Shown here: piece after piece, positions 1 to 64,000 of the stretch
How positions within the stretch are numbered: position 1 is the first letter of the stretch
How the letters are laid out: each line of letters opens with the position of its first letter
The notes under the pieces: model-generated
The model's database searches: none
Seen by the model: only the letters and a program-made list of their open reading frames with translations
What the model was told of the DNA's origin: nothing
IMG/VR virus record: IMGVR_UViG_3300001846_000219
DNA length: 64,000 nucleotides
Reading direction: 5' to 3' (one strand)
DNA from: a virus
Translations under genes and position numbers: made by a program

Positions 1-2
1 AC

Positions 3-506
3 ATCACGATTGAAGCAACTGAAGAAGGAATCCGTTGTCCTAACATAGACAACCCCGATTTAATGCAACGACTGGTGAAGATCGAAGACTGGCAACCTCC
101 AGTCAGAACTTTACAGATTGCTTGCCCTATGATAGTCTGTTGGACTAAAGCAAGGAACGTGTGGGTTGAGGTTAAAGATCATCCACTGACTTCCCTCAAC
201 AATAACTTCACACTTGTGAATGGTTGGTTCAACCTATCCGATTGGGCACGTCCTATCTCTTTGGGCGTGAATCGTGTTGACCTAGATAAACCTGTGGTCA
301 TCAAACGTGGTGATCCAATCTACAAGATCTGTTTCTTGCAAGAGCATAACCTCAAGCAAGAATTCAATATGGTTAAGTCTATACCAAGTGAGAAGATTGT
401 GAAGGAGATGCATAACAGACTATCTGTTAAAACACTTATCCCATTTGTCAGTAACGATCTCATCTTCGGCAAGACAAAGAAATGTCCTTTTAGGTTCGGT
501 AAATGA
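3..506 (+). CDS. Conserved cyanophage hypothetical protein, 5'-truncated by the window edge
   Basis: The frame of the 63..506 ORF stays open back to position 3 (ITIEATEEGIRCPNIDNPDLMQRL...). Its stop overlaps the next start (ATGA). Confidence 0.7.
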   Translation: MTIEATEEGIRCPNIDNPDLMQRLVKIEDWQPPVRTLQIACPMIVCWTKARNVWVEVKDHPLTSLNNNFTLVNGWFNLSDWARPISLGVNRVDLDKPVVIKRGDPIYKICFLQEHNLKQEFNMVKSIPSEKIVKEMHNRLSVKTLIPFVSNDLIFGKTKKCPFRFGK

Positions 507-1156
507 ACAACTACGCAGAAGAATTGATACCAACGATTGTTGTTGATAACTTCTTTGAAACTCCGTCTCTAGTTGTTGCTATGGCACAGCAGTTGGAGTA
601 TTGGAGATGCACAAATCATCCGAATGGTGGATCTTGGCCAGGAAAAAGATCTGACTTTATCAATCACTTAGATCCAATCTTTCACGAGATTGTATGTAAG
701 AAACTGATTCGTTATTTGCCACACCATCAAGGATTTGATATTGCAGATATGGCATTTCACGTCTCTGATGGATCAACAAAATCTGGATGGGTTCATTCCG
801 ATCCTCCACACTTAGGAATCGGTGCTGTTATCTATCTGAATAAAGAGTTCAGGCAAGGTGCAGGAACTACCATCTATGATGTGCCTGCTGGATATAATGG
901 GCAGGTATATGAGAAGGAGTTCAAAGCACAATTACAGTGTCAGGATGATCCTGAAGCAGTTGCTAAGTTTGAAGAGTTCAAGAGACAATGTAACTCTGAC
1001 TTCAAACCGTCAGTATCTGTTGAAGCACGTTACAATCGTGCTATAATCTTTGATGGACGTAAATACCACGGTGGTATGGATTTCTTCGGAAATGATGCTA
1101 GTGATGGTAGACTAACTATTGTATTCTTTGGGAGGGGTATTCTAATTGGACCTTGA
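503..1156 (+). CDS. 2OG-Fe(II) oxygenase superfamily protein
   Basis: HxD motif (WVHSD), distal His (KYHGG), C-terminal RLTIVFF strand, N-terminal IVVDNFF typical of cyanophage copies. Confidence 0.8.
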   Translation: MNNYAEELIPTIVVDNFFETPSLVVAMAQQLEYWRCTNHPNGGSWPGKRSDFINHLDPIFHEIVCKKLIRYLPHHQGFDIADMAFHVSDGSTKSGWVHSDPPHLGIGAVIYLNKEFRQGAGTTIYDVPAGYNGQVYEKEFKAQLQCQDDPEAVAKFEEFKRQCNSDFKPSVSVEARYNRAIIFDGRKYHGGMDFFGNDASDGRLTIVFFGRGILIGP

Positions 1157-1781
1157 AACTATTGTTGACGAAAAACTATACCTTATCAAGGGTGCACTTG
1201 GGAAGGATTTGTGTGAATATCTCAAGACCGAGTTCTTGATGATTAAAGACATCGTGGAAGCAACTTCTCAGGGTCCAACTAGCGATCCCATTATGCCTGG
1301 TGCATTTGCGATGTATTCTCCCATTTGTTTTGAAGCAATGGGGCAGACAATCAAACCCCAAATTGAGGAAGCAGTCAATGCACAACTCTGGCAAACCTTT
1401 TCGTATGCGAGGGTGTACGTTAAGGGTACCAATCTTGTACGACATCGTGATAGAACCTCGGGAGAATGGGTCGGTAATGTTTGCATCACTCGTGATGATA
1501 CCGATTGGCCCTTCTATATTGAGATCGATGGAAGATCGCATCAAATTATCCTCAATCAAGGTGATTTGTTGATCTTCAGAGGACACAAGGATTTCCATTG
1601 GCGTCCAAAGTATACTGGTGAAATGCAGATTCAAGCATTTGTGTCATACGTTGACCAGAATGGTAAGTATGCAAAGAATAAGTGGGATGGTCGCCCTAAA
1701 CTTGCAGCACCCTGGGAAACTGCATCTGAAGAGATACAATATGAGCAGTCAATGATTAACTCTTCACCATACTATACCTGA
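1146..1781 (+). CDS. 2OG-Fe(II) oxygenase superfamily protein (TTG start)
   Basis: YARVY...LVRHRDR (HxD), GDLLIFRG...FHWR. Confidence 0.8.
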   Translation: MDLETIVDEKLYLIKGALGKDLCEYLKTEFLMIKDIVEATSQGPTSDPIMPGAFAMYSPICFEAMGQTIKPQIEEAVNAQLWQTFSYARVYVKGTNLVRHRDRTSGEWVGNVCITRDDTDWPFYIEIDGRSHQIILNQGDLLIFRGHKDFHWRPKYTGEMQIQAFVSYVDQNGKYAKNKWDGRPKLAAPWETASEEIQYEQSMINSSPYYT

Positions 1782-2440
1782 TGAAACTTACTGTAAATAA
1801 TCCATTCGACACCTTCTATAAGTCTGCCGATGATGTCATTGTATTTGATGACATCATCCCAGAGGTGTATCAGAACTGGTTGATCGATTGTATCAAGAAC
1901 CCAGACCTAAAATGGCATCGTAAGGATCACGCTATCAGTGATCTTAACGAGGATGATCCTCGCAATGGGTTCTGTAATTTCCACTATTTGTTTGAACTGG
2001 AGCAGCAGGAGTTATCTACCCTGACCAATGGGTTTATGCCACTTGCATTACAGTTTAGGGATAAACTGCAAGCAGAATGTCTATTGCGTATGCGTGTGAA
2101 CTGTGTGCCTGCTTGGTATCAGAATCAGGTACAGTTGCCACATATTGATAGTTATGTCAAGAACTCTTGGAATGTAGTTTATTATCTTGATGACTCTAAT
2201 GGTGATACTATCATCTATAATGAACGTACTCAAGATCATCGTGAGTATTGTAATTATGTCAAGAGAGATACGTGGACTGTCAAAGCAACTGTGGCACCAA
2301 AGAAAGGTCGTGCAGTTGCATTTAAGGGAGATTTGTTCCACAGTTCCACGTTACCAGTTGGCACCTGGCGTCCAGTGGTAAATATAAATGTTGCTGAGAA
2401 AACACCAACCGATCTGAACTACGCTTATTCTCCAAGATGA
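1781..2440 (+). CDS. 2OG-Fe(II) oxygenase superfamily protein
   Basis: LPHIDS (HxD), VYYLDDSNGDT, PKKGRAVAFKGDLFHSS, R in WRPVVNIN. Confidence 0.85.
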   Translation: MKLTVNNPFDTFYKSADDVIVFDDIIPEVYQNWLIDCIKNPDLKWHRKDHAISDLNEDDPRNGFCNFHYLFELEQQELSTLTNGFMPLALQFRDKLQAECLLRMRVNCVPAWYQNQVQLPHIDSYVKNSWNVVYYLDDSNGDTIIYNERTQDHREYCNYVKRDTWTVKATVAPKKGRAVAFKGDLFHSSTLPVGTWRPVVNINVAEKTPTDLNYAYSPR

Positions 2441-3111
2441 CATACAAACTTTATGATGGTGATGGTCACACTTTGTGGCGGTCTCCTGTAGTTGAACACG
2501 AACAACAAGAGATGATTGCACAACTTGGTCGTGCACATCGTCATTTTAAGAATACATTTACTGGGTTCGATTCATCACTCAATCGTGATGGTGGATTAAC
2601 TCTAGGTTCGCTTCCTGATATGTTCGCATTAAAAGAACAAAGAGATGCTGATCTGGAGTTTTTGAAGCAAGAGCGTAATTTTAGTGGATATAGATTCTAT
2701 AATATCTTTGCACTGACATCGCCAAGTCCTCTGTTTTGGCAACTGTTTCAGGATATTCGTACTGTTGTTCGTACTACTCTGGACACCACAGATCCACTGT
2801 GGATGCAATGCTGGATGAACTATCATCGTCCTGAAGAAGTATTGAAGTGGCACGATCATAAGTTTGACTATCACGGTTATGTGAGTATTGATCCTAAGAA
2901 GTCAACAACTAAGTTCAGGAATGGTAATGATCCTATCCTGTATGAAGTGAAGAACGAGATAGGTAACATCTACTTTGGTGCTGGATATAATCGTTATCAT
3001 CAAGTATTTGTTGACGAACCATATGAAGGTGCTAGAATTACGCTTGGATTTGATATACAGGTCCAACCAGATTTGCCAGACGATCAGTTCTCTCTGATTC
3101 CTCTATTGTAA
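2437..3111 (+). CDS. 2OG-Fe(II) oxygenase superfamily protein (HxH type)
   Basis: CWMNYHRPEEVLKWHDH, YHQV, RITLGFD. Confidence 0.75.
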   Translation: MTYKLYDGDGHTLWRSPVVEHEQQEMIAQLGRAHRHFKNTFTGFDSSLNRDGGLTLGSLPDMFALKEQRDADLEFLKQERNFSGYRFYNIFALTSPSPLFWQLFQDIRTVVRTTLDTTDPLWMQCWMNYHRPEEVLKWHDHKFDYHGYVSIDPKKSTTKFRNGNDPILYEVKNEIGNIYFGAGYNRYHQVFVDEPYEGARITLGFDIQVQPDLPDDQFSLIPLL

Positions 3112-3198
3112 TTGTTTCAGTTTGCTAACAGTTACTTGCGGTCCAGATCCTAGTCGTTATCATCTGGTCTAGATACTTTATGCTTGCTGGAGAAAGCA

Positions 3199-3384
3199 AT
3201 GTACCTCAAGTCTGCACTGTTAAACGAGCATCAAAAGGCAATACTGAGAAAGGCACTGATGTTGTATATTGGCAATGCACATCGCAAGCGTTTCCAACGT
3301 ACTATGAGTGCCGATGAATTAACTGTCACACTACAGGCAGTCGATGATCTTTCTGAACTGCTACACTTGAAACAGGTCGAATGA
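3199..3384 (+). CDS. Hypothetical protein
   Basis: ATG at 3199 in the 3184 frame; stop overlaps the next start. Confidence 0.55.
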   Translation: MYLKSALLNEHQKAILRKALMLYIGNAHRKRFQRTMSADELTVTLQAVDDLSELLHLKQVE

Positions 3385-3713
3385 CTACCCCACTTTTTCT
3401 ATCTGAATCTGTGCCAATCGAAGTCCGAAACATTCTCAATGCTCTCAAACCTGGGATGCCTGCAAGGTATGAAGATTTCGAGGGACATATACGGTTTGTG
3501 AGTGATGATTACATCACACTTTGCATCCGTAAATATCCTCACGGTGATCCAAATGCCAAGCATCCCGATACTGAGGTATGCTTAGTCATCACACCTGATA
3601 AGTGGGATGATCTTGAGATTGATGATTCTGTGTTTCAACACGTCAAGAATTATCACGGTAAAACTGACGACCACCCTGGCAATGATCTCCTCCCTCCTGT
3701 GAACAACCGATGA
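3381..3713 (+). CDS. Conserved cyanophage hypothetical protein
   Basis: 110 aa; GHIRFVSDDYITLCI...VCLVI pattern; coupled overlaps at both ends. Confidence 0.7.
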   Translation: MTTPLFLSESVPIEVRNILNALKPGMPARYEDFEGHIRFVSDDYITLCIRKYPHGDPNAKHPDTEVCLVITPDKWDDLEIDDSVFQHVKNYHGKTDDHPGNDLLPPVNNR

Positions 3714-3755
3714 ACAATTACCCACCAGAACTTTATCGCGAAATCTGCATTTACT

Positions 3756-3917
3756 ATGGACAAGTTCAACGTTGTGTGGAAGAAAAAAAAGAAGAAAAGT
3801 ATCTCAAACCAATCCGTAACTTTCCTCAAATTGGAGGACGCAATATGGTATAGTGAGACAGTTAAATCTGATCCAAACCATTTTGAGATTGAAGTGATTC
3901 CTGTATTTTATGACTGA
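3756..3917 (+). CDS. Small hypothetical protein (53 aa, not in the track)
   Basis: MDKFNVVWKKKKKKSISNQSVTFLKLEDAIWYSETVKSDPNHFEIEVIPVFYD, translated by hand; resembles a recalled small cyanophage family. Confidence 0.6.
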   Translation: MDKFNVVWKKKKKKSISNQSVTFLKLEDAIWYSETVKSDPNHFEIEVIPVFYD

Positions 3918-4062
3918 CAACATTTGGGAAGAGCGTTACTGGGCATTGCGTAGGTGGGTAGAACGTCACCACGAACAATTTGCACCCAATCGTGACATCA
4001 CAGAAGATGAAGTTGAACTCTTCTGGAATACTCTTGAAATTGACCTTTACAATCAAAAATGA
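3910..4062 (+). CDS. Small hypothetical protein (50 aa, not in the track)
   Basis: MTDNIWEERYWALRRWVERHHEQF...LYNQK; its stop overlaps the 4059 start (ATGA). Confidence 0.6.
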   Translation: MTDNIWEERYWALRRWVERHHEQFAPNRDITEDEVELFWNTLEIDLYNQK

Positions 4063-4370
4063 CTGACTTGCAGCACTATCAAATCGAACCTCAGATCTTG
4101 GGTCTGATGGATACTTTGGGGTGGTCTCTTGATGATGACATTCGTGTGGAAGTTGGTGGAGTTGCTACCAGTGGCATCCAACAACCACCAGATGCTAATC
4201 CTAAATGGGCAAAACCATTTGGTACAGTTTCCTATCAGAAAGATGCCTTCATTGTTCTAAAGAATCGCTCACTCGATCCAGTTGTGCCTAGTGTGCCACC
4301 TGAAGAAGTGTCACAAGGGTATCACGAGAGACAGGAAAATGCTGTAACTTATGAGGAGTCGAGCAAATGA
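4059..4370 (+). CDS. Conserved cyanobacterial/cyanophage hypothetical protein
   Basis: LGWSLDDDIRVEVGG...KWAKPFGTVSYQKDAFIVLKN. Confidence 0.7.
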   Translation: MTDLQHYQIEPQILGLMDTLGWSLDDDIRVEVGGVATSGIQQPPDANPKWAKPFGTVSYQKDAFIVLKNRSLDPVVPSVPPEEVSQGYHERQENAVTYEESSK

Positions 4371-4549
4371 CTTTGGATCTCACTAAACGAGATGTAATTG
4401 CTTTGCAAACTGCACTCCAACTTATGAACAAACGTGATCAAAATCTTCAGGAGATGTTTCTAAATATCTCTTACACTGAGATATTCAACAAACTAGAAGA
4501 TTATGTCAATGCCACTGAGACGACTGGCGAAACTCACGCCAGTCTCTGA
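4367..4549 (+). CDS. Hypothetical protein
   Basis: 60 aa, coupled to the upstream stop. Confidence 0.55.
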   Translation: MTLDLTKRDVIALQTALQLMNKRDQNLQEMFLNISYTEIFNKLEDYVNATETTGETHASL

Positions 4550-4721
4550 TAGAACTAAAAAACAGTTCGTCTCTACTATGAACTCGAACCCAATTTGTAC
4601 TATTGAAGACCGTCGATCTGATGGTCGTACGTTCTTCTCTTCACAGGAAAATCCTGAGTTCTGGGTATGGTCTGATGGCGACGATGATCCTCACTGGAGA
4701 TATGAAATCCTTGCCCGCTAG
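4503..4721 (+). CDS. Hypothetical protein
   Basis: 72 aa in the tightly packed + strand array. Confidence 0.6.
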   Translation: MSMPLRRLAKLTPVSDRTKKQFVSTMNSNPICTIEDRRSDGRTFFSSQENPEFWVWSDGDDDPHWRYEILAR

Positions 4722-4908
4722 ATTTGAACGAACATCCGACTTGCCGTATGATCGTAACTGGTACAAAGTTTGGTGTATTGACAACAGTGTTAAAATTATT
4801 CAGGATTATGATGATGTAATCAATGCCTGGTTTAATTTCAAACAATACATCTCTCACGTTGAAGTGATTGATGCAAAACGTACAACCTCACCCAAAGGAT
4901 TCAAATGA
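4702..4908 (+). CDS. Hypothetical protein
   Basis: Likely start is the ATG at 4702 in the 4603 frame (MKSLPARFERTSDLPYDRNWYKV). Confidence 0.6.
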   Translation: MKSLPARFERTSDLPYDRNWYKVWCIDNSVKIIQDYDDVINAWFNFKQYISHVEVIDAKRTTSPKGFK

Positions 4909-5042
4909 TCTGCGAAGTTAAAATGTTTGTCGGTGGACAAGTTTTCATTGAAACTGTTCACGCTCGCAACTATGAAGAGGCACGGGAAGTTGCTAAAGCA
5001 AGGAATCCCAATGCACAAGTAATCGGAGTTAATGCAAAGTAA
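4905..5042 (+). CDS. Small conserved cyanophage protein (45 aa, not in the track)
   Basis: MICEVKMFVGGQVFIETVHARNYEEAREVAKARNPNAQVIGVNAK; ATGA and TAATG overlaps. Confidence 0.7.
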   Translation: MICEVKMFVGGQVFIETVHARNYEEAREVAKARNPNAQVIGVNAK

Positions 5043-5260
5043 TGTCAACATCTGAAGCACGGAGTGGAGATTCACTCAAAGTACACTATAATGAAGAAAC
5101 TCACGAAATGAACTTGGAGTGGGATGAAAATGATCCACAGTGGGGGTTTTTATCTCTGATGAGTGACGATGACATTCGAGAGTTTGTTACAACCGCAATC
5201 ACTAAAGCAGCAGAGGAGGCAGGAATTGACACTAGCGGAATTGACGAAGATGAAATCTGA
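5042..5260 (+). CDS. Acidic hypothetical protein
   Basis: 72 aa; coupled start; LEWDENDPQW motif. Confidence 0.65.
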   Translation: MSTSEARSGDSLKVHYNEETHEMNLEWDENDPQWGFLSLMSDDDIREFVTTAITKAAEEAGIDTSGIDEDEI

Positions 5261-5516
5261 TGTAGAAGATCTACGTTGTAGGATTAACGATCTTCCAACT
5301 AGAGACTATCTACATCAACATTTGTCCATTGTTTATTGGGAACTTGACCGACTTGAACGTGTGCAACAGTCCAGAGAATTGTCCGTCATTTCACAGCGCA
5401 ATGGAGGACATATTAGGACGGATCTCGATTCCTTCGGATCCCATCTTCCTGGAGGAGAGTATAGAGAAACCTACGAACACAACGACTATTACTGGGATCT
5501 AGACAGAAATAGGTGA
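5250..5516 (+). CDS. Hypothetical protein
   Basis: Likely start is the ATG at 5250 in the 5163 frame; its stop abuts promoter element 1. Confidence 0.6.
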   Translation: MKSDVEDLRCRINDLPTRDYLHQHLSIVYWELDRLERVQQSRELSVISQRNGGHIRTDLDSFGSHLPGGEYRETYEHNDYYWDLDRNR

Positions 5517-5517
5517 T

Positions 5518-5575
5518 GTGACAGTTAGGAAACCTGCACAGGGCGCTTGACTTTTGGTTGGGCGTCCTTTATATT
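5518..5575 (+). promoter_or_regulatory. Early promoter element 1 (imperfect palindrome plus sigma70 -35/-10)
   Basis: GTGACAGTT-N4-AACCTGCAC, then TTGACT (5547)-17 bp-TATATT (5570). Confidence 0.8.
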
Positions 5576-5597
5576 ATATTCATACCAAACAAAACGG

Positions 5598-6842
5598 ATG
5601 ACGATCACTCTTCGCCCTCATCAAGTTCGTGCTCTCGATGCAATGCAGCAGAACGATAAGGGTCAAATTATTGTACCAACTGGCGGTGGCAAAACATTCA
5701 TAATGATTCAGGATTGTCTGCGTCGTTTGCAGTCTGGTCCTAAGACTATTGTTGTTGTTGCTCCCCGTATTCTGCTCGCTAATCAACTCTGTGACGAGTT
5801 TATGCAGCAGATCAGTGCAACTTGGACTCACGTTTGCCACGCTCACAGTGGCGAAACTCACTTCTTCAGCAGCACCAAACCTGAGAAGATTGCTCTGTTC
5901 GTGAACACTGCACGAGCAGCAAATGAGTCTGCTATCGTATTCACCACTTACCACAGTTTGCGTCGTGTTGTCGATTCTGGCATTGGCATTGATTGTGCTT
6001 ATTTTGACGAAGCGCATAACTCTGTCCAAAAAAGTTTCTTTGTTGCTACTGCTGCTGTTAGCGATATTAGTGATAAAACCTATTATTTTACTGCTACTCC
6101 TCGCCATAATCGTCGTGATGGGCGCGGTATGAACAATGCTGAGATCTATGGTCCTGTCATTGAGAACGTGCCTGCACCAGAACTTATCAACAACGGCAGC
6201 ATCATTCCTCCCACTATTGTACCTTTTGAGATTGATCTCAATCGTGACAAGAAGCAAGCACATCACGCCGATGCTGCTACTGTTCAGGGTGTGATTGACA
6301 GTCTTGATGATACCCACGCTGCAAAGGTTCTTGTTGCTGTGCCTAGCAGTAAGATCCTTGGCAATATGATTGGGCAGACAGATTTGCTTGATCAACTCAA
6401 AGAGCGTGGTTATGATGTGCTCCACGTTACCTCTAAGTTTGGTGCATATGTCAACCAAAAGAAGGTCAACCGTGAGCAATTCTTTGAGACTCTGACTGAG
6501 TGGGGCAAAGATCCTGAGCGTAAGTTTGTCATCTTCCACTATTCTATTCTGTCGGAAGGTATCAACGTGCCTGGATTGACTCACACCATTCTTCTTCGCA
6601 ACCTGCAAATTGTGGAGATGGCACAGACTATTGGTCGTGTGATTCGTCTGAATCGTGATGACGCTGCTGGTATTGCTGCTGGCACGATTACACCTGGTCA
6701 GTTCGGTATGTATAAGAAACCCACTGGTTTCGTGACTGTACCTGTCTACCAGAACTATGGCAAGCAGGTATCAGAGCGCCTGCAACGTGTTGTTGACGCT
6801 ATCTTTATCAAAGGTGTGCCCCCTGAGTCTTTCGTTGCATAA
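5598..6842 (+). CDS. Superfamily 2 DEAD/DEAH-like helicase (type III Res-like ATPase core)
   Basis: LRPHQ Q-motif, PTGGGKT, DEAH, TATP, SEGINVP, QTIGRVIR. ATG at 5598 lies downstream of the promoter. Confidence 0.9.
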   Translation: MTITLRPHQVRALDAMQQNDKGQIIVPTGGGKTFIMIQDCLRRLQSGPKTIVVVAPRILLANQLCDEFMQQISATWTHVCHAHSGETHFFSSTKPEKIALFVNTARAANESAIVFTTYHSLRRVVDSGIGIDCAYFDEAHNSVQKSFFVATAAVSDISDKTYYFTATPRHNRRDGRGMNNAEIYGPVIENVPAPELINNGSIIPPTIVPFEIDLNRDKKQAHHADAATVQGVIDSLDDTHAAKVLVAVPSSKILGNMIGQTDLLDQLKERGYDVLHVTSKFGAYVNQKKVNREQFFETLTEWGKDPERKFVIFHYSILSEGINVPGLTHTILLRNLQIVEMAQTIGRVIRLNRDDAAGIAAGTITPGQFGMYKKPTGFVTVPVYQNYGKQVSERLQRVVDAIFIKGVPPESFVA

Positions 6843-6876
6843 ATAATGCTGAGAACCAACAACTTTGAGTAAGTAA

Positions 6877-7296
6877 ATGGCAACCGAAACTGTTAATGGA
6901 TGGGCAGATCTTCTGCTTGCTAAACTCGCTGAGAAAGCAAAAGCATATCGTCTCGCTAACATCACCGAAAGAATGAATGGCAGTGTCGGAACAACAACTG
7001 CCATCGCAATCAATGCGAGTAATGATGTGTTCCGTCGCAAACTTGATAAAGTTCAGAATGATCATCCTGATGTGACCTGGGTATTCACGAAGGAAGCAAA
7101 TGATGCTGGTGATATTGTCATCAAAGCACAGGCACCTGTTGATAGAGGTGGGCACCTGAAAGTGTGGGGTATTGTTGATGGCGAGAGCGGTCAAGTTAAA
7201 CCCAGTGGTGGATCTTATGTGGATGGTAACAGTCTTGATGATACCTATCGCGAAGCATTTTTCACTAAATTGAATCACCTGGGCACATTCTGGTGA
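6877..7296 (+). CDS. Hypothetical protein
   Basis: 139 aa; ends 5 nt before promoter element 2. Confidence 0.7.
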   Translation: MATETVNGWADLLLAKLAEKAKAYRLANITERMNGSVGTTTAIAINASNDVFRRKLDKVQNDHPDVTWVFTKEANDAGDIVIKAQAPVDRGGHLKVWGIVDGESGQVKPSGGSYVDGNSLDDTYREAFFTKLNHLGTFW

Positions 7297-7301
7297 CCCT
7301 T

Positions 7302-7359
7302 GTGCCAGTTGCATAAACTGTCCACCTTACCGCCCTTAGGGGCGGTTTTCGTGTATTCT
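7302..7359 (+). promoter_or_regulatory. Early promoter element 2
   Basis: GTGCCAGTT-N4-AAACTGTCCAC; -10 TATTCT at 7354; followed by ATAAGAGTCAAA. Confidence 0.8.
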
Positions 7360-7384
7360 ATAAGAGTCAAAGGAACAGAGAGCA

Positions 7385-7654
7385 ATGCAACTCCTACCAA
7401 ACGCAATCGTATCGGCAACCTATCGCCGTGAGATTCGCTTTTTCTTCGATGATGATACCTCTGCGAGCGAGTTCAAAACTATCGAGAAACTGACCTCTTT
7501 TCCTGATTCTGGTGATGTTCGCCGCCTCACTCTTCGTGAGTGGCAGGAGATGAATCCTTCCATCGTTCGTATGACTTTCAACGACACTCCTGTGCTCGTC
7601 GATAACACTCCCGACCAGATTGCACGTTTCAAAGTAGCAAACCTCTCCCGATGA
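7385..7654 (+). CDS. Hypothetical early protein
   Basis: First gene after element 2. Confidence 0.7.
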   Translation: MQLLPNAIVSATYRREIRFFFDDDTSASEFKTIEKLTSFPDSGDVRRLTLREWQEMNPSIVRMTFNDTPVLVDNTPDQIARFKVANLSR

Positions 7655-7800
7655 TTACTAACGAAGACCGAGAGTTTGTTAACTTTTTGTTTGGCAAACT
7701 CTTCACTCACACTGACACTGATATGATTGATCTTCACGACTCTGATAGTTGCGATGATCATTTAATGTTCACTCAACTAGAACTCGATGTCCCCCACTAA
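7651..7800 (+). CDS. Small hypothetical protein (49 aa, not in the track)
   Basis: MITNEDREFVNFLFGKLFTHTDTDMIDL...; ATGA overlap. Confidence 0.65.
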   Translation: MITNEDREFVNFLFGKLFTHTDTDMIDLHDSDSCDDHLMFTQLELDVPH

Positions 7801-7990
7801 AGAACAACTAATCGAAGCACTTTACAATGAATATGCATTTCTTTGTCACGATGACTTTGATCCCAAAGAGGATATGTCTATCGAAGAATACCTTGAAATG
7901 TTGAAAGAATTGGACTATGATGAGTTAGTCGAAGAGACTGGAACTGACGAAACTTTTACCCTTGAGGAGTTTATTAACGCTTATGTCTGA
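7787..7990 (+). CDS. Acidic hypothetical protein
   Basis: 67 aa, very D/E-rich. Confidence 0.7.
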   Translation: MSPTKEQLIEALYNEYAFLCHDDFDPKEDMSIEEYLEMLKELDYDELVEETGTDETFTLEEFINAYV

Positions 7991-8147
7991 ATCTATCCTG
8001 ATTGAAATGAAGGAGTGTTTGTATGACAAATGCTTGCAAGATGTTGACCTGTTGAGTGCTGTCATCGACGAGTATGTTAACACTATGAGTGACAGCAAAC
8101 TCGATGAACTTTACGACTTTCTTACTAACAATTTCGGAGACGACTGA
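7983..8147 (+). CDS. Acidic hypothetical protein
   Basis: ATG at 7983 in the 7962 frame. Confidence 0.65.
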   Translation: MSESILIEMKECLYDKCLQDVDLLSAVIDEYVNTMSDSKLDELYDFLTNNFGDD

Positions 8148-8272
8148 TGCCTGAAACCTACGCTTTTTCTGGTGATGCTGTTACCTTCCTTGGTTTGGTT
8201 GGTGTACTTTCAACGGGCATTATTGTTGTTACTGCTTTTCGCCGTTTCTTTAATTCTCCTTTGAACCGATGA
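8147..8272 (+). CDS. Small single-pass membrane protein (41 aa, not in the track)
   Basis: MPETYAFSGDAVTFLGLVGVLSTGIIVVTAFRRFFNSPLNR; TGATG coupling. Confidence 0.7.
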   Translation: MPETYAFSGDAVTFLGLVGVLSTGIIVVTAFRRFFNSPLNR

Positions 8273-8427
8273 TAGAACCTGAAAGAACAAAAGAACACGT
8301 TGCATTTAACAACTGGATGAAACAATGCCCAGTAGGTTGGACACAACACCAATCACGAGTTGGTATAATGTATCAGTTCAACATTGAGGAGTTAGATCCT
8401 GACGAGTCTAGCGGTGAAGAAGAGTAA
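8269..8427 (+). CDS. Small hypothetical protein (52 aa, not in the track)
   Basis: MIEPERTKEHVAFNNWMKQCPVGW...; ATGA overlap. Confidence 0.55.
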   Translation: MIEPERTKEHVAFNNWMKQCPVGWTQHQSRVGIMYQFNIEELDPDESSGEEE

Positions 8428-8668
8428 AAGGACAACAATTTGGAGACTCTGGGCAAAAGCACTTGGAGAAAAGGCAGGTAAATGTGACAAAGAATCAGAC
8501 TACATTGCTGGTGTACGGACTATTGTATTCGTCACTTATCTTCTCACTAATTGTTTCATTGTGGCAGGGGTAATTAGGCACTGGGATGATAACAAACCTC
8601 CTAGTGTGCCAGTTGGTCAAACTGTCCACCAAACCCCCCAAAGGTGCCCACGGGGTGCCATACTATAA
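8414..8668 (+). CDS. Conserved cyanophage membrane protein, reading through into promoter element 3
   Basis: IWRLWAKALGEKAG...D.IA.VRT..F.TYLLTNCFIVAGVIRHW. Confidence 0.7.
   Translation: MKKSKRTTIWRLWAKALGEKAGKCDKESDYIAGVRTIVFVTYLLTNCFIVAGVIRHWDDNKPPSVPVGQTVHQTPQRCPRGAIL
8606..8664 (+). promoter_or_regulatory. Early promoter element 3
   Basis: GTGCCAGTT-N4-AAACTGTCCAC; TG-C-CATACT with -10 at 8659; ATAAGAGTCAAA. Confidence 0.8.
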
Positions 8669-8688
8669 GAGTCAAACAAAGAGAGCAA

Positions 8689-8925
8689 ATGCAACTCACT
8701 TCACAAGGTCAATCCCGCGCTATGGTTGTTGAGTTTCGTCCTCACAACATTCTCACCGATAAGTTTGTCTACACCCTGAAGTTTATGGGTGATGAGCAAA
8801 CCAAGTCGATGCGATTGATGAACAAGAAAGAGATGATTGAGACTGTAAATGCACGTCTTGATCTTAACTATGAGGTGACTGATTTCCTGACTGAACCTCA
8901 AGAATACTTCCCTTGTGCTTGCTGA
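8689..8925 (+). CDS. Hypothetical early protein
   Basis: ATG at 8689 (MQLTSQGQSRAMVVEFRPH) after element 3. Confidence 0.7.
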   Translation: MQLTSQGQSRAMVVEFRPHNILTDKFVYTLKFMGDEQTKSMRLMNKKEMIETVNARLDLNYEVTDFLTEPQEYFPCAC

Positions 8926-9011
8926 TGGATGTAACTAATGCATCACTTCTTGCCACCTTTGTTCTACTCATCGGTGGCATTGTTTTCTTCTTCAAAGTAA
9001 CTTACCGATGA
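8925..9011 (+). CDS. Hydrophobic mini-protein (28 aa, not in the track)
   Basis: MDVTNASLLATFVLLIGGIVFFFKVTYR; coupled at both ends. Confidence 0.55.
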   Translation: MDVTNASLLATFVLLIGGIVFFFKVTYR

Positions 9012-9358
9012 CTGCTTTCGCTGATTACGTTGCCCAGCAAGATGCTCGCAACACGATTGAACTTAATATCGTTAAGTATGGTCTGATGCTGTGTGATGCT
9101 CTCCAGCAAGATGCTCCCGATGGTTATCACTACTCCCTTGATTCTTCGGGACGTAAGTATCACAAAGTCTTTATGCACATTGGTGATCGTCGCGACAGTA
9201 TTCACGCCTTCATTGATAAGAAGTCTGGTTCTGTGTATAAACCTGCCAGCGTAAAAGCACCTGCTAAAGGTGAACGTTACAACGTTCTTATTATTGACTC
9301 TCGTGAGGAAATGTTTGAGCGTTGTGATTGGGCGGGAGGTTATCTCTACGCTCGTTGA
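9008..9358 (+). CDS. Conserved T4-like phage early hypothetical protein
   Basis: GRKYHKV...SIHAFIDKKSGSVYKPASVKAPAKGERYN...DWAGGYLY. Confidence 0.8.
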   Translation: MTAFADYVAQQDARNTIELNIVKYGLMLCDALQQDAPDGYHYSLDSSGRKYHKVFMHIGDRRDSIHAFIDKKSGSVYKPASVKAPAKGERYNVLIIDSREEMFERCDWAGGYLYAR

Positions 9359-9397
9359 TACGAACTCTCTCATCATTCACCTTTAATTGTTACTAAA

Positions 9398-9814
9398 ATG
9401 GACACCCGAGTTACCCTGAATCGAGTTGTTAACACTCTGCAATCTGCACTTGATGTTATGACTGACGCAAGCAATCCTGATGGGCAGGGTTATGCTTATG
9501 CCTCTGGATATGCTAGGGGTTCTATGAATCAAGCGATTGATGAGTTGTGTGATCTCCTTGAAAGTATGGAACCCATTCGTTATAGAGTAACTGAGGTGCA
9601 GTTTGACTTTCAAGATGATGATTTTGAACTGCCTGTTCAACAACAACTTGATTTGATCCAAGATTGTAAGAATAGTGTTTGGACTGTTGATGAAGAAACT
9701 GATTTGGTTGATGCTATAACTGATCATTACGGATGGTGCGTCCAAAGTATAGAATATGAGGAGGAGGGTGTGACAGTTCCCGAACCGCCTACCATTCACC
9801 CCTTTTTCCCCTGA
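9398..9814 (+). CDS. Hypothetical protein, C-terminus running into promoter element 4
   Basis: 138 aa; C-terminal half W.VDEE.DLVDAITD.YGWCV.SI.Y resembles a cyanophage family. Confidence 0.65.
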   Translation: MDTRVTLNRVVNTLQSALDVMTDASNPDGQGYAYASGYARGSMNQAIDELCDLLESMEPIRYRVTEVQFDFQDDDFELPVQQQLDLIQDCKNSVWTVDEETDLVDAITDHYGWCVQSIEYEEEGVTVPEPPTIHPFFP

Positions 9815-9827
9815 TGGGTGCCATACT
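9770..9827 (+). promoter_or_regulatory. Early promoter element 4 (right half-site degenerate)
   Basis: GTGACAGTT at 9770; TG-C-CATACT with -10 at 9822; same 52-nt offset as the other copies. Confidence 0.7.
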
Positions 9828-9889
9828 ATAAGGGTCGAGAGGGGGAGAGCAATTCTTTCTCTCTCGGTTCACAATCTTACTTCTTGAAA

Positions 9890-10072
9890 ATGACCAAAGC
9901 ACAAGCACTTGCCGAGTTTCGTATTTGCTGGAAGGGCGTTGTTGATGCCTATCCTAGACTGAAAGGTGACACGGTTTGGAAGCGTGAAGAGTGGAACAAT
10001 TTCACCGATGCACTGTGCAAAGGTGGAGAGATTACTGAGAATCAATATAACAACTGGTCCAACCCTTTCTGA
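9890..10072 (+). CDS. Hypothetical early protein
   Basis: ATG at 9890; the track start at 9818 lies inside the promoter. Confidence 0.7.
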   Translation: MTKAQALAEFRICWKGVVDAYPRLKGDTVWKREEWNNFTDALCKGGEITENQYNNWSNPF

Positions 10073-10078
10073 ACACCA

Positions 10079-10324
10079 ATGAAAAACTTCACTGACAATT
10101 ACTTCAATTTCGTTCAAAAGATGATGTTTCACGTTGCTACCATCCTTGCATTTTGGGTTGGTGTTGTTACTTACGCTGCCAAAGGTGTGCGTGAATGGTA
10201 TAGCAATGGTGGGCAAGAAAGCATCGCATTGTTCACAATGAAGGTGCTGCAATTCATCAACTCAGCATCAGAATCCCTCTACTATTCTGTGGAGGAAACT
10301 GTAGACATTCCCCGAGAGGTGTGA
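10079..10324 (+). CDS. Hypothetical protein with a hydrophobic segment
   Basis: 81 aa; the stop TGA is supplied by the first bases of element 5. Confidence 0.65.
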   Translation: MKNFTDNYFNFVQKMMFHVATILAFWVGVVTYAAKGVREWYSNGGQESIALFTMKVLQFINSASESLYYSVEETVDIPREV

Positions 10325-10378
10325 CAGTTCCCCAAACTGTCCACTAAACCCGCACAGTCCCCTCAAATGCCCTATATT
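10321..10378 (+). promoter_or_regulatory. Early promoter element 5
   Basis: GTGACAGTT-N4-AAACTGTCCAC; TATATT at 10373; downstream GGGG-N6-CCCC hairpin. Confidence 0.8.
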
Positions 10379-10425
10379 GGTCACATCGGGGGGGACTGCT
10401 CCCCACACTTCCTTAAGACTCTCAA

Positions 10426-10653
10426 ATGACTATCACCGTGACCAATCCTGAAGGCAAAAAGTATATCTCTCTCGTGGAAGATCGTGCTTTTATGAGTGCA
10501 ATTCAAGGACTCTACGCTTTCACTGTTGATAACAACGCTGATTGCGATATGGCATACGATTGGGTATGCGATCAGGCAGAATGTCACTCCTTTGTTTGTG
10601 ACGGTCCCGCGTGGGATTTGTTCTACGATACCTGGGAATTTGCACACTCCTGA
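10426..10653 (+). CDS. Hypothetical early protein
   Basis: 75 aa; first gene after element 5. Confidence 0.7.
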   Translation: MTITVTNPEGKKYISLVEDRAFMSAIQGLYAFTVDNNADCDMAYDWVCDQAECHSFVCDGPAWDLFYDTWEFAHS

Positions 10654-10700
10654 TGTATTCTGATCCCTGCACAATCGCCCTTCAAACTGATAACAAACTG

Positions 10701-10880
10701 ATGACAATTCACAATCCCTACGTTGCAACTCTCGTTGAAATGGGTTACGACGAAGCAGACTGCCAAATGGTAGCAAATGCTGGTGTTAAGTCTAACTATC
10801 CTCGCACGATTCACGGTCGAGTTTTTAACACTGAAGCAGAGTACAAAGAGGCACTTGCTGACTACATCAACGGACTCTGA
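10701..10880 (+). CDS. Conserved cyanophage hypothetical protein
   Basis: MTIHNPYVATLVEMGYDEADC...YPRTIHGRVF; an alternative start lies at 10654. Confidence 0.65.
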   Translation: MTIHNPYVATLVEMGYDEADCQMVANAGVKSNYPRTIHGRVFNTEAEYKEALADYINGL

Positions 10881-10881
10881 G

Positions 10882-11049
10882 ATGATTACTTCCAAAGCAC
10901 AAATGCTCAAAATCATTGCAACTTGTGCTCAACCACATACTCTAACCCGAGAGGAAAAGTTTCAGGTTTTTGTCAACGTGTGTGACAATATGCTTGCTGA
11001 GGGTAGACTGAGCAAAGCAAATCACAAACGTTGGACTAACGTTTTCTGA
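10882..11049 (+). CDS. Hypothetical early protein
   Basis: ATG at 10882 (MITSKAQMLKII...RWTNVF). Confidence 0.7.
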   Translation: MITSKAQMLKIIATCAQPHTLTREEKFQVFVNVCDNMLAEGRLSKANHKRWTNVF

Positions 11050-11076
11050 TCTAATCAACCACACTTCCTTAATACA

Positions 11077-11445
11077 ATGCTGGTCAAACTTTCCTTCCCG
11101 TCTAAAACCAAGAAGACTACTTGCATCGCAGTTTATGAGTTTGCAGATGGGCGAACTCTCGATGCTTGTGTAGCAACTCTGAAGGCAACTAACGCTAAAA
11201 GAGCAAACAAAGAGACCACAACTTTCGAGGTGATTGATTCTCACTCTGGTCCTATCTATCGGTGGGATACTAATGCTAACAAGTTTGTGAGTGAGCGTAA
11301 GCAACTCGAACGTGCTTACTTTACAACCAAGGTGCAAGAATATCGTGCTGTGGTTGATAAAGTTATTGATGATAAAATCTCCGAGTTCTTTACTGAATGG
11401 ATGGAAGATTATCGCCTTTTGCATAAACCAATGGGTGCTGTGTGA
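11077..11445 (+). CDS. Hypothetical protein
   Basis: 122 aa; the stop lies within element 6. Confidence 0.7.
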   Translation: MLVKLSFPSKTKKTTCIAVYEFADGRTLDACVATLKATNAKRANKETTTFEVIDSHSGPIYRWDTNANKFVSERKQLERAYFTTKVQEYRAVVDKVIDDKISEFFTEWMEDYRLLHKPMGAV

Positions 11446-11498
11446 CAGTTGGACAACCTGCACACAAAATAAGCACGGCACCCCAGATCCTGTATTGT
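11442..11498 (+). promoter_or_regulatory. Early promoter element 6
   Basis: GTGACAGTT-N4-AACCTGCAC; TATTGT at 11493; ATAAGAGTCAAA. Confidence 0.8.
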
Positions 11499-11523
11499 AT
11501 AAGAGTCAAAGGAATTGCCCCAA

Positions 11524-12024
11524 ATGACGACACAAACTCCTGAAGCACGTTTCCAACAACTTTTCGAGGAAATGTATGCTCTATGTGATGAGCAAGGTTG
11601 GGGAGATCCCTTCTCTTATGCTCGCTCCCGTGAGATTCACTTAGCAGGCGTTCTTGGACATAAAGTTGCAGACACCTATTCTGGTGCTGATGCTTATGAC
11701 GAAGATGGTCCCTGTGAGTATAAATCTACGATCGGTGACAAACTAACTGCAACGTACAACGGCATTAGTGTACAGAACTCGTGGGAGGAGCAAGAGCGTT
11801 ACTTGATCGAAGATAAGATCGGTAAGTATCAGAATCATTATTTCGGTCGTTACTCTAACGGCAAGATTGTTGAGGTTTGGAAGATGGATGCTAACGATGT
11901 TCTTGCTGTTCTGCTACCTCAACTGAAGAAGAAGTTTGGTACAGTCAAGAACCGCAAAGATCCTCGTCTGGGTTACACTATCTCTAACAAGGTTATCCGA
12001 CAATTTGCTACCCAAATCATCTGA
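11524..12024 (+). CDS. PD-(D/E)XK endonuclease, PvuII-like (putative)
   Basis: GADAYDEDGPCEYKST matches the recalled PvuII active site GNDAVDNAGQEYELKS; size and flanking patterns are co-linear. Confidence 0.65.
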   Translation: MTTQTPEARFQQLFEEMYALCDEQGWGDPFSYARSREIHLAGVLGHKVADTYSGADAYDEDGPCEYKSTIGDKLTATYNGISVQNSWEEQERYLIEDKIGKYQNHYFGRYSNGKIVEVWKMDANDVLAVLLPQLKKKFGTVKNRKDPRLGYTISNKVIRQFATQII

Positions 12025-12061
12025 CTCTCGTTTCACCTCTCACCGTCACACTTTTCCTCCA

Positions 12062-12241
12062 ATGATGCAAACTTCCATCGACCTCCTTGCTAACACCTAT
12101 ATGGACAGACTGCAAGAGCACGTTGATAACAATGACATCGCATCTTCTGATGCCATCTATACTGAGTTTGTGGTTGATGGTGTAGATCCTGAGGACGGAG
12201 ATTACGAGTGGTTGTTTGTTAATGACCTGATCAACAACTGA
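12062..12241 (+). CDS. Acidic hypothetical protein
   Basis: ATG at 12062 in the 11936 frame. Confidence 0.65.
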   Translation: MMQTSIDLLANTYMDRLQEHVDNNDIASSDAIYTEFVVDGVDPEDGDYEWLFVNDLINN

Positions 12242-12280
12242 TCTCTCTGCTATACTAATCACACCACACATTTCACCTAG

Positions 12281-12571
12281 ATGACAATGACTCTCCTGCA
12301 AATCGACTCCAATCGCCGTAATGATCTCACCGACACTTATGTGTGGGATATGATCAACCAGATGAATAATGATATGCTTGAGCAACTCTGCCACGATTTA
12401 CTTGTGGAGTCTATGACTAATCTTTCTGACTATGAATTGTGTGAGGAAGTGTATGACTACCTGGGGCAATCTGATGAGACTTTCAAAGAGTTTGCTGAGC
12501 AATGTTTGACTGATGATGAGGTTAACTCCTATTTGGATGATGTTAACGTCGTGAGCGAATCTCGCAACTAA
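12281..12571 (+). CDS. Acidic hypothetical protein
   Basis: 96 aa, D/E-rich, helical pattern. Confidence 0.7.
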   Translation: MTMTLLQIDSNRRNDLTDTYVWDMINQMNNDMLEQLCHDLLVESMTNLSDYELCEEVYDYLGQSDETFKEFAEQCLTDDEVNSYLDDVNVVSESRN

Positions 12572-12594
12572 TCGAAGAGAAATCAAGGGGGGTT

Positions 12595-12652
12595 GTGCCA
12601 GTGTAAAGAACTGTCCACTAAAAGCGCACAGCGCCCCGAAATCGGGTATCTT
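12595..12652 (+). promoter_or_regulatory. Early promoter element 7
   Basis: GTGCCAGTG-N5-AACTGTCCAC; TATCTT at 12647; downstream GGGG-N6-CCCC hairpin. Confidence 0.75.
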
Positions 12653-12710
12653 AAGGAAGTGGAGGGGAGCACACCCCACACGCTAACCAAACTCACTCAA
12701 CTTCTTCAAA

Positions 12711-13061
12711 ATGCGTAAGATCGAAAAGCAAATGTGTGCCGCTGTTCAGTCTAACTCTGACTGGAAATCTGGTAACACTCGTGTAGAGTTTATCGCTGAA
12801 ACTGGTGAGTCTAAAGTGTATCTGCACGACAATCTCATCGCTATCATTGATGACACTTCGATGCAAATCTTTGACGGTGGTTGGCAGTCTGTGACCACAA
12901 AATCCCGTCTCAATGCACTTTGCACTGAGTTTTGTGTTGCTGGCGAAGGAGTTTTCCAACGCAACTTTAAGTGGTTCGTTCACAAGTTGGTCGGTCAATC
13001 TTCCATCACTGGTAAAGTCTTCAACGAAGAACCTTTCGTCAACGGTTACATCTTCGCCTGA
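12711..13061 (+). CDS. Conserved phage early hypothetical protein
   Basis: MRKIE..M..A...W...NT.V...VYLH.N.IA...FDGGWQS.TTKSRLNA. Confidence 0.8.
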   Translation: MRKIEKQMCAAVQSNSDWKSGNTRVEFIAETGESKVYLHDNLIAIIDDTSMQIFDGGWQSVTTKSRLNALCTEFCVAGEGVFQRNFKWFVHKLVGQSSITGKVFNEEPFVNGYIFA

Positions 13062-13069
13062 GAGTTAGT

Positions 13070-13255
13070 ATGATCAAAGCACTCACAAAACGCCGTTCTG
13101 CTAACTACTTCGCGAATCAAGTGAAAGTTCTTCTCCTCATTCTGATTGGTGTCCTTATCTATCAATCAAAGGATGCACGATTCTTTATCTCAGACCGCCT
13201 GAATGATGCTTCTGAGATGATCCGTCCCGACCCCCAATTTGAGATCCGTTTCTGA
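13070..13255 (+). CDS. Small membrane-anchored protein
   Basis: VLLLILIGVLIY hydrophobic stretch. Confidence 0.6.
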   Translation: MIKALTKRRSANYFANQVKVLLLILIGVLIYQSKDARFFISDRLNDASEMIRPDPQFEIRF

Positions 13256-13446
13256 TGCAAAACTACCGAGTTCAAGTTGAAACTAACGACGGATGTTGCA
13301 CCATTTGGTATGAAAAAGCAAAACTGAATAAACTGGTTACAATAGATCAGGCAAACGCAAATAATTGCCTGAAGATACAAAACAGAGTCTATAATCAACT
13401 CTGTGGACTGAACATTAAGGAGATTAGCGTTATTCCCAGTGCTTGA
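13255..13446 (+). CDS. Conserved cyanophage hypothetical protein
   Basis: YRVQVETNDGCCTIWYEK...NRVYNQLCGLNIKEISV. Confidence 0.65.
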   Translation: MQNYRVQVETNDGCCTIWYEKAKLNKLVTIDQANANNCLKIQNRVYNQLCGLNIKEISVIPSA

Positions 13447-13471
13447 CAATTACAACTAGATAGTGTACACT
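13443..13471 (+). promoter_or_regulatory. Sigma70-type promoter
   Basis: TTGACA (13443)-17 bp-TACACT (13466). Confidence 0.65.
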
Positions 13472-13472
13472 T

Positions 13473-13498
13473 AGGGGATCAAAACGATCCTCTTTTTT
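13473..13498 (+). terminator. Intrinsic terminator
   Basis: AGGGGATC-AAAAC-GATCCTCT followed by a T run. Confidence 0.65.
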
Positions 13499-13511
13499 AT
13501 TGTCCAAACCA

Positions 13512-14144
13512 ATGAACTTATCTGATAATTTTGAGAACATTGCACAGTCAAATGTCTACGGATTGTTTATGATGCCCGTGGGAGTTTTCCACAATCCAGA
13601 TCATACTGAGCACAAGCAACTTATTCTGGATTATATACAAACTCTCGATTCTGAAACTGTCACCTCAGCACGACAATCTATCTCCCACGGTATTCTCCAA
13701 CTTGGTCCTTCTAATATACTTGACCAACCCGAACTATCTCCAATAAGAGAAACGATCTCACAGGCGATTCTAGACATCAATGCCAACGCTTTTGCATACG
13801 ATCTACAATCCCCAACCATTACAGATTCCGTTTTAGAAGTACATCAAGAAGGATCATTTCTCGCTCCACACGAGTATGCAAACTGTCTCTATTCTGGCAT
13901 CTATTTCATTAACTACGATCGCGAAGAACACTCCCAATTAAAGTTCAAACGCACAATCGCCTCTCCATTCTATTCAATCATTCAAGCACCTCAAACTACA
14001 CAGACTGCCTTTAATCTACTCGATACAAGTGTACCTTACTCAGAAGGAGATATTGTCATTTTCCCGTCTAATCTCTCACACGGGTATGAATCAAACTCTC
14101 ACGCTAATCGTATCACTCTCTCCTTCAACATTCCCCCATTTTAA
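13512..14144 (+). CDS. 2OG-Fe(II) oxygenase-like protein (TIGR02466-like), altered metal motif
   Basis: LAPHEYANCLYSGIYFI, EGDIVIFPSNLSHG, RITLSFN. Confidence 0.75.
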   Translation: MNLSDNFENIAQSNVYGLFMMPVGVFHNPDHTEHKQLILDYIQTLDSETVTSARQSISHGILQLGPSNILDQPELSPIRETISQAILDINANAFAYDLQSPTITDSVLEVHQEGSFLAPHEYANCLYSGIYFINYDREEHSQLKFKRTIASPFYSIIQAPQTTQTAFNLLDTSVPYSEGDIVIFPSNLSHGYESNSHANRITLSFNIPPF

Positions 14145-14146
14145 TA

Positions 14147-14485
14147 ATGAACCCATTCACCAAGATTAACGACAATACGTTCAAAGATAGTGAAGGAACG
14201 TTATACAAACCTATTCCTAATTACGAGGATTATTATGTCTCTAATACAGGAAACATTTACTCCACAAAGTATGGTAAATGGAAACGCCTTAAGACTCATC
14301 TAAATGAGAATGGATACAGGAGAGTTACTCTAAGACAGAATGGGCGGACAGTTGTAAGAAGATGCGCCAGATTAACCGCATTGGCGTTTATACCTACGGA
14401 ACTCAATGATTGCAACGTTTTTCACATCGACGGGAACAAAGTTAACGATCATTCTACTAATCTAAGGTGGGTGAGTTCTGTATAG
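14147..14485 (+). CDS. NUMOD4-HNH homing endonuclease-like protein, C-terminally short
   Basis: YKPIPNYEDYYVSNTGNI (NUMOD4); ALAFIP...FHIDGNKVNDHSTNLRWV. Confidence 0.8.
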   Translation: MNPFTKINDNTFKDSEGTLYKPIPNYEDYYVSNTGNIYSTKYGKWKRLKTHLNENGYRRVTLRQNGRTVVRRCARLTALAFIPTELNDCNVFHIDGNKVNDHSTNLRWVSSV

Positions 14486-14681
14486 TTTTCCACAGGTTTT
14501 TCCACAAAGGGGATTATTTTCTGTGGAATAAAAATGGTCTAATAAATATACCTTACTGTTTTGTTAATCGTGTTAGAATCCCTCTGAGAAGTGCAACCTT
14601 AGACTCTACTCTATCGACAGCGAGTTGTCAACACTCAGAGGACACACGAAAAACTGACACAATGGGTTGACTTTTTCCACA
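14486..14681. repeat. Cluster of TTTTCCACA (DnaA-box-like) motifs
   Basis: Exact copies at 14486, 14498 and 14673; inverted one-mismatch copy TGTGGAATA at 14522. Confidence 0.7.
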
Positions 14682-14695
14682 GTCTCCCTTATACT
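14667..14695 (+). promoter_or_regulatory. Sigma70-type promoter
   Basis: TTGACT (14667)-17 bp-TATACT (14690). Confidence 0.8.
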
Positions 14696-14736
14696 TTCAA
14701 AGTCCCTCAAAGTTAACCAAATTCACCTCTAATCTA

Positions 14737-14931
14737 ATGGGTCGCACATACAAACGGAACGACACTTATAGAAGTAATCGTCCGAAAAGTCTGCGTGAAA
14801 AACGTAATAATCGTCCACGTGGTAAGTATGAACAATTGGACAATTATGAGTCCAGTTCATATAGCAAACAGAACAAGACTAATCGACAACAATCGGAGTA
14901 TGATTTGAATGGAGATGACATCTATGGTTGA
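14737..14931 (+). CDS. Protein with a basic N-terminal half
   Basis: MGRTYKRNDTYRSNRPKSLREKRNNRPRGK. Confidence 0.7.
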   Translation: MGRTYKRNDTYRSNRPKSLREKRNNRPRGKYEQLDNYESSSYSKQNKTNRQQSEYDLNGDDIYG

Positions 14932-15070
14932 CCCTAATGTTATCCAAACTCTAGACACAGATTGGGTAGATGAGATGCTCGAAGATGACTCGGAGGATCT
15001 ATACGAAGAGTCGCTCTATGATGATACATCAGGCATCGAAATTGAGATCGAATACACTACAGACTATTGA
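14915..15070 (+). CDS. Extremely acidic small protein (51 aa, not in the track)
   Basis: MTSMVDPNVIQTLDTDWVDEMLEDDSEDLYEESLYDDTSGIEIEIEYTTDY; 18 D/E and no K/R. Confidence 0.6.
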   Translation: MTSMVDPNVIQTLDTDWVDEMLEDDSEDLYEESLYDDTSGIEIEIEYTTDY

Positions 15071-15252
15071 GTAACTTCGATGCCTATTCGAGACTCTATG
15101 AGGAGGGTAATCTTCCTCCTCAGGAGTTCATCGAGTGGATGCAATATCTGATCGATTGTGAACCCGAACCTGACTACAGTAAGCATAAGAAACTGAGAGA
15201 ATATTGCATCCTCGAAGGGTTATGCTATGATGTCAATGTAGGGGACGATTAG
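15067..15252 (+). CDS. Hypothetical protein (TTG start)
   Basis: 61 aa; overlaps the upstream stop (TTGA). Confidence 0.55.
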   Translation: MSNFDAYSRLYEEGNLPPQEFIEWMQYLIDCEPEPDYSKHKKLREYCILEGLCYDVNVGDD

Positions 15253-15491
15253 ATACACTTGGCGTATATTAAAAGGGGACCCTATGTGTAACCTACAAAA
15301 GTATAGGGTCGAGCATATTATCGAAACCTCTTTGAGGGTCCCCCCATATACAAAAAATTTTTCCCAGGTAAAAATCCCCCAGGAGGTCGTTTAGAATTTC
15401 CCAGTTCCTCTGAGATGAGTCACCTGCAGATAACCTCGGATAATAAAAAAAACTTCCTATATACTGCAAGAATGTAACGGACGGTATCAGA

Positions 15492-15653
15492 ATGTCTCGT
15501 AGGTTTATACTAAGTGTTGAGGAGGACGAACACGGGGATTGTTTCATTACATTACCCGATGAGTTACTTGATGAACTCGGATGGCAAATTGACGATGTTC
15601 TAGAGTATACTGTTGAAGGAGAAAACGTTTATCTCAGTAAAGTTGATGAGTGA
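15492..15653 (+). CDS. AbrB/MazE/SpoVT-like swapped-hairpin DNA-binding protein (53 aa, not in the track)
   Basis: FILSVEEDEHGDCFITLPDELLDELGWQIDDVLEYTVEGENVYLSK; LP.E+...LGW..GD.L pattern. Confidence 0.75.
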   Translation: MSRRFILSVEEDEHGDCFITLPDELLDELGWQIDDVLEYTVEGENVYLSKVDE

Positions 15654-15807
15654 ATTCACTTATGAGCAGCAGAAGTTAATCTTCGATGCTGTGCGGCACT
15701 ATCAAATGAATCATAATGGTTCACAAGCACATTATGACAAGTGTCAGAAACTATTGAACAGTATTGATGTTAGAGTGAGTCACAATGAAGTCGAATGCGA
15801 CATTTGA
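15646..15807 (+). CDS. Hypothetical protein
   Basis: ATG at 15646 (MSEFTYEQQKLIFDAVRHYQMNH). Confidence 0.65.
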   Translation: MSEFTYEQQKLIFDAVRHYQMNHNGSQAHYDKCQKLLNSIDVRVSHNEVECDI

Positions 15808-16336
15808 AGTAATTGACAACTTCCTTCCCAACGAAGTATTCAATACAATATACCAACAGATCACTGGAGATCAGTGTTTTCCTTGGTATTTGAATCACGC
15901 TAAGGTAATGCACGTCAGTCGTATGCTTGATCCTGAGTTACAAGCGAAGGAGATCTACAACTGGCAGATGGTACATAAGTTTTATGAGATGGGTAGACCC
16001 CAGTCCCAGGAATGGGAAATACTTCTCCCACTCATCAATGCTTTACAACCACGTGCTCTAATTCGTATCAAAGCGAATCTAAATCATCACACAGACAATC
16101 TGATTGAATACGATTATCACACAGACTGTGGAGAGTACGGTACAGACCAGTTTGCGGGAGCAACAACTGCTGTATACTATCTCAATGATTGTGATGGTTA
16201 CACGTTCTTTCAGAGTGGTGAGAGAGTGTATTCCAAGGCGAATCGATTAGTCAAATTCCCTGTCAACACACCTCACGCAGGTACATCAACAACTGATGCG
16301 AAATTCAGGTTTGTAATCAATTTGAATTACTTCTGA
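15785..16336 (+). CDS. 2OG-Fe(II) oxygenase superfamily protein
   Basis: VIDNFLP, RIKANL, YHTD (HxD), YYLNDCDGYT, SKANRLVKF...PHAG...RFVINLNYF. Confidence 0.85.
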   Translation: MKSNATFEVIDNFLPNEVFNTIYQQITGDQCFPWYLNHAKVMHVSRMLDPELQAKEIYNWQMVHKFYEMGRPQSQEWEILLPLINALQPRALIRIKANLNHHTDNLIEYDYHTDCGEYGTDQFAGATTAVYYLNDCDGYTFFQSGERVYSKANRLVKFPVNTPHAGTSTTDAKFRFVINLNYF

Positions 16337-16390
16337 ACCGTTACCCCCGCGAACGTTGTAACTATTCTAATGGTAGTAGAGAAAACTCTA

Positions 16391-16419
16391 TTGCCATTTT
16401 TTTATGCTTATGGTATAAC
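16391..16419 (+). promoter_or_regulatory. Sigma70-type promoter with extended -10
   Basis: TTGCCA-17 bp-TATAAC, preceded by TGG. Confidence 0.65.
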
Positions 16420-16444
16420 TATTATTACATTCATACACTAATAT

Positions 16445-17263
16445 ATGAAAACACTGCAACAGCAACTCAATATCGACAACAAAATCGATGCCTATGATTT
16501 TTGGCATCTGTATGAACCCAATTTCAATCAACCACGTAGAAGTAGTGCAAACATTGAGGTTCGTAAATCGATTGGTTTAGACACTGCTCGTCCTGGTGAT
16601 TTAATTACCTCTCTAGAGGGAGAGATGTGGCGTATTGCTATTCACGTTGAGAATGGTCAGGAAGTGACTCTTCCCTGGATGCACGTTTCCAACTTTGGGC
16701 GTGTGATTAGTCACGTGTACCCTAGTGCCACTCAGAAGCGTCTTGGCAAGAGATGGGATCCAACATACCATCGTCTGTGTGACGGCAAGTTGAAGCGTTA
16801 TAGCGGCACCGATGAGAAGACTTCTGGATGGAAGTTACTTATCAAAATGCCTCATATGGGGAAGTTGGAACCAGTGTGGTTGGATGACGAATGTACTGTT
16901 CAAAGTGCAGCATCCAAACGACAGGAGCGTGATATTGCCATTCACACTTTGGTTGCAAATACCTGGTACCCTATCTACGAAAATATACCTGATGTGGATC
17001 CTCGAATGCTGAAAGCATTGAGATGGGATACTGCATCTAAGGAAGATAAATTGTGGATGCAAGAGTTGTTTGAGGTTGATCATAAGGATCAGAACCCATT
17101 AAATAACTATGCCACCAACTTCCGTCGAACTACAGGTAAGGAGAACAATCGTGCAGCACTACGTGCACGTGGAGGCAACCACGCTAATCATCGTGGTACT
17201 ACTATCAATGTTGATGTTGAACCATCCAATAATCTTATGGAGTTGTTTAATGGAAATTCCTGA
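16445..17263 (+). CDS. NUMOD4-HNH homing endonuclease
   Basis: EMWR...VSNFGRV (NUMOD4); IHTLVANTW; EVDHKDQNPLNNYATNFRRTTGKENN. Confidence 0.8.
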   Translation: MKTLQQQLNIDNKIDAYDFWHLYEPNFNQPRRSSANIEVRKSIGLDTARPGDLITSLEGEMWRIAIHVENGQEVTLPWMHVSNFGRVISHVYPSATQKRLGKRWDPTYHRLCDGKLKRYSGTDEKTSGWKLLIKMPHMGKLEPVWLDDECTVQSAASKRQERDIAIHTLVANTWYPIYENIPDVDPRMLKALRWDTASKEDKLWMQELFEVDHKDQNPLNNYATNFRRTTGKENNRAALRARGGNHANHRGTTINVDVEPSNNLMELFNGNS

Positions 17264-17489
17264 GTTTGAATCTTATCAAGAAGAACTTGAGTGGAGATTT
17301 GATCGTATTGCTGAGACTTTGAAGGTATTAGCAGAACGTAGTCAACGTGCAGAACAGTTTCTGAGCAGGGGTGCTGATATGATTCAGTACAAGATTCCTG
17401 GACACGACGAGTATTCCAATCTAAAAGGGATCTTTGATGATCTCTATATGCGAATAAATACTCTGGAAGAGAAACTAAATGGTGACTAA
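17250..17489 (+). CDS. Conserved T4-like cyanophage hypothetical protein
   Basis: ATG at 17250 (MEIPEFESYQEEL...MIQYKIPGHDEY). Confidence 0.7.
   Translation: MEIPEFESYQEELEWRFDRIAETLKVLAERSQRAEQFLSRGADMIQYKIPGHDEYSNLKGIFDDLYMRINTLEEKLNGD
17454..17460 (+). promoter_or_regulatory. T4-type late promoter
   Basis: ATAAATA about 30 nt upstream of the first structural gene. Confidence 0.65.
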
Positions 17490-20400
17490 TGCCAGCCTAT
17501 ATCATTGAAACTGGTCGTAGTTATGAAAACCCCGTAGATTCGGATGATTACTATAGGACGTGGAACTCGTCTGATCATCCGTCTCTCGGCGGTGGTTATC
17601 AAATTACATTCCAAGATGCTGGTCCTGGTTCCTACAATTTTGGTAGGGACGAAGTATTTTATATTGGTGCGCCTACAGAAACTTGTGTAGCAAACTGCAA
17701 TTCTACACGTAGGGGTGTTTGGAGATACTACTCTGGATCAAATGAAGATCATTTGTATTGGGTTGATGAGAGTATCCCAAAGAACGATACCTTTGATAGA
17801 AGATCATATAATCACGAACCACGCAATAAGAGAAGATATTTTCAACTCCTAAAAGAGTCTGTTGGTAGTGCAGTTGGGGTATATCTGCATTTTAGTAATG
17901 GAAATAAGAATTCGTATCTGTCTTCCAGTAGTAGTGGAGCAGTTCGTTTCTTAGGATATGCATATTCTTCCCAATCTGCTGCCAATTCTGCTGGAGTAAC
18001 CAATCCTGGTGAATCTGCAATACCTTTGTATCACTATCGGAAGAATAATTCCAATGGATACGATGATTTTTACACAATCAACCCTGCAACAGAGGTAAAC
18101 TTACAAATTGGTGTCCCTGGAGTGCCCGATCCAGCGGAAGCACTGAATCAAGAGTACCAATATATTGGAATTTACGCTTGGGTGTTTGATGGATCTGCAC
18201 CTCAAGCAAAAAAACGCTTTGAATCGACAGGAAAAGCATTCAATACAGGTGAAGTTGACCGTTCTGGATGGTACAACTACAATACAACGTGGTCTAGAAG
18301 ACGATATGAGGATGAACCCACCGATACACCTGCTGAGCAGGGGTGGGGTGAAGCAACTAGCGTTGCTCTAGCATCTACTGATGCCAATTTTGAGTGGTTC
18401 TATGGTAAAAATGGTGCTGTTAAAGCGTGTATGCCAAGATTCCTTGGTTTTCACGATGCATTTGAAGGACAATTCTTATATTATCTCTACGATACATCAT
18501 TTCCGTTTAATGGTCCCATCTATGGTATCAATTTTACCACTACAGATGCTCCCTGCTGTCCTGCACGGAGTGAAACACCGTGTGTACCCAACGTAGAATA
18601 CCACTCATACTACTATGAGATGCGTGAGGATGCCTGGGTAACCCAGAAAACACGTATTACTGTGGATGTGCCTGGAAAGGGCGCTGCAGAGTCATTCTGG
18701 GCGGTAGGAACGGATGATCCAATGATCTTTTTCCGCTACACCTCGTCCAGTGGTGCATTTAGACTTGGCGAAACCCTGAATGGGTGGGAAATACAAAGAG
18801 TTCGTTACTTTGGGGATGAATTGAAGTGTGGTTATATGACACTCAAGGGCATTTCATCACAGTTTGGTAATGCATTTACATATAACCAGTCTATTACGTC
18901 AAATGACGGTGCTACAGGGGTTGTTTTAGCGGGTTATGGCATCAAAGATAAGGCAGCATTCTTTGGAATTTACGAATTTCCAAAACAACTGTCATATTAT
19001 AAGGTTGAACTCGACAATAAAGCACTGATTCCGAACAGAACTTTGGATGAGGCGGTATTAGAGGCAATCGTAAACAATAAAGGCGAAATTGATCACGTAA
19101 ACATTGTTAATTCTGGTAGAGATTACAGAAATCCAACCCTTTCATTCTCACTTCCTGACGTTATTCGTGAAGAAGGATTCTCTGATGCCGCAGAAAATAT
19201 CCCAGAAGCGTTTGAAGATGATGTTTCTGGTGAAATTGCAATCTCACTTGAGTCCAGTGATGAATTTGAAAGTGGTGATTACTCAACCAGAAAGATTGGT
19301 AGAAACGTTTCTAAGCAAAGATACGTCACACAGGACGATTTTACGGGAACTCTGAGGCAGGCTAAGGGTTATGCAGTCTTAAATGAGATCGGATGTATCA
19401 AACAGGTCGTCATTACAGACAAAGGAGCAGGGTATCAACCTGGGGAAAAGGTAGAAATCTACGTTGTAGATCGTTTAACCGAGACTCGGGAAGACACTTT
19501 TGTTGGTCCTGGCGCTGCTGACATCAAAACAAAGGTCGATTCTTCGGTGGGAAGTGGTGAAATTGGTGATTCTAGGGTGAGATCTGCATTTTCTGAGATG
19601 CAAGAGATCGCTGGAACTGCTCTAGATGTCCTAAAAGAACCAGTTTTATCAAATTATACCGTTGGATACATTAGAAATACGGATGTAAACAACTATGAGA
19701 AGACAAAATTCTGCGATGATGTGATTCCATCGATATGTTTAGACCTAGATATGGGATCTCAGTGGGCAGATGTGAACACTTATACAGATGTGAGTTCACT
19801 TTGGGGCGAAGTTAAGAATGCAAATCCAAATTGGAACCAAAATAATGAGTTTTTTGCGGATATTCAAACAAATTCATCTAAGAATCAGCAGATAATCAAC
19901 ACTAAAATGAACAGTGGACTGCCTGGAATCTTTGGTGGACCGTGTATTGAGACAAATCAAGCAAATTTGTATACGGTAAAACGCTTTGTTGACCTTCCTT
20001 GCCCGTATGTTGCATACGATCCCAATGGGGTTGAGAAGGTTTTTGGATACTTACCCTTCAAATATTGCGGTAATGATCAAGAATTTGCAACTGTTAGAGT
20101 CACATTGTCAGTAGAAGGTGATGTTTCTGGCGTTAGTTCGGCAGTTAATGAGCGTTTTATGGACTGGTTGAGTTGGTTACCCAAACCAACATTAACTCCT
20201 GCACGTCAAGTTGGGGGTGGTGTGAAGTGTCACCCGTGTGTTAGAGGTGCATATAAAGGTAAATGTTATGAAACTGCCAACGGTGAGTACACATTTGTAC
20301 CTCGTTCTGGGGATGAAAATACATTTGATTACAATGGACCTGGCGCAACACTGTCAACTTCAAATGAAGAGTTGGGTCAATTGAGCACTTGGATCGGTGA

Positions 20401-20917
20401 CAACGTAAATGTTTACACTGGAATGTTCTTCAATCAGACAATTGTTGATGCAAATGACAATCCACTGTATACCAATAACGTTCCATACACGCAACTCACT
20501 CTAGATCCGTGCACAAATGGTAAATTTCCTAATGATTGTTGGCACAATTTTGTGGCAGATGGGGTTTTGGATGTGTATTCTGGGTATGACGGTAGTGGAA
20601 ATGGCATTGCATCCGACGATATTTGCTCTGGATACCCGTTTAGATCCTGCGGTGGGTCTCTAACAAGCGGAGATCCCGAAGATCCAGTCAATAATCCGCC
20701 TGTTTATGCCGCTGGTAGTTGGGCATTGAGGAATGTTATTCACTCAACAGTCGCATTCGACACAGAAAAGCGAGCAGAAAACAACCCATACATAGAATTG
20801 GGACCGTTTTCTGGCGATATGCAGTGGGTAAATTGGAAAACTGGTGCCGTACGACTATTGGATAAGGCATATGAACAATACGGAAACCCATTTTTTGAGG
20901 AGTGCGACTTAGAATAA
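17489..20917 (+). CDS. Large virion structural protein (baseplate hub region)
   Basis: 1142 aa directly upstream of the PAAR gene; I.N.GRDY and I.DKGAGY beta-repeats. Confidence 0.7.
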   Translation: MPAYIIETGRSYENPVDSDDYYRTWNSSDHPSLGGGYQITFQDAGPGSYNFGRDEVFYIGAPTETCVANCNSTRRGVWRYYSGSNEDHLYWVDESIPKNDTFDRRSYNHEPRNKRRYFQLLKESVGSAVGVYLHFSNGNKNSYLSSSSSGAVRFLGYAYSSQSAANSAGVTNPGESAIPLYHYRKNNSNGYDDFYTINPATEVNLQIGVPGVPDPAEALNQEYQYIGIYAWVFDGSAPQAKKRFESTGKAFNTGEVDRSGWYNYNTTWSRRRYEDEPTDTPAEQGWGEATSVALASTDANFEWFYGKNGAVKACMPRFLGFHDAFEGQFLYYLYDTSFPFNGPIYGINFTTTDAPCCPARSETPCVPNVEYHSYYYEMREDAWVTQKTRITVDVPGKGAAESFWAVGTDDPMIFFRYTSSSGAFRLGETLNGWEIQRVRYFGDELKCGYMTLKGISSQFGNAFTYNQSITSNDGATGVVLAGYGIKDKAAFFGIYEFPKQLSYYKVELDNKALIPNRTLDEAVLEAIVNNKGEIDHVNIVNSGRDYRNPTLSFSLPDVIREEGFSDAAENIPEAFEDDVSGEIAISLESSDEFESGDYSTRKIGRNVSKQRYVTQDDFTGTLRQAKGYAVLNEIGCIKQVVITDKGAGYQPGEKVEIYVVDRLTETREDTFVGPGAADIKTKVDSSVGSGEIGDSRVRSAFSEMQEIAGTALDVLKEPVLSNYTVGYIRNTDVNNYEKTKFCDDVIPSICLDLDMGSQWADVNTYTDVSSLWGEVKNANPNWNQNNEFFADIQTNSSKNQQIINTKMNSGLPGIFGGPCIETNQANLYTVKRFVDLPCPYVAYDPNGVEKVFGYLPFKYCGNDQEFATVRVTLSVEGDVSGVSSAVNERFMDWLSWLPKPTLTPARQVGGGVKCHPCVRGAYKGKCYETANGEYTFVPRSGDENTFDYNGPGATLSTSNEELGQLSTWIGDNVNVYTGMFFNQTIVDANDNPLYTNNVPYTQLTLDPCTNGKFPNDCWHNFVADGVLDVYSGYDGSGNGIASDDICSGYPFRSCGGSLTSGDPEDPVNNPPVYAAGSWALRNVIHSTVAFDTEKRAENNPYIELGPFSGDMQWVNWKTGAVRLLDKAYEQYGNPFFEECDLE

Positions 20918-21447
20918 TGGCAGGATTACTAAAACCAGTAGCAAGTTTGAATGGGATGCCTTGTTCTGGACACGGTATTCCAGTTCCTACTGCAATTCAT
21001 ACTCAAGAACCGTGTAAAAAACCACCAACAAAGTTACCGATTGTTGTAAAAAATCTAACTTGTTTTTGGCCACCCACACCACTCACCCCAATCAATGCGA
21101 TAAATCCCCAGAGAGCGACAGTTTTGGTAAACGGATTCCCGATTATGATTGCTGGTGATACGTTTACACCGCATATTTCTGTGACGACAAACATTGTGAA
21201 CTATGTTTGCCCGTGTGGACCCAATACTTGCATCATCCCAACGCCATTTCCCTGCTCAGAACTTACAATTGAAGACAGGGGAGGAACAGGACATCCTAGA
21301 ACTGTGGTTCCTACTAGCACAACAACCCTAGCCTTTAAGGTTCCTGTAGCAAGATTATTGGATCCTTTGGGTGTTGGTGCACCAGGTGCAAGTTTGCCGT
21401 GTTCCAGTGTTGTTGCTTATGGATCACCTACTGTACTTGCCTCATAG
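20917..21447 (+). CDS. gp5.4: PAAR spike-tip protein (gp5.4-like)
   Basis: PCSGHG...VLVNGFP...GDTFTPH...GH...ARLLDPLG...CSSVVAYGSPTV; TAATG coupling. Confidence 0.8.
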   Translation: MAGLLKPVASLNGMPCSGHGIPVPTAIHTQEPCKKPPTKLPIVVKNLTCFWPPTPLTPINAINPQRATVLVNGFPIMIAGDTFTPHISVTTNIVNYVCPCGPNTCIIPTPFPCSELTIEDRGGTGHPRTVVPTSTTTLAFKVPVARLLDPLGVGAPGASLPCSSVVAYGSPTVLAS

Positions 21448-21482
21448 ATATGCTATAATTTCTCTGTTCTACAAATTCGATT

Positions 21483-21632
21483 ATGGCACGAGCAAAAGTT
21501 GGTCTTTCTGGCAAGAAAATCATTGAGTCGAAACCCAAGACCACTCGTCAGGGAAGCAGTAAGCATACCAAGTATTCTGCAAGTTCTAGGAATGGTGCTC
21601 CCAAACGGTACCGTGGTCAAGGTCGGGGTTGA
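21483..21632 (+). CDS. Small basic conserved cyanophage protein (49 aa, not in the track)
   Basis: MARAKVGLSGKKIIESKPKTTRQGSSKHTKYSASSRNGAPKRYRGQGRG; upstream TGCTATAAT at 21451. Confidence 0.7.
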   Translation: MARAKVGLSGKKIIESKPKTTRQGSSKHTKYSASSRNGAPKRYRGQGRG

Positions 21633-21823
21633 TGCGTCCTGAAACTCGTAAGTCGATGGAAATGCTCTTCGCTGCTAAATGGAACCTTCCTAAAGCAGCG
21701 AAGAACTGCAGTCTCAGTGAAAAGGAAATGAAAATTACTTTCAATGAGTATTGCAATTTCCACCCACCAACTTATAAGGTAACGGTAGATTTCCGCGATA
21801 AACAATTGGGATTCGACCTCTAA
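21632..21823 (+). CDS. Conserved cyanophage hypothetical protein
   Basis: MRPETRKSMEMLFAAKWNLPKAAK. Confidence 0.7.
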   Translation: MRPETRKSMEMLFAAKWNLPKAAKNCSLSEKEMKITFNEYCNFHPPTYKVTVDFRDKQLGFDL

Positions 21824-21883
21824 ATACATCAGGCGATAGCAACCGCCATAAAAGTTCTACTTGTAGAATTCAGGTAAACGATT

Positions 21884-22072
21884 ATGGCAAACAGTCCTAT
21901 TCCTGATCAGGGACAAGATTTTATCGATTCTGGAATGGTTTTAATAACCGATCCGCGCTCTGATAAATACTTGAACCGAACGAAACCCAACGATCCTCCC
22001 AAGGATCGTCTAACTAGACAATGTGGCGGTGCTGGTGGTTTCGACGATTATGTCGAACGCTTTAATTCTTAA
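21884..22072 (+). CDS. Conserved cyanophage hypothetical protein upstream of gp25
   Basis: MANSPIPDQG...LITDPRSDKYL; late-promoter-like CTAAATA at 21820. Confidence 0.7.
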   Translation: MANSPIPDQGQDFIDSGMVLITDPRSDKYLNRTKPNDPPKDRLTRQCGGAGGFDDYVERFNS

Positions 22073-22479
22073 TGGCATACCGTTTCAAAACAGAACGAAA
22101 TTTAAGTCGTCAATTTAGAGACCTCAGTATTGGGATGTTGGCAAACCCCAATACTGAGGATTTTTCTATGGTAAAAAATGAGAATGCTATCAAGCAATCT
22201 ATTAGAAATTTGGTATTGACACAATTTGGCGAAAGACCTTTTCAACCAAACAGTGGATCTAGACTCAAATCTATGCTTTTTGAGAACTTTGATGTGTTTA
22301 TGCTGGAAGATCTCAAAAGTGAAATTGTCAGTGTTGTTAGTCGTTTAGAACCACGAGTTGAACTTACTGACGTAATTGTTAAATATGAAGGTGGTACTGA
22401 AATTGAGGTTGAAGTGGAATATAGAATTATCGGTGAAATCCTTACACAAACTGTAGACTTCCTGCTGGAGCGCACGTAA
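22072..22479 (+). CDS. gp25: Baseplate wedge subunit gp25
   Basis: NENAIKQSIRNLVLT..GERPFQP..GS...EPRV; directly upstream of gp6. Confidence 0.9.
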   Translation: MAYRFKTERNLSRQFRDLSIGMLANPNTEDFSMVKNENAIKQSIRNLVLTQFGERPFQPNSGSRLKSMLFENFDVFMLEDLKSEIVSVVSRLEPRVELTDVIVKYEGGTEIEVEVEYRIIGEILTQTVDFLLERT

Positions 22480-22481
22480 AA

Positions 22482-24566
22482 ATGGCAGCAATCCCATCAA
22501 ACTTAACTGCTCTTGACTTCACAGAGATCAGAGAATCTATTAAGTCATATCTAAGAACTCGTACAGAGTTTACAGATTACGACTTTGAGGGATCTGCTTC
22601 GTCTTATCTCCTGGATGTCTTAGCATATAACACATATTATGCCGCGTTTAATGCCAATATGGCAATGAACGAAGCATTTCTTGAGTCAGCAACTATCAGA
22701 GATAATGTTGTCAAGATTGCTAAGCAATTGAATTATACGCCGAGATCGATCAAAGCAGCAAAGGCGTGTGTTAGATTTGCGGTTCAAACCAATTATATTG
22801 GTACATCAACGACATATCCCGCAACAGTTACATTGAAAAAGGGTGATGTCTTCGTTTCCAGCATTGGTGGAGAAGCTTTTACATTTACTTTGCCTAAAGA
22901 TCTCCAAGAATCTGTCGATCAAGCGACAGGACAAGCGGAATTTGCACAAGTAGTCATATATCAAGGCAATTCTCTTTCGTTCAAGTATACCGTAAGCGAC
23001 GTTAAGCAAAGAGCATACGTTGTTCCCAGCGATAATGTTGATACAGACCTTCTTACAGTGTCAATTTCCCCCAATGCACAGTCAGAAGAAATTGACACAT
23101 ATAATTTGGTACAAAATATTGTCGATGTTGATGGCACCACTCGGGGATATTTCCTGGAGGAAACTGATGATCTGAGATACAGAGTTGTTTTTGGTGATGG
23201 TGTTATTTGTCGTCAACTCATCTCGGGCGAGGTCATTACATTTGACTATGTTCGTACCAATGGGTCTGCAGCAAACGGATGTAAGAAATTCAACTTCATT
23301 GGTCGTTGCATCGACTCCGAGAACCGATATATCAGTCCCGCAAACATCTCTCTAGCGGTCGTAGACGGCGCTCAAGATGGTGAAGACATAGAGAGTACCT
23401 TAAGCATCAAATACAACGCTCCTAGGGCGTTTAACAGTCAAAATAGAGCGGTTACAGAGTCGGATTACGAGTATATTACCAAGAAGGTGTATCCTCAGGC
23501 AAGATCTGTTACCGCATATGGTGGTGAACGCCTGAATCCACCCGTTTACGGTAAAGTTTACATTGCGATCAGAACAAATTCTGGTGCAAACTTGAATAGT
23601 AGCACAAAAAACAGAATTAAGACAGACCTACTAAAGTATTCCATCGCATCTATTGAACCAGTCATTGTTGATCCCACAACAATGTACATTCGTCCTAAAA
23701 CCTGGGCGTTCTTCGATGGAACTAGGACAAGTTTGTCTAATAATGAACTTGCATCTAAAATTCTTGCTGCTGTAGATCAGTACAATACGCAGTCTTCTTC
23801 CACAAGATTCAATGGTCGTATTGATATTTCTAAGTATCAAGCGATGATTGATAATTCCGATCCTGCAATTAGTGGCAATGTTACCCATATGACATTGGGT
23901 ATGAACATTAGCGGATTCAACTTTGGTGACACATTTACTCAGTGTTTAGACTTTAACAATGAAATTTCCAATCCGAATGATCTTTCTGGAGGATCAAAGG
24001 GTTCCGATGCTGCAACAAGTGGTACCTGCACACCAAAGTATTCTACTGTGAAGAGTGGAACATTCTATTCCACGGGTTATACAGAAGGTCTTCTTGCACT
24101 ACAATCATCTGCTAATGCAACGCAATTATCAACATCAGTTCTTTTGCAGAATGACACTTCCGCGTATCTTCCCGTAAATCTTCGTGATGATGGATATGGA
24201 AGATTGATTATGGTTACCAAACAAGATGAAAAAGAGGTGATTCTCAAAACCAATGTTGGTACTGTTGATTATAAGAATGGTATTGTTTGTGTTGGTCCCG
24301 TAAGTGTTGCTAGCACTCCTGATGGGACTGACCGTATTCCAGTGACGGTTCTTCCCGCATCTTCCAACATTAACGTTGGTACTGGTACCGATCCAACAAT
24401 TTTCAACCCAACTGTTCAAACAATCGATTACACCATTGATGGAACCAATGTTCCCACCTTCGATCCGTTTGATTTTACGCCAATTAACTTCGATGGTACC
24501 TCACTAAATATCATTGATTACCCAACAGTTGTCTACGAACTCCCCGAGTTCAACTCCTGTTTCTAA
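22482..24566 (+). CDS. gp6: Baseplate wedge subunit gp6
   Basis: LDFTEIRESIKSYL...DYDFEGS...LLDVLAYNTYY...QNRAVT.SDY. Confidence 0.92.
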   Translation: MAAIPSNLTALDFTEIRESIKSYLRTRTEFTDYDFEGSASSYLLDVLAYNTYYAAFNANMAMNEAFLESATIRDNVVKIAKQLNYTPRSIKAAKACVRFAVQTNYIGTSTTYPATVTLKKGDVFVSSIGGEAFTFTLPKDLQESVDQATGQAEFAQVVIYQGNSLSFKYTVSDVKQRAYVVPSDNVDTDLLTVSISPNAQSEEIDTYNLVQNIVDVDGTTRGYFLEETDDLRYRVVFGDGVICRQLISGEVITFDYVRTNGSAANGCKKFNFIGRCIDSENRYISPANISLAVVDGAQDGEDIESTLSIKYNAPRAFNSQNRAVTESDYEYITKKVYPQARSVTAYGGERLNPPVYGKVYIAIRTNSGANLNSSTKNRIKTDLLKYSIASIEPVIVDPTTMYIRPKTWAFFDGTRTSLSNNELASKILAAVDQYNTQSSSTRFNGRIDISKYQAMIDNSDPAISGNVTHMTLGMNISGFNFGDTFTQCLDFNNEISNPNDLSGGSKGSDAATSGTCTPKYSTVKSGTFYSTGYTEGLLALQSSANATQLSTSVLLQNDTSAYLPVNLRDDGYGRLIMVTKQDEKEVILKTNVGTVDYKNGIVCVGPVSVASTPDGTDRIPVTVLPASSNINVGTGTDPTIFNPTVQTIDYTIDGTNVPTFDPFDFTPINFDGTSLNIIDYPTVVYELPEFNSCF

Positions 24567-24585
24567 TAATCGATTATAACAAGAG

Positions 24586-27500
24586 ATGAAGGCAGTAACC
24601 GTATCGCAGAGAATTCAGGATCAAATTCCTGCATTCATTAAAGAAGACAACCAGCAGTTTGTAAAATTCTTAGAAGAATATTACAAATCTCAAGAGAAAG
24701 TTGGGCGTCCGTATGACATTCTAAACAATATTCTGAATTATACAGATATTGGTTCGGATGAGTTCGATCCAAATTTCTTGTCTTCGGAATCTGCGGTGTT
24801 GGAGAAGGTGGATCCGACACAAAACAAGATTATTGCCGAGAATGTAAACTATTTCCTTGAGAAGGATGGCAGTCTCAAAATTGACAATGAGGTCATTTAC
24901 TATGAGTCGGTTACTCACTCACCTGATGTAATCTTCACTCCTGGTGTAAACAAGCAGGAGTTCGATCGCAAAATTCAAGAATTTGAATCGATTTCTTCTG
25001 AGTTTAACGGTTCCAAAACTCTGTTTAATCTGAGACTGCTTGGTAGTCCTGTTACTCCACAGTCTGCGGAGCACCTTCTTGTCATCGTTAACAACGAATT
25101 TCAGTTCCCAAATAGAGATTACTTCCTTGAGGGAGACAAGATTCGCTTCCAGACCCCTCCACAATCGCCTACAGGCAGTCTGACGGGTGCTGTCAATATC
25201 ATTAGGTATCTGATTGGTTACACCAACGTTCCAGTCCGTTATTTGGACCCTATTGTTGTTCCTCAGGATATTTCTCAGACTGAGTTCAATTTAACTCTGC
25301 AAACACAACTGTACACTCCCCTGTCTACAGTGTCTGCGATTGTTATCGTCAATAGATCTGAAAAGGTCCCATTTGCAGATTACACCGTATTCCAAAACAA
25401 GATCATCTTTAAGGAAGCGCCTGTTCCTGGGTCCCAAATTGATGTTCTTTCTGTTGAATTGATTGCTCCCGAATTTGGATCGGGGGCATCGGCAGTTTCT
25501 AAAATTGTTGATGGTCAACTTGATGATATTATTGTCAAAAATGGTGGATCCAACTATAGACTGAGCTTTGCGCCCAAAGTCAACATTTCTTCGACTCTTG
25601 GACCTGGTGAAAATGCAACTGCAGAAGCACTTGTTAATGGCATCAAAAATGTCACTCTCCTTGCTTCTGGTCAAGGTTATACCTCCGCAAACCCACCTCT
25701 GGTCGAAGTAGACGCACCTGCAAGTGCTGAGGGGCAAGCGGCAAGACTTACGGCTACTGTTTCCGATGAAATTGAGGGAGTCATTTCTCTTAATGTCATT
25801 TCATCGGGTTCTGGTTATGATCGTATTCCTTCTATCAAATTCATCAATCCTGGTGGAGCAAAAATCAGTAACCCAACAATTACTGATGGTCGAGTAGATC
25901 TTGGATCTATCCAAGTTATTGATCCTGGTTTTGGATACACAACAGCACCTAGAGTTTATCTTGATCTTCCGACTGGGGATAATGCCATCGTTGCATCTCT
26001 TCAAGCAGTTCTTGATGATACAGGAAGATTGTTGAGAGTTGATGTTTTGGGTCAAGGGCAGGGTTATGAAACTGTACCTAGAGCACGTATTATCGATCCT
26101 GTTGGTGCTCAGATTCTCGATGTTAATGTTACTGGTGGCAGAGTCACCAACGTCGAACTTCTGACTGGTGGTAGAGGTTACACGGATGCTCCTTCGGTGT
26201 ACATCGTTGATAACCGTAAAGATATTGCTGGTAACCCGATTGGTGGTACTGGTGCAACTGCAGTTGCTACGATCTTTAACGGCGAAATTACAGATATCAA
26301 CATAACCAGTTTTGGTACTGGTTATTCCGATACCGAACCTCCTCAAATTTTTATTGCAGCACCACCTTCACCTGCAGCATCTTGCGATGTTGGATTTGGT
26401 GAGGTCACTGGTTTCACAATTCACAATGCTGGTCGTGGATACGAACCTTCTGCGTTTGTGAATTGCAGCCGTGGTGTGTCCGCAGTTACAGAATATGATC
26501 AGAAAGGTAATCAGGTTTATAGTTTGGAATCTGACACCGTTCAATCCTCTCACGCTGTTGGCGCAACAATCTACAACATAGACAATCTGTTCGCTAAAGA
26601 ACTTTACAGAAGATACGTCAATCAATATCTCCCGAACGCGGATATTGACTATACAAAGGTCAATGCTCCGCAGATTATTAAGACTATTAGCGATTTTTAC
26701 GCTTCAAAGGGCACCAAAATTTCGACTCAGTATCTGTTCAAGATGCTGTATTCGGAGAATGTTGATGTTTCTTACCCCAAGGATGAGATTATCAAACCAT
26801 CTGCCGCAACTTGGAACGTAGATACTGTTCTTCGTGCAGAACTTATTTCTGGTGATTCCCGCAATCTTCAGGATTCTCAACTATTCCAGTTTGCTGACGC
26901 GGTAGACTCGACCATTAAAGACGCATCGGTTCTTATTGAAAACGTCATCGCCATCAATACTGGTGTAGGTACCGTGTATGAACTTGCAATTTCTGAGGAA
27001 ACTTTGCAAGGTACATTCTCAATTCCGTATAAGACAACTCTTGTTGAGGCACTTGATACGGATACATCAATCATTACTGTTGACTCTACCATTGGTTGGC
27101 CAGAGAGAAACGGTACTATCCGCATTAACGATGAAGAAATTGTTCAGTACAAGGAAAAGACTCTCAACCAGTTCATCGAATGTACTCGTTCTAAGAACGG
27201 TGTTGTAGAAGATTGGGATGCTGGTACCCCAATCTATGCAGATATGTTTGTCTATGCCAACTATGGCACCAGCACCGAATGTAAACTGCGTGTTCTGGGT
27301 ATTGCAGACGCTAAGTCTACAGTTCTTTCTGACACAGGTTCTTACTATCTGCCTGGTGACAAGCTGAATGTTGCATCTCTTGGTTCAACGACTGATGACC
27401 AGAGAGTCACATCCTGGTTGTATAACGTTAAGAAACTGATCAGTGTCAGTCAAATTGTACCTGGAGGTCTCAACAACCAGACAGCAACAGTTACCTGTGT

Positions 27501-30500
27501 AAACAATCACGGTCTTCTGGTTGGTGACTCCGTTACAATCTACGGTGCTAACCCGACAGTGTTTAATGGTACATTCTTGGTTACCTCTCGTTTGAGCAAT
27601 ACAGTATTTGAATATACCATTCCACAACCCGCAGCGAACGAACCCCAAGGCAATATCCTGCTGTCCGTTGATTTGAACAAGGGCAAGTCTTCCGAACCAG
27701 GTATTGATGTTGCTGTTAGGAATTTTACGACAAACGTACAAAATACCTTCTTCAACGATCAGTATTCATATATTGCATCTTCGGGTATTCCAAACTATGA
27801 AGTGGGTCCTTTCCTTGGATCTGCACTTCTTCCAGGCAACCAGCGTAAACTGATCCGTATTCCCAGAGTAATTAATACGGTTTCCAGACGCGAAGATATC
27901 CAATTTGGTCCTATTGGATCTTGGGTTAATGGTGTTTCTGCGTGGTCTTATAAGTCTCAAAATAAAATTAAGTTTGGTGGTGTGACAAGCATCACCATTG
28001 ATAATCCTGGAACTGGGTATGACGCTGCAGTTCCTCCAGTTATCGAAATTACTGGTGGCGGTGGTTCTGGTGCATCTGCAACGGTTGTTGTTAATGGATC
28101 TTTGTTTGAAATTGAAGTAACTGCTGGTGGTACTGGATATACATCTTCACCGCTTGTTTCTATTGTTGGCGGTGGTGGTTTTGGTGCAACCGCAACTGCA
28201 GTTATAACAAATGGCAGAGTTAGCAGGATTCTTGTCGAATCTCCTGGTCAAGGATATACATCTCAACCCACAGTTTCGGTTTCTGGTGGTGGTGGCACTG
28301 GATGTACTGCTGTTGCTACCGTTAGAGGTCCAATTCAATCCGTTGCTACTACTAGCAGTGGTTCTGGTTACACATCTTCACCCACACTCAAACTAAACTC
28401 TGGTGAAGGTGCGGTTGCACAACCGATCATCATCAATGGTCGTATTGTTTCTATTGCTATCATTGCTGCTGGTAGAGGATACACCACTGCACCCCGTGTG
28501 ATTATCAATGGTGATGGTTATGGTGCTGTCGCTAAAGCAACTATTGGTACTGTTGGTGAAGATAGGGGCAAAGTTATTGGTGTTACCATCATTAACCGTG
28601 GTATTGGTTATAGCACAGGTACAACAACTGTCCGTCTTGAAGCGATTGGTCAAAGCGCACAATTCAGTGCAAACGTATTTGAGTGGACTCGTAACCTTCA
28701 AGATCAACTGGCATTAAACTTTGATGCTGCTCGTGGTTATGTGTTTGCTGGTTATAACACACAATATGGTGGTGAATATGCACACGTTTCTGATCCCAAA
28801 CAACTGAGATATGTTCTTGGCGATAATGTGTTCAGAAATCCTTCTACGGCTCAACTCCAAGAACTTTCTACTGGTTACGTTCACTCCCCAATTTTAGGTT
28901 GGGCATTTGATGGCAACCCGATCTATGGTCCGTATGGGTACATTGATGCTACTGACCAGTCTTCTGGCATTCGTCGTATCAGGTCTTCATACAGTGTTAA
29001 GTCACGTCTTGTATATGATGCAGATACTAATCCAGTGCCTCTGCGCGAAGACGGTCCTCTCCTTTCAGATTACCCTGCTGGATCTTTCATCGATGACTAT
29101 GAATATGTGTTCCAATTGGGAGACCTAGATCAATATAATGGTCGTTTTTGTAAGACACCAGAATACCCTGAAGGTGTTTACGCATACTTTGTTTCTATTG
29201 ACGCATCAGACTTTGGTAACCCCGTGTTCCCGTATATTTGCGGTCCTCAACTTTATTCTCAACCCGATACTTGGAACTTTAGTCAGGATGCAGTTCAAAC
29301 CAATATTCCTTCTGATGTGGTTCGCTTCCGCGATCCATATGAAGATGTTGATATTGACATTGATCGTCAACCAAACGCAGCCACAGATACGTTGGTTACC
29401 GAATTCGGTGATGATTTGATCTTTGAGATTGAAGATCTCAACCGAGATGGACTTATCAACAATCTTGAAGCGACCGAACCCCAGGTTATTACTGAGGAAC
29501 CTGTTCTGCAGGTATTTGATTACTATCCGAGAGTTTCCGTTCGTTCCGAAGTTGATATTGATATTGAGACTACGACGAAATTTGAAGATGCTAAGATTGA
29601 CGGATTTGTGATTGAAAACCCTGGCGTTTCTTACAAAGTCAGTGATAAACTGTACTTTGATAATGAAGGTACAGAAGGTTTCGGTGCATCGGCAAAAGTT
29701 TCTGCAGTTAAGGGTCTTACTATTGCTGGTTACACCAGCTATATGAGCAATGACGAACCTTATGGTCAAATCACAACCGATGGTGAGCACGAACTCCGCG
29801 TTGGTGATGAAGTTATTGTTAATAGCACACCAATTCTGGACGAAACAAATAAAACTTTCCGCGTTAAAGTTATCTCTGGCGTGGAAAAGGTTGATGTTGT
29901 GCAAGCAGGTCTCGGATATTCCGAGGAAATTCCCCCAACATACGAAATTATCACTTCTCAAGGGCAAGATTTTACAATTGAACTCCCAAGAACTGAGGCT
30001 GGTGGCGTTAACAAGGTCAACATCATCAATTCTGGTTCTGGATATGATGAGGATAATCCTCCAGAGATTCGCGTCACACACCCACAAAGATTTAAGAAGG
30101 CAGCGTATTTCCTGTCTTTCTTGGAAGAAAATAATTCCGTCACAACTATAAACGACATTCAAATTGCCGATGACAGAACCATCTATGTTTGTGGTAAGAC
30201 ATCAGTTGAAGATGGTGACACTGCTGGTGTTCTTGCCAAATTCAATAGTGACGGTCGTCTCTTGTGGAAGCGCACTCTAATTCCAACAGTTCCTAATGCT
30301 CAGGATAAGAGTCTTGTTTGGAATTCTCTGTATGTTGAAAATTCCAATCCGCATAACATCTATGTTATTGGCGAAACAATTCCGAACGTTGGGAATTTGA
30401 CGCACAATCCAGACGTGGTTGTTGCCAAATATCAATCTGGATTTGATAACGCAAACAATCCTGATGGTATTATTCAATGGCAGCGTGATATTGCTGGCAT

Positions 30501-33500
30501 TTCTGGTTCGACCAGACGCGATTATGCCACGACAATTCGCCTCGATCAAGAAGGTCGTTTGATGATTGGTGGTTACACCGATGCAAACTCCACATCACCC
30601 GATGATATGTGGGTGTCTCTCCTTGACCTTGATGGTTCTGTTATGGAGAAGCGGAAGATTGCTTCTACTTCTGGTACTGAGCATCTGCATCAATTGGAAT
30701 GGAAGAGCAATGACACATTCCTGTTCTGCGGAATTTCTGATCCCAATGGTACTGGAGACATTATTATTGGTGAAACTTACTATGATACCGCGACTATTGA
30801 GATTCAGTGGTCTAAATCTATCGTAAGCGGACCCGTTTACAGATATTCCAATCCATCCTTCACTGTTGATGATTATGGTGCTGTTTATGTTACTGCAACC
30901 GTAATCAATTCAGACGACAAGAACTATGGTGTTATGTACACCAAGTTTGATGGTAACAATTGGAATACTGCATTGACTAGCAAACTGTATGTTCCCCAAG
31001 GAACATATGAAAGTTGCGAATCTGCAGGGATTAAATTTGACATTTTCGGCAATATTGATCTTGGTGTTTTTGTCAAGCGAGCATTTAACCAGTGCGAATC
31101 CGTTACATCCAAAATCTCTTGGAATACTGGAAATATCATAGCTTCATCAACTCTTGTTGAATCTAGTGGAATTGGATATCATCCAATCGCAATCTCTAGT
31201 GATAATTCTGGAGATACCATTGTTGCTGGTAACAAGGTTGAATCGGATCAACTTGCAATCTTTAATTGGGATACTGCAAGTAATGTGTTTGAGGAGACAT
31301 ACAACGATACTCTCAAGACTGGAACCAATACTCAATGGTATGCAACTGGGAATGCCATTATCGATACAAACAAGTATTATGATGGGGTTTCTTCAATTCA
31401 ACTGGATGCTCCCAATTCGTTGGCACTCCAATATGGCAGTGACTTGTCAAATCAGTGGACTCTTGAAGCATTCTGGGCACTATCCACAGCACAATACTCG
31501 GCAAACAATACCGATCCAGAATTCTATTCGGTTTCGGACTCTCTTGGTAATACTGTTTCTTGTGGTGTTATCGGTGATAATACTGATCCCAATTATGGAA
31601 AGGTTTATGTAAATCTCTCTGGAACAACAACGTATTCGACTGGTTCTACATTCTGGTCTCCATTTAATGCAGAAACATTCGCTCACGTATCCTTGTCTAA
31701 AGAGCGTGCTGGGGTTGGTTCGTACACATACCGTGTGTTTATCAATGGCAACCTTGCACATTCCGTAACCAGCACAACAATTGACGTTCTACTTAGAGAT
31801 GCATCCCTTGGTCCTCAGGCAGCACCCACCAGCACAACTGGTTGGATTGGATGGATTGACAATTTTGTAATTTCCAATTCCACAAAGTATACAGCAGCAT
31901 TCACCCCCGCAGTTGTTGTTGGTTCTAGTTCTCCCGTCAAATCCTTCATCTACAAGGTAGATAAAGATAGAACAAAACTGGGAACATTTACTCTTGATGA
32001 TGTTGAGTCTGGACACACCATCACAATTTCCTCCAACACAAGTTATACTTTTAATACCCTCAACCAAACTATTACTGATTGGGCACTTGGTCCTGCAGGT
32101 ATTCAAATCCTTGATTATTCTGACGTTGCCGCTCAGCACGTTCCTGGTATCTTTACATTTACTGATACTAGCGAAACATATGCTGAGAGAACAGCAACTA
32201 TTCCTACTGTTGGTGGTAAGAAACTTCTGCTTCAGGCAACAGTTATCCCGAAATTCTACTTTAGGGATGCTAAGTATAGCAGCATTGACCTTGTTAAGAC
32301 TATTACGTTCAACCAAGAAGCAACCTTCACCAAAGGTTCTATTCTCCAACAGTATCAAGTAATCGGTGGTGATGATGTTGTTTCTGCATATGGAACGATC
32401 GTTGAGGTTGGAACTAATTCCTGCAAAATTGGTAAAATTATCGGCAATTTTGATACCCAAAAACTGCTGAAATCTTCCGTTGGCGACATTAACACTCTTG
32501 ATCGTAATTTCTCTGCTGCAACAACAATCCCCCAATGGCAGGAGAATTTCTCATACACTACAGGTGATGAAGTTTATAATGATGGTAAGATTTATACCGC
32601 AACATCTACTGGCATCTCTGGTCCCTTAGATCCTACCCATACCACAGGCATCGTCACCGACGGTAATGTAAATTGGGCGTTTACTGCAGTTTCTGGGACA
32701 TTTGTTATTGATCTTGCTAATACTGCATATAGTGGCGGCATACTGTCCGACTTTGCTTCTTGGAGAGAGTTTTCACCTCAGGATTACACAATTAAAATCG
32801 AATCGATTTATGACGATTCATCCTTCATCAAGGGCGACACCATTGATGCTGATGCAGTTAATCTGACATTCTCTGTTGATTCTACTGGCAAAATTGCAAC
32901 TTTTGGTGGATTGATTGGTGTGAAATCTTTCAGTTTGTTCGCAACTCTGGATAAAGATGTTATCCCTTCTGCGGCACTGACTAATACCGATCTGGTGTTC
33001 TGTTCTGCTACGAGTAGACACAACTTTGAAGAGAATGAAATTATCTTCACTGAAAGATTTGCAACCAATGATTATAATGGTTCGTTCTTCATTGAGGAGG
33101 TCTTCAATTCCAGAGAATTTACCTTCCGTCTGAGAAGCACCGCTGTTCAAGATCCCACGTTCTCTGGTACTGGTTCTTCTGTTGGTAACATCAACATTTA
33201 TGCGAAGCATCCCAAATTCCTGTTTGTTCGTTATCACCAGTACATCTTTGACTTGGATGATCCTTCCAACTTTGGTTACTATCTGTCGTTCTCCAAGGAT
33301 AATCAATACAAACTGGAATATCCGTTCATCAACATCATCAGAGAAGGTACTCCTGGTCTAACTGACGACGATTCTCCGACTCCTCTGGTCAAGTTTGTTG
33401 TGACCGATGCTGTTACAAACATTTCGTACTACTTCGATCCCTCCAGAACTGGTACAAACTCCCCTGTGGGTGAAGGTTCGTTCATCGACGTTATCACAAC

Positions 33501-36500
33501 TCCATATGCAGGGACTTTCCGAGTCAGTGCTACTGGAAGTGTTGGTACAACCTTCGACTTCAAACTTTTCAACGAACCAGAGAAGACAACTGCTCCTGTC
33601 GGTAATAATGAGTTTGGCAATCCAAGATCTTATTATTCGACAAGTTCTCTCAAAGCAATTGGTCCTATTGCAGACATTAAACTGGTTAACCCAGGTGGTT
33701 TCTATCAGAAACTCCCCATTGTCACAGATATTGCGTCGAACAGAGAGATTGAAAAGGTTCGTATTCTGAATGGTGGTACTGAATATGTCAACGGCGTGTA
33801 CTACAACGTACCCATTCAGGGTGACGGTGAAGGTGCATCCTGTAACATCACCGTTCAAGACGATGGCGATTTCACTGGGGTTATTACCGATGTTGTTCTG
33901 ACATCTGCTGGTGAAGGTTATAAGACTGCATACATCGATGTTGATGGCATCTCTGGTATCCTCGGACCTCTGCTTGCAGGTTCTGGTGCACAACTTGAAG
34001 TTGTAATTCCTGATGAAGGTTCGGGTGCATCGGTGTTCCTGCAAGGTAAGAGCATCGGTAAGATCAAGAAACTGAAGAACAACGAATTTGGTTTCGGTTA
34101 TTCTCACGATTATACTCTGAGACCCGAAATTACTTTCCCTGTGAACCTTCAACTGTTTAATACCGCTATTCTGTCGGAGATCAAGATCACTGATCCTGGT
34201 TCTGGTTACACATCTGTTCCTGCAGTTGTGATCGAAGGTGGTGGTGGTACAGGTGCTGAAGCGGAAGCAGTTGTCAAGAACAATCGTCTTTCGGAAATCA
34301 TCATCAAGAATCCTGGTGCTGGTTACTCTTCGGAACCGACCGTTACCCTGAAGTCTGAATTTAACTACGTTGTTAACGTTGACTTGGGTTATCTGCAGTT
34401 CAACTTCCCACACGGTATCACCACTGGTGCAGAAGTTCAGTTGAGAGCAGAGGATCTTGGTTCTACGGTTGGTATTCTGCCGAAACCGAGTTCTGCAGGT
34501 TTGGTTAGCTTGAACCCGAATCAAATCTACTATGCAATCGCTGGTGAGCAAAACTCCTTGGAATCTGACCAACTTCGTATTGCACTGACCAAACTTGACG
34601 CAGAATCTGGTTCTTTCATCACATTCTTGACCCAAGGTGAAGGTCGCCAAGTGCTGTTGACCGAAGTGTTTGGTGGTCAAGCAGAAGCTATCGTAGAAAC
34701 CTCCAGATTCCTTGAAGGTGAACTTGTTTATCAGGGTTCTTCACTGGAACTTGCATCTGCAACTGGTTACGTTTCCACTAACGAAGGTTGGCAGATTGGT
34801 CCTCGCATTCTTAAGTTGGAAAATTATGATGGCATTTGGAAAGATGGTGAGCGTGTCACTGGTCAGGTGTCTCGTGCATCTGGTTTGATTGATAACCTCT
34901 CCATTGCTCGCGGTACTCTGAATATTGCTTCTCTGACCACAACTCCTGGTCAGTTTATCGATGACGTTGGCAAACCCTCCGAAATCGTTCAGAAGATCCA
35001 AGATTCCTACTTCTATCAGAACTTCTCTTACGTTATCAAGTCTCAGACTCCGATTAACGAATGGAGAAAGTCCATCCTGGAAACAAACCACCCTGTTGGT
35101 TTCAATATGTTCGGTGAACTTGCTATTTCTGGTGGTAAGGATATTTCTGGTCGTAAAGTTATTTCTGACCTGGTTAAGGAAGTTAATATTAGTTCCTATA
35201 CCAACATTAATCAAATTACATCGTTTGCAAACGCACAACCAATCTACACAGAGTTCAACAACACTGAAGTTCTGTTCAGACGTAAGCGTCTGACCAACTC
35301 TGAGGAAATTCTCACATCTATCGTCAAGAAAATCGATGATATTTCATCAGACTTTAATGGTATTAGAACTCAGTTCCCCCTGAACGTTGAAGGTGAATCC
35401 ATCACCGCAACCGAAACTCAGATGTTCGTGCTGATCAACGGTGTTGCACAGGCACCTGGTGATGCATTCTCAACTTCTGGTCCTTCGATTGTCTTCACTG
35501 AAGCACCGAAAGCACCTTCCAGAATCAAATTCCGTGAAGTTGATTATGCTCAGATTGAAATTACCCGCCTGACATTTAGCAACATTAGTGGTATCTTCCC
35601 ACTTCTGGGATATAAAGTTCGCGGTATTGTTTCCGAAGCAATTGCAACTGTCATCGACTCTGGCGTTGACTACATTGATGTGATTAACGTTGAAGGAACA
35701 TTCCAAATCAACGAAAGCATTCTTAGCAGTCAAACTGGATTCAACTCGGTTCTTTCCAACGTCGCTACTGTATCCCAGAAGACAATTTACGAACAGGGTG
35801 AGAGAATCACCAACTTGAGTGGCGATTTTGCAATCATTGAAGAAAGTAACCTGCAAGATGGTACAATCACATCTCACTTGGTTGTTTCTCGTACATCTGG
35901 TACCGATAAGTATGAAACTGGCGAATTCAATATCAAGTTCAACGATATTATTTACTCTTCCCGTTCAAAGATTGCTGCAAGAGTGACTGTTATCGCACCT
36001 TACAGTGATGATGTTTCTGGTCAAATTATCGACCAGGTTGACCTGTCTCCTGCATCTTCCTTCTTTGCACTGGTCTTCCAGAGAGTTCCTTCAACGACAT
36101 TCCCGAACGTCATTCTTGACAATATTGGTGATACCGTTATCAATCCCACAGAGATCGATAGCACAGAATCTAATAACCAAGACTTCCTTGATTTTGAGCG
36201 TGTTCGTAACCAAGAAATTCGCTACACCAATCTCGCAGGCAATGACTTTGCTCCTGGCACCGATATTCGCCTGAAGAAGATCTATTTCGGTAACTCTTCG
36301 TTGAGAACCGTCAAAGATCCTCGTGCAAATAACGCTTCCGAGTCAATCCTGAAGAACCTTGACTTTATTGCTGAGGAAGCAGTGGGTAAGATGCTTGAAT
36401 TCTATCCTTCCTTCCAGATTCAAAGCGTCGGTGGAAATAGTGACTGTCAGGACGATATTAAGGATATCCTAACGGCTATCGCGTGGCAATTGGAATATGA

Positions 36501-39500
36501 TGGCAACTCTGAAATTTGGGATGCTGCGAATACCTACGTTCAAGGCAACAGTGTGTACCACCTGGATGGTGCTGTTCCCCAAACAGTTTATGCAATGGAA
36601 CAGGCACGTGATCTTGCGATCAAGTGTATCAATATGATCACTATCAATCCTGAGCACACCAGATTGAGTCAGTGGAAGGATCTAACGGTTACTCCCGAGT
36701 ACACAGTGATCGACAACAGTCACGCTGACGCTCGCAATCTGATCCTTGCTAATAAGTGGTTCATTGCACACGAATCTCTCTACTACGCTAAGCAGCAAAA
36801 TCCTGGTCTGGTTGTGCCTGGTGGCGATGTGAACTGCCTCTCCGACATCGTAGATGTCTTGGAAGCAATGACATATAACCTGGCACACGGTGGCAACGAC
36901 TTTATGTACGACGCTACTGAGCGTTATCTTACGGGTGCACACGTTGCTGGTTATGAAGATGATACCGTGAATGCCTTCACCAAGGCACGCGATATGGCAA
37001 TCGAAGTGATGAGAAACAATGCTATCACCAAGCAAGATACTTCTCACGGTTGGGTTCAGTCTTTCGACCTCACCATCACAGCAGATACTCAATCTCCCGC
37101 CTGTCAGCAGGTCGCATCGTCGATTACAACTCTAATGGGTATGCTGATCACTTCGATCGGCACTACAGCATCTCCTGGAACACTTGCCGCATTTGAGGCA
37201 GCGTATACTGAAACTGCACCTTCTCCGACATACAACACAAATCGTGAGGCAATTCCTTACGAAAATGCGTGTGTCAACCAGACTTCTGCAGTTACCAATT
37301 TCTTCCATATCATCACGGATTCGCTTCAGGATCCCACTGGTGCTGATCCGACTACCTATCAGTGGTCCATCAGCAACTTGACTCGTGTTGAACCCCCGTA
37401 TGCGTTTGAAGACGGCGAAACGATCCGTTCTATCAAACACAACTACAAGAACAAGTCTTCAGGTGGTTTCTTCAACTTTGGTGATACTATTCGCGGTATG
37501 TCATCTGGAGCAACATCTGAAGTTATCGGAACCAATGCTGGTAGCAAGTGGATCTACACCAAGGCAGTTACTGGATCATACTCTGCAAACGAGTATATCA
37601 CCAACTCTCTAATGACCGCAACTAATGCTTCGGTTGATTTGTTGATGTCCAAAGTTGGATCTGGATCTGTTTCCTTCACAGGAACTGGTAGCAAACTTGA
37701 ATTCCCCGCAGACGAGAGAGTTGATTTCGGTACTGCAGACTTTACCATCGAAGCTTGGATTCGTCCTTCGGGCGTAAGCGGTGTCCAAAGAATCATTGAT
37801 TGTCGTGCATCTGGCACTGACGTTGCAGTTACTCTCTTTATGAGTGGAACTTCTCTCCGTTACGGTACAGGTGCTGGTGATCACATTACTGCTACCAGTG
37901 CTATCACAACTGCAAACCAGTGGTACCACATCGCAGTTTCTCGCGCTTCCAACACCACAAAACTGTTTGTTAATGGCGTTCAGGTTGGTTCTGACTACAC
38001 AGACAACAATGATTATGCAGATAATGCATTTAAGGTTGGTGCTTCTTGGAACAGTGGTGAAACATTCGCTGGTCATATTGACGAATTCTTGATCAGAAAA
38101 GGAACCGCCTCGTACGGTTCTGGGTTTACTCCCCCCATTGTCTATAACTACAGCGGATTGGATATTTCCTTCGCGTTCAATGGCAATACTCCTTTCCCGA
38201 TCGAGCATACTGCAATCTACGCAACGTATCTGCAAACTATCATCTCGTCTGCAACGGCAAACGGTGTTGAATTGTTCCGTCAAGAAATTATGACGGAAGA
38301 GGTTGATACTGGTAGAGACGTATATCGCGACTGTGCCGATATTATTGAGAAGAACCGCTACTGGATTGCTGAGGAAGCAGTTGGTCGTATGAAGGCGACT
38401 TACCCAGAGTTTGTGATGCCTGGTGACTATGGAAACAGCACACAAGGTACAGATTACTGCCTGCGTGATACCCACTCATTCATTCTGCCCGCAATCATTA
38501 ATGATCTTCGTTACGGTGGTAACTACAACACAATCGTTGCTGGTCGTGGATACCTTGAGGGTTCGGGTGCACTGAAGCATATCAATGGTGAACTCCTGCA
38601 GTCCATCTACAGTTGGCGGGAAGTTGCAAAACTTTGCATCAAAGTCATCACCGAAGATGAAACTGATCTGAGTGGTGAGTATACCGACAGAATTCGTGTT
38701 CCCAACTACTTCAGTTCTCCTGCATCTACACAAATCCAGAACTTCATTACCGATCTGGTTGACGATATGTTGGATGTTCTGGGTCCGACTGGACACAGAT
38801 TCCGTGATGGTGCTGATCTACTGTACTTCAACCGTAAAGCGATTGCTGACGAAGCAGTCTATATGCTGGAAGAAAAGTGGAAGGTCAATATCGCATTCTA
38901 CGAACAGAATAAACTCTCCATCCCTGGTGGTCGTGAGAAGTGTGTTCGCGACGTTCGTGACTATATTGTTCCCGCTGTTGCTGGTGATCTCTTGACTGGG
39001 GGTAACTCCAATATTCAGGGCATTATTGATTTCTATCTTGATGCTCAAAGCAATATCAATCACGTTGAGAGTGAACTGCTCCCGATGCTGGATGCAATTG
39101 AATATGTGAAGATGCTTTGTGGTTATGCGATTGAGAACCTGCTGATTTCTCGTAGCGAGAATATCGCAAACTTGACTGGTACAAGTCCTCAAACTATTGA
39201 CGACTTCTACCAATTCCAATACACCGACTTCGCTGCATTCCGTAAGGATACTGCAGTTGAACCCACGTTCCTGGGAGATCCTAAGATCTATCAAGGTGAC
39301 AACTATGCAATCGATGCTTCCAACCTTCTGGAGCAGAATGCACGTACAATTGCTGAAGAAGCAATTGATCTGGTTACCAAGACCAGTGCATTCCAACATT
39401 CCAACTTCAGAGTTCCTGGCGGTAAAGTCAACTGTGAAGATGACATCGTTGGATTCATCGAAGCAGTTATTCACGACTTGCGTTTTGCAGTTAACGAGAA

Positions 39501-42500
39501 ATCTTACGATGCAGCAATGCTCTATCTGAACACAGATATGGGTCTGCAGCACGTGACAAATCAAGCAGAAGAAACTGTCTATGCTTATAAGTTGGCACGT
39601 GATATGTCGATTCTCGCGATCCGCAATAAGCTTGGGTTTAATCCCTTGGAGGATGATCCTACTCTGCCTCCTCGTGGTGATTATGATTACAATGCAAACG
39701 GTAACGGTTTCTATGATGCAGCAAATGAAATCAGAAATAATCTGAGATTCATTGCTACCACTGCTGTCGGACGTGGCATAACAAATTATCCTTCTCTCGT
39801 CATCCCTGGTGGTTATCAGAACTGTGTTGACGACACTGTTGACATCCTTGAGAGATTGATTTTCAACCTCGCTCACGGTGGCAACAATATGATGTACTAC
39901 GCGACCGAGTTCTATATCACTAACGCGAATGCAATCTCGCACGTAACCTCTCAGGCAACAGAAACTAAGTACATTTTCGAGCAGGCACGCGACATCGCAA
40001 TTCAAGTGATGCGTGGTCAATCTGTTACAACCAACGGCACAACCGAAGGTACTCAACTGATTGATACCACGATCACTGCCGATACCGCTAACCCAACTTG
40101 CCAAAACGAAGCTGCTGCTATCAACACCCTAATGGGTATTGTGATTAATCTGTTCACAAATACTGGCGATCCTCAGGGTTATCTGAATGGTATTTCTAAG
40201 ACTCTGCCTGGCGAATGGCCGCTGACTGGTGAGCGTGCAATCCGTCGCGATCTGACTATCACGTATGACCAGTCTGGTATGGGTCTGTGTGCTGTGGTTT
40301 CTTCCACAATCGATACTCTGTTTGGTTATGTTATCAATGTTGTGGATACTGCTGCTCAAGGTAGTGGCAACTATCTGTCCAACCAGGGCATTACCAAGAC
40401 AGTTGCTTCTACTTCCAATACCCTGACTTCTGGCGCTGGTCTCTGTTATAACGTCAAATCTGCTGCAAATGTTCTTTTCGATCTTCTCGAAGACACTCTC
40501 GGACGTGCACCTGAGATGTATCGTCAAGCAGCACGTTTGGTTCTGATCAACGATAACTACATCAATCGCGAATCTTACTACAAGACCCTCAACACATACT
40601 CTGGTTATGGTGGAGATGAAACATTTGGCGATTCTATCCGTAAAGCATACGCATATGATCTCCTGACGGATGGTAACGCTAAGACTCTCGCACTGGTGAA
40701 CTCTTGGTTTGATGCTGAAGGCAACTTCATTGCATTCCCTGGAACATTCAGAACCTATCTGATCTTCCACGCGAATGCAGTCAAAGATTTAACCAAGCAA
40801 ATTGTTCTGCAAACAGCAGCAAATCCTGGTGCATATAACTTAGAACCTGTTTACACAAATCTCGAACTTCGTGTAAATCAGTCTGCAGCGGATAAGATTG
40901 ATCAGTTGGATCACCTGGTCCAAACTGCTCTCGTCAGGTCTAAGCCCCCAACAACACTTCTCAAGTACAACTTTGATGCTGGTGTTGCTGTTAACGCGAA
41001 TGGTTCCATCACTGTTGTTGGCACCCATCCATTTGAGGCGTACGACATTGTTAACTACTCTGTCCTTGGAACTTCTATCGCTGAACTTAATCGTGCACAG
41101 TATTACATTCACCCCGATACAACTGCATCTACCATCTGGTTGGCAGAATATATCGATGGTGAAAAGATCAGATCTCTGACTCCTGGAACTGCAGGTCAAA
41201 TTCATACCCTGGCAGTTAATAGGAACACTGGTATCACTAGAATTCCTACTACATATGGTGATCGCGACATTCCTACGCCTATATCTGGTGGTATTCAGGC
41301 AGCGGATGTGTTCTATGGAACAAACACTGGTGCATACGCAGAAGTCATTCGCATTCAGGACAACCTCGCGAGCGTGCTTTACAATATCAAGCACCTCACA
41401 ATCACCCACACAACTCCCGAACAGAAGTTCTTCAATAATGAAACGGTCGTTGTGAATGGTGCCACAGCAAATACGGGCACAATCCTTTCTACTGATGGTG
41501 AGACCTACGTCAAGGTCATTGTGAATGGTGGTGCCTTCTCCAATGGCGACACCATCGAAGGTATTGATAGTGGTGCTCAAGGCAATGTGACTTTGGATCC
41601 CGACAATCGTCTTCTGGTCAATTTCCGTCGTGGCGAATTCATTGCAACCGATATCTTCTTCTCTAAGCAAGACACTGGTTCTGCAAACGCTCTGATCGTT
41701 CGCAATAATGATGGTGCTTTGACGGATAACCAAAATGGTCGCGTCACTTTCGATATTGAGACCGTTACTGGTGAATTCAAACCATCTGACGTGATCTACG
41801 GTTCTGTTACCGATCAGATTATTGAGATTGAGAGTTTCAATGTCACTCCTGGATTTGGTGAGTATATTCACTCCACCGAAATCACAAGATTCACATATGG
41901 TGCTCTTATCACAGATACAGGCGTTACCGATACATTCCGAGTTGGTGATGTTCTGCAACTCCAGAATGCAGGTCAGTCAGTGGGTCACACCTTCGTCGTT
42001 ACCGAACACGACATTGATAATAACTACGTCTATCTCGCGAATGAGACTGGTCGTTTCTCCTTGATCGGTTCAAACCTCACCGTGATCGCTGGCGATCCTG
42101 CTTACACTCTCGCGAAGATTCCTTCTGGATCTAACTTCCCCAGTGTCTACACCGACGTTATCACGCAAGTTACCATCACGCCTACAACTGCATATGGCAA
42201 GATTGCTAAGATTGAGCAAATCGGTCTTCGTGCAATTCTACACCTAGAAGATTGTAGTGGAACATTCTTGAAGAACTCTCAGATCATTGGTGACAATGGA
42301 TTCCGTGGTGCTTGCTCACAAGCAAGAGAACTTCGCGGGCGCGTGAGAAGATTCTTCAGAGGTTTCGACGGTATTCAAACCAACTTCAAACTGACCACTG
42401 GTAATGGTGATTCTTACTTCCCAGATCCCGCTGGTCATATGATGATCTTTGTGAATGGTATTCTGCAACCTCCTGGTGGTAGCAACGCCTACACAGCGTT

Positions 42501-43650
42501 CTCCGACAACATTCAGTTCACTGAGGCACCTGCCGTTGGTTCTACTTTCCACGGCGTCTACGTGGGTAAACTGAGACAGTTGGATGACATCTCCTTCGAC
42601 TTCGACTCGCTGAGAAACTCCTTCAACCTGAAACTGGGTGGCGTGTTCTACTCGCTGACACTGACTGATGGTGTTCAGTCCAACACGATCAAACCTGAGA
42701 ACAACATCATTTGCCAGTTGAACGGTGTTATTCAGGAACCTGGAATCGGTTTCGAGATCGTTGGTTCTAGAATCATCTTCTCTGAGATTCCTCGCGCAGG
42801 TTCGACCTTCGTTGCCTTCTCATACATCGGTTCTGACGTTGACGTTATCGCGGCAACGGTTGTTCCCCCGATTGAAGCGGGTGATATTCTCCAGATCGAA
42901 GGTGAAGATGAGTCTAGAACTGTCGCTCTGATCGAATCTTCCAACTCCTTGATCACGTTTGAATACTCGGGCGCAGTTCGCGGTCGTAATGGTCAGGCAT
43001 TGGCAGAAATTGAGAAGGGTCGTGTGATTGAAGCAATCCTCACCAATTCTGGTGATGGTTATAGCGACAGACCTCAAGTCGATGTGGTTTCCTCCTCTGG
43101 TTTTGGTGCTCGCATCAAGGCACTTGTTGGTCTCGCACGCATCGACGTGAAGAATGCTGGTCAAGGTTATACATTGCCCAGAGTCGCAGTTAATACAACT
43201 GTTCCCGACACATTCCTTGGTCCCACAGGTGCTGCGTTGAACGGTGGTATTGACATCTATGATCCCAACTACGTTCCCCCTGGCGATGAAACTCCTCAGG
43301 GTGAGAGAGCAATCGTGATTGAATCCCAACCCGTTAACACCACAGTCAACCAGGGTGAGACCGCATCCTTTACGGTCATTGCTTCCACAAACCCCACTGG
43401 TGGGTCTATCGCCTACCAGTGGCAGAAGAAGGACTATGGATCTACAGAATGGATCAACATTGATGGCGCTACATCACCCACTTACGTTACTCCTGCAACC
43501 ACTCAGGCAGATGGCGGTGATGAGTATCGCGTTGGTATCACATCGCCTGGTGCAACACCTGTCCTGTCCAACTCTGCAGTCCTCGGTATTAACATTGGTG
43601 CTACGGTGATCTCTGGATTTACCGCTGACCAGATCTTTGACGACAACTAA
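24586..43650 (+). CDS. gp7: Giant gp7-like baseplate wedge/structural protein (6354 aa)
   Basis: N-terminus QIPAFIKED..QFVKFLEEYYKSQE; position after gp6; many GxGY beta-repeats, a YHYH-like segment, LamG-like domains, helical repeats and a C-terminal Ig-like domain. Confidence 0.8.
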   Translation: MKAVTVSQRIQDQIPAFIKEDNQQFVKFLEEYYKSQEKVGRPYDILNNILNYTDIGSDEFDPNFLSSESAVLEKVDPTQNKIIAENVNYFLEKDGSLKIDNEVIYYESVTHSPDVIFTPGVNKQEFDRKIQEFESISSEFNGSKTLFNLRLLGSPVTPQSAEHLLVIVNNEFQFPNRDYFLEGDKIRFQTPPQSPTGSLTGAVNIIRYLIGYTNVPVRYLDPIVVPQDISQTEFNLTLQTQLYTPLSTVSAIVIVNRSEKVPFADYTVFQNKIIFKEAPVPGSQIDVLSVELIAPEFGSGASAVSKIVDGQLDDIIVKNGGSNYRLSFAPKVNISSTLGPGENATAEALVNGIKNVTLLASGQGYTSANPPLVEVDAPASAEGQAARLTATVSDEIEGVISLNVISSGSGYDRIPSIKFINPGGAKISNPTITDGRVDLGSIQVIDPGFGYTTAPRVYLDLPTGDNAIVASLQAVLDDTGRLLRVDVLGQGQGYETVPRARIIDPVGAQILDVNVTGGRVTNVELLTGGRGYTDAPSVYIVDNRKDIAGNPIGGTGATAVATIFNGEITDINITSFGTGYSDTEPPQIFIAAPPSPAASCDVGFGEVTGFTIHNAGRGYEPSAFVNCSRGVSAVTEYDQKGNQVYSLESDTVQSSHAVGATIYNIDNLFAKELYRRYVNQYLPNADIDYTKVNAPQIIKTISDFYASKGTKISTQYLFKMLYSENVDVSYPKDEIIKPSAATWNVDTVLRAELISGDSRNLQDSQLFQFADAVDSTIKDASVLIENVIAINTGVGTVYELAISEETLQGTFSIPYKTTLVEALDTDTSIITVDSTIGWPERNGTIRINDEEIVQYKEKTLNQFIECTRSKNGVVEDWDAGTPIYADMFVYANYGTSTECKLRVLGIADAKSTVLSDTGSYYLPGDKLNVASLGSTTDDQRVTSWLYNVKKLISVSQIVPGGLNNQTATVTCVNNHGLLVGDSVTIYGANPTVFNGTFLVTSRLSNTVFEYTIPQPAANEPQGNILLSVDLNKGKSSEPGIDVAVRNFTTNVQNTFFNDQYSYIASSGIPNYEVGPFLGSALLPGNQRKLIRIPRVINTVSRREDIQFGPIGSWVNGVSAWSYKSQNKIKFGGVTSITIDNPGTGYDAAVPPVIEITGGGGSGASATVVVNGSLFEIEVTAGGTGYTSSPLVSIVGGGGFGATATAVITNGRVSRILVESPGQGYTSQPTVSVSGGGGTGCTAVATVRGPIQSVATTSSGSGYTSSPTLKLNSGEGAVAQPIIINGRIVSIAIIAAGRGYTTAPRVIINGDGYGAVAKATIGTVGEDRGKVIGVTIINRGIGYSTGTTTVRLEAIGQSAQFSANVFEWTRNLQDQLALNFDAARGYVFAGYNTQYGGEYAHVSDPKQLRYVLGDNVFRNPSTAQLQELSTGYVHSPILGWAFDGNPIYGPYGYIDATDQSSGIRRIRSSYSVKSRLVYDADTNPVPLREDGPLLSDYPAGSFIDDYEYVFQLGDLDQYNGRFCKTPEYPEGVYAYFVSIDASDFGNPVFPYICGPQLYSQPDTWNFSQDAVQTNIPSDVVRFRDPYEDVDIDIDRQPNAATDTLVTEFGDDLIFEIEDLNRDGLINNLEATEPQVITEEPVLQVFDYYPRVSVRSEVDIDIETTTKFEDAKIDGFVIENPGVSYKVSDKLYFDNEGTEGFGASAKVSAVKGLTIAGYTSYMSNDEPYGQITTDGEHELRVGDEVIVNSTPILDETNKTFRVKVISGVEKVDVVQAGLGYSEEIPPTYEIITSQGQDFTIELPRTEAGGVNKVNIINSGSGYDEDNPPEIRVTHPQRFKKAAYFLSFLEENNSVTTINDIQIADDRTIYVCGKTSVEDGDTAGVLAKFNSDGRLLWKRTLIPTVPNAQDKSLVWNSLYVENSNPHNIYVIGETIPNVGNLTHNPDVVVAKYQSGFDNANNPDGIIQWQRDIAGISGSTRRDYATTIRLDQEGRLMIGGYTDANSTSPDDMWVSLLDLDGSVMEKRKIASTSGTEHLHQLEWKSNDTFLFCGISDPNGTGDIIIGETYYDTATIEIQWSKSIVSGPVYRYSNPSFTVDDYGAVYVTATVINSDDKNYGVMYTKFDGNNWNTALTSKLYVPQGTYESCESAGIKFDIFGNIDLGVFVKRAFNQCESVTSKISWNTGNIIASSTLVESSGIGYHPIAISSDNSGDTIVAGNKVESDQLAIFNWDTASNVFEETYNDTLKTGTNTQWYATGNAIIDTNKYYDGVSSIQLDAPNSLALQYGSDLSNQWTLEAFWALSTAQYSANNTDPEFYSVSDSLGNTVSCGVIGDNTDPNYGKVYVNLSGTTTYSTGSTFWSPFNAETFAHVSLSKERAGVGSYTYRVFINGNLAHSVTSTTIDVLLRDASLGPQAAPTSTTGWIGWIDNFVISNSTKYTAAFTPAVVVGSSSPVKSFIYKVDKDRTKLGTFTLDDVESGHTITISSNTSYTFNTLNQTITDWALGPAGIQILDYSDVAAQHVPGIFTFTDTSETYAERTATIPTVGGKKLLLQATVIPKFYFRDAKYSSIDLVKTITFNQEATFTKGSILQQYQVIGGDDVVSAYGTIVEVGTNSCKIGKIIGNFDTQKLLKSSVGDINTLDRNFSAATTIPQWQENFSYTTGDEVYNDGKIYTATSTGISGPLDPTHTTGIVTDGNVNWAFTAVSGTFVIDLANTAYSGGILSDFASWREFSPQDYTIKIESIYDDSSFIKGDTIDADAVNLTFSVDSTGKIATFGGLIGVKSFSLFATLDKDVIPSAALTNTDLVFCSATSRHNFEENEIIFTERFATNDYNGSFFIEEVFNSREFTFRLRSTAVQDPTFSGTGSSVGNINIYAKHPKFLFVRYHQYIFDLDDPSNFGYYLSFSKDNQYKLEYPFINIIREGTPGLTDDDSPTPLVKFVVTDAVTNISYYFDPSRTGTNSPVGEGSFIDVITTPYAGTFRVSATGSVGTTFDFKLFNEPEKTTAPVGNNEFGNPRSYYSTSSLKAIGPIADIKLVNPGGFYQKLPIVTDIASNREIEKVRILNGGTEYVNGVYYNVPIQGDGEGASCNITVQDDGDFTGVITDVVLTSAGEGYKTAYIDVDGISGILGPLLAGSGAQLEVVIPDEGSGASVFLQGKSIGKIKKLKNNEFGFGYSHDYTLRPEITFPVNLQLFNTAILSEIKITDPGSGYTSVPAVVIEGGGGTGAEAEAVVKNNRLSEIIIKNPGAGYSSEPTVTLKSEFNYVVNVDLGYLQFNFPHGITTGAEVQLRAEDLGSTVGILPKPSSAGLVSLNPNQIYYAIAGEQNSLESDQLRIALTKLDAESGSFITFLTQGEGRQVLLTEVFGGQAEAIVETSRFLEGELVYQGSSLELASATGYVSTNEGWQIGPRILKLENYDGIWKDGERVTGQVSRASGLIDNLSIARGTLNIASLTTTPGQFIDDVGKPSEIVQKIQDSYFYQNFSYVIKSQTPINEWRKSILETNHPVGFNMFGELAISGGKDISGRKVISDLVKEVNISSYTNINQITSFANAQPIYTEFNNTEVLFRRKRLTNSEEILTSIVKKIDDISSDFNGIRTQFPLNVEGESITATETQMFVLINGVAQAPGDAFSTSGPSIVFTEAPKAPSRIKFREVDYAQIEITRLTFSNISGIFPLLGYKVRGIVSEAIATVIDSGVDYIDVINVEGTFQINESILSSQTGFNSVLSNVATVSQKTIYEQGERITNLSGDFAIIEESNLQDGTITSHLVVSRTSGTDKYETGEFNIKFNDIIYSSRSKIAARVTVIAPYSDDVSGQIIDQVDLSPASSFFALVFQRVPSTTFPNVILDNIGDTVINPTEIDSTESNNQDFLDFERVRNQEIRYTNLAGNDFAPGTDIRLKKIYFGNSSLRTVKDPRANNASESILKNLDFIAEEAVGKMLEFYPSFQIQSVGGNSDCQDDIKDILTAIAWQLEYDGNSEIWDAANTYVQGNSVYHLDGAVPQTVYAMEQARDLAIKCINMITINPEHTRLSQWKDLTVTPEYTVIDNSHADARNLILANKWFIAHESLYYAKQQNPGLVVPGGDVNCLSDIVDVLEAMTYNLAHGGNDFMYDATERYLTGAHVAGYEDDTVNAFTKARDMAIEVMRNNAITKQDTSHGWVQSFDLTITADTQSPACQQVASSITTLMGMLITSIGTTASPGTLAAFEAAYTETAPSPTYNTNREAIPYENACVNQTSAVTNFFHIITDSLQDPTGADPTTYQWSISNLTRVEPPYAFEDGETIRSIKHNYKNKSSGGFFNFGDTIRGMSSGATSEVIGTNAGSKWIYTKAVTGSYSANEYITNSLMTATNASVDLLMSKVGSGSVSFTGTGSKLEFPADERVDFGTADFTIEAWIRPSGVSGVQRIIDCRASGTDVAVTLFMSGTSLRYGTGAGDHITATSAITTANQWYHIAVSRASNTTKLFVNGVQVGSDYTDNNDYADNAFKVGASWNSGETFAGHIDEFLIRKGTASYGSGFTPPIVYNYSGLDISFAFNGNTPFPIEHTAIYATYLQTIISSATANGVELFRQEIMTEEVDTGRDVYRDCADIIEKNRYWIAEEAVGRMKATYPEFVMPGDYGNSTQGTDYCLRDTHSFILPAIINDLRYGGNYNTIVAGRGYLEGSGALKHINGELLQSIYSWREVAKLCIKVITEDETDLSGEYTDRIRVPNYFSSPASTQIQNFITDLVDDMLDVLGPTGHRFRDGADLLYFNRKAIADEAVYMLEEKWKVNIAFYEQNKLSIPGGREKCVRDVRDYIVPAVAGDLLTGGNSNIQGIIDFYLDAQSNINHVESELLPMLDAIEYVKMLCGYAIENLLISRSENIANLTGTSPQTIDDFYQFQYTDFAAFRKDTAVEPTFLGDPKIYQGDNYAIDASNLLEQNARTIAEEAIDLVTKTSAFQHSNFRVPGGKVNCEDDIVGFIEAVIHDLRFAVNEKSYDAAMLYLNTDMGLQHVTNQAEETVYAYKLARDMSILAIRNKLGFNPLEDDPTLPPRGDYDYNANGNGFYDAANEIRNNLRFIATTAVGRGITNYPSLVIPGGYQNCVDDTVDILERLIFNLAHGGNNMMYYATEFYITNANAISHVTSQATETKYIFEQARDIAIQVMRGQSVTTNGTTEGTQLIDTTITADTANPTCQNEAAAINTLMGIVINLFTNTGDPQGYLNGISKTLPGEWPLTGERAIRRDLTITYDQSGMGLCAVVSSTIDTLFGYVINVVDTAAQGSGNYLSNQGITKTVASTSNTLTSGAGLCYNVKSAANVLFDLLEDTLGRAPEMYRQAARLVLINDNYINRESYYKTLNTYSGYGGDETFGDSIRKAYAYDLLTDGNAKTLALVNSWFDAEGNFIAFPGTFRTYLIFHANAVKDLTKQIVLQTAANPGAYNLEPVYTNLELRVNQSAADKIDQLDHLVQTALVRSKPPTTLLKYNFDAGVAVNANGSITVVGTHPFEAYDIVNYSVLGTSIAELNRAQYYIHPDTTASTIWLAEYIDGEKIRSLTPGTAGQIHTLAVNRNTGITRIPTTYGDRDIPTPISGGIQAADVFYGTNTGAYAEVIRIQDNLASVLYNIKHLTITHTTPEQKFFNNETVVVNGATANTGTILSTDGETYVKVIVNGGAFSNGDTIEGIDSGAQGNVTLDPDNRLLVNFRRGEFIATDIFFSKQDTGSANALIVRNNDGALTDNQNGRVTFDIETVTGEFKPSDVIYGSVTDQIIEIESFNVTPGFGEYIHSTEITRFTYGALITDTGVTDTFRVGDVLQLQNAGQSVGHTFVVTEHDIDNNYVYLANETGRFSLIGSNLTVIAGDPAYTLAKIPSGSNFPSVYTDVITQVTITPTTAYGKIAKIEQIGLRAILHLEDCSGTFLKNSQIIGDNGFRGACSQARELRGRVRRFFRGFDGIQTNFKLTTGNGDSYFPDPAGHMMIFVNGILQPPGGSNAYTAFSDNIQFTEAPAVGSTFHGVYVGKLRQLDDISFDFDSLRNSFNLKLGGVFYSLTLTDGVQSNTIKPENNIICQLNGVIQEPGIGFEIVGSRIIFSEIPRAGSTFVAFSYIGSDVDVIAATVVPPIEAGDILQIEGEDESRTVALIESSNSLITFEYSGAVRGRNGQALAEIEKGRVIEAILTNSGDGYSDRPQVDVVSSSGFGARIKALVGLARIDVKNAGQGYTLPRVAVNTTVPDTFLGPTGAALNGGIDIYDPNYVPPGDETPQGERAIVIESQPVNTTVNQGETASFTVIASTNPTGGSIAYQWQKKDYGSTEWINIDGATSPTYVTPATTQADGGDEYRVGITSPGATPVLSNSAVLGINIGATVISGFTADQIFDDN

Positions 43651-43666
43651 ATAGTTAAAAAAGGAA

Positions 43667-45445
43667 ATGGCAGCTACTGGTAGTTACAATGCAGTAACAG
43701 ACATCCTTACCGTAACAGGGGATGGTATACCCACCCCTGTTGGGTATGGTACTTTTCCTAATGTAAACAACCCCAATTCGGTAACTAGTTATTCGTTTCA
43801 ACACGCCTTTACGGAAAGGGGTGGTGATAATACAACGAATAGTCAGTCAATTCCATTGGGGATTGTTGGTATTAGTGCGAATGGTGTCGCATTCTTCAAC
43901 CCGAGTGCTGGCGGTGGCGGAAATCCTCCCCAAGGATTTCAATATGTCGCTGCTGGTAATGAAGCACAAATAAGTTTTGGCGAAGATGATTGTGGTGGTC
44001 ACCCCGAGCAGTCTGGTCAATATCACTATCACGATTCTCACTTTCTAGATTGCTGGAAAGAGAATCAGGTGATGGCTGGATATAATGATTACTATGGATC
44101 GTCCCAATACAAGGGCGATAATATGCGTCACCCTGATGGACATTCCAAGATCCTTGGTTATTGCTTTGATGGGTATCCTGTGTATGGACCATATGCATAT
44201 AATGATCCAAATAACAATGAGTCCCCAATTACAACTATGGGGACTGGATATAAGTTGCGGGAGACTGAAGCAGTAAATCGCCCATCATACGGGACTTATC
44301 CTGCTGGCGCATTCATTGAAGATTACATTTATGATGTAGATCTTCCTGGCAGACATTTGGATCTTTATAATGGTCGTTTTGGAGTTACCCCAGAATATCC
44401 CTCTGGAACATTTGCATATTTCGTATCTGTTCATAGAGATGAAACGGAGACAGTCACGTATAATGTGACTGTCACTGCTGAGGATGATGGGAATAAGTAT
44501 CGTCTCAACGGTAATCTTTATCCAGATCTTGAACTGATCCGTGGTAGTACATACATATTCAATCAGGACGATTCCAGTAACAATGTACACCCATTCCATT
44601 TCAGCACATCTGAAAATGGTATTCACGCATCGGGATCTCCTTACAATACTGGCGTGACCTATTACCACGATGGTGTAGAGGTGACGTATGAAGAATATTG
44701 GAATATTAGTAATTTTACCAACGCCGCGACTCGTAGAGTACATTTTACTGTACCCAATGATGCACCAAATACTTTGTATTACTGGTGTTATTGGCACGCC
44801 AATATGGCAGGGTCTTCCACAGTTACTGTTAGAGATAATAAGTATGGAATACCCCAATTCCCATTTATATTTGGTTTAGCATCGAAAGAGCAGTTATCAA
44901 TTCCTGCCAATCAAGGTATTGGTCAGGGTGAAACAACTCCGCCCCCGTCTGGAGGTGGTGGTGAGCCAGAAGTGCCTTCACTTGTCATCAACAATCAACC
45001 GACAAACTCAACGGTTTCGGCATCGAGTCCAGTTTCTTTCACAGTCGTTGCTGAAGTGCAACCCGAAAATGGTCCGATCAACTATCAATGGCAAGTCTCA
45101 TCTGATGGTGGATTTTCCTGGTCCAACATAACAGGTGCTCATTCATCAACATATACCTTTATTGCTCTGTCGTATATGACAGGATATAGGTATCGTGTCA
45201 TCCTTACTGGTCCTATTGGAGCACCTGCATCGGCATCTAACTCTCCACTAGCATCGAACCTGGTGATCTTGACGGTCACTGGTTCGGATAGTGAAATCGA
45301 TCTAACAGCAATCCTCAGATTGGATAGTGGTGATGGTCGATTTGATATGACGGCAGTCACTGTAGATAGAGATAATAACAACCCAACTTTTGCAACAACA
45401 ACAGTTAGATTCGATGATTCTAGCTATGACTTTGACCTTACATAA
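43667..45445 (+). CDS. YHYH-domain virion protein with cupredoxin-like and Ig-like domains
   Basis: CGGHPEQSGQYHYH; HSKILGYCFDGYPVYGPY; YYWCYWHANM; late-promoter-like CTAAATA at 43647. Confidence 0.8.
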   Translation: MAATGSYNAVTDILTVTGDGIPTPVGYGTFPNVNNPNSVTSYSFQHAFTERGGDNTTNSQSIPLGIVGISANGVAFFNPSAGGGGNPPQGFQYVAAGNEAQISFGEDDCGGHPEQSGQYHYHDSHFLDCWKENQVMAGYNDYYGSSQYKGDNMRHPDGHSKILGYCFDGYPVYGPYAYNDPNNNESPITTMGTGYKLRETEAVNRPSYGTYPAGAFIEDYIYDVDLPGRHLDLYNGRFGVTPEYPSGTFAYFVSVHRDETETVTYNVTVTAEDDGNKYRLNGNLYPDLELIRGSTYIFNQDDSSNNVHPFHFSTSENGIHASGSPYNTGVTYYHDGVEVTYEEYWNISNFTNAATRRVHFTVPNDAPNTLYYWCYWHANMAGSSTVTVRDNKYGIPQFPFIFGLASKEQLSIPANQGIGQGETTPPPSGGGGEPEVPSLVINNQPTNSTVSASSPVSFTVVAEVQPENGPINYQWQVSSDGGFSWSNITGAHSSTYTFIALSYMTGYRYRVILTGPIGAPASASNSPLASNLVILTVTGSDSEIDLTAILRLDSGDGRFDMTAVTVDRDNNNPTFATTTVRFDDSSYDFDLT

Positions 45446-45448
45446 ATA
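45442..45448 (+). promoter_or_regulatory. T4-type late promoter
   Basis: ATAAATA upstream of 45472. Confidence 0.65.
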
Positions 45449-45471
45449 ACACCGTAGGAACCCTCCCAATT

Positions 45472-47145
45472 ATGGCTAAGCAGAACCTCAATATTGGCGT
45501 CTCCGCTAACGACGGAACAGGTGATACTCTAAGAGATGGCGCTATTAAACTAAACAACGTCATCAACGAGTTGTATAATTACCTCGGAGATCAGACCAAT
45601 CTGCAAATCAGTATTGGTTCTCCTTCGACGAACCAAGTTCTGAAGTGGAACGGCAGCGTTTTCACTGAGGGTCAACTTGCACTATCAAACCTCACCGACA
45701 TTGATGTTGGTGGTTTGACCAATGGTCAGGTTCTGAAGTGGAATGATGCAAACTCTCGCTGGCAACCTGGCGATGACCTTCAGGGTGGTACTGGTGGTAC
45801 TGTAATTGACAACCTTGCCAATAATGGCAGCGGCGACATTGTTGTTAGTGCCCACGTCCTGCCGAATTCCGACGTTACATATGATCTGGGTTCTTCTACA
45901 CTTAAGTTCCGTGACATTTATCTGAGTGCAGCAACTATCTGGTTGGATGATTCTGGTCTCAGTACAGATACTGCAACTCAAGAAATCACCAAGAAAAAGA
46001 GGGGGCAGCATCTAGTCAACAGCATTGACACTGGCACAACTCGCACTATTGCGGCAAAACTCACTACCGAAAACTCTACTGAGCAAGAGAAGTTCCACAA
46101 TCGCTTCTCGGTTATGAAAGCAGATACCAAGTTGGAACTTGTAGATTCCACTGGTGCAAAAGCAGCGGTTGCGTTCATTGACTATACTGCCGAAAGTGGT
46201 CCTGCACGTGCATTTATTAGAGTTGCTGCAATTGGCGTAAATGCATCTCAAGAACTTTCTGCTGTCAACCCGATTCAGATCGATTCTCTCAATCGTATGA
46301 TTTCGGAGGATGAAGCAGGCAAGATTGATCTGGGTGGAGATCTCACCTTTGGTGCTGGTCGCTCAATGAAGATTGATGAGGATGGTATTCTCGAACTTCC
46401 TGCAAGTGGTTCTATTCGCTTCGGTGATCAAGCATCAACAAAAACCATTGCTCTAGACGTTGATGGTAACCTTGATCTGACTGCTGGTACTGAGATTCGT
46501 TTTGGTGGTGATGCTAACAAAGCGATTAAGTTTGACTCTAATGGCAACTTAGAAATTCCAGAATCTTCGGAAATTCGCTTTGGTAATAGCGGAACCAAGA
46601 AATTGGCGATGGATGCGAATGATAACCTCGTTCTCCCCACAGATGCAGAAATCAAAGTCGGTACCAAGCGCATTAAAATTGATACCAACGGTGAACTTCA
46701 AATTGCAAATGACGGTACAAACTTTGAAGATTCTGACGGTGGATTCCGTCGTCAAATCAACAACGCTCCTGGTGGTTCGTCGTTGATTAAGGGTCACGAT
46801 AATGCGACTATCTACAAACCATCCCCAACACTTTTGTTTAGATTCTCTGGTGTTGGTAATACTGCATACAATGTTCAGGGACCAGGTTTCCCTGCAAGTG
46901 GTTCTCAGAATGCGACCATAGTGTTATATCGTGGTTTTACTTACGATCTCCATAGTGTTTCTGGTGCTACACACCCCCTGAGAATCCAAGCAACAACTGG
47001 TTTGGGTCAGTCTGCATATACCACTGGAGTTACTGGTTCTGAGTCTGGATTGCAGTCCTTCACAGTTCCTATGAACGCTCCCAATACACTGTATTATCAG
47101 TGCACAGTCCATAGCGCAATGAACGGTACATTCGATATTCGTTGA
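45472..47145 (+). CDS. gp9/gp10-like baseplate-fibre connector with a C-terminal cupredoxin-like domain
   Basis: MAKQNLNIG..ANDGTGDTLRDGAIKLN...ELY; internal G.L.IP..SEIRFG repeats; YYQCTVHSAM. Confidence 0.75.
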   Translation: MAKQNLNIGVSANDGTGDTLRDGAIKLNNVINELYNYLGDQTNLQISIGSPSTNQVLKWNGSVFTEGQLALSNLTDIDVGGLTNGQVLKWNDANSRWQPGDDLQGGTGGTVIDNLANNGSGDIVVSAHVLPNSDVTYDLGSSTLKFRDIYLSAATIWLDDSGLSTDTATQEITKKKRGQHLVNSIDTGTTRTIAAKLTTENSTEQEKFHNRFSVMKADTKLELVDSTGAKAAVAFIDYTAESGPARAFIRVAAIGVNASQELSAVNPIQIDSLNRMISEDEAGKIDLGGDLTFGAGRSMKIDEDGILELPASGSIRFGDQASTKTIALDVDGNLDLTAGTEIRFGGDANKAIKFDSNGNLEIPESSEIRFGNSGTKKLAMDANDNLVLPTDAEIKVGTKRIKIDTNGELQIANDGTNFEDSDGGFRRQINNAPGGSSLIKGHDNATIYKPSPTLLFRFSGVGNTAYNVQGPGFPASGSQNATIVLYRGFTYDLHSVSGATHPLRIQATTGLGQSAYTTGVTGSESGLQSFTVPMNAPNTLYYQCTVHSAMNGTFDIR

Positions 47146-47148
47146 TAA

Positions 47149-49023
47149 ATGGCAAGAACAGTTCCTGGATCTGGTGCAATCATTGTTCCAGTCTTTAATA
47201 GCATTTATGGTGTTAAAGACGTTTTTGTGGAGGATGGTGGTTCTGGATATAATCCATCCGATCCTCCACAGTTGAAGATTGCAAACTGTGGTGCGCCCAT
47301 TCGCGAAGCGGTTTTAGAACCAGTAATCGCGAATGGGCAAATTGCTGCGGTCAAAGTGTTAGACCCAGGTGAAGGATATGATCCATTTAGAATCGAAATC
47401 GATACTGATGGTATTGGAACTGGTGCTGTTGCAAAAGCAATTCTATATGAAGAAGATAGATTTGATATTAACGGCAACCTGATTGCACCAGCAGGTTCGA
47501 TTCAATACATTCAAGTCCTTTCAAATGGCGATGAGTATTATAATTCTCCAACAACAGCAACGGTAAGAGGTGGTGGTGGATCTGGTGCCGAACTTCGTCC
47601 TGTTACTGGTCTTGTTACTGGTCTTAGTTTAGAGAATCCTGGATCTAACTACGAACTTGGTGACATTAACCTCATCATCTCTGGTGGTGGGGGTCAAGGT
47701 GCAACGGGTGTTGCTGAAGTCGATGAATTCGGGGTTGTCAAACAAGTTAGAGTAACCAATCCTGGAGAATTCTATGAAACTCCCCCCGTTATTCTATTAA
47801 ATGGTGGTGGTGGATCTGGCGGTAAAGCAATAGCAAACTTAAATCTTGGATCTATTTCATCTATCGATATTACAGATCCTGGCGGTGGATATTCGTCATC
47901 ACCATCAGTGCTGTTTACACGAACAACAGACTTAACCAGAGCATCTAGAAACAGACAGTCATTCAACTCAACTCTGTATAACGTTACTGGTTTGTTGGCG
48001 GATATTAACGAAAATGATGATACAGTCTATGTTCAAACAACCACCCCATATCCAGGATCGGGTAAAATTCTTATCGGAAGAGAAATTATCCGTTATACAG
48101 GTAAAACACTTACATCATTTACTGGATGCGATCGTGCACTCAACTTCCGATATGATCAGAAGGTAACTCTAGATTCTCTCGCTAACGACAGTTACGGCGT
48201 ATCTCAATACAACTTCAATGTTGGTGATAGAGTTGTTAGGACAAATGAAAGTGCATCCAACAAAATTGCTCGCGTTTATGATTGGATTCCAGAACAAAGA
48301 GCACTATTTCTCACCTTTGAGGTTGACGAACTAGCATTTATTGATGGTGGTTCGTCTCAAGTTAAGTCCCAGGTGATTGACTTTAGTGGTGGTGTTGGAT
48401 CCGCAACCGCTACAGGTGTGTCTCCACACACAATTGTTGATAGAGCAAATAGCAGAATTGTCACATTGACTGTTCCCATTAGTTATATCCAAGATAAGGC
48501 ATTTGAAGATATTGCCGAATTGGATGGTCTTGGCGATGGTATTCCTGATCTGATTAACGCGAATACCGATTTTGAGGGTGAGATTAGTCTTGACGGTGGT
48601 ATTGCATCTTCACTATATGGTATTGAAGAAACTGTGGGTGGTCAGAATACAACCCTATTTGCAGTTGGCGATCAGATGTCTGATAGTTCTATACCCCCAT
48701 TAGCACCTACAGTTTCCGTTGCAGGTGATCTTGGTGATGGTGATGTACACGATGCTGTAGTTATATTTACATTCCGTGTTATTGCTCCAACTACAAGCAA
48801 TTATGTGATTGGTGAAACTGTAACTGGATCTATTACGGGAATCACTGGAACAGTTGAGTCCTGGAATATTGAAACTATGGAATTAGCGATTGGTAGTGTT
48901 GTTCCCAGTTCTGGCAATTACCTTTGGAATAAGAATGAAACTGTCACAGGATCGCAATCTGGCGTAACTGGAACCATACAACAAATTAACTATCCATCAT
49001 TTGTCAGAAACGAACCCGACTAA
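47149..49023 (+). CDS. Virion structural (baseplate) protein
   Basis: GGSGY/PGxGY beta-repeats; lies between the gp9-like gene and gp8. Confidence 0.75.
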   Translation: MARTVPGSGAIIVPVFNSIYGVKDVFVEDGGSGYNPSDPPQLKIANCGAPIREAVLEPVIANGQIAAVKVLDPGEGYDPFRIEIDTDGIGTGAVAKAILYEEDRFDINGNLIAPAGSIQYIQVLSNGDEYYNSPTTATVRGGGGSGAELRPVTGLVTGLSLENPGSNYELGDINLIISGGGGQGATGVAEVDEFGVVKQVRVTNPGEFYETPPVILLNGGGGSGGKAIANLNLGSISSIDITDPGGGYSSSPSVLFTRTTDLTRASRNRQSFNSTLYNVTGLLADINENDDTVYVQTTTPYPGSGKILIGREIIRYTGKTLTSFTGCDRALNFRYDQKVTLDSLANDSYGVSQYNFNVGDRVVRTNESASNKIARVYDWIPEQRALFLTFEVDELAFIDGGSSQVKSQVIDFSGGVGSATATGVSPHTIVDRANSRIVTLTVPISYIQDKAFEDIAELDGLGDGIPDLINANTDFEGEISLDGGIASSLYGIEETVGGQNTTLFAVGDQMSDSSIPPLAPTVSVAGDLGDGDVHDAVVIFTFRVIAPTTSNYVIGETVTGSITGITGTVESWNIETMELAIGSVVPSSGNYLWNKNETVTGSQSGVTGTIQQINYPSFVRNEPD

Positions 49024-49028
49024 CCACC

Positions 49029-49035
49029 ATAAATA
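49029..49035 (+). promoter_or_regulatory. T4-type late promoter
   Basis: ATAAATA upstream of gp8. Confidence 0.65.
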
Positions 49036-49057
49036 AAGAGAAGGCAGAAACTGTCCA

Positions 49058-50593
49058 ATGGCACTACTTACCGACCAATTTAGAATTTTCACAGCAGAAA
49101 AATTCATTAAGTCGCTTGAAGGTCCTGATAAGAACCAAAGCGATATTGCTGCTGGTGCGAATAGAGATCGTCTTTATGTTTACATTGGACGACCTCAGGA
49201 GTGGGATAACGAGAATAATCCTCCTACACCAGTTGACTCTTTCCAAGAGTTTTCTGATTCATTCGATGATATGATCTCGATGAAGCGTGTTCTTGCGAAC
49301 GATGCTATTCAGGTTATTCGTCGTATCGACTGGATTCCCCCCGAGCAAACTACTGGTGGTTTGGGTTATGTGTACGATATGTATCGTCACGACTATTCTT
49401 CCTCCAAAACTGCATCTTCTGGTGCAACCAAACTGTATGATTCTGACTTCTACGTGGTTAACTCCTCGTATCAAGTCTATAAGTGCATCTATAATGGTAC
49501 CTCCCCCAGTGATCCAAACGGTAAGCCTTCAACCGTTGAACCCACTGGCACTTCAACTTCCATTATTACCACTGCTGATGGGTATCGTTGGAAGTATATG
49601 TATACTGTTCCTGTCGGTCAGGTGCTGAAGTTCTTCTCTGGCGACTATATGCCAGTGTTGAGTGATACTGCGGTTATCTCTGATGCTGTTGGTGGAGAAA
49701 TCGACACGGTTGTTATCCAGTCTTCTGGTTCTGGTTATAACAATGGTACCTACGAAAATGTTCCTATCAAAGGCGATGGTACTGGTGGTCGTATCTCTAT
49801 CGTTGTTGATGGTGGTCGCATCGTTTCTGCAACAGTGACCTCTGGTGGTTCTAACTATTCTTTCGGTAAAGTTATTATCGATGAAGTGAATGGTATCGGT
49901 TCTGGTACTGGTTCTGGTGGTGCTATCGACGTTATCATTCCCCCGAAAGGTGGTCACGGTTCTGGTCCGCAAGTTGAACTTGGCGGTTTCCGTGTGATGA
50001 TTAACACCAAGTTCACCTATGATGAAGGTTCTGGCGATTTCCCAACTGACAACGACTATCGTCGTATCGGTTTGGTGCTGAATCCTCTGAAGTATGGTAC
50101 CGAAGAATTGGCAGACGCTATCACAATTTCTGCTACAAATGCTGTGATCTTCTCGCCAGATTTCACAGGTTCGTTTAACACTGACGAAATCATCACTCAG
50201 ACACGTACTATCGGTGGTCAACAAGTGACTGCTCGTGGACGAGTGGTTTCTTGGAATAACACAACAAAAGTTTTGAAGTATTATCAAAACCGCATTGACG
50301 GTATTTTCCCAGAAATTTCTGGTAACAAAACTGTCTTTGACGGTGGTAATACAGTTGTGGGTTCTGGTTCTGGTACTTCTGCCGATCCAGACATCAACTT
50401 CCCAATTGTTCCTGGTGATGGAACTCGTATTATTAACAACACTGAATATGACTTGGGTATGTCTTTCACTTCTGGTTATGCAAGACCCGAAGTTAAAAAA
50501 GACTCTGGAAAAGTTATCTACATAGATAATAGGAGAGCGATCTCTCGCGCTGGCGACCAAATCGAAGACATCAAGATCGTAGTAGAGTTCTAA
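49058..50593 (+). CDS. gp8: Baseplate wedge subunit gp8
   Basis: YVYIGRPQEW...VIRRIDW...YVVNSSYQVYKCIYNG...DGYRWKYMYT...YIDNRRAI.R...Q.EDIKIVVEF. Confidence 0.9.
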   Translation: MALLTDQFRIFTAEKFIKSLEGPDKNQSDIAAGANRDRLYVYIGRPQEWDNENNPPTPVDSFQEFSDSFDDMISMKRVLANDAIQVIRRIDWIPPEQTTGGLGYVYDMYRHDYSSSKTASSGATKLYDSDFYVVNSSYQVYKCIYNGTSPSDPNGKPSTVEPTGTSTSIITTADGYRWKYMYTVPVGQVLKFFSGDYMPVLSDTAVISDAVGGEIDTVVIQSSGSGYNNGTYENVPIKGDGTGGRISIVVDGGRIVSATVTSGGSNYSFGKVIIDEVNGIGSGTGSGGAIDVIIPPKGGHGSGPQVELGGFRVMINTKFTYDEGSGDFPTDNDYRRIGLVLNPLKYGTEELADAITISATNAVIFSPDFTGSFNTDEIITQTRTIGGQQVTARGRVVSWNNTTKVLKYYQNRIDGIFPEISGNKTVFDGGNTVVGSGSGTSADPDINFPIVPGDGTRIINNTEYDLGMSFTSGYARPEVKKDSGKVIYIDNRRAISRAGDQIEDIKIVVEF

Positions 50594-50597
50594 AACA

Positions 50598-53500
50598 ATG
50601 CCTCAGAATACCAATCTGAATATCTCCCCTTACTTCGACGATTTCGATAAGGCGGACAATTTCTACCGAGTGCTTTTCCGTCCTGGGTATCCCATTCAGG
50701 CACGAGAACTCACAACGATGCAATCTCTGTTGCAAAACCAGATTGAATCGTTTGGTACCCATATGTTCAAGGATGGCTCGATGGTCATCCCTGGTCAGGT
50801 TGGTTACGATCTTGATGCAAAAGCCATTCTACTTCAAGAGTCATTTCTTGGTGCCGACATTGAGCAATACAGAGCACAACTTGACGGTAAGATCATTGAA
50901 GGTCTGACGACAGGTGTTAAAGCAAAAGTTCTGTTCTCTATCCCAGCATCAGAATCTGACAGAGGATACATTACAGTATATCTAAAATATTTGACATCTG
51001 GTGGTGATGATAATGATGTCGCCACATTCGTGAATAATGAACAACTCATTTGTGAATCGGAAATTACTTATGGTAATTCTCTAATCGAGATTGGCACACC
51101 ATTTGCACAGATGCTCCCAACCAGTGCTACAGCAATTGGTTCTACAGCATCCGTTGCTGCTGGTGTCTACTTCATCCGTGGTTACTTTGTGGATGTTGCG
51201 GCTCAAACAATTGTTCTTGATCAGTACGGAAACAACCCCTCATATCGTATCGGTCTGGAAATCTTTGAGTCTATTGTTACTCCAGAAGACGATCCAGAAC
51301 TCAACGATAACGCAACTGGCACTTCTAACTACTCTGCTCCTGGTGCTCACCGCTTCAGAATCAGAACTTCCTTGGTTAAGAAGGTTATCGATGATGATAC
51401 CGATAAGAACTTCCTCGAACTTCTGAGAATCAACAAATCTCAGATCGAATCTTTTGTTGAAAGAAGCGCATATAATGAAATGGCAAGAGAACTTGCCAGA
51501 AGAACATATGATGAGTCTGGTGACTATACCGTCCGAGATTTTGATGTTCGTATTAGAGAACACCAGAATGATGGTATCAATAATGGCGTATATCTCCCTG
51601 GCGAGGTTTCCCCTGGTGGAATCTCATCTTCGGAATCTTATTATTCTATTGAGGTTGGTCCTGGTAAAGCATATGTTCGTGGATATGAGTCAGAAACTCT
51701 GACTCCGACCTTTGTTGACCTGATCAAACCCAGAACTACTGTCGGTCTGCAGAACTCGATCATTCCGTTTGAACTCGGCAACTATATGCTGATGAATAAC
51801 GTGAAGGGTTCTCCGATTGTAAACGGTAATAACATCACTGCAAACTATCAAGTTGTTGAACTTCGTGACGTTGCACCTAATAATGCTCTGACTGCATCTG
51901 GACGTATTATTGGTTATGCACGTGTGGCAGCATATGAGTATCATAGTGGAACAAATGTCAACTCAACTTCGACTGTTTTCAAAGCATACCTGTTTGACAT
52001 TCAACCGCTCACACTATTTAAGATGAGCAATAATGTGACTCTTTCGCAGGGTCACGTTATTCGTGGTCGTACTTCCAGAGCAAAAGCATTTGTCGAAGGT
52101 GATGTTGCTGGTGGTAGCCTGTTTAGTGTTTATCAGGTTTATGGTTCTTTCCGTGCTGGTGAAGTTATCGAACGTGATGGCGTTGAAATTGGTACCTTGG
52201 ATGACCTCTTCCAATATGAGGTTACTGATGCAAAAGGTATTACTGGTAGAGATCCCGACACTAATGCAATTGTCTTTGCAGGTGATTTTGTTCTCGATCA
52301 AGAAACAGTTATCCTCGGAACAAACTTCAGTGTCCCCAACACTGGCAGTGGCACTTTGACTGGTACACAATCCAATTTCACGTTGGATCTGCGTCCTGGT
52401 GATGTTCTCACTGCAAATGGCAGTACCACACTACAGGTCAATCTCATCGATACTTCTGGTAGCAGTATTGCGAACAAAGTTACCAGTGCAACCACGGTGA
52501 CTTATTCCAGTGGAAGTGTTGTAGCAGACGATTATGCATTCTTAGTTCGTCGTCGTGTACAAGTCTATGATCGTGAGACTGCAGATCTCCTGATCGAAAT
52601 GCCCAAGGATTCGATCAACAACATTTCTGATGAATCTGCAATCGTTGCACGTTCTTTTGATGACATCACGGTTACTGGTGCAAACGACTTTACGATCTCT
52701 CTGCCTGCTGACGAACAGTTCCTGGCATATGATAAGGATCATTATCAATTGGTTTCTCTTGCACCTACTGCAGGTACATTAATTGATATTGAAAATAATA
52801 TTACATTCAACACAACTGGTACACCCAGAACATCTCTGACTGTTTCTGGTCTTGCTGGTATCACTTCTTGCCGTCTCATTGCTTCTGTGTCTAAAAACCA
52901 GGCAGAGAAGAAACTGAAGAATGCTACTGAAATGGAAGTGATGAAGGTTGAGCGTACTGCCAACTCTTCAGATAACGTTAAGTATGGTCTGACCTACGGA
53001 TCTTTGTATGGTACCCGTATTGAAGACGAAGAAATTTCGCTGGGTTGTACTGACGTTTATAGAATTCACGCAGTTTATGAATCCGCAGATGATAATGCTG
53101 CTGTGATTCCTAACCTGACAATGCAAGATGCTACCATCTTCCAAAAGGGTACTATCATTGAAGGTCAAACATCTAAGGCAAAAGCAAGAGTTGTAAACTT
53201 CAATCCAGTGTCTTATGTTTGCCACTTTGTGTATGAGAACGATTCGTTCTTTATCCTCGGTGAGACAATCCGTGGTTTCGATGCAAACAATAATGTCATT
53301 ACTGGTTTGGTGAATGATGCTGAAGGATCCGTCAACAATGGTTCTCGTAACATTACCGATTCTTTCTTCCTCGATGTTAACCAGCAAGGACATTACTATG
53401 ACATTTCTAAACTGATTCGATATGCTGGATCGACATCACCGTTGCGTAAGTTGATGGTTGTCTTCAACAGATTCACTCACGAAGCAACTGGCGACTACTT

Positions 53501-56500
53501 TGCATCCCAATCTTACGTCGGTATCGATTATAAGGATATTCCGACGGTCAAATTCAATGGTGAAACACGTAATCTTAGAGATGTCCTTGATTTCAGACCT
53601 GCTGTTACTCCAGTTCTATCTGGTTCTGGTACTGTTGGTAGTCCGTACTATGTGAACTGTGCATCTTTGGACTTCAAAGATCGTGGTTTCTCCTCTGGTG
53701 GTGTGGCTAATAACGCTACGGTCATTGATATTCCGAAACCCGAATCCGATTTCCGTTGCGACTATGACTATTATGTTGGTCGTATCGATAAACTGTTCCT
53801 GACTGATCAGCAAGAGTTCAAGGTTGTTAAGGGTATCCCTGGTGAAAAGGATGATATTCCTACAAACATTGATAATGCGATGCTTCTGGCAACATTCTAT
53901 CACGAAGCATATGGTTATAGACCCGAAAACGTTCACATCATTCGGGAAAATAATCGTCGTTTCACGATGAAGGACATTGGTTATATTGAAAGACGTGTTG
54001 ACAACCTCGAATATTACACCTCGCTGAGTCTCCTCGAACTCGAAACTGCTCAATTGTCCATTAAGGACAGCGATGGTTTCGATAAGTTCAAGAACGGATT
54101 CCTGGTTGATAACTTCACATCTTTCGATTCTGCAGATACTTCACAACAAGATTTTGCTTGTGCACTGGACTTTGGTGAAGGTCTTCTGCGTGCATCTCAC
54201 TACACTACAAATGTTCCCCTCGAATTTAATGTAAATGCATCTTCTGGAGTTACTCTCCACGAAACTGGCACTCTGACTCTTCCATACGAAGAAACTCAGT
54301 TCATTGTTCAACCATATGCATCTCGTGTTGAGAACGTTAACCCGTTCAACGTGTTTGCATACATCGGTCGTCTTGATCTCTTCCCCTCGTCTGACGACTG
54401 GGTGGATAGCAGAAGAGCACCCGATCGTGTGGTGAACCTGGAAGGTGATTTCACAGCAACAATGCTGCGTCTTGGTGCTGACCAGAATACAGGTTTTGCT
54501 CCTGTTCAGTGGAACGCTTGGAGAACTAACTGGACATCAAACTCCAGTAGATCGAGTTCTCAGTTTATGCGTCGTGGTAACTGGCCGTTTATTAGAAGAA
54601 TCAACAGAACAACATCTACAAGCGTTAGTTCTCAAACAAGATCTGGTCTTAGAACTCGTGTTGTTCCCAGAATTGACCGTCAATCTCTTGGAGACAATGT
54701 GATTGAAAGAACTGTGATTCCTTTCATCCGTTCTAGAAATATTGCATTTGCTGTTCAGCGCCTCAAACCATACACCAGATTCTATGCATTCATTGACAAT
54801 GTTGACGTAAATTACTACTCAACTCCCAAACTGCTTGAAGTAACGAAGAACCCAGTTGACGATGTTCGTACAAATGACACACCATTTGTTACTGGAGAAA
54901 CCGTTATCGGTCAACAATCTGGATGTAGATTGAAGCTTGTGAATCCCAATGAGGGATTTGATGATGGTCTGTCTCCTTACGACAAGTCGGAACTTCCTTC
55001 CTCTTATGCTTCTACCACACCTCTACTGAATATCGACACTAAGATTATGTCGGAGACGGTTGCTGGTGACTACTATGGTAACCCAATTGAAACCGAGATT
55101 CTGGTGGGTCAAACCTCTGGTGCTCGTGCTGTGGTCAAGAAAAAGCGTTTGGTTGCAAATACCAACGGTGACCTCAGCGGCATTATGTGGATTCCCAATC
55201 CTGCGGTCAATACTAACCCCAGATTTGCAACTGGCACTCGTGTCATCCGTCTGACAACTTCTGCTACAGATTCTCGCATTCCTGGTCAAGTTGACTCTGC
55301 AGCATCTGCAAACTATGTTGCATCTGGTATCTTGGAAACCAAGCAGCAGACAATTCTTGCAGTTAGAAATGCAGATCTTGTAAGAGATACTGTGACACAG
55401 AACCGTATTGTTTCTAGTAGCAGCACATCCACTCGTGATACTGGTTGGTACGATCCCCTGGCACAATCCTTCTTGGTTGAGTCTAAGGGTGGTGCATTCC
55501 TGACGGGATGCGAACTGTATTTCAATACAAAGGATGAAAGAATTCCTGTTTCTGTGCAGGTTCGTGAGATGGCAAATGGTTATCCAACCACCAAAGTTTT
55601 GGCGTTCTCTGACGTTACTCTTCTTCCCTCTCAGGTCAACCTTTCCGAGAACGGTACTGTTTCTACTAAGTTTACATTCCAATCTCCAATCTATGTGACA
55701 GAAAACCGCGAATATTGCCTCGTAGTTCTGTCCGACTCTAACGAATATAAACTCTGGATTTCCAGAATGGGTGAGGATGATGTGACTAGCGATAGAACCA
55801 TCTCCGAGCAACCGTATGCTGGTGTTCTGTTTAAGTCTCAGAACGCATCTACTTGGACTGCTGACCAGTACGAAGACCTTAAGTTTATCCTGCATAAAGC
55901 AGAATTTGCTACTGGTACTAGCGGTACTGCAGTGTTCAACAACGCTAAACTTGCATTGGGTAACTCTGGTATTGCACAACTTCGCAATAATCCAGTCACC
56001 ACCTTGAAACCTCAAGTGAAGATTGTTCTTAGCGATCACGCTGCAAACTTCACTATCGGTGCTGAGATCACTCAAACTGATACTTCACCTGTTCCTTCTG
56101 CGATTGTTCGTGAAGTTGTTCAAGGTGTTCAAGGTTCATCGAACGCATATATCATCGTTGATGATGTGAATGGCACCTTCCGTGAAGGTGTTGCTTCTGG
56201 TTCGTCGTTCATCTATAGATTGGTTTCTTCCAGATCTATCGCAAACATCACTTTGACTGGCGTTACTGGAACTTTCACTGTTGATGAGGCGATCACGAAC
56301 GGTTCTGGTGCATCTGGTATTGTGACTAATTGGAATTCTGGTACTGGTGTTGTCACAATCAAGTCTGTGACTGGCACCTTTGCTGATGGTGATCCTGTTA
56401 CCCAGGAAATTAACCAAGTTACTACTGGTTCTGGTACCATCGGTTCCAGCGGAGTTGCTCTGAGTGGTGATGACATCAACGATTATCCCGCTGCACCAAT

Positions 56501-57809
56501 TTCTTACTTTAATGAAGCTAAGGAAATCACGATTGCACACGCAAACCACTGTATGCACGACGTTGCAAACAATGTGAGAATTAGCGGTGTGATCTCAGAA
56601 GTTGCTTCGACTGTAATTGACTCTGCCTATCATACAAATGGTATCACTGCAACAGATGGTGTTAGTGGGACATTCTCACTTCACGTTAATGACGCTGCAG
56701 CATTCCATACCGTTATCAACGGTGCTAGTGTTTCTACCAGTAATCCTGGTTATATTATAATTCGCGATGCTGAAATTGGTCAGCGTCATTTTGAAATTAT
56801 TGAATATAGCAACATCTCTTCTGATGGTAAGATCATTACCCTTCCCTCTGGTTCCCGTGGTAAGGATGGTACTGCAGCACTTGCACATAGTTCCAATAGC
56901 ATCGTTGAGTGCTACAACCTTGATGGTATCCCACTAACAGAAATCAACCGCCTACATACCCAAGTTGGATCTCCAACATTGGATAGTTATAAGTTGGCAG
57001 TTACCTCGGTTTCCAGCAGTGGCATCACAAATGGTGGATCTAACGTGACGGCAACTCAGAACATTCAGTTTGAGCAATTCCTTCCTCAAATTCAGATGAA
57101 CCAGTTCCCAGAAACTGATGTCATTCCCAGATTGAACGTTGTTTCTGGTACTTCTATCAAGGATGGTGCAAATATTGATGATGCATCGTTCATTAACGAT
57201 GGTGTGTATCTCGATTGTATTGCAAACGAAGATAACTACCTGACATTCCCCAAACTGGTGTGTTCACAAGTTAATGAAGATGCAAAGTTGAGTGGTTCCA
57301 AATCTCTCAATATGCAACTTCTGCTGAGCACCGAAAACAGCTCACTTTCTCCTGTTATTGACACCGATCGTTGTTCACTTATCACAACATCAAACAGAAT
57401 CAATGAAGTTGCCCAAGGCAATAGTGATGCTGAGAAGAACGCTGGTGACAAGAACGATGCAGTTTACATCACTAAGGTGATCAATCTGTTAAATCCTGCA
57501 AATACTTTGAAGGTTCAGTTTGAAGCGTGGCGTCATCCTGAAACTGAAATTTATGTGATGTATCGCATTCTTCCTGTTGGTACTTCCCTCTCCTTCGATG
57601 AGATTGGATATACATATTTCAACGGGAACGGTAAAGAGAACAAAACAGTTCAAAAGACTGAATCGTATCTCCTCCGCGATCTGGAGTATACTCTAGAATC
57701 TTCTCAAGAGTTTACATCCGCACAGGTTAAGATTATTATGACATCTAAGAACCAATCATATGTTCCCAACATTAAAAACCTTCGCGTTCTTGCACTGAGT
57801 GACCTCTAA
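50598..57809 (+). CDS. Large virion structural protein (DUF4815/VrlC-like)
   Basis: MPQNTNLNISPYFDDFD...RVLFRPGYPIQARELT; FKNGFLVDNF; DPLAQSF; WTADQYEDLKF. Confidence 0.85.
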   Translation: MPQNTNLNISPYFDDFDKADNFYRVLFRPGYPIQARELTTMQSLLQNQIESFGTHMFKDGSMVIPGQVGYDLDAKAILLQESFLGADIEQYRAQLDGKIIEGLTTGVKAKVLFSIPASESDRGYITVYLKYLTSGGDDNDVATFVNNEQLICESEITYGNSLIEIGTPFAQMLPTSATAIGSTASVAAGVYFIRGYFVDVAAQTIVLDQYGNNPSYRIGLEIFESIVTPEDDPELNDNATGTSNYSAPGAHRFRIRTSLVKKVIDDDTDKNFLELLRINKSQIESFVERSAYNEMARELARRTYDESGDYTVRDFDVRIREHQNDGINNGVYLPGEVSPGGISSSESYYSIEVGPGKAYVRGYESETLTPTFVDLIKPRTTVGLQNSIIPFELGNYMLMNNVKGSPIVNGNNITANYQVVELRDVAPNNALTASGRIIGYARVAAYEYHSGTNVNSTSTVFKAYLFDIQPLTLFKMSNNVTLSQGHVIRGRTSRAKAFVEGDVAGGSLFSVYQVYGSFRAGEVIERDGVEIGTLDDLFQYEVTDAKGITGRDPDTNAIVFAGDFVLDQETVILGTNFSVPNTGSGTLTGTQSNFTLDLRPGDVLTANGSTTLQVNLIDTSGSSIANKVTSATTVTYSSGSVVADDYAFLVRRRVQVYDRETADLLIEMPKDSINNISDESAIVARSFDDITVTGANDFTISLPADEQFLAYDKDHYQLVSLAPTAGTLIDIENNITFNTTGTPRTSLTVSGLAGITSCRLIASVSKNQAEKKLKNATEMEVMKVERTANSSDNVKYGLTYGSLYGTRIEDEEISLGCTDVYRIHAVYESADDNAAVIPNLTMQDATIFQKGTIIEGQTSKAKARVVNFNPVSYVCHFVYENDSFFILGETIRGFDANNNVITGLVNDAEGSVNNGSRNITDSFFLDVNQQGHYYDISKLIRYAGSTSPLRKLMVVFNRFTHEATGDYFASQSYVGIDYKDIPTVKFNGETRNLRDVLDFRPAVTPVLSGSGTVGSPYYVNCASLDFKDRGFSSGGVANNATVIDIPKPESDFRCDYDYYVGRIDKLFLTDQQEFKVVKGIPGEKDDIPTNIDNAMLLATFYHEAYGYRPENVHIIRENNRRFTMKDIGYIERRVDNLEYYTSLSLLELETAQLSIKDSDGFDKFKNGFLVDNFTSFDSADTSQQDFACALDFGEGLLRASHYTTNVPLEFNVNASSGVTLHETGTLTLPYEETQFIVQPYASRVENVNPFNVFAYIGRLDLFPSSDDWVDSRRAPDRVVNLEGDFTATMLRLGADQNTGFAPVQWNAWRTNWTSNSSRSSSQFMRRGNWPFIRRINRTTSTSVSSQTRSGLRTRVVPRIDRQSLGDNVIERTVIPFIRSRNIAFAVQRLKPYTRFYAFIDNVDVNYYSTPKLLEVTKNPVDDVRTNDTPFVTGETVIGQQSGCRLKLVNPNEGFDDGLSPYDKSELPSSYASTTPLLNIDTKIMSETVAGDYYGNPIETEILVGQTSGARAVVKKKRLVANTNGDLSGIMWIPNPAVNTNPRFATGTRVIRLTTSATDSRIPGQVDSAASANYVASGILETKQQTILAVRNADLVRDTVTQNRIVSSSSTSTRDTGWYDPLAQSFLVESKGGAFLTGCELYFNTKDERIPVSVQVREMANGYPTTKVLAFSDVTLLPSQVNLSENGTVSTKFTFQSPIYVTENREYCLVVLSDSNEYKLWISRMGEDDVTSDRTISEQPYAGVLFKSQNASTWTADQYEDLKFILHKAEFATGTSGTAVFNNAKLALGNSGIAQLRNNPVTTLKPQVKIVLSDHAANFTIGAEITQTDTSPVPSAIVREVVQGVQGSSNAYIIVDDVNGTFREGVASGSSFIYRLVSSRSIANITLTGVTGTFTVDEAITNGSGASGIVTNWNSGTGVVTIKSVTGTFADGDPVTQEINQVTTGSGTIGSSGVALSGDDINDYPAAPISYFNEAKEITIAHANHCMHDVANNVRISGVISEVASTVIDSAYHTNGITATDGVSGTFSLHVNDAAAFHTVINGASVSTSNPGYIIIRDAEIGQRHFEIIEYSNISSDGKIITLPSGSRGKDGTAALAHSSNSIVECYNLDGIPLTEINRLHTQVGSPTLDSYKLAVTSVSSSGITNGGSNVTATQNIQFEQFLPQIQMNQFPETDVIPRLNVVSGTSIKDGANIDDASFINDGVYLDCIANEDNYLTFPKLVCSQVNEDAKLSGSKSLNMQLLLSTENSSLSPVIDTDRCSLITTSNRINEVAQGNSDAEKNAGDKNDAVYITKVINLLNPANTLKVQFEAWRHPETEIYVMYRILPVGTSLSFDEIGYTYFNGNGKENKTVQKTESYLLRDLEYTLESSQEFTSAQVKIIMTSKNQSYVPNIKNLRVLALSDL

Positions 57810-58032
57810 AAAATACATTCCAGTTGACGGACATCCCGACTTAGTTCGGGATTCCTCTTCTGGTGCCATTCTAAATACAAAAGCGACACCTCCTGGCACT
57901 GCGGCAAAAGCACGTAGAGCCAAAGATAGAAAAGTCGATGACTTGAAATCCGACGTGGATGTGCTAAAATCTGATATGTCGGAAATCAAAACCCTACTGA
58001 AAACATTATTGGAGACAAAAAATGACCGCTGA
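57799..58032 (+). CDS. Conserved cyanophage hypothetical protein with a coiled-coil C-terminus
   Basis: YIPVDGHPDLVRDSSSGAILN...LKSDMSEIKTLL. Confidence 0.75.
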   Translation: MTSKKYIPVDGHPDLVRDSSSGAILNTKATPPGTAAKARRAKDRKVDDLKSDVDVLKSDMSEIKTLLKTLLETKNDR

Positions 58033-58228
58033 TGTGACTGAAACTGTTGACCAGGAAAAACTCCTTGGTGATTTCAAAGCACGCTACCAGCAACTTCTTG
58101 AAGATAACAAGAAAATGGTAGAGCAAATCAAAGCAAACGAAAGTCAAGCACTCAAACTTCTTGGCGCAATCGAAACACTGGAATACCTTACACAAGGACC
58201 AGAAGTTGATAATGTAGACGCTGAATAA
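58022..58228 (+). CDS. Small coiled-coil protein
   Basis: 68 aa, ...ALKLLGAIETLEYL; followed by a terminator. Confidence 0.7.
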   Translation: MTADVTETVDQEKLLGDFKARYQQLLEDNKKMVEQIKANESQALKLLGAIETLEYLTQGPEVDNVDAE

Positions 58229-58234
58229 ACTCTT

Positions 58235-58256
58235 GGACCCGCAAGGGTCCTTTTTT
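58235..58256 (+). terminator. Intrinsic terminator
   Basis: GGACCC-GCAA-GGGTCC-TTTTTT. Confidence 0.9.
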
Positions 58257-58262
58257 AATGCG

Positions 58263-58270
58263 TATAAATA
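58263..58270 (+). promoter_or_regulatory. T4-type late promoter
   Basis: Perfect TATAAATA just after the terminator. Confidence 0.85.
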
Positions 58271-58319
58271 TCTGAGAGGCATATCCTGTCCGTCCACGGA
58301 TACTTCCACCTGATTTCAA

Positions 58320-61300
58320 ATGGCAAATAGAATTCAATTAAGGCGTGATGGTGCTCAGCAGTGGGCGAACATCAACCCAATCCTTGCTCAAGGCGAACTC
58401 GGAATCGAAATTGATACGTCACGTATTAAGATCGGAGATGGTGTTACGCCGTGGAACTCGCTGAAATATGAGCGACCATTAGAGACTGAATCGAACGCTG
58501 CTAATACTCTCGTTAAGCGTGACGCAGACGGTAACTTCCAAGCAGGTGCCATTACTGCTACGTTGATCGGTAATGCCTCTACCGCAACTCGTTTTGCCAA
58601 CGCACGTCAGATCCAGTTAACGGGACAGGTTACTGGTTCTGGTTCTTTTGACGGTTCTGCAAACCTGTCACTGAACACTGACCTGTCGCTGATTACGACA
58701 CTACCACATTACGATCCCAACAACCCCAACGCAGAGGCACTTTATACACGAGTTCGTGTTAACTCTCAGGGTCGTGTTGTTGGTGCTGAACTTGCATCTA
58801 CCCTTTCCGACTATGGTATTACTGATGCTCAGGGATTGGATGCTGACCTGACATCTCTTTCCGATCTGACAACTGTTGGTATTCTTGTTCGCGCCTCTCA
58901 GGGCAACATTGTTACAAGAACGCTGACAGGCGGTGGCGGTAGAATCATCTTCACCGTTCCTGACGGTACTTCTCAAAACCCATTTATCGACCTGGCAGAT
59001 ACCACGGTTGTGGTGGGTTCTTACAACGTTGAATCTCTCACATCTGTTGGAACTGGTAGTGAGACGGTTAACGCTACAAGATTTACTGTTGATAGATACG
59101 GTCGTCTTACAGCAGCACTTACTGTTCCCATTGCTACAGCGACTGAAGGTAGTAAGTATGCCGCATATGATGCAGGCACTGCATATTCCCGTTACGATAT
59201 TATTGAAGAGGGTGGAAAGGTATATCAAGCATATGTTGACATCAATGCTGGTGTAGGTTCACCTACCCATAATACTGGAGATGTAAGTGGTTGGCGTTAT
59301 CTCGCCACAGCCGCAACCGAACAGAAGGGTCTTGCTTCGTTTGCACAAGAAGACTTCGATGTTGATGCTAATGGTCACGTTAGTATTGCACTTGGGGGAA
59401 TTGATAATACTCAACTACAGGATGATCGTCTCATCTTTACCGACGGTAATACGGTTCAAGAGTTCCCCCTCGATAAAGAACTGACAACATCTAATGCTCA
59501 TACTGGATTTGATTATCTTAATTACATCCACATCAATGACACTTCTGGCAATCTCCTCTTCTCTGCCAACAATGTTGATAACACTGGTGCAGGTGGCGTC
59601 GATATTAACGTTGACACCAATATTAGTGGCGCAAATATCATTCTTGATCGCCCTGGCACTTCTCCACTTCAAACAATTGAGAGGACTGCGGGTTCTCTGA
59701 AGATCTGGCACAATGTCAATTCTGCAACTGACAGAACTCTTGACATTGTTAGCAACAATGCTGGTTCTGGTACTGCGACTCTCAATATCACCGCAGACAA
59801 TGACATCACTCTTTCTGCTACAGATGTAAGCAGCAGAGTCAACGTTGAAGACTTCCACTTCCAAGACAATGTTTTGTCCACCACCAACTCAACAATGGTG
59901 TTGGATCCGAACGATGATGACGGTGCAACTGGTCTTGTTCGTGTTCGTGGTGACCTCCAAGTTGACGGTACAACCACCACCGTAAACTCGGTGACAATGA
60001 CCGTCCAAGATCCCATCATCACTCTCGGTGGTGAAGATGTTCTTACAAGTGATGACGGTCTTGACCGTGGTGTTGAGTTTAGATATTATGATACCCAAGA
60101 AAGATTTGGTTTCTTTGGTTGGGATGAAGATTACACGAACGCTAACATTTGGTCTGGCACTGGTGGCTATCGCTTCCTCTACAACGCCACCAACACAGGC
60201 GAAGTTTTCTCTGGCACAGACGCTCCTCTCATTGCTGGTAACCTCCGACTGACAACCAACACTGGTTCTACCTCCACTACAAGTGGTACCCTTGTGGTCA
60301 CTGGTGGTGCTGGTATTTCCGAGAGACTGTATGTTGGTGGTCGTACGTTCATCAGTTCTGAGACACACGTCTATGACAACCTGTCTCTCCGTGCTGATGG
60401 TAAACAGTTCCTTGTCACCACTGCTGGCAGTCTTGTTAAGTTCAGTGTTGACAGCAGCACTGGCGACACTACCACTTGGGGTGAATTGTATGCTTGGGGT
60501 CAAACCCAGGTCGATGATAATGTCATCTTCAGACAGACATCATCTGAATCTGGTAAGACATTTGTTATTAAGAACGATACGACAGATAAGTTCACTGTTG
60601 ATTACACAACAGGTAACAGTGTTATTGCTGGCACACTGAACGTCAATAATGGAGTTGACCTTGACAGCACTCTGAATGTTGATGGTGCTACAGACCTGAA
60701 CAGCACCCTGACTGTTGATGGTGTTACTACTATCTACGACAGCACTTTGATTCAGGGTTCTGCCAAGACATTCAAAATTAACAATACTCTTGCAGTTCAA
60801 AAGTTTGCAGTTGCTTCCGATACTGGTAATACCGACATCGAAGGCACTCTGAATCTTGGTAACTACTTCCATCACGAAGATACCGACACACCCACAATTT
60901 CTACCGATGCCAACGATTACTTTATCATCTCTGGTGGCGATTATGGTGCTTTCCGTCACGATGGTGGTGGTTACATTGAGGGTGACACTCTCTTTAATAA
61001 CGACATTTATATTAACGGTGCTATCAACCAGCGAGACCAAGGTTCTGGCACAGAAACATTCAGCACACAGAACTACCTGAGAGTACGATATAAGTTCCGT
61101 ACTGGTACAACTATTGCATATACTCCCACATATGCAACTGATGGTAACTCCAACCTGAGAGTTTACGGTGGCGGTGGTATCGCTACCGACCTTCACATCG
61201 GTCGTGACCTGTTCATCGGTAAGTTGAACTCTGGCGATACGATCGACTTCCAAGTTGAAGGTTCTACAGGTAACACAGTAATCGGTCGTGTTGGTCAGGG

Positions 61301-64000
61301 TACAGCATCTGCTGGTACATTGACTGTCCACGGTGATGCAACATTTAACCGTGAAGTTGACTTCACTGGTTCACAGGTCACCGTTGGTAACGCTAACACT
61401 GATGTTCTGACTGTTAATTCCGTCTCCCAGTTCACTGATAACGTGACTGTTGATGGTGACCTGACTGTCAATACCAACGCATTGATCGAAGGTAACCTGA
61501 CTGTCAACGGTACAACCACGACAGTGAACTCCACCACAATGCAACTGGACGATCCTGTCCTAACTCTGGGTGGCGACACTGCTCCTACTCAGGCAGATGC
61601 TAAGGATCGTGGTGTTGAGTTCCGTTACTACGATGGTTCTGCAAAACTCGGTTTCTTTGGTTGGGACAATTCTGCATCTCGTTATGCCCTGTTCCACAAT
61701 GCAATCAACTCTAGCGAAGCATTCTCTGGTACAAGATCTGGTCTCGATGTTGGTTCCGTCAAGATCTTTGATACAACCAACTCGGTAACTTCCTCCACAG
61801 GTGCTCTCATCGTTGGTGGTGGTGCAGGTATTGGTATTGACCTGAACGTCGGTAGATACCTGAACGTTGGCAACACAATCTTCACTTCTGGAGATCTGGA
61901 TGTTGTTGGCGACTTTGACCTGGGTGATGATTTCAGAATCGCAACCAACAAATTTACTGTTGCTGCTGCAACTGGTAACACTGTTTCTGCTGGTACTCTG
62001 ACTGTTGCTGGTCAAACCACACTGCAGTCTGGACTGGGTGTGAGCAGCAATGCAACCATTGGCGGCACTTTAGGCGTAACTGGCGCTACAACGCTGTCCA
62101 GCACGCTTGCAGTGACCTCTGGTACAACGCTCAGCAGCACCCTCACCGTTGCTGGTGCATCCAATGTTAATAACACTCTGGGTGTCACAGGCGTAACCAC
62201 AATCACCAATGCTTCCACTGCATCTACAACGGGTCAATTCACTGGTGATGGTGCTCTGAGAGTTACTGCTGGTGGTGGTTCTGTCTTTGGTAACTGGGTT
62301 GTTGGTGGTGACCTTAAGGTCTATGGCGATGCCATCTATGATGGTGACATCAACTATGCAGGTACTCAGACTTACACTGGTAAGGCACGTTTCAACAACA
62401 CCACGGATGCAACTAGCGCAACCAGCAATAACGTTTCGTTGTTCACCGCTGGTGGTCTTGCAGTTGCTAAGAAGGCATTCATTGGTGATGACCTGAATGT
62501 TGGTGCTAGCAAGTTCACCGTTGATGGACCCACGGGTAACACTGCAATTGTTGGAACACTTGGTGTAACTGGTGGAACATCTCTGTCTACACTTACGGCT
62601 ACAGGTGTTGCCGACCTCCAATCGACGCTTACTCTTGGTGGTAACCTGACGATCAATACCAATAAGTTTGTCGTCAACTCTGCAACAGGCAGTACCGATA
62701 TTGCTGGTACTCTGGATGTTGTTGGTGCTACCAACCTCACATCTCTTGACACTTCTGGTGCTGTTGACTTCAATGGTGCCAACTACATTAAGATTACGAA
62801 TTCTGGCGCATACTTCCAGAACAGTGGTCTGTCTCGTTTTGTAAATACCAACGATTCCACTGGATATAACAACACATCCGCTTCTGTTGCTATCTACGGT
62901 GGTTTGTCTCTTGCTAAGAGACTGAACGTTGGTGGTAATGTGATGATTGGTGGTAGTGCTGGTGTTAAGACAACCATTACTGCATCCACTGGTCACATTA
63001 CAACCGATGGCAACATCAGTGCACAGGGTAGCGGTTCTATCGGCACTACACTGAATGTTGGCGGTGTCTTAACTGCCACTGGCGGTGTGATTGGTGATGT
63101 GACTGGTACTGCGACCAATGCAGACAACATTGACATCACAAACACAAACAATAATACTACGTTCTATCCAACGTTTGCTTCCGCAAACACTGGTCACACG
63201 GGTATGTTTGTTGACTCTGCAAACCTCACATATAATCCATTCTCGAACACACTGAGTGTTACCAACTTTGTCTCCACAACAAACTTTGAAGTCCAAGGTA
63301 ACCTGACAGTTACTGGTAACGCAATCTATCAAAACTCGCAGGTTGGTGACATCAGCAACCACGATACCGATGATCTGGCAGAGGGTACCACCAATCTGTA
63401 CTTCACTGATGAGCGTGTTGATGACCGTGTTGCTGCTCTGATCTCTGGTGGTACTGGCATCAGTGCTTCCTATGATGATGCTGGCAATCTGTTGACTCTG
63501 AGTGCTGTTCCTGCAGATTTGGATACTGATGACATTGCCGAAGGTGCAACGAATCTGTACTACACAGATGCTCGTGCTGATGCCCGTATCGCTCTTGCTG
63601 CTCCAAATTATGCAACCGCTGCTCAGGGCACATTGGCAGACTCCGCCACTCAACCTGGCGATAACATTAGCACCCTAACCAACAACTTAAACTTCATTGA
63701 TGCAGCAGGTGCTCCTGTCCAGTCTGTCGCTGGCAAGACTGGCACCGTCACTCTGGTCAAGGGTGATGTTGGTCTGGGCAATGTTGACAACACTTCTGAC
63801 GCTAACAAACCCGTTAGCACCGCTCAGCAGACTGCTCTGAATCTGAAAGCAAATCTGGCATCGCCTGCTCTCACAGGTATTCCTACTGCTCCTACCGCTG
63901 CTCAGGCAACCAACACAACTCAGGTTGCTACCACAGCATTCGTCCAATCCAATCTGACAGCATCGCTCTTGCGTGCTGCTCTGGGAATTCCTGAATATGC
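58320..64000 (+). CDS. Long tail fibre protein, 3'-truncated by the window edge (at least 1893 aa; not in the track)
   Basis: MANRIQLRRDGAQQW...NPILAQGELGIEIDT..IKIGDGVTPWNSL N-terminal domain. The frame reads cleanly at spot checks near 59220, 60000, 61500, 63000 and 63960. Ends in KANLASPALTGIPTAPTA...TQVATTAFV. Confidence 0.9.
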   Translation, partial: MANRIQLRRDGAQQWANINPILAQGELGIEIDTSRIKIGDGVTPWNSLKYERPLETESNAANTLVKRDADGNFQAGAITATLIGNASTATRFANARQIQLTGQVTGSGSFDGSANLSLNTDLSLITTLPHYDPNNPNAEALYTRVRVNSQGRVVGAELASTLSDYGITDAQGLDADLTSLSDLTTVGILVRASQGNIVTRTLTGGGGRIIFTVPDGTSQNPFIDLADTTVVVGSYNVESLTSVGTGSETVNATRFTVDRYGRLTAALTVPIATATEGSKYAAYDAGTAYSRYDIIEEGGKVYQAYVDINAGVGSPTHNTGDVSGWRYLATAATEQKGLASFAQEDFDVDANGHVSIALGGIDNTQLQDDRLIFTDGNTVQEFPLDKELTTSNAHTGFDYLNYIHINDTSGNLLFSANNVDNTGAGGVDINVDTNISGANIILDRPGTSPLQTIERTAGSLKIWHNVNSATDRTLDIVSNNAGSGTATLNITADNDITLSATDVSSRVNVEDFHFQDNVLSTTNSTMVLDPNDDDGATGLVRVRGDLQVDGTTTTVNSVTMTVQDPIITLGGEDVLTSDDGLDRGVEFRYYDTQERFGFFGWDEDYTNANIWSGTGGYRFLYNATNTGEVFSGTDAPLIAGNLRLTTNTGSTSTTSGTLVVTGGAGISERLYVGGRTFISSETHVYDNLSLRADGKQFLVTTAGSLVKFSVDSSTGDTTTWGELYAWGQTQVDDNVIFRQTSSESGKTFVIKNDTTDKFTVDYTTGNSVIAGTLNVNNGVDLDSTLNVDGATDLNSTLTVDGVTTIYDSTLIQGSAKTFKINNTLAVQKFAVASDTGNTDIEGTLNLGNYFHHEDTDTPTISTDANDYFIISGGDYGAFRHDGGGYIEGDTLFNNDIYINGAINQRDQGSGTETFSTQNYLRVRYKFRTGTTIAYTPTYATDGNSNLRVYGGGGIATDLHIGRDLFIGKLNSGDTIDFQVEGSTGNTVIGRVGQGTASAGTLTVHGDATFNREVDFTGSQVTVGNANTDVLTVNSVSQFTDNVTVDGDLTVNTNALIEGNLTVNGTTTTVNSTTMQLDDPVLTLGGDTAPTQADAKDRGVEFRYYDGSAKLGFFGWDNSASRYALFHNAINSSEAFSGTRSGLDVGSVKIFDTTNSVTSSTGALIVGGGAGIGIDLNVGRYLNVGNTIFTSGDLDVVGDFDLGDDFRIATNKFTVAAATGNTVSAGTLTVAGQTTLQSGLGVSSNATIGGTLGVTGATTLSSTLAVTSGTTLSSTLTVAGASNVNNTLGVTGVTTITNASTASTTGQFTGDGALRVTAGGGSVFGNWVVGGDLKVYGDAIYDGDINYAGTQTYTGKARFNNTTDATSATSNNVSLFTAGGLAVAKKAFIGDDLNVGASKFTVDGPTGNTAIVGTLGVTGGTSLSTLTATGVADLQSTLTLGGNLTINTNKFVVNSATGSTDIAGTLDVVGATNLTSLDTSGAVDFNGANYIKITNSGAYFQNSGLSRFVNTNDSTGYNNTSASVAIYGGLSLAKRLNVGGNVMIGGSAGVKTTITASTGHITTDGNISAQGSGSIGTTLNVGGVLTATGGVIGDVTGTATNADNIDITNTNNNTTFYPTFASANTGHTGMFVDSANLTYNPFSNTLSVTNFVSTTNFEVQGNLTVTGNAIYQNSQVGDISNHDTDDLAEGTTNLYFTDERVDDRVAALISGGTGISASYDDAGNLLTLSAVPADLDTDDIAEGATNLYYTDARADARIALAAPNYATAAQGTLADSATQPGDNISTLTNNLNFIDAAGAPVQSVAGKTGTVTLVKGDVGLGNVDNTSDANKPVSTAQQTALNLKANLASPALTGIPTAPTAAQATNTTQVATTAFVQSNLTASLLRAALGIPEY

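Follow-up and report, generated by a model that had tools for sequence, protein, structure and literature searches.

What has emptied this stretch of DNA of several short palindromes, and was it one agent or several? The window (the whole stretch of 64,000 bases analysed here, 43.4% GC) comes from a T4-like cyanomyovirus (Kyanoviridae), a phage of marine cyanobacteria. Exact word counts, set against the expectation from base composition, gave 0 CATG for 241 expected, 0 CCGG for 142, 6 GGCC for 142 and 15 AGCT for 241. A sequence-only reading had already reported the lack of CATG (about 240 expected at roughly 42% GC) and of CCGG; it had also placed all AGCT beyond 22 kb, where the first indeed lies (22874), with a count of about 14 that was slightly off. 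AGCT and GGCC had been taken as separate words, which does not hold: AGCC (11 for 182 expected) and GGCT (12 for 188) are as scarce, and the true motif is therefore RGCY, a CviJI-type target whose four words are jointly depleted (observed/expected 0.06, 0.04, 0.06 and 0.06 for AGCT, GGCC, AGCC and GGCT, respectively). Twelve 6-bp palindromes that contain no purged tetramer also have zero copies by exact count (TTCGAA, TTTAAA, AGTACT, GTCGAC, TACGTA, GACGTC, AGCGCT, GGCGCC, TGCGCA, ACGCGT, CCGCGG and CTCGAG), and the same counts found no absent pair of non-palindromic hexamers in the window.

The words were lost at synonymous positions. When synonymous codons were shuffled within each of 38 plus-strand ORFs (56.7 kb, 200 shuffles), a control that preserves protein sequence and per-gene codon usage and had been proposed with the sequence-only reading, 82.5 ± 6.8 CATG (minimum 67), 124 ± 9.5 CCGG, 50.7 ± 5.7 GGCC and 156 ± 10.5 AGCT were expected. 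Three codon habits picked out by eye were borne out by counting: where the next codon starts with G, histidine is always CAC (81 cases, CAT 0), the counts elsewhere being 93 CAT and 86 CAC; not one of the 191 codons preceding an internal ATG ends in C, against 22% of all codons; and ACC-GGN is used in 0 of 176 Thr-Gly pairs. The six GGCC, all recognised in that reading as Trp-Pro and located to within 2 bases, are forced TGG-CCN sites in plus-strand ORFs (TGG CCA at 636-639, 21068-21071 and 27098-27101, TGG CCC at 1507-1510, TGG CCG at 40217-40220 and 54583-54586), and the Trp-Pro dipeptide is not itself depleted (6 observed, 7.3 expected). Counts, codon shuffles and codon-pair usage hence agree on a purge of CATG, CCGG, RGCY and the 12 palindromes over positions 1-64000, with no strand assigned. 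Palindromes are depleted past the level that composition, codon usage or protein sequence would give, as in restriction-site avoidance, and the cause is very probably nuclease-driven selection, in which selection on synonymous codon choice would have cleared short palindromes cut by sequence-specific nucleases. The strong selection proposed earlier is thus well supported as selection against cleavage, but not as a single cause for all four words.

The purge extends genome-wide and clade-wide, in layers that probably have several causes. Neither CATG (~4,170 expected) nor CCGG (~1,780 expected) occurs in 80 IMG/VR loci of relatives (1.19 Mb), and G003, a complete relative of 181,945 bp, has 0 CATG for 662 expected and 0 CCGG for 320. 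CCGG and RGCY are near zero in almost all sampled Kyanoviridae, but not in T7-like or siphoviral cyanophages or in the hosts; Kyanoviridae without the PvuII-like gene described below give observed/expected ratios of 0.01 for CCGG, 0.04 for AGCT, 0.06 for GGCC, 0.03 for AGCC and 0.02 for GGCT. The ratios in T7-like cyanophages (80 loci, 753 kb) are 0.57 for CCGG, 1.72 for AGCT, 1.22 for CATG and 0.21 for GGCC, the last word being depleted in both families. Siphoviral cyanophages of the same hosts retain CCGG, AGCT and CATG, and host genomes hold the purged words at or above expectation, except CCGG (0.45-0.85). Each of six whole phage genomes has its own missing set of 6-bp palindromes, 20-30 per phage, and these sets reflect rapidly changing pressures. 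A motif profile of this kind could assist in assigning metagenomic contigs to Kyanoviridae lineages.

That virulent dsDNA phages avoid restriction sites was reportedly described by Sharp in 1986, and the avoidance by a genome of the site of its own restriction-modification system is said to go back to Gelfand and Koonin in 1997. The former is treated by Rusinov et al. (2018; PMC6286503), where cyanophages are not mentioned, and the latter by Rusinov et al. (2015; PMC4687349). We found no paper describing the present cyanophage purge. It resembles phage restriction-site avoidance in that palindromic Type II sites are lost synonymously and in lineage-specific sets. It differs in being extreme (0 of ~4,170 CATG and 0 of ~1,780 CCGG in 1.19 Mb), in the family-wide loss of two words in phages whose hosts are reportedly restriction-poor, and in that most of the avoidance is not common to co-occurring T7-like phages.

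For CATG, a candidate cause is encoded in the window. The plus-strand gene at 11515-12024 (169 aa; phrog_35715 by PHROG match) would encode a PvuII-fold nuclease of the PD-(D/E)XK class, i.e., a putative restriction-endonuclease homologue, 62-70% identical to its homologues in the relatives G002, G003 and G313 and in P-SSM2, and 48% to P-TIM68 gp050. D59, E68 and K70 show little or no variation among 34 homologues and, in a phmmer alignment of the G002 homologue with PvuII (3ksk), fall on PvuII's own motif; judged by these alignments, the protein has the PD-(D/E)XK catalytic residues (Asp, then Glu-x-Lys). Its AF2 model (pLDDT 89.1, pTM 0.82) has the PvuII fold across the full chain: the best 12 Foldseek matches in the PDB are all R.PvuII (E 3e-7 to 2e-6, TM 0.58-0.71, 165-175 aligned columns). 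The scanned homologues, which do not include the window's copy, score 13.4-18.5 bits against Pfam PF09225 (E 0.002-0.08), under the 25-bit gathering threshold, and a precomputed PF09225 match is on record for a few metagenomic homologues. The homodimer model reaches an ipSAE of 0.50 (best control 0.00), which likeness to solved PvuII dimers may explain; of the proteins solved as pairs, 20 of 30 attain this mark, and of those solved as single chains, 1 of 23. Its interface involves residues 8-51, and at least 90% of contacts agree over three runs, with a partner pLDDT of at least 86. The model speaks for pairing, and the nuclease is probably a homodimeric homologue of type IIP restriction endonucleases.

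In most relatives, the nuclease would have a partner. The P-TIM68 homologue has a PF01555 methylase on one side and an NPPF methylase of 176 aa on the other, and in most metagenomic relatives an NPPF (N6-adenine-type) methyltransferase gene of 176-183 aa directly follows that of the nuclease, overlapping its stop codon. Many relatives have the nuclease and small methylase genes directly behind a DEAD/ResIII helicase gene, the synteny anchor, which lies at 5547-6842 (plus strand) in the window. The window itself gave no match to a gp049-like or gp051-like methylase. Searches of the complete relatives G002 and G003 returned no C5 (PF00145), beta-class N6/N4 (PF01555), gp049-like or gp051-like methylase, their sole methylase being a D12 Dam-type enzyme. 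By gene content, the window's clade lacks the cognate methyltransferase of a complete Type II restriction-modification system.

The loss of CATG goes with this nuclease gene. The median observed/expected ratio of CATG is 0.25 in 46 nuclease-bearing loci. Among 63 Kyanoviridae loci lacking the gene it is 1.25, and none of them falls below 0.71. Since the two sets were assembled by different queries and contain relatives of one another, the Mann-Whitney value of 1.4e-17 cannot be read as a true probability. No other 4-bp palindrome differs comparably between nuclease-bearing and nuclease-free loci. The phage's own nuclease, one of the causes entertained in the sequence-only reading, therefore suits CATG, which tracks a PvuII-fold enzyme without partner methylase. 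PvuII itself cleaves CAGCTG. The specificity of the phage protein is probably a different one, because CAGCTG is present in P-TIM68 (23 sites) and P-SSM2 (6 sites) and it is CATG that tracks the gene. The state of the partner is more varied: the NPPF gene is missing in six of nine CATG-free nuclease-bearing loci and kept in three, and it is found in all five nuclease-bearing loci with normal CATG, many other loci being intermediate. In G313, a complete genome, both genes coexist with 250 CATG. The three CATG-free loci retaining NPPF fit a stage right before methylase loss, while loci with NPPF and normal or intermediate CATG are compatible only by adding the assumption of imperfect protection and gradual loss.

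These data suggest the following scenario. The nuclease and the NPPF methyltransferase would form a compact restriction-modification module in most relatives, and lineages bearing it show graded loss of CATG, presumably since methylation incompletely protects fast-replicating phage DNA. Once CATG had reached zero, the methylase would have become dispensable and have been lost in the window's clade. The orphan enzyme could then cleave CATG-rich host or co-infecting phage DNA, the phage being immune because it has no CATG sites. We infer that the nuclease is active and recognises CATG, and likewise the use made of it; on the gene comparisons, we lean towards the phage's own orphan restriction enzyme as the cause of the CATG purge. 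GGCC and the lineage-specific 6-bp sets would reflect ordinary avoidance of restriction enzymes inside infected cells, and CCGG and RGCY, missing nearly family-wide, the same type of selection, which points to a further nuclease in hosts or phages. To this composite, a purge by several causes including an orphan CATG enzyme, we give a probability of about 0.55.

Such an enzyme can be set beside several known systems. The predicted protein shares with R.PvuII (PF09225; PDB 1pvi, 1f0o) the whole-chain fold, the D...ExK motif, almost unshifted in position, and perhaps, as modelled, a dimer through N-terminal helices, but only 17-20% identity, the homologues falling under the Pfam cut-off. We take M.PvuII to belong to the PF01555 family, like the methylase adjoining the P-TIM68 homologue; unlike the PvuII system, however, the window's clade has no methylase, the usual partner elsewhere is the 176-183-aa NPPF enzyme, and the site tracking the gene is CATG. 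As in the avoidance of a genome's own restriction-modification site, the encoder loses its enzyme's sites, CATG falling only with the PvuII-like gene; here, in contrast, it is a lytic phage that carries the enzyme, no site is left, the methylase is then dropped, and absence of the site would replace methylation as protection. Chloroviruses encode R.CviAII/M.CviAII, specific for CATG, and R.CviJI/M.CviJI, specific for RGCY, which probably serve to degrade host DNA. These 4-bp cutters of viruses of phototrophs, compared here by description only, target words missing from the window, but chloroviruses methylate their DNA and keep the sites, whereas the present phages have neither the sites nor a cognate methylase. 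In T4, endonucleases II and IV attack cytosine DNA and the phage DNA carries hydroxymethylcytosine. T4-like cyanophages also degrade host DNA (PMC6708340). Like T4, they must distinguish their own DNA from the host's, which they might do by missing sites rather than by base modification. An orphan PvuII-like enzyme cutting CATG would explain host DNA degradation without base modification, provide a worked example of a restriction-modification module turned into a methylase-free weapon after site loss, and possibly add a new 4-bp cutter. Much of the ocean's chief primary producers falls victim to marine T4-like cyanophages, and it is paradoxical that phages of hosts said to be restriction-poor bear a signature of restriction avoidance that ranks among the strongest we know.

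A different explanation is that all missing words, including CATG, were removed by host Type II systems spread thinly across the marine and estuarine picocyanobacterial pan-genome, very large phage populations and broad T4-like host ranges making even rare enzymes effective selectors. The PvuII-like gene would then be unrelated to CATG and may cleave a 6-bp site such as CAGCTG, and nuclease-bearing lineages might share hosts with a CATG restriction system. This would account for the 20-30 changing palindromes per phage, more than phage-encoded enzymes could explain, and for the extension of GGCC depletion to T7-like cyanophages. Type II enzymes do occur in a minority of the host family's genomes (RE_SinI and an EcoO109I-like enzyme, each with a C5 methylase), 38 of 301 host-family genomes (13%) have a C5 methylase, and T4-like cyanophages include generalists where T7-like ones are specialists (PMC6708340). 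Yet CATG depletion, common in the 46 nuclease-bearing loci, is never seen in the 63 nuclease-free ones, and CCGG, AGCT and CATG survive in the T7-like and siphoviral cyanophages that share these hosts. A search of 301 host-family genomes for RE_HpaII, the CCGG enzyme, gave 0 matches, and restriction-modification is described as uncommon in these hosts (PMC6708340). Host Type II enzymes, also put forward in the sequence-only reading, thus fit GGCC, and we regard them as a credible though unlikely source of the entire pattern.

A bolder possibility, which we consider improbable, is that Kyanoviridae generally tell self from non-self by missing sites instead of modified bases, with methylase-free nucleases shredding the DNA of host and rival phages. 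CCGG and RGCY, and in some clades CATG, would be missing on that account, and the arrangement would do the work of hydroxymethylcytosine and endonucleases II and IV in T4. The PvuII-like protein would then be the first of these nucleases to be recognised, those for CCGG and RGCY being encoded by genes present family-wide that have so far escaped notice. A gene-content comparison gave no credible phage candidate for a CCGG or RGCY enzyme, and neither phage nor host yielded an enzyme for these words.

For CATG alone, another nuclease has to be weighed against the PvuII-like protein. A 112-aa HNH endonuclease gene at 14147-14485 (plus strand), found only in the window's clade, counts as a candidate against the PvuII-like protein: every CATG-free clade member covering the region has it, at 78-81% identity, and certain CATG enzymes, NlaIII among them, probably belong to the HNH type. 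The absence of a homologue from P-SSM2, P-TIM68, S-WAM1 and G313 also accords with such a role. However, CATG-free or CATG-poor lineages outside the clade have the PvuII-like gene but no such HNH gene in the sampled 10-kb flanks. Small HNH genes of T4-like phages are mostly homing endonucleases, which is the more likely identity of this weaker, clade-specific rival; that it is the CATG-directed nuclease seems very unlikely. A 272-aa HNH_3-type endonuclease with a DNA-binding region is encoded at 16445-17263 (plus strand) and is poorly conserved among relatives (33-49% identity).

The words could also be methyltransferase targets, lost to avoid being marked and then destroyed by Type IV enzymes in the next host. 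Some Prochlorococcus genomes encode a C5 methylase accompanied by a Vsr endonuclease and a HATPase-type neighbour, or a 686-aa C5 methylase beside DUF6339 genes, and many Kyanoviridae encode orphan methylases. But seven complete phages (G002, G003, P-RSM6, P-TIM40, S-WAM1, S-PM2 and P-SSM2), three partial relatives and five host genomes examined gave no C5 methylase, and only 13% of host-family genomes have one. GATC, which the phages' own Dam-type enzyme targets, is commoner in the window than expected, and marking would leave unexplained why the words persist in T7-like phages that infect the same hosts. Escape from methyltransferases, the last option of the sequence-only reading, thus found no support and is a far-fetched cause. 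A by-product of mutation bias or of codon or dinucleotide usage, to which the generally low CpG words might point (CGCG 0.44 and GCGC 0.30 of expectation), can practically be dismissed, as codon-usage-preserving controls still expect 82 to 156 copies, the absent hexamers are all palindromic, CATG contains no CpG, and histidine codon choice depends on the next codon (CAT/CAC 0/81 before G, 93/86 elsewhere).

A last observation concerns the RGCY sites left in the window. All 38 avoidable ones (15 AGCT, 11 AGCC and 12 GGCT) lie in the late structural module at 17494-62600 (plus strand), at about 0.8 per kb, against 0 in the first 17.4 kb (P ~6e-6 under an even spread). The confinement of this residue beyond 17.4 kb, like the RGCY motif itself and the 12 absent 6-bp palindromes, adds to what the sequence-only reading had reported.

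Across the window, the avoidance of short palindromes is real and stronger than a sequence-only reading had stated. The absence of CATG and CCGG claimed in that reading holds exactly (0 copies each, where 241 and 142 are expected from base composition), and exact counts gave 6 GGCC (142 expected) and 15 AGCT (241 expected), the earliest AGCT lying at 22874, in agreement with its claimed confinement beyond 22 kb. All six GGCC are TGG-CCN, i.e., they occur at Trp-Pro alone, as had been noticed, and this is the sole context where a synonymous change cannot remove the site. The Trp-Pro dipeptide is itself undepleted (6 versus 7.3 expected); selection therefore stops at the protein level. The codon examples offered in support were likewise exact: the His codon preceding G is CAC 81 times and CAT never, none of the 191 internal ATG codons follows a C-ending codon, and ACC-GGN is used in 0 of 176 Thr-Gly pairs. 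The codon-shuffled control proposed there, in which synonymous codons were permuted inside each gene, predicts 82.5 CATG, 124 CCGG, 50.7 GGCC and 156 AGCT, and no shuffle came near the observed counts.

Several features had escaped that reading. AGCC (11 copies) and GGCT (12 copies) match AGCT and GGCC in rarity, which makes RGCY the avoided word, and the 38 avoidable RGCY sites are all found past 17.4 kb, in the late structural part. In addition, 12 palindromes of 6 bp containing none of the purged tetramers are absent from the window, where a count of all hexamers found no absent non-palindromic pair. Palindromes that are abundant in the window include CTGCAG (35 copies versus 11 expected) and ATCGAT (32 copies); GATC (374 versus 241 expected) and TGCA (429 versus 241) are also over-represented. 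S-WAM1, unlike the window, has no CTGCAG in 185 kb.

The general cause of this avoidance is a known phenomenon, selection against cleavage by nucleases with sequence specificity. What is new is its layered structure, with a near family-wide loss of CCGG and RGCY, together with an association of CATG loss with a PvuII-fold nuclease that the window encodes without a methylase; in the literature searched, neither palindrome avoidance nor PvuII-like genes of cyanophages were described.

The + strand carries nearly all real genes of the window, among them genes for T4-type proteins of the baseplate wedge (gp6, gp8, gp9/10-like) and for a DEAD/ResIII helicase, several that resemble 2OG-Fe(II) oxygenases, and three very large structural ORFs. 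The first of these ORFs (6,354 aa, 24586-43650) is the counterpart of a gene of Synechococcus phage S-SZBM1 whose annotation reads "baseplate wedge initiator"; the second (2,403 aa, 50598-57809) matches DUF4815, and the third (more than 1,893 aa, 58320-63998) continues past the window's edge and has an Mtd_N tropism-determinant domain at its start. The gp6 homologue shares no more than 59% identity with the isolates shown in the phage collection, from which records of the window's own genome were possibly left out; by this protein, the nearest isolates are S-SZBM1 and cyanophages P-RSM6, P-TIM40, and S-WAM1. The gp6 similarity and the "baseplate wedge initiator" counterpart assign the source of the window, on sequence grounds, to a T4-like cyanomyovirus (Kyanoviridae). 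Metagenomes from aquatic, salt-marsh, and estuary settings contain near-identical DNA. The regions 503-3111, 13500-14144, and 15785-16336 comprise at least six genes of 2OG-Fe(II) oxygenase, DUF6445 or cupin-like type; the PHROG labels of several, "DNA endonuclease V" or "minor coat protein", look like carried-over misannotations.

The relatives of the window in IMG/VR comprise 80 loci at 71-100% gp6 identity and two complete genomes, G002 and G003. CATG and CCGG are both absent from 80 of 80 loci (1.19 Mb), each locus has 1-4 GGCC except two short ones with none, and GCGC and RGCY differ among sub-lineages. Whole-genome comparisons covered G002, G003, G313 (a third complete IMG/VR relative) and isolate genomes. 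In G003, CATG (0 observed/662 expected) and CCGG (0/320) are missing and GGCC is rare (19/320). The 12 CATG of G002 were rejected as a real exception: all are inside the terminal 2.4 kb (C1:185063-187493, L110), a segment that repeats the contig's first 565 bases at 78% identity. This end is an assembly artefact, a chimeric overlap derived from a related strain that carries CATG. Further afield, eight named T4-like cyanophages (S-SZBM1, P-RSM6, P-TIM40, S-WAM1, S-SSM4, Syn33, S-PM2, and P-SSM2) all have 0 CCGG, with GGCC at 0.04-0.17, AGCT at 0.02-0.44, and CATG at 0.4-1.3 of expectation; the absence of CCGG was confirmed on the whole genomes of P-SSM2, P-TIM68, and S-WAM1. Each T4-like cyanophage genome examined also has its own set of 20-30 missing palindromes, such as GCGC and CGCG in P-SSM2, TCGA in S-SSM4, CTGCAG and TTTAAA in S-WAM1, or CAATTG in G002 (present in G003). 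A few lineages (G313, the phage contigs G315 and G317, and some short contigs) have CCGG at 0.27-0.6 of expectation, and the loss of CCGG thus concerns nearly all T4-like cyanophages sampled. G313 (L330-L341), G315 (L342-L344), and G317 (L345-L349) have 35-38% GC, carry a Kyanoviridae-type nuclease and methylase module and retain CCGG, which makes them useful contrasts for finding what selects against this word.

Different agents are suggested for the different layers. In host DNA (537 kb of Prochlorococcus and several Synechococcus and Cyanobium loci), the purged words are at or above expectation, CCGG excepted (0.45-0.85). Other phages infecting these hosts show little of the pattern: in T7-like cyanophages (80 loci, 753 kb), CCGG is at 0.57, AGCT at 1.72, CATG at 1.22, and GGCC at 0.21 of expectation; P-SSP7, Syn5, and P-SS2 retain CCGG, AGCT, and CATG. 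Since GGCC is depleted in T7-like phages too, its loss points to a host-side enzyme. The hexamer sets change by lineage and exceed in number what phage-encoded enzymes could account for; they resemble the usual avoidance of restriction sites. For CCGG, a phage-encoded nuclease was searched for among 116 ORFs common to five CCGG-free genomes by comparison with the CCGG-bearing complete genome G313. Five of them are missing from G313, of which two occur in other CCGG-bearing contigs and three, without a match among PHROG or Pfam families, are unlikely to be genes, leaving no credible phage gene common to these CCGG-free genomes and missing from G313. Some host-family genomes do have Type II systems, with SinI-like and EcoO109I-like enzymes and C5 methylases, but C5 methylases were found in only 38 of 301 genomes and an HpaII-type enzyme in 0. 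Rare host enzymes could be made effective by very large phage populations, but this leaves the sparing of CCGG and RGCY in T7-like phages unexplained. Restriction-modification is uncommon in these hosts, and T4-like cyanophages include generalists and degrade host DNA during replication (PMC6708340). The picocyanobacterial restriction-related modules examined in L201 (G072), L197 (G279), L239 (G199), and L238 (G139) associate a C5 methylase with a SinI-like enzyme, with an EcoO109I-like enzyme, or with Vsr and HATPase_c_3; a 686-aa C5 methylase beside DUF6339 genes has matching coordinates in the four genomes that carry it on a chromosome-scale contig. PDB matches gave no specificity for the host C5 methylases.

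Loss of CATG, for its part, follows the nuclease. Although the two groups of loci were collected with separate queries and their members are related, CATG observed/expected has a median of 1.25, with a minimum not below 0.71, in 63 helicase-centred nuclease-free Kyanoviridae loci, versus a median of 0.25 (range 0 to about 1) in 46 nuclease-bearing loci. No comparable difference was seen in other 4-bp palindromes, the values for nuclease-free versus nuclease-bearing loci being 0.04 versus 0.02 for AGCT, 0.05 versus 0.05 for GGCC, and 0 versus 0 for CCGG. A clade-restricted HNH gene (14147-14485) is a minor alternative as the CATG agent, but CATG-poor lineages outside the window's clade lack it in the 10-kb flanks covered.

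The nuclease (169 aa, phrog_35715) is encoded at 11515-12024 on the + strand and shares 62-70% identity with its G002, G003, G313, and P-SSM2 homologues. A Pfam PF09225 search matched the two complete CATG-free relatives weakly and five CATG-bearing isolates not at all; the P-SSM2 homologue was nevertheless found by tblastn. In 34 aligned homologues, the Asp is invariant and the Glu-x-Lys invariant or nearly so (D59, E68, K70), and in a phmmer alignment of the G002 copy their counterparts fall on the catalytic motif of PvuII. The 12 best PDB matches of an AlphaFold model (pLDDT 89) are all R.PvuII, over the full length. The PvuII link is based on this single-sequence alignment and fold search; a profile built from the 34 sequences did not retrieve PvuII from the PDB. 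In a two-copy model, the chains pair via their N-terminal helices with an ipSAE of 0.50 (best control, 0.00). Of 30 proteins solved as pairs, 20 attain this value, as does 1 of 23 solved as single chains; at least 90% of contacts agree between runs and the partner pLDDT is at least 86. Because PvuII dimers are already solved, this score may mirror likeness to them only. CAGCTG was considered as the site of the nuclease, but its absence from the window is uninformative, since the AGCT it contains is already close to absent. Homologues of the nuclease are plentiful in metagenomes, numbering more than 1,000. Contigs from the metatranscriptome libraries of one study span 11515-12024 fully with no differences; they may stem from DNA carry-over and cannot show transcription, and are not taken as evidence of expression.

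In P-TIM68, the nuclease homologue is flanked by a PF01555 beta-class methylase (gp049) and a 176-aa annotated methyltransferase (gp051) with an NPPF motif. Most metagenomic relatives have a gp051-like gene that overlaps the stop codon of the nuclease gene, the two forming a compact module right behind the helicase; in P-SSM2, both methylases are encoded at other genomic positions. Neither is found in the window, G002, or G003. The sole methylase of each of the latter two is of the D12 Dam type, with no C5 or beta-class N6/N4 enzyme, and five isolate genomes have no C5 methylase; methylation does not protect this phage at the purged words. The small NPPF methyltransferase gene is missing in six of nine CATG-free nuclease-bearing loci and present in each of the five where CATG is normal; in the complete genome G313, it accompanies the nuclease gene, and CATG occurs 250 times.

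Bacterial genomes are known to lose the sites of their own restriction enzymes. The graded CATG values of the nuclease-bearing loci agree with a course in which a phage acquiring the nuclease-methylase module would slowly lose CATG, as methylation is proposed to protect rapidly replicating DNA incompletely; once the last site is gone, the methylase would be dispensable and presumably lost. The gp049-like methylase was rejected as the CATG protector, as it is common in nuclease-free phages and absent from the nuclease-bearing G313. Beta-class N6/N4 methylases 65-86% identical to P-TIM68 gp049 occur without the nuclease in 22 of the 63 helicase loci (L350-L429) and in P-RSM6 (L082:46864-47733), where such orphans possibly protect against enzymes of rival phages or hosts. 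In Syn33 (L086:6520-7924), immediately upstream of the helicase, a "restriction endonuclease" gene (216 aa, no Pfam/NCBIfam match) overlaps that of a dam-annotated PF01555 methylase, a further phage-borne restriction-modification-like pair in the same hot spot.

What the first reader, a model, noticed from the sequence alone, without database searches (positions are those of the whole stretch)
11524..12024. Early-expressed PvuII-like restriction endonuclease with no neighbouring methyltransferase
Seen: a 166-aa protein placed first behind early element 6, with GADAYDEDGPCEYKST (D56/E65/K67). Known (recalled): PvuII (157 aa; D58/E68/K70; cuts CAGCTG) has YQDLALKHGINDIF...GNDAVDNAGQEYELKS...IAKY...FAIYRG.AIEAIYRL. 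The phage protein has MYALCDEQGWGDPF...GADAYDEDGPCEYKS...IGKY...FGRYSNGKIVEVWKM, co-linear over the full length. No MTase gene is nearby. Inference: this is a site-specific nuclease for host chromosome degradation or competitor exclusion, with self-protection by sequence avoidance. I noticed no CAGCTG in the window, and its AGCT core is depleted.
Basis: partly seen in the sequence, partly recalled or inferred. Interest (0 to 1): 0.85.

Follow-up and report, generated by a model that had tools for sequence, protein, structure and literature searches.

The report
Orphan restriction enzyme in CATG-free cyanophage
This marine cyanophage gene encodes a true relative of the restriction enzyme PvuII that has lost its usual partner methylase, and the phage appears to protect itself by having no CATG anywhere in its DNA, so the enzyme most likely cuts CATG (not PvuII's CAGCTG) in host or rival DNA.

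Summary
The ORF at 11524-12024 is real and encodes a 166-aa PvuII-fold PD-(D/E)XK endonuclease. A family profile hits PvuII at E=1.3e-8. The model matches PvuII at Z 14.6. D56/E65/K67 align with PvuII D58/E68/K70. A homodimer is predicted. PvuII's base-contacting residues are not kept.

No methyltransferase lies in the window. In 56 of 80 related viral loci, a 176-aa NPPF methyltransferase sits about 23 nt downstream of the nuclease. That gene is missing from the window's clade.

CAGCTG absence and AGCT depletion are real but uninformative. All sampled marine cyanomyoviruses avoid RGCY and CCGG, with or without this gene. CAGCTG also occurs in a related nuclease-only genome.

The word that tracks the gene is CATG:
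- 0 observed against about 3,900 expected in 751 kb of nuclease-only genomes, including near-complete genomes of 172-187 kb.
- O/E 0.17 in nuclease-plus-methylase loci.
- O/E 0.45 in phages without the gene.
- Host DNA carries 2.7-4 CATG per kb.

Best reading (confidence about 0.6): an orphan CATG cutter, with self-protection by complete loss of the site.

Caveat: the methylase-less state is essentially one clade. A truncated I-HmuI-like HNH gene is inherited with it.

The scan reached the same reading earlier on another genome (e1-5320701, e1-5320700).

The parts
11524..12024 (+). Gene for the 166-aa PvuII-fold restriction endonuclease (catalytic D56, E65, K67); stop codon included
   Evidence: ORF. 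(12 of 30 homologs hit PF09225; P0026 scores 26.8 against the cut-off of 25). (profile against PvuII, E=1.3e-8). (model pLDDT 92.3; Foldseek prob 1.0; Z 14.6). (homodimer). (omega 0.05-0.15; 60 invariant positions).
11436..11523 (+). PeSL-like regulatory cassette 6: hairpin at 11439-11466, -10-like TATAAG at 11498-11503, AAGGA ribosome-binding site about 10 nt before the ATG
   Evidence: seven aligned cassettes. (hairpins of -5.9 to -12.8 kcal/mol). (sequence). Likeness to PeSLs of T4-type phages is from PMC2839356 and PMC4122927. Promoter activity and timing are inferred.
12061..12571 (+). Two small ORFs (60 aa at 12061-12241; 96-aa DUF7326 at 12281-12571) between the nuclease gene and the next cassette at 12595. 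They occupy the place where relatives carry the methyltransferase. Neither is a methyltransferase.
   Evidence: tblastn with the gp051-like methyltransferase finds nothing in the window.
1..64000 (.). The whole window lacks CATG (0 against 386 expected), the inferred recognition site. Avoidance is enforced at synonymous sites in all three codon phases.
   Evidence: (His CAT 0 and CAC 49 before a G; codon before ATG ends in C 0 of 109 times; 0 of 1262 xCA codons are followed by TGx).
14147..14485 (+). 112-aa truncated I-HmuI-like HNH protein, inherited together with the methylase-less CATG-free clade. It is a confounder, not part of the proposed mechanism.

Best explanation
The gene encodes an active, homodimeric Type IIP restriction endonuclease of the PvuII fold. 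Its ancestors formed a two-gene restriction-modification cassette with a small NPPF (adenine-type) DNA methyltransferase placed directly downstream. In the phage clade that holds this window the methyltransferase was lost and the nuclease was kept under purifying selection.

The enzyme most likely recognises the palindrome CATG. The phage is immune because its genome holds no CATG at all. Any unmethylated CATG-bearing DNA in the infected cell would be cut. That includes the host chromosome (about one site per 250-370 bp) and co-infecting phages.

Shown here: fold, homology, catalytic residues, cassette context in relatives, loss of the methylase, and the CATG statistics.

Inferred: the identity of the site, nuclease activity, early timing, and the biological target.
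For: Fold and homology:
- A profile of 42 family members hits PvuII chains at E=1.3e-8 over the full length. D56/E65/K67 fall on D58/E68/K70.
- The AF2 model has pLDDT 92.3. The top 12 Foldseek hits are PvuII. VIA gives Z 14.6, rmsd 3.3, 148 residues aligned.
- A 69%-identical homolog passes the Pfam PF09225 cut-off.
- Homodimer: ipSAE 0.56 against a best control of 0.00. That mark was reached by 21 of 30 known homodimers and 0 of 23 monomers. The runs share at least 93% of contacts and partner pLDDT is at least 87. The interface uses N-terminal helices 5-48. This may reflect likeness to solved PvuII dimers.

Cassette:
- In P-TIM68 the gene is flanked by two methyltransferases.
- 56 of 80 viral loci carry an intact gp051-like NPPF methyltransferase, usually 23 nt downstream. 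It belongs to PHROG 799, 'DNA methyltransferase'.
- Among cultured cyanophages this methyltransferase occurs only in the three that carry the nuclease.

Loss of the methylase:
- None is found in the window.
- The near-complete relatives G004, G007 and G008 carry the nuclease but no gp051-like or PF01555 methyltransferase. G004 also has no C5 methyltransferase.
- In all three the only amino-methyltransferase found is one D12 Dam-like enzyme.

CATG counts:
- Nuclease-only DNA, 751 kb: 0 against 3919 expected.
- Nuclease plus methylase: 693 against 4082 (O/E 0.17).
- No nuclease: 516 against 1155 (O/E 0.45).
- CATG is the only 4-6-mer that separates nuclease-only genomes from phages without the nuclease.
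- Whole genomes: G004 0/904 and G008 0/852. G007 has 12/954, all in the last 2.4 kb of the contig.

Independent sampling through gp25:
- CATG-free loci belong to genomes that turn out to carry the nuclease (G007, G008, G010).
- CATG-bearing contigs show no nuclease gene.

Other support:
- Within the methylase-less clade of the nuclease tree, the one member that has the methylase (L054) has CATG at 9/26.
- Cassette carriers outside that clade are also CATG-poor. The median O/E is about 0.09.
- Purifying selection: omega 0.05-0.15, and 60 positions are invariant in both groups.
- Host flanks are rich in CATG: Prochlorococcus 1484/1771 and Synechococcus/Cyanobium 614/922. The phage psbA segment has 0 CATG where host copies have 6-8.
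Against: - No biochemical data exist. The site is inferred from genome statistics only.
- All methylase-less nucleases form essentially one clade (99/97 support), so the association rests on about two evolutionary changes, not many.
- Any clade-specific gene shares the pattern. A 112-aa HNH protein is strictly inherited with it.
- The classic CATG cutter NlaIII is an HNH enzyme (PMC2441816).
- CCGG and several 6-mers are also absent from these genomes, so they are formally possible sites.
- Several loci that keep the methylase still have zero CATG. Something besides an unprotected nuclease can therefore drive CATG down.
- The window's own protein gets no Pfam hit.
- Early expression and host-DNA cutting are untested.
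Confidence: 0.6

Rival explanations
1. The nuclease is active but recognises another word that these genomes also lack. Candidates are CCGG, GTCGAC, TGCGCA, ACGCGT or AGGCCT, which all marine cyanomyoviruses avoid. In that case losing the methylase cost nothing. The total loss of CATG in this clade would then be due to a different agent, such as a host CATG restriction system or another clade-specific phage gene like the I-HmuI-like HNH protein.
For: - CCGG is 0 in every group, including phages without the nuclease. Several 6-mers are also absent everywhere.
- The HNH gene has exactly the phyletic pattern of CATG loss.
- NlaIII, the classic CATG cutter, is an HNH enzyme (PMC2441816).
- The methylase-less state is one clade.
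Against: - It needs two unrelated events to coincide in one clade.
- The adjacent methylase has an NPPF motif, typical of adenine methylases, and CCGG has no adenine (general knowledge).
- In P-SSM2 and P-TIM68, which carry nuclease and methylase, CATG is present and CCGG still absent.
- Cassette carriers without the HNH gene are still strongly CATG-poor.
- The HNH protein matches only the N-terminal half of I-HmuI, a long-target nicking homing endonuclease. In all lineages it ends before the helix of the HNH finger.
Confidence: 0.2
2. An ordinary restriction-modification system whose methylase is merely unlinked. The D12 Dam-like methyltransferase elsewhere in the genome, or some other DNA modification, would protect the phage. 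Site avoidance would then be irrelevant to this enzyme.
For: - G004, G007 and G008 each carry one D12-class methyltransferase.
- In P-SSM2 the gp051-like methylase lies 6.6 kb from the nuclease, so linkage can be loose.
- The rest of the window's own genome is not held.
Against: - The D12 enzyme also occurs in P-SSM2 alongside gp051, and a dam gene is annotated in P-SSM4, which lacks the nuclease. It therefore does not track the nuclease.
- The nuclease's regular neighbour is gp051, not D12.
- This reading leaves the complete absence of CATG unexplained.
Confidence: 0.07
3. The protein is not a nuclease of unmodified DNA. It would be either a modification-dependent enzyme like the PvuII-fold NhoI and Eco15I, or an inactive DNA-binding relic.
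For: NhoI and the Eco15I N-domain are the next-best structural matches (Z 9.3-10.8).
Against: - A methyl-dependent nuclease next to a methylase in 56 of 80 loci would be suicidal.
- The catalytic D, E and K are invariant in 82 sequences, and omega is 0.05-0.15.
- PvuII matches clearly better than NhoI (Z 14.6 against 10.8).
Confidence: 0.05
4. One reading: a PvuII isoschizomer that cuts CAGCTG, with protection by avoidance of CAGCTG and AGCT.
For: CAGCTG is 0 against 13 expected, and AGCT is 15 against 168 expected, in the window.
Against: - AGCT/RGCY depletion is equally strong in phages without the gene: S-WAM1 9/148 and P-SSM4 23/164.
- Given that depletion, only 0.4 CAGCTG are expected in the window.
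- CAGCTG is present in the nuclease-only genome G003 (5 copies) and in related loci (12/22).
- PvuII's recognition residues D34, H83-H85 and N140/N141 are not conserved.
Confidence: 0.03

Closest known systems
R.PvuII (Type IIP, CAG^CTG; Pfam PF09225; PDB 1pvi, 1f0o and others)
   Same: - Same fold over the whole chain (Z 14.6).
- Same order of elements.
- Same D...E-x-K catalytic triad.
- Similar size (166 against 157 aa).
- Predicted dimer through the N-terminal helices.
   Different: - Only 15-19% identical.
- The base-contacting residues of PvuII are replaced.
- No methylase is linked here, whereas PvuII pairs with a beta-class N4-cytosine methylase.
- The inferred site is the 4-bp CATG, not CAGCTG.
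- Carried by a lytic phage.
Chlorovirus restriction-modification systems (for example R.CviAII/M.CviAII, which act on CATG; recalled from memory) and the marseillevirus GATC system (PMC7253447)
   Same: - Virus-encoded Type II nucleases used offensively.
- Chloroviruses are said to attack host DNA and recycle its nucleotides.
- Marseilleviruses exclude rival viruses (PMC7253447).
   Different: - Those viruses protect themselves by methylation, whereas here the methylase is gone and the site has been deleted from the genome.
- The fold of R.CviAII is unclassified (PMC2441816).
- No homology to it was tested here.
T4 host-DNA breakdown (EndoII/denA, EndoIV/denB, with hydroxymethylcytosine as the self mark)
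   Same: A phage nuclease that destroys host DNA and spares phage DNA through a chemical or sequence difference between the two.
   Different: - T4 marks its own DNA by base substitution.
- Cyanomyoviruses lack denA, denB and ndd (PMC2984593).
- In this clade the self mark would be the absence of one 4-letter word.
NhoI and the Eco15I N-terminal domain (PvuII-fold, methylation-dependent; PDB 8q5n, 8q5o)
   Same: Same fold family (Z 9.3-10.8).
   Different: Those enzymes need methylated targets. The phage enzyme is normally paired with a methylase, so it must be blocked by methylation, not activated by it.
The nuclease-methylase cassette of P-TIM68 (AVU42_gp050/gp051) and the P-SSM2 pair (PSSM2_100.1 plus a methylase at 60138-60638)
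   Same: Orthologous nuclease (49-63% identity) with the same invariant residues.
   Different: Those phages keep the NPPF methylase and keep CATG (O/E 0.32-0.34). The nuclease is annotated only as a hypothetical protein.

Membership tests
PD-(D/E)XK nuclease superfamily | Alpha/beta core fold with the catalytic D...(D/E)-x-K motif on the central strands | tested here: met
   Model pLDDT 92.3. PvuII, Hjc, RecU and DpnI are the structural matches. D56, E65 and K67 are invariant in 82 sequences.
PvuII family (Pfam PF09225) | Sequence-level homology to PvuII over the full length | tested here: met
   The family profile hits PvuII at E=1.3e-8, positions 10-165 against residues 14-157. Twelve of 30 homologs hit PF09225 and one passes the cut-off. 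The window's own protein alone gets no Pfam hit.
PvuII family (Pfam PF09225) | PvuII's base-recognition residues (D34, S81-H85, N140/N141), which specify CAGCTG | tested here: not met
   The alignment gives Y32 for D34 and S82 for S81 (kept). T82 and H83-H85 are replaced by V83, Q84, N85 and S86. An invariant KDPR replaces the DINN region. It is therefore not an isoschizomer.
PvuII family (Pfam PF09225) | Homodimer formed through the N-terminal helices | tested here: met
   ipSAE 0.56 against a best control of 0.00. The mark was reached by 21 of 30 known pairs and 0 of 23 single chains. The interface is residues 5-48. The pass may come from likeness to solved PvuII dimers.
Type II restriction-modification system | A cognate methyltransferase gene linked to the nuclease gene | tested here: not met
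   None is found in 64 kb. The feature is met in relatives: 56 of 80 loci have the gp051-like gene, usually 23 nt downstream.
Type IIP restriction endonuclease | Mg-dependent double-strand cleavage within a short palindromic site | not testable with these tools
   The site (CATG) is inferred from genome statistics only.
Modification-dependent PvuII-fold nucleases (NhoI, Eco15I) | Cleavage requires methylated target bases | tested here: inconclusive
   Structural likeness is Z 9.3-10.8. Regular pairing with a methylase argues against membership. There is no direct test.

The most novel reading that the evidence does not exclude
A whole clade of marine T4-like cyanophages tells self from non-self by deleting one 4-letter word. 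Having lost the methylase of an ancestral restriction-modification cassette, they keep an orphan 4-bp cutter that shreds host DNA (and rival phage DNA) at CATG. Their own 170-190 kb genomes hold no CATG. This would be the 'as yet un-described method' of host-DNA breakdown in cyanomyoviruses, which lack T4's denA, denB and ndd (PMC2984593).
Probability: 0.35. Interest if true: 0.85.

Novelty: new variant of a known kind. Interest (0 to 1): 0.72.

Why it matters
- Restriction enzymes are expected to come with a protecting methylase. Phages are known to lose sites to escape host enzymes.
- Here the logic appears inverted. A lytic phage keeps the nuclease, drops the methylase, and survives by purging the site from about 180 kb of DNA (about 900 sites expected).
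- If confirmed, this gives a simple sequence-only way to tell self from non-self. It is also a candidate answer to how cyanomyoviruses, which have unmodified DNA and none of T4's host-DNA nucleases, could destroy host DNA or exclude competitors.
- It may also yield a new small 4-bp cutter of the PvuII fold. If it cuts centrally like PvuII, it would leave blunt CA^TG ends. That is speculation.
- The claim is directly testable with one expressed protein and two DNA substrates.

Tried and rejected
Searches with the single protein
- It finds nothing in Pfam, NCBIfam or the PDB by sequence. The close-family profile A1 also misses PvuII. Only the broader profile A2 reaches it.
- PHROG 35715 carries no function.

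Sites considered and set aside
- CAGCTG and AGCT are not specific to carriers of the gene.
- CCGG, GTCGAC, TGCGCA, ACGCGT and AGGCCT are absent in all cyanomyoviruses sampled, so they say nothing about this gene.
- GACGTC is excluded because G008 has 21 copies.

Methylases
- The PF01555 methylase (gp049-like) is not the protector of CATG. Loci that have it but lack gp051 still have 0 CATG.
- It is not especially close to M.PvuII.

Data limits
- The window's own whole genome is not held.
- The nearest record, G001, starts only 2.5 kb upstream of the gene.

Expression
- Four metatranscriptome runs from one study hold the stretch, but only as contigs. The runs also hold multi-kb contigs (up to 15.7 kb), so DNA carry-over cannot be excluded and no transcript start is visible. 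This is not evidence of expression.
- The simple sigma-70 scan around the gene gives no more sites than shuffled sequence.

Separating the nuclease from the co-inherited HNH gene
- This failed. Every HNH-bearing locus is CATG-free, and the nuclease is present wherever there is enough upstream sequence.

Literature
- Searches of the held library found no paper on a cyanophage PvuII-like enzyme or on CATG avoidance.

Full report
**Observation.** The ORF is as described. An ATG at 11524 opens 166 codons that end at the stop at 12022-12024. The protein carries GADAYDEDGPCEYKST, with D56, E65 and K67. It is the first ORF behind one of seven aligned intergenic cassettes. Each cassette is a hairpin followed about 30 nt later by a -10-like TATAAG. 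These resemble the promoter-early stem-loops (PeSLs) of T4-type phages (PMC2839356, PMC4122927). Early timing is therefore an inference, not a result.

**What the protein is.**
- Alone, the protein matches nothing in Pfam, NCBIfam or the PDB by sequence.
- It has 1131 homologs at E<=0.001 in metagenomes. Among cultured phages it occurs only in P-SSM2, P-SSM5 and P-TIM68, annotated as a hypothetical or predicted protein.
- Twelve of 30 homologs hit Pfam PF09225 (Endonuc-PvuII). One, 69% identical to the query, passes the curated cut-off over the full length.
- An exhaustive profile search finds 241 clusters at 50% identity.
- A profile of 42 diverse members hits PvuII chains at E=1.3e-8, positions 10-165 against residues 14-157. 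D56/E65/K67 fall on PvuII D58/E68/K70.
- The AlphaFold model has pLDDT 92.3. Its 12 best Foldseek matches are all PvuII. VIA-align gives Z 14.6, rmsd 3.3 Å over 148 residues. The methyl-dependent NhoI and Eco15I come next at Z 9.3-10.8.
- A homodimer through the N-terminal helices (residues 5-48) is supported:
  - ipSAE is 0.56 against a best control of 0.00.
  - The mark was reached by 21 of 30 solved homodimers and 0 of 23 solved monomers.
  - The runs share at least 93% of contacts, and partner pLDDT is at least 87.
  - The pass may reflect likeness to solved PvuII dimers.
- The residues with which PvuII reads CAGCTG are not kept. D34 becomes Y32. H83-H85 become Q84, N85 and S86. An invariant KDPR replaces the N140/N141 region.
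- It is a true member of the PvuII fold family, but there is no reason to expect PvuII's specificity.

**Context.** The window holds no methyltransferase.
- Pfam scans of 20 ORFs in the first 22 kb find none.
- tblastn with seven methyltransferases of three families finds none.
- A motif IV scan finds no credible hit.

The enzyme is not primitively solitary.
- In P-TIM68 it is flanked by a PF01555 methylase upstream and a 176-aa NPPF methylase (gp051) 13 nt downstream.
- Of 80 IMG/VR loci found with the nuclease, 56 have an intact gp051-like gene, usually 23 nt downstream. Eight have only the PF01555 gene 3-4 kb upstream. The rest, including the window's closest relatives, have neither.
- P-SSM2 keeps gp051 6.6 kb upstream.
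- Among cultured cyanophages, gp051 occurs only in the three that carry the nuclease.
- G004 is a complete genome with terminal repeats (182 kb). G007 (187 kb) and G008 (172 kb) are near-complete. All three carry the nuclease at about 70% identity.
- None of the three has a gp051-like or PF01555 methylase. G004 also has no C5 methylase.
- The only amino-methyltransferase found in them is one D12 Dam-like enzyme.

**Which word is avoided.**
- They are not specific to this gene.
  - All four RGCY words are depleted about tenfold, and CCGG is absent.
  - The same holds in S-WAM1, P-SSM7, Syn9 and P-SSM4, which lack the nuclease.
  - Given the AGCT depletion, only 0.4 CAGCTG are expected in the window.
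  - CAGCTG is present in the nuclease-only genome G003 (5 copies) and in related loci (12 against 22 expected).
- The word that follows the gene is CATG.
  - Nuclease-only DNA, 751 kb: 0 against 3919 expected.
  - Nuclease plus gp051: 693 against 4082 (O/E 0.17).
  - Phages without the nuclease: 516 against 1155 (O/E 0.45).
  - No other 4-6-mer separates nuclease-only genomes from phages without the nuclease.
- Whole genomes agree: G004 0/904 and G008 0/852. G007 has 12/954, all in the last 2.4 kb of the contig, which is probably a chimeric end.
- In the window the avoidance acts at synonymous sites in all three phases.
  - His is never CAT before a G (0 against 49 CAC).
  - No codon before ATG ends in C (0 of 109).
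  - No xCA codon is followed by TGx (0 of 1262).
- A sample seeded with the baseplate protein gp25, not with the nuclease, splits cleanly.
  - L117-L163 have no CATG (one locus has 1).
  - L164-L196 have O/E of about 0.1-0.7.
  - The near-complete CATG-free genomes found this way carry the nuclease and no gp051.
  - CATG-bearing contigs of up to 72 kb show no nuclease gene.
- Host DNA is full of the word.
  - Prochlorococcus flanks: 1484/1771, or 2.7 per kb.
  - Synechococcus/Cyanobium flanks: 614/922, or 4.0 per kb.
  - The phage psbA segment has 0 CATG where host copies have 6-8, at the same number of Met codons.

**Is the nuclease still functional in the methylase-less clade?** Yes, as far as sequence can show.
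- Every copy is full length.
- Sixty positions, including the triad, YNGISVQ and KDPR, are invariant across both groups.
- Where dS can be computed, omega is 0.05-0.15.

**Limits.**
- On the nuclease tree, all methylase-less rows fall in one supported clade (99/97). The association therefore rests on about two changes. The single gp051-bearing member of that clade, L054, does have CATG at 9/26.
- Any gene private to that phage clade shares the pattern. I found one: a 112-aa NUMOD4/HNH_3 protein (14147-14485) that is strictly inherited with it.
- It is a weak candidate for a 4-bp cutter.
  - Its only structural match is the N-terminal half of I-HmuI, a long-target nicking homing endonuclease (42% identity over 92 columns).
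  - In every lineage it ends 1-8 residues after NL(R/K)W, so it lacks the helix of the HNH finger.
- NlaIII, the classic CATG cutter, is an HNH enzyme (PMC2441816). I therefore keep this rival at about 0.2.
- Two points favour the PvuII-like enzyme independently of that clade.
  - Cassette carriers without the HNH gene are themselves very poor in CATG. The median O/E is about 0.09, and 30 of 57 loci are at or below 0.10.
  - The partner methylase has the NPPF motif typical of adenine methylases. That fits CATG and not CCGG.
- Several loci that keep the methylase still have zero CATG, so other pressures on this word exist as well.

**Mechanism proposed.**
- Shown: an ancestral nuclease-methylase cassette sits in the hyperplastic early region, and the methylase has been lost in one clade.
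- Inferred: the clade purged all CATG, either before or along with that loss.
- Inferred: from then on the dimeric nuclease cuts any unmethylated CATG-bearing DNA and spares the phage.
- The target, host chromosome or co-infecting phages, is open. Chloroviruses are said to use their restriction-modification systems against host DNA, and marseilleviruses against rival viruses (PMC7253447).

**Novelty.**
- The held literature has nothing on this.
- I file it as a new variant of a known kind: a Type IIP enzyme of a known fold, in a known kind of viral restriction-modification use, but orphaned and protected by total loss of its site.
- Two earlier notes of this scan reached the same reading on another genome (e1-5320701, e1-5320700). 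I saw them only after my own k-mer results.
- Confidence is 0.9 for the fold and family, about 0.85 for loss of the cassette partner, and about 0.6 for CATG as the site.

Noticed in passing
window 1-64000; also L111-L116, G003-G008: CCGG is completely absent and all RGCY words (AGCT, GGCC, AGCC, GGCT) are about tenfold depleted in every marine cyanomyovirus sampled, with or without the nuclease. Prochlorococcus and Synechococcus flanks carry these words at near-expected levels. The agent is unknown. RGCY is the site type of CviJI-like enzymes.
   Followed up: partly
window 14147-14485: A 112-aa protein equal to the N-terminal half of the homing endonuclease I-HmuI. It is conserved at 56-99% identity in the whole CATG-free clade. 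It always ends just after NL(R/K)W, so it lacks the helix of the HNH finger. Its function is unknown.
   Followed up: partly
G007:C1:185063-187347: All 12 CATG of this 187-kb contig lie in its last 2.4 kb, at normal density. This is probably a chimeric assembly end or a very recent acquisition.
   Followed up: no
L015, L020-L025, L034, L037, L056 (3-4 kb upstream of the nuclease); P-SSM2 43792-44610; P-TIM68 gp049: A PF01555 SPPY methylase (78% identical between P-SSM2 and P-TIM68) travels near the nuclease in some lineages but does not relieve CATG avoidance. Loci that carry it tend to have more AGCT (O/E about 0.1-0.3) than G004, G005 and G008 (0.00-0.03), so it may protect an AGCT-type site. 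G003 is a counter-example.
   Followed up: no
window 5510-12680: Seven PeSL-like cassettes partition the accessory region. Each has a GTGTGACAGTT...AAACTGTCCAC hairpin, then TATAnTATAAGAGTCAAAGG. The nuclease gene looks like one mobile module among them.
   Followed up: partly
L114 (P-SSM4 40590-43188): P-SSM4, which lacks this nuclease, carries a different annotated cluster in the equivalent region: 'restriction endonuclease II', a DNA methyltransferase and dam. Phage-borne restriction-modification cassettes seem to recur at this locus.
   Followed up: no
L026, L027, L032, L033, L063, L076: Where an extra gene of about 1 kb sits between the nuclease and the methylase (gap 968-1170 nt), CATG O/E is the highest of all cassette carriers (0.23-0.70).
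   Followed up: no
G008 whole genome: GACGTC occurs 21 times (29 expected) in G008 but never in the window, G003, G004, G005 or G007. Some 6-mer avoidances are lineage-specific.
   Followed up: no
P0158 (557 aa): One distant family member is fused behind a Zeta-toxin/AAA_33 kinase-like domain.
   Followed up: no

Follow-up and report, generated by a model that had tools for sequence, protein, structure and literature searches.

A conserved module of DnaA-type boxes, an AT motif and back-to-back promoters in T4-like cyanophages: a candidate replication origin or control region

Layout of the module

The module is a short gene-free stretch in the genome of a T4-like marine cyanophage, of which we analysed 64 kb (the whole stretch, hereafter the window). 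It has a 2OG-Fe(II) oxygenase gene and an HNH gene on one side and a 64-aa ORF on the other (Table 1), and forms the border between a cluster of small early-type genes and structural genes. The gene to its right has 297 matches, all in Synechococcus or Prochlorococcus phages. Among annotated phages, S-WAM1 gives the only DNA-level match, which covers the interval itself (14486-14736). No Rfam or tRNA match was obtained at the module. Reading rightward, two forward boxes and an inverted one precede the 24-nt AT motif. After some 45 variable bases come the CTAAG motif and the leftward sigma-70-type promoter, followed by a degenerate dyad of the early-promoter type and by the rightward promoter, whose spacer holds a further box.

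Table 1. Coordinates of the module and of neighbouring features in the window
Feature	Position	Strand	Remarks
2OG-Fe(II) oxygenase gene	13500-14144		contains the 9-mer copy at 13585
Exact 9-mer	13585-13593	+	within oxygenase gene, in frame; no conservation
NUMOD4/HNH endonuclease gene	14147-14485	+	left flank, context
DnaA-type box 1, exact	14486-14494	+	right after HNH stop; 43 nt left of AT motif
DnaA-type box 2, exact	14498-14506	+	12 nt after box 1; 31 nt left of AT motif
DnaA-type box 3, inverted, one mismatch	14522-14530	-	abuts AT motif; exact in close relative L005
AT-rich tract, candidate unwinding element	14529-14570		14529-14552 is the conserved 24-nt motif, core AAATGGTTAAATAAAYATA
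Conserved CTAAG-type motif	14597-14602	-	just past leftward -10, at predicted transcription start
Leftward sigma-70-type promoter, predicted	14603-14631	-	TTGACA, 17 nt, TAGAGT; aimed into AT tract and boxes
Degenerate early-promoter upstream dyad	14638-14661	+	52 nt before rightward -10
Rightward sigma-70-type promoter, predicted	14667-14695	+	TTGACT, 17 nt, TATACT; serves small ORF
DnaA-type box 4, exact	14673-14681	+	in rightward promoter spacer; in 3/29 lineages
Basic 64-aa ORF, no known family	14737-14931	+	linked to module
Second conserved non-coding element	15289-15302	+	TAACCTACAAAAGT, then A-tracts to about 15375

The first-pass annotation had reported exact copies of TTTTCCACA at 13585, 14486, 14498 and 14673, and an inverted near-match at 14522. 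All four exact copies are present, all on the plus strand, and so is the near-match (TATTCCACA, 14522-14530, minus strand, one mismatch). The copy at 14673 was also correctly placed within a promoter spacer: it directly follows the -35 hexamer (14667-14672) and lies in the 17-nt spacer that leads to the -10 (14690-14695). The 9-mer matches the cyanobacterial DnaA consensus (PMC4009838, PMC4674748), in agreement with its original description as a cyanobacterial-type DnaA box, and the box variants TTTTCCACA, TTATCCACA and TATTCCACA all conform to this consensus. The accompanying statement that fewer than one copy would be expected by chance in the window did not hold up, the chance mean being 1.28 copies and four copies being reached in 4 of 100 shuffles. 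A total of four in 64 kb is only slightly out of the ordinary; it is the clustering and the conservation that carry the signal. Simple Poisson arithmetic on the 1.28 rate gives about 1e-5 for three exact copies packed in 196 nt. The copy at 13585 was considered as a further part of the module and set aside as probably incidental, being coding and not conserved; distal single copies in relatives fall within codons such as F-P-Q or F-S-T, at positions that differ. The tandem pair formed by boxes 1 and 2, with 3 nt between the boxes, fits DnaA binding, since domain IV of a cyanobacterial DnaA binds two perfect boxes 2 nt apart and does not clearly bind a lone box (PMC4674748).

The interval had also been described as AT-rich. 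As a whole it is only slightly so (62% AT vs. 57% for the window), but the stretch from 14529 to 14570 reaches 76%. By nearest-neighbour energy, only one other 50-bp segment of the 64 kb is less stable than that beginning at 14513. In Syn9, S-SM1 and Syn1, the corresponding tract is far from being the least stable DNA of the genome. A model of the AT motif gives a best score in the window of 25.5, with the next at 4.4, and finds the motif as its top match in five of six genomes. We did not adopt a T4 late promoter as an explanation for this motif: the TAAATA core is present in the window but broken in many relatives.

The leftward promoter reads antisense to the genes on its flanks. A search for an intrinsic terminator of its RNA found none, and the predicted folding of this RNA is no better than that of shuffled sequences (z -0.22). 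On the rightward side, the 52-nt spacing from dyad to -10 is the same as in seven early cassettes of the window. The small ORF has no Pfam or PHROG family, matching only unnamed viral clusters in the atlas; its N-terminal 23 residues are highly conserved and its tail is variable. The HNH stop codon immediately precedes box 1 in the window (related loci: L043, L046 and L054). In one box-less lineage the HNH gene apparently extends to the AT motif across the would-be box site, which suggests that insertion or extension of this gene displaced the boxes there. A second, diverged HNH-type gene lies at 16445-17263, 1.7 kb to the right of the module.

Conservation, helical phasing and box-less relatives

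Conservation in relatives had been put forward as a check on the boxes, and it was borne out, with one cluster per genome. Using the small ORF as bait, independently of the boxes, we gathered 80 viral loci, of which 29 are non-redundant. In these 29 relatives the density of the 9-mer is 86-fold higher in the box zone than outside it (9.3 vs. 0.108 per kb), and 24 of them have at least one exact box; four control 9-mers gave 0-1 matches. The positional enrichment and the control 9-mers together rule out a chance origin of the boxes. As the zone and the motif model were defined on the same 29 loci, a second set was picked by the promoter-side pattern, and boxes were found at the same offsets in 14 of 15, some lineages overlapping the first set.

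Whole-genome searches revealed a tight cluster at the locus in Syn9 (module at 52565/52589), S-SM1, Syn1, S-WAM1, S-SZBM1, S-PM2 (19231-19264), S-SM2, S-ShM2, Syn33, P-SSM7 and S-SKS1, and several of these phages have a second box pair some hundreds of bases further right. In the parts of their genomes scanned for the motif, P-HM1, S-SSM7, S-CRM01, S-CAM9 and HTVC008M showed no module. S-SKS1 (L443), classed outside the Kyanoviridae, has a module in which three boxes follow one another at a spacing of exactly 21 bp (record positions 151414-151464) and a tandem repeat of about 21 nt that fills the spacer up to the promoter. Low-GC relatives (L161, L175, L189 and L150) have four to seven exact boxes on both sides of the promoter region, a density nearer to that of a bacterial oriC; those of L161 lie at roughly -700 to -520 relative to the second element.

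The most constant parts of the module are the leftward promoter and the AT motif, both of which were absent from the first-pass annotation. The promoter is found in 28 of 28 alignable lineages, with TTGACA in 25, a 17-nt spacer in 26 and TAnnnT in all 28. In Syn9, S-SM1 and Syn1 the leftward -35 is kept and a strict -10 was not found. Further boxes occur inside the small ORF, at +99 to +125 in the codons of its variable tail, in 13 of the 29 relatives, the window genome not being among them. These boxes are in both orientations, which argues that it is the DNA motif that is kept rather than the peptide.

The boxes have a regular relationship to the AT motif, likewise absent from the first-pass annotation. 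Forward boxes occur at -77, -55/-54, -44/-43, -34 to -31, -22 and -13 from it, and inverted boxes at -20/-19 and -10 to -7. On distinct positions, the forward boxes are best described by a period of 10.8 bp (R 0.85, p 0.0005), and the distance from motif to promoter varies in steps of about 11 bp (R 0.75, p 0.0025), these p values being generous in that kinship inflates the counts of identical positions and adjacent offsets are partly redundant. The boxes lie whole turns of the helix away from the conserved motif, a pattern that indicates, as far as spacing can, proteins arrayed along one helical face. Among relatives, the box adjoining the AT motif can be in either orientation and on either side.

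Some relatives lack boxes altogether. P-TIM40, P-SSM2, P-SSM4, P-RSM4, S-RSM4 and several contigs have the AT motif and the leftward -35 and no boxes, and one 94%-complete genome contains none at all. On a gp23 capsid tree, box presence changes six times, four of these changes being forced by well-supported branches. Thus, with the promoter and AT motif persisting without boxes and the box state switching repeatedly on the tree, DnaA, if it acts here, must be accessory. The isolation host was Prochlorococcus for four of the five box-less named phages and Synechococcus for 10 of 11 box-bearing ones (one-sided Fisher p about 0.013, hand-computed on a small sample with kinship ignored). Loss of boxes through growth in hosts that lack dnaA was not supported as an explanation, since DnaA is present in 5/5 host-family genomes tested, including those of 1.6-1.8 Mb.

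A candidate origin and its alternatives

A GC-skew inflection had been suggested as a check for an origin, and none was seen genome-wide in six complete relatives. There is a local step, C-rich on the left and G-rich on the right of the same coding strand, and its polarity is that expected at an origin. Ranked within the window, the step at the boxes is at the 99.5th percentile; at the second conserved element it reaches the 99.1-99.9th percentile in six genomes. The largest step in the window maps at or near this second element, which lies about 550 nt past the ORF start. The centre of the step is nearer to the TAACCTACAA element than to the boxes. In Syn1, 3.4 kb separates the element from the boxes, and there the step goes with the element. 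The second element could be the true origin, or a packaging site. It should also be noted that gene orientation does not switch at the module; gene class does change at the locus, and codon differences between early and structural genes could produce the step. The element region (15255-15385) is single-copy and is made up of an AT run, the element and A-tracts; the element was found in more than 100 viral contigs and in many named T4-like cyanophages. Just to its right is a conserved 53-aa protein (phrog_661, 15492-15653); it has a weak AbrB/MazE-type match and is a candidate for binding DNA in this region.

We favour a transcription-primed origin like T4 oriF and oriG, which host DnaA would assist without being essential, and give this reading a probability of roughly 0.45. 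Early in infection, host RNA polymerase would transcribe from the leftward promoter, and the resulting RNA would enter the AT tract and form an R-loop. Host DnaA, bound to the boxes on one face beside the AT motif, may help to open the tract or may stall the transcript so that its 3′ end remains as a primer. By analogy with T4, the phage replisome (gp59/gp41 helicase and gp43) would then load, and recombination-dependent replication would take over later. This reading is favoured by the anatomy of the module, the leftward promoter in 28/28 lineages, the enrichment and phasing of the boxes, the published binding of similarly paired boxes by a cyanobacterial DnaA domain IV, the local skew step and the inclusion of gp59 in the annotations of relatives. 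It is weakened by the lack of a genome-wide inflection, by a step that is nearer to the second element and by the box-less relatives; also by the -10 and the tract stability of Syn9, S-SM1 and Syn1, by the variable orientation and side of the boxes and by the conservation of the AT motif in sequence. A host-DnaA-assisted origin, one of three possibilities raised initially, is thus still the best reading, while DnaA as a required initiator is not compatible with box-less relatives that keep the promoter and AT motif.

A rather unlikely alternative is that the back-to-back promoters form a DnaA-sensitive transcription switch, producing an antisense RNA over the early region in one direction and the small ORF in the other. 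DnaA bound downstream or in a spacer would block, end or stimulate transcripts according to the level of DnaA in the host, with no initiation of replication. Consistent with this, each promoter has boxes downstream of it (the left array for one, the array within the ORF for the other), the leftward RNA has no terminator that we could find, and DnaA-stimulated transcription has a precedent in lambda (PMC3985674). A roadblock, however, needs no fixed helical phase relative to the conserved motif, and it would leave the local skew step unexplained. The spacer box is found only in the window genome and two other lineages, so that the DnaA-repressed promoter originally proposed would fit a minority.

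A genome-end signal, in which the module and the TAACCTACAA element mark a packaging start or terminal repeat, appears improbable. The boxes would then tether or pause entering DNA via host DnaA, as proposed for the injection-stop of T5. This explanation takes its support from a complete relative, G005 (L050/L051), whose 629-nt terminal repeat starts within the CTAAG motif and stops precisely where the second element ends. Contigs of three lineages (G005, L053 and L075) likewise start within this motif, 25-27 nt to the left of the leftward -35, and the S-SZBM1 record was opened about 56 nt to the left of the second element. The A-tracts after the element and the resemblance to the T5-like box pairs 3 bp apart (bioRxiv 10.1101/866236) point in the same direction. 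Assembly breaks explain the coincident ends equally well, however: with short reads from mixed populations, assemblies break where conserved sequence meets variable sequence, as it does at these points, and other contig ends are scattered over 4.6 kb. Moreover, G005 is box-less, the T5 model is itself a proposal, and T4-type packaging gives circularly permuted genomes (PMC3016281).

It is more improbable still that the boxes are a sink, by which multiplying phage DNA draws DnaA off the host origin and stops host replication. Numerically a sink, which the first-pass annotation had also proposed, is possible: two host-family chromosomes have only 15 and 17 exact copies, fewer than a few tens of phage genomes would bring at 3-4 boxes apiece. 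Exact tandem pairs 11-12 bp apart are also rare in hosts, occurring once across five genomes, and host oriC boxes are mostly imperfect. But a sink needs no fixed locus, adjacent promoters or phasing to the AT motif, the last of which it leaves unexplained, and most relatives have only 2-4 boxes per cluster. T4-like cyanophages also degrade the host chromosome, making titration less useful. One perfect tandem pair was seen away from dnaN, upstream of a gene in a Vulcanococcus genome (L270, 5172-5191), and is possibly a DnaA-regulated host promoter.

Least probable of all is that the 9-mers merely look like DnaA boxes and are sites for a phage protein such as the adjacent small basic ORF. In one large group this ORF shows tight linkage to the module, and the case would parallel RepE and the evenly spaced iterons of T4 oriE. 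Against it, the variants follow the DnaA consensus, box-less phages retain the ORF, and no such ORF was seen beside the module in the box-bearing Syn9, S-SM1 and S-PM2. A phage-encoded DnaA DNA-binding domain (domain IV) was not found in the three complete relatives tested.

Returning to the transcription-primed origin, one may tentatively extend it to a single conserved origin at which the primer RNA and a phased array of host DnaA cooperate, the DnaA input being repeatedly gained or lost by host lineage. As a part of this extension, and equally tentatively, the input would be mostly kept in Synechococcus phages and mostly absent in Prochlorococcus phages. If so, a lytic T4-type replisome would be responsive to the host initiator, and phage DNA copying or early transcription would be tied to the host cell cycle, in viruses that are abundant in oceans and lakes. 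In the literature searched, we found no paper on DnaA boxes or mapped origins in T4-like cyanophages. The module is real, conserved and apparently an undescribed variant of an origin or control region. The origin question is directly testable, since the module is present in Syn9, S-PM2, S-SM1, Syn33 and S-WAM1, and P-SSM2, P-SSM4, P-TIM40 and S-RSM4 are box-less.

Comparison with known systems

The cyanobacterial oriC upstream of dnaN (PMC4009838, PMC4674748) shares with the module the 9-mer, tandem pairs 11-12 bp apart and an AT-rich neighbour. The module thus has a cluster of host-consensus boxes and an adjacent AT-rich tract of low stability, but only 2-4 boxes, no dnaA or dnaN nearby, no replicon-wide skew inflection, and boxes that relatives can dispense with. 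In host-family origins a box is followed by a run of CTA trios at 27 of 30 dnaN loci. Such a DnaA-trio run is absent beside the boxes of the phage modules, where only scattered 6-mers occur (6/29 modules); those of the window are inside a promoter, about 75 nt from the nearest box. A copy of a chromosome-type oriC was rejected as the trios are missing.

The T5 injection-stop resembles the module in that a lytic phage has conserved boxes, in pairs 3 bp apart, at the non-coding edge of its early region. It differs in having eight boxes in long inverted repeats within a long terminal repeat, with no such repeats at the module. T4-like phages are not known to inject their DNA in two steps.

Lambda offers a likeness of another kind: close to its origin, promoters are followed by sites for host DnaA, which is a helper rather than the initiator. 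Its DnaA sites downstream of pO have been footprinted and DnaA stimulates transcription there (PMC3985674). In contrast to the module, the lambda sites only resemble the consensus, and initiation is by O protein, bound to its iterons, with host DnaB. Neither an O-like gene nor an iteron array was seen at the module locus.

T4 initiates replication without host DnaA. Its origins share no motif with one another and have no DnaA boxes, whereas the module has a sequence-conserved AT motif to which the boxes are phased; T4 unwinding elements need no specific sequence. The oriF and oriG promoters are, unlike those of the module, MotA-dependent middle promoters, while oriE has an early promoter that is read by unmodified host polymerase (PMC3016281). 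At oriF and oriG, a promoter and a downstream AT-rich element occupy about 100 bp, and the R-loop primes synthesis (Kreuzer and Brister 2010, PMC3016281). The module has the same arrangement, with an AT-rich element just downstream of its leftward promoter, the -10 of which is weaker in the Syn9, S-SM1 and Syn1 group. The module also matches T4 origins in its size of about 100 bp, and its local skew step may be a counterpart of the shifts in strand composition near which they lie (PMC3016281).
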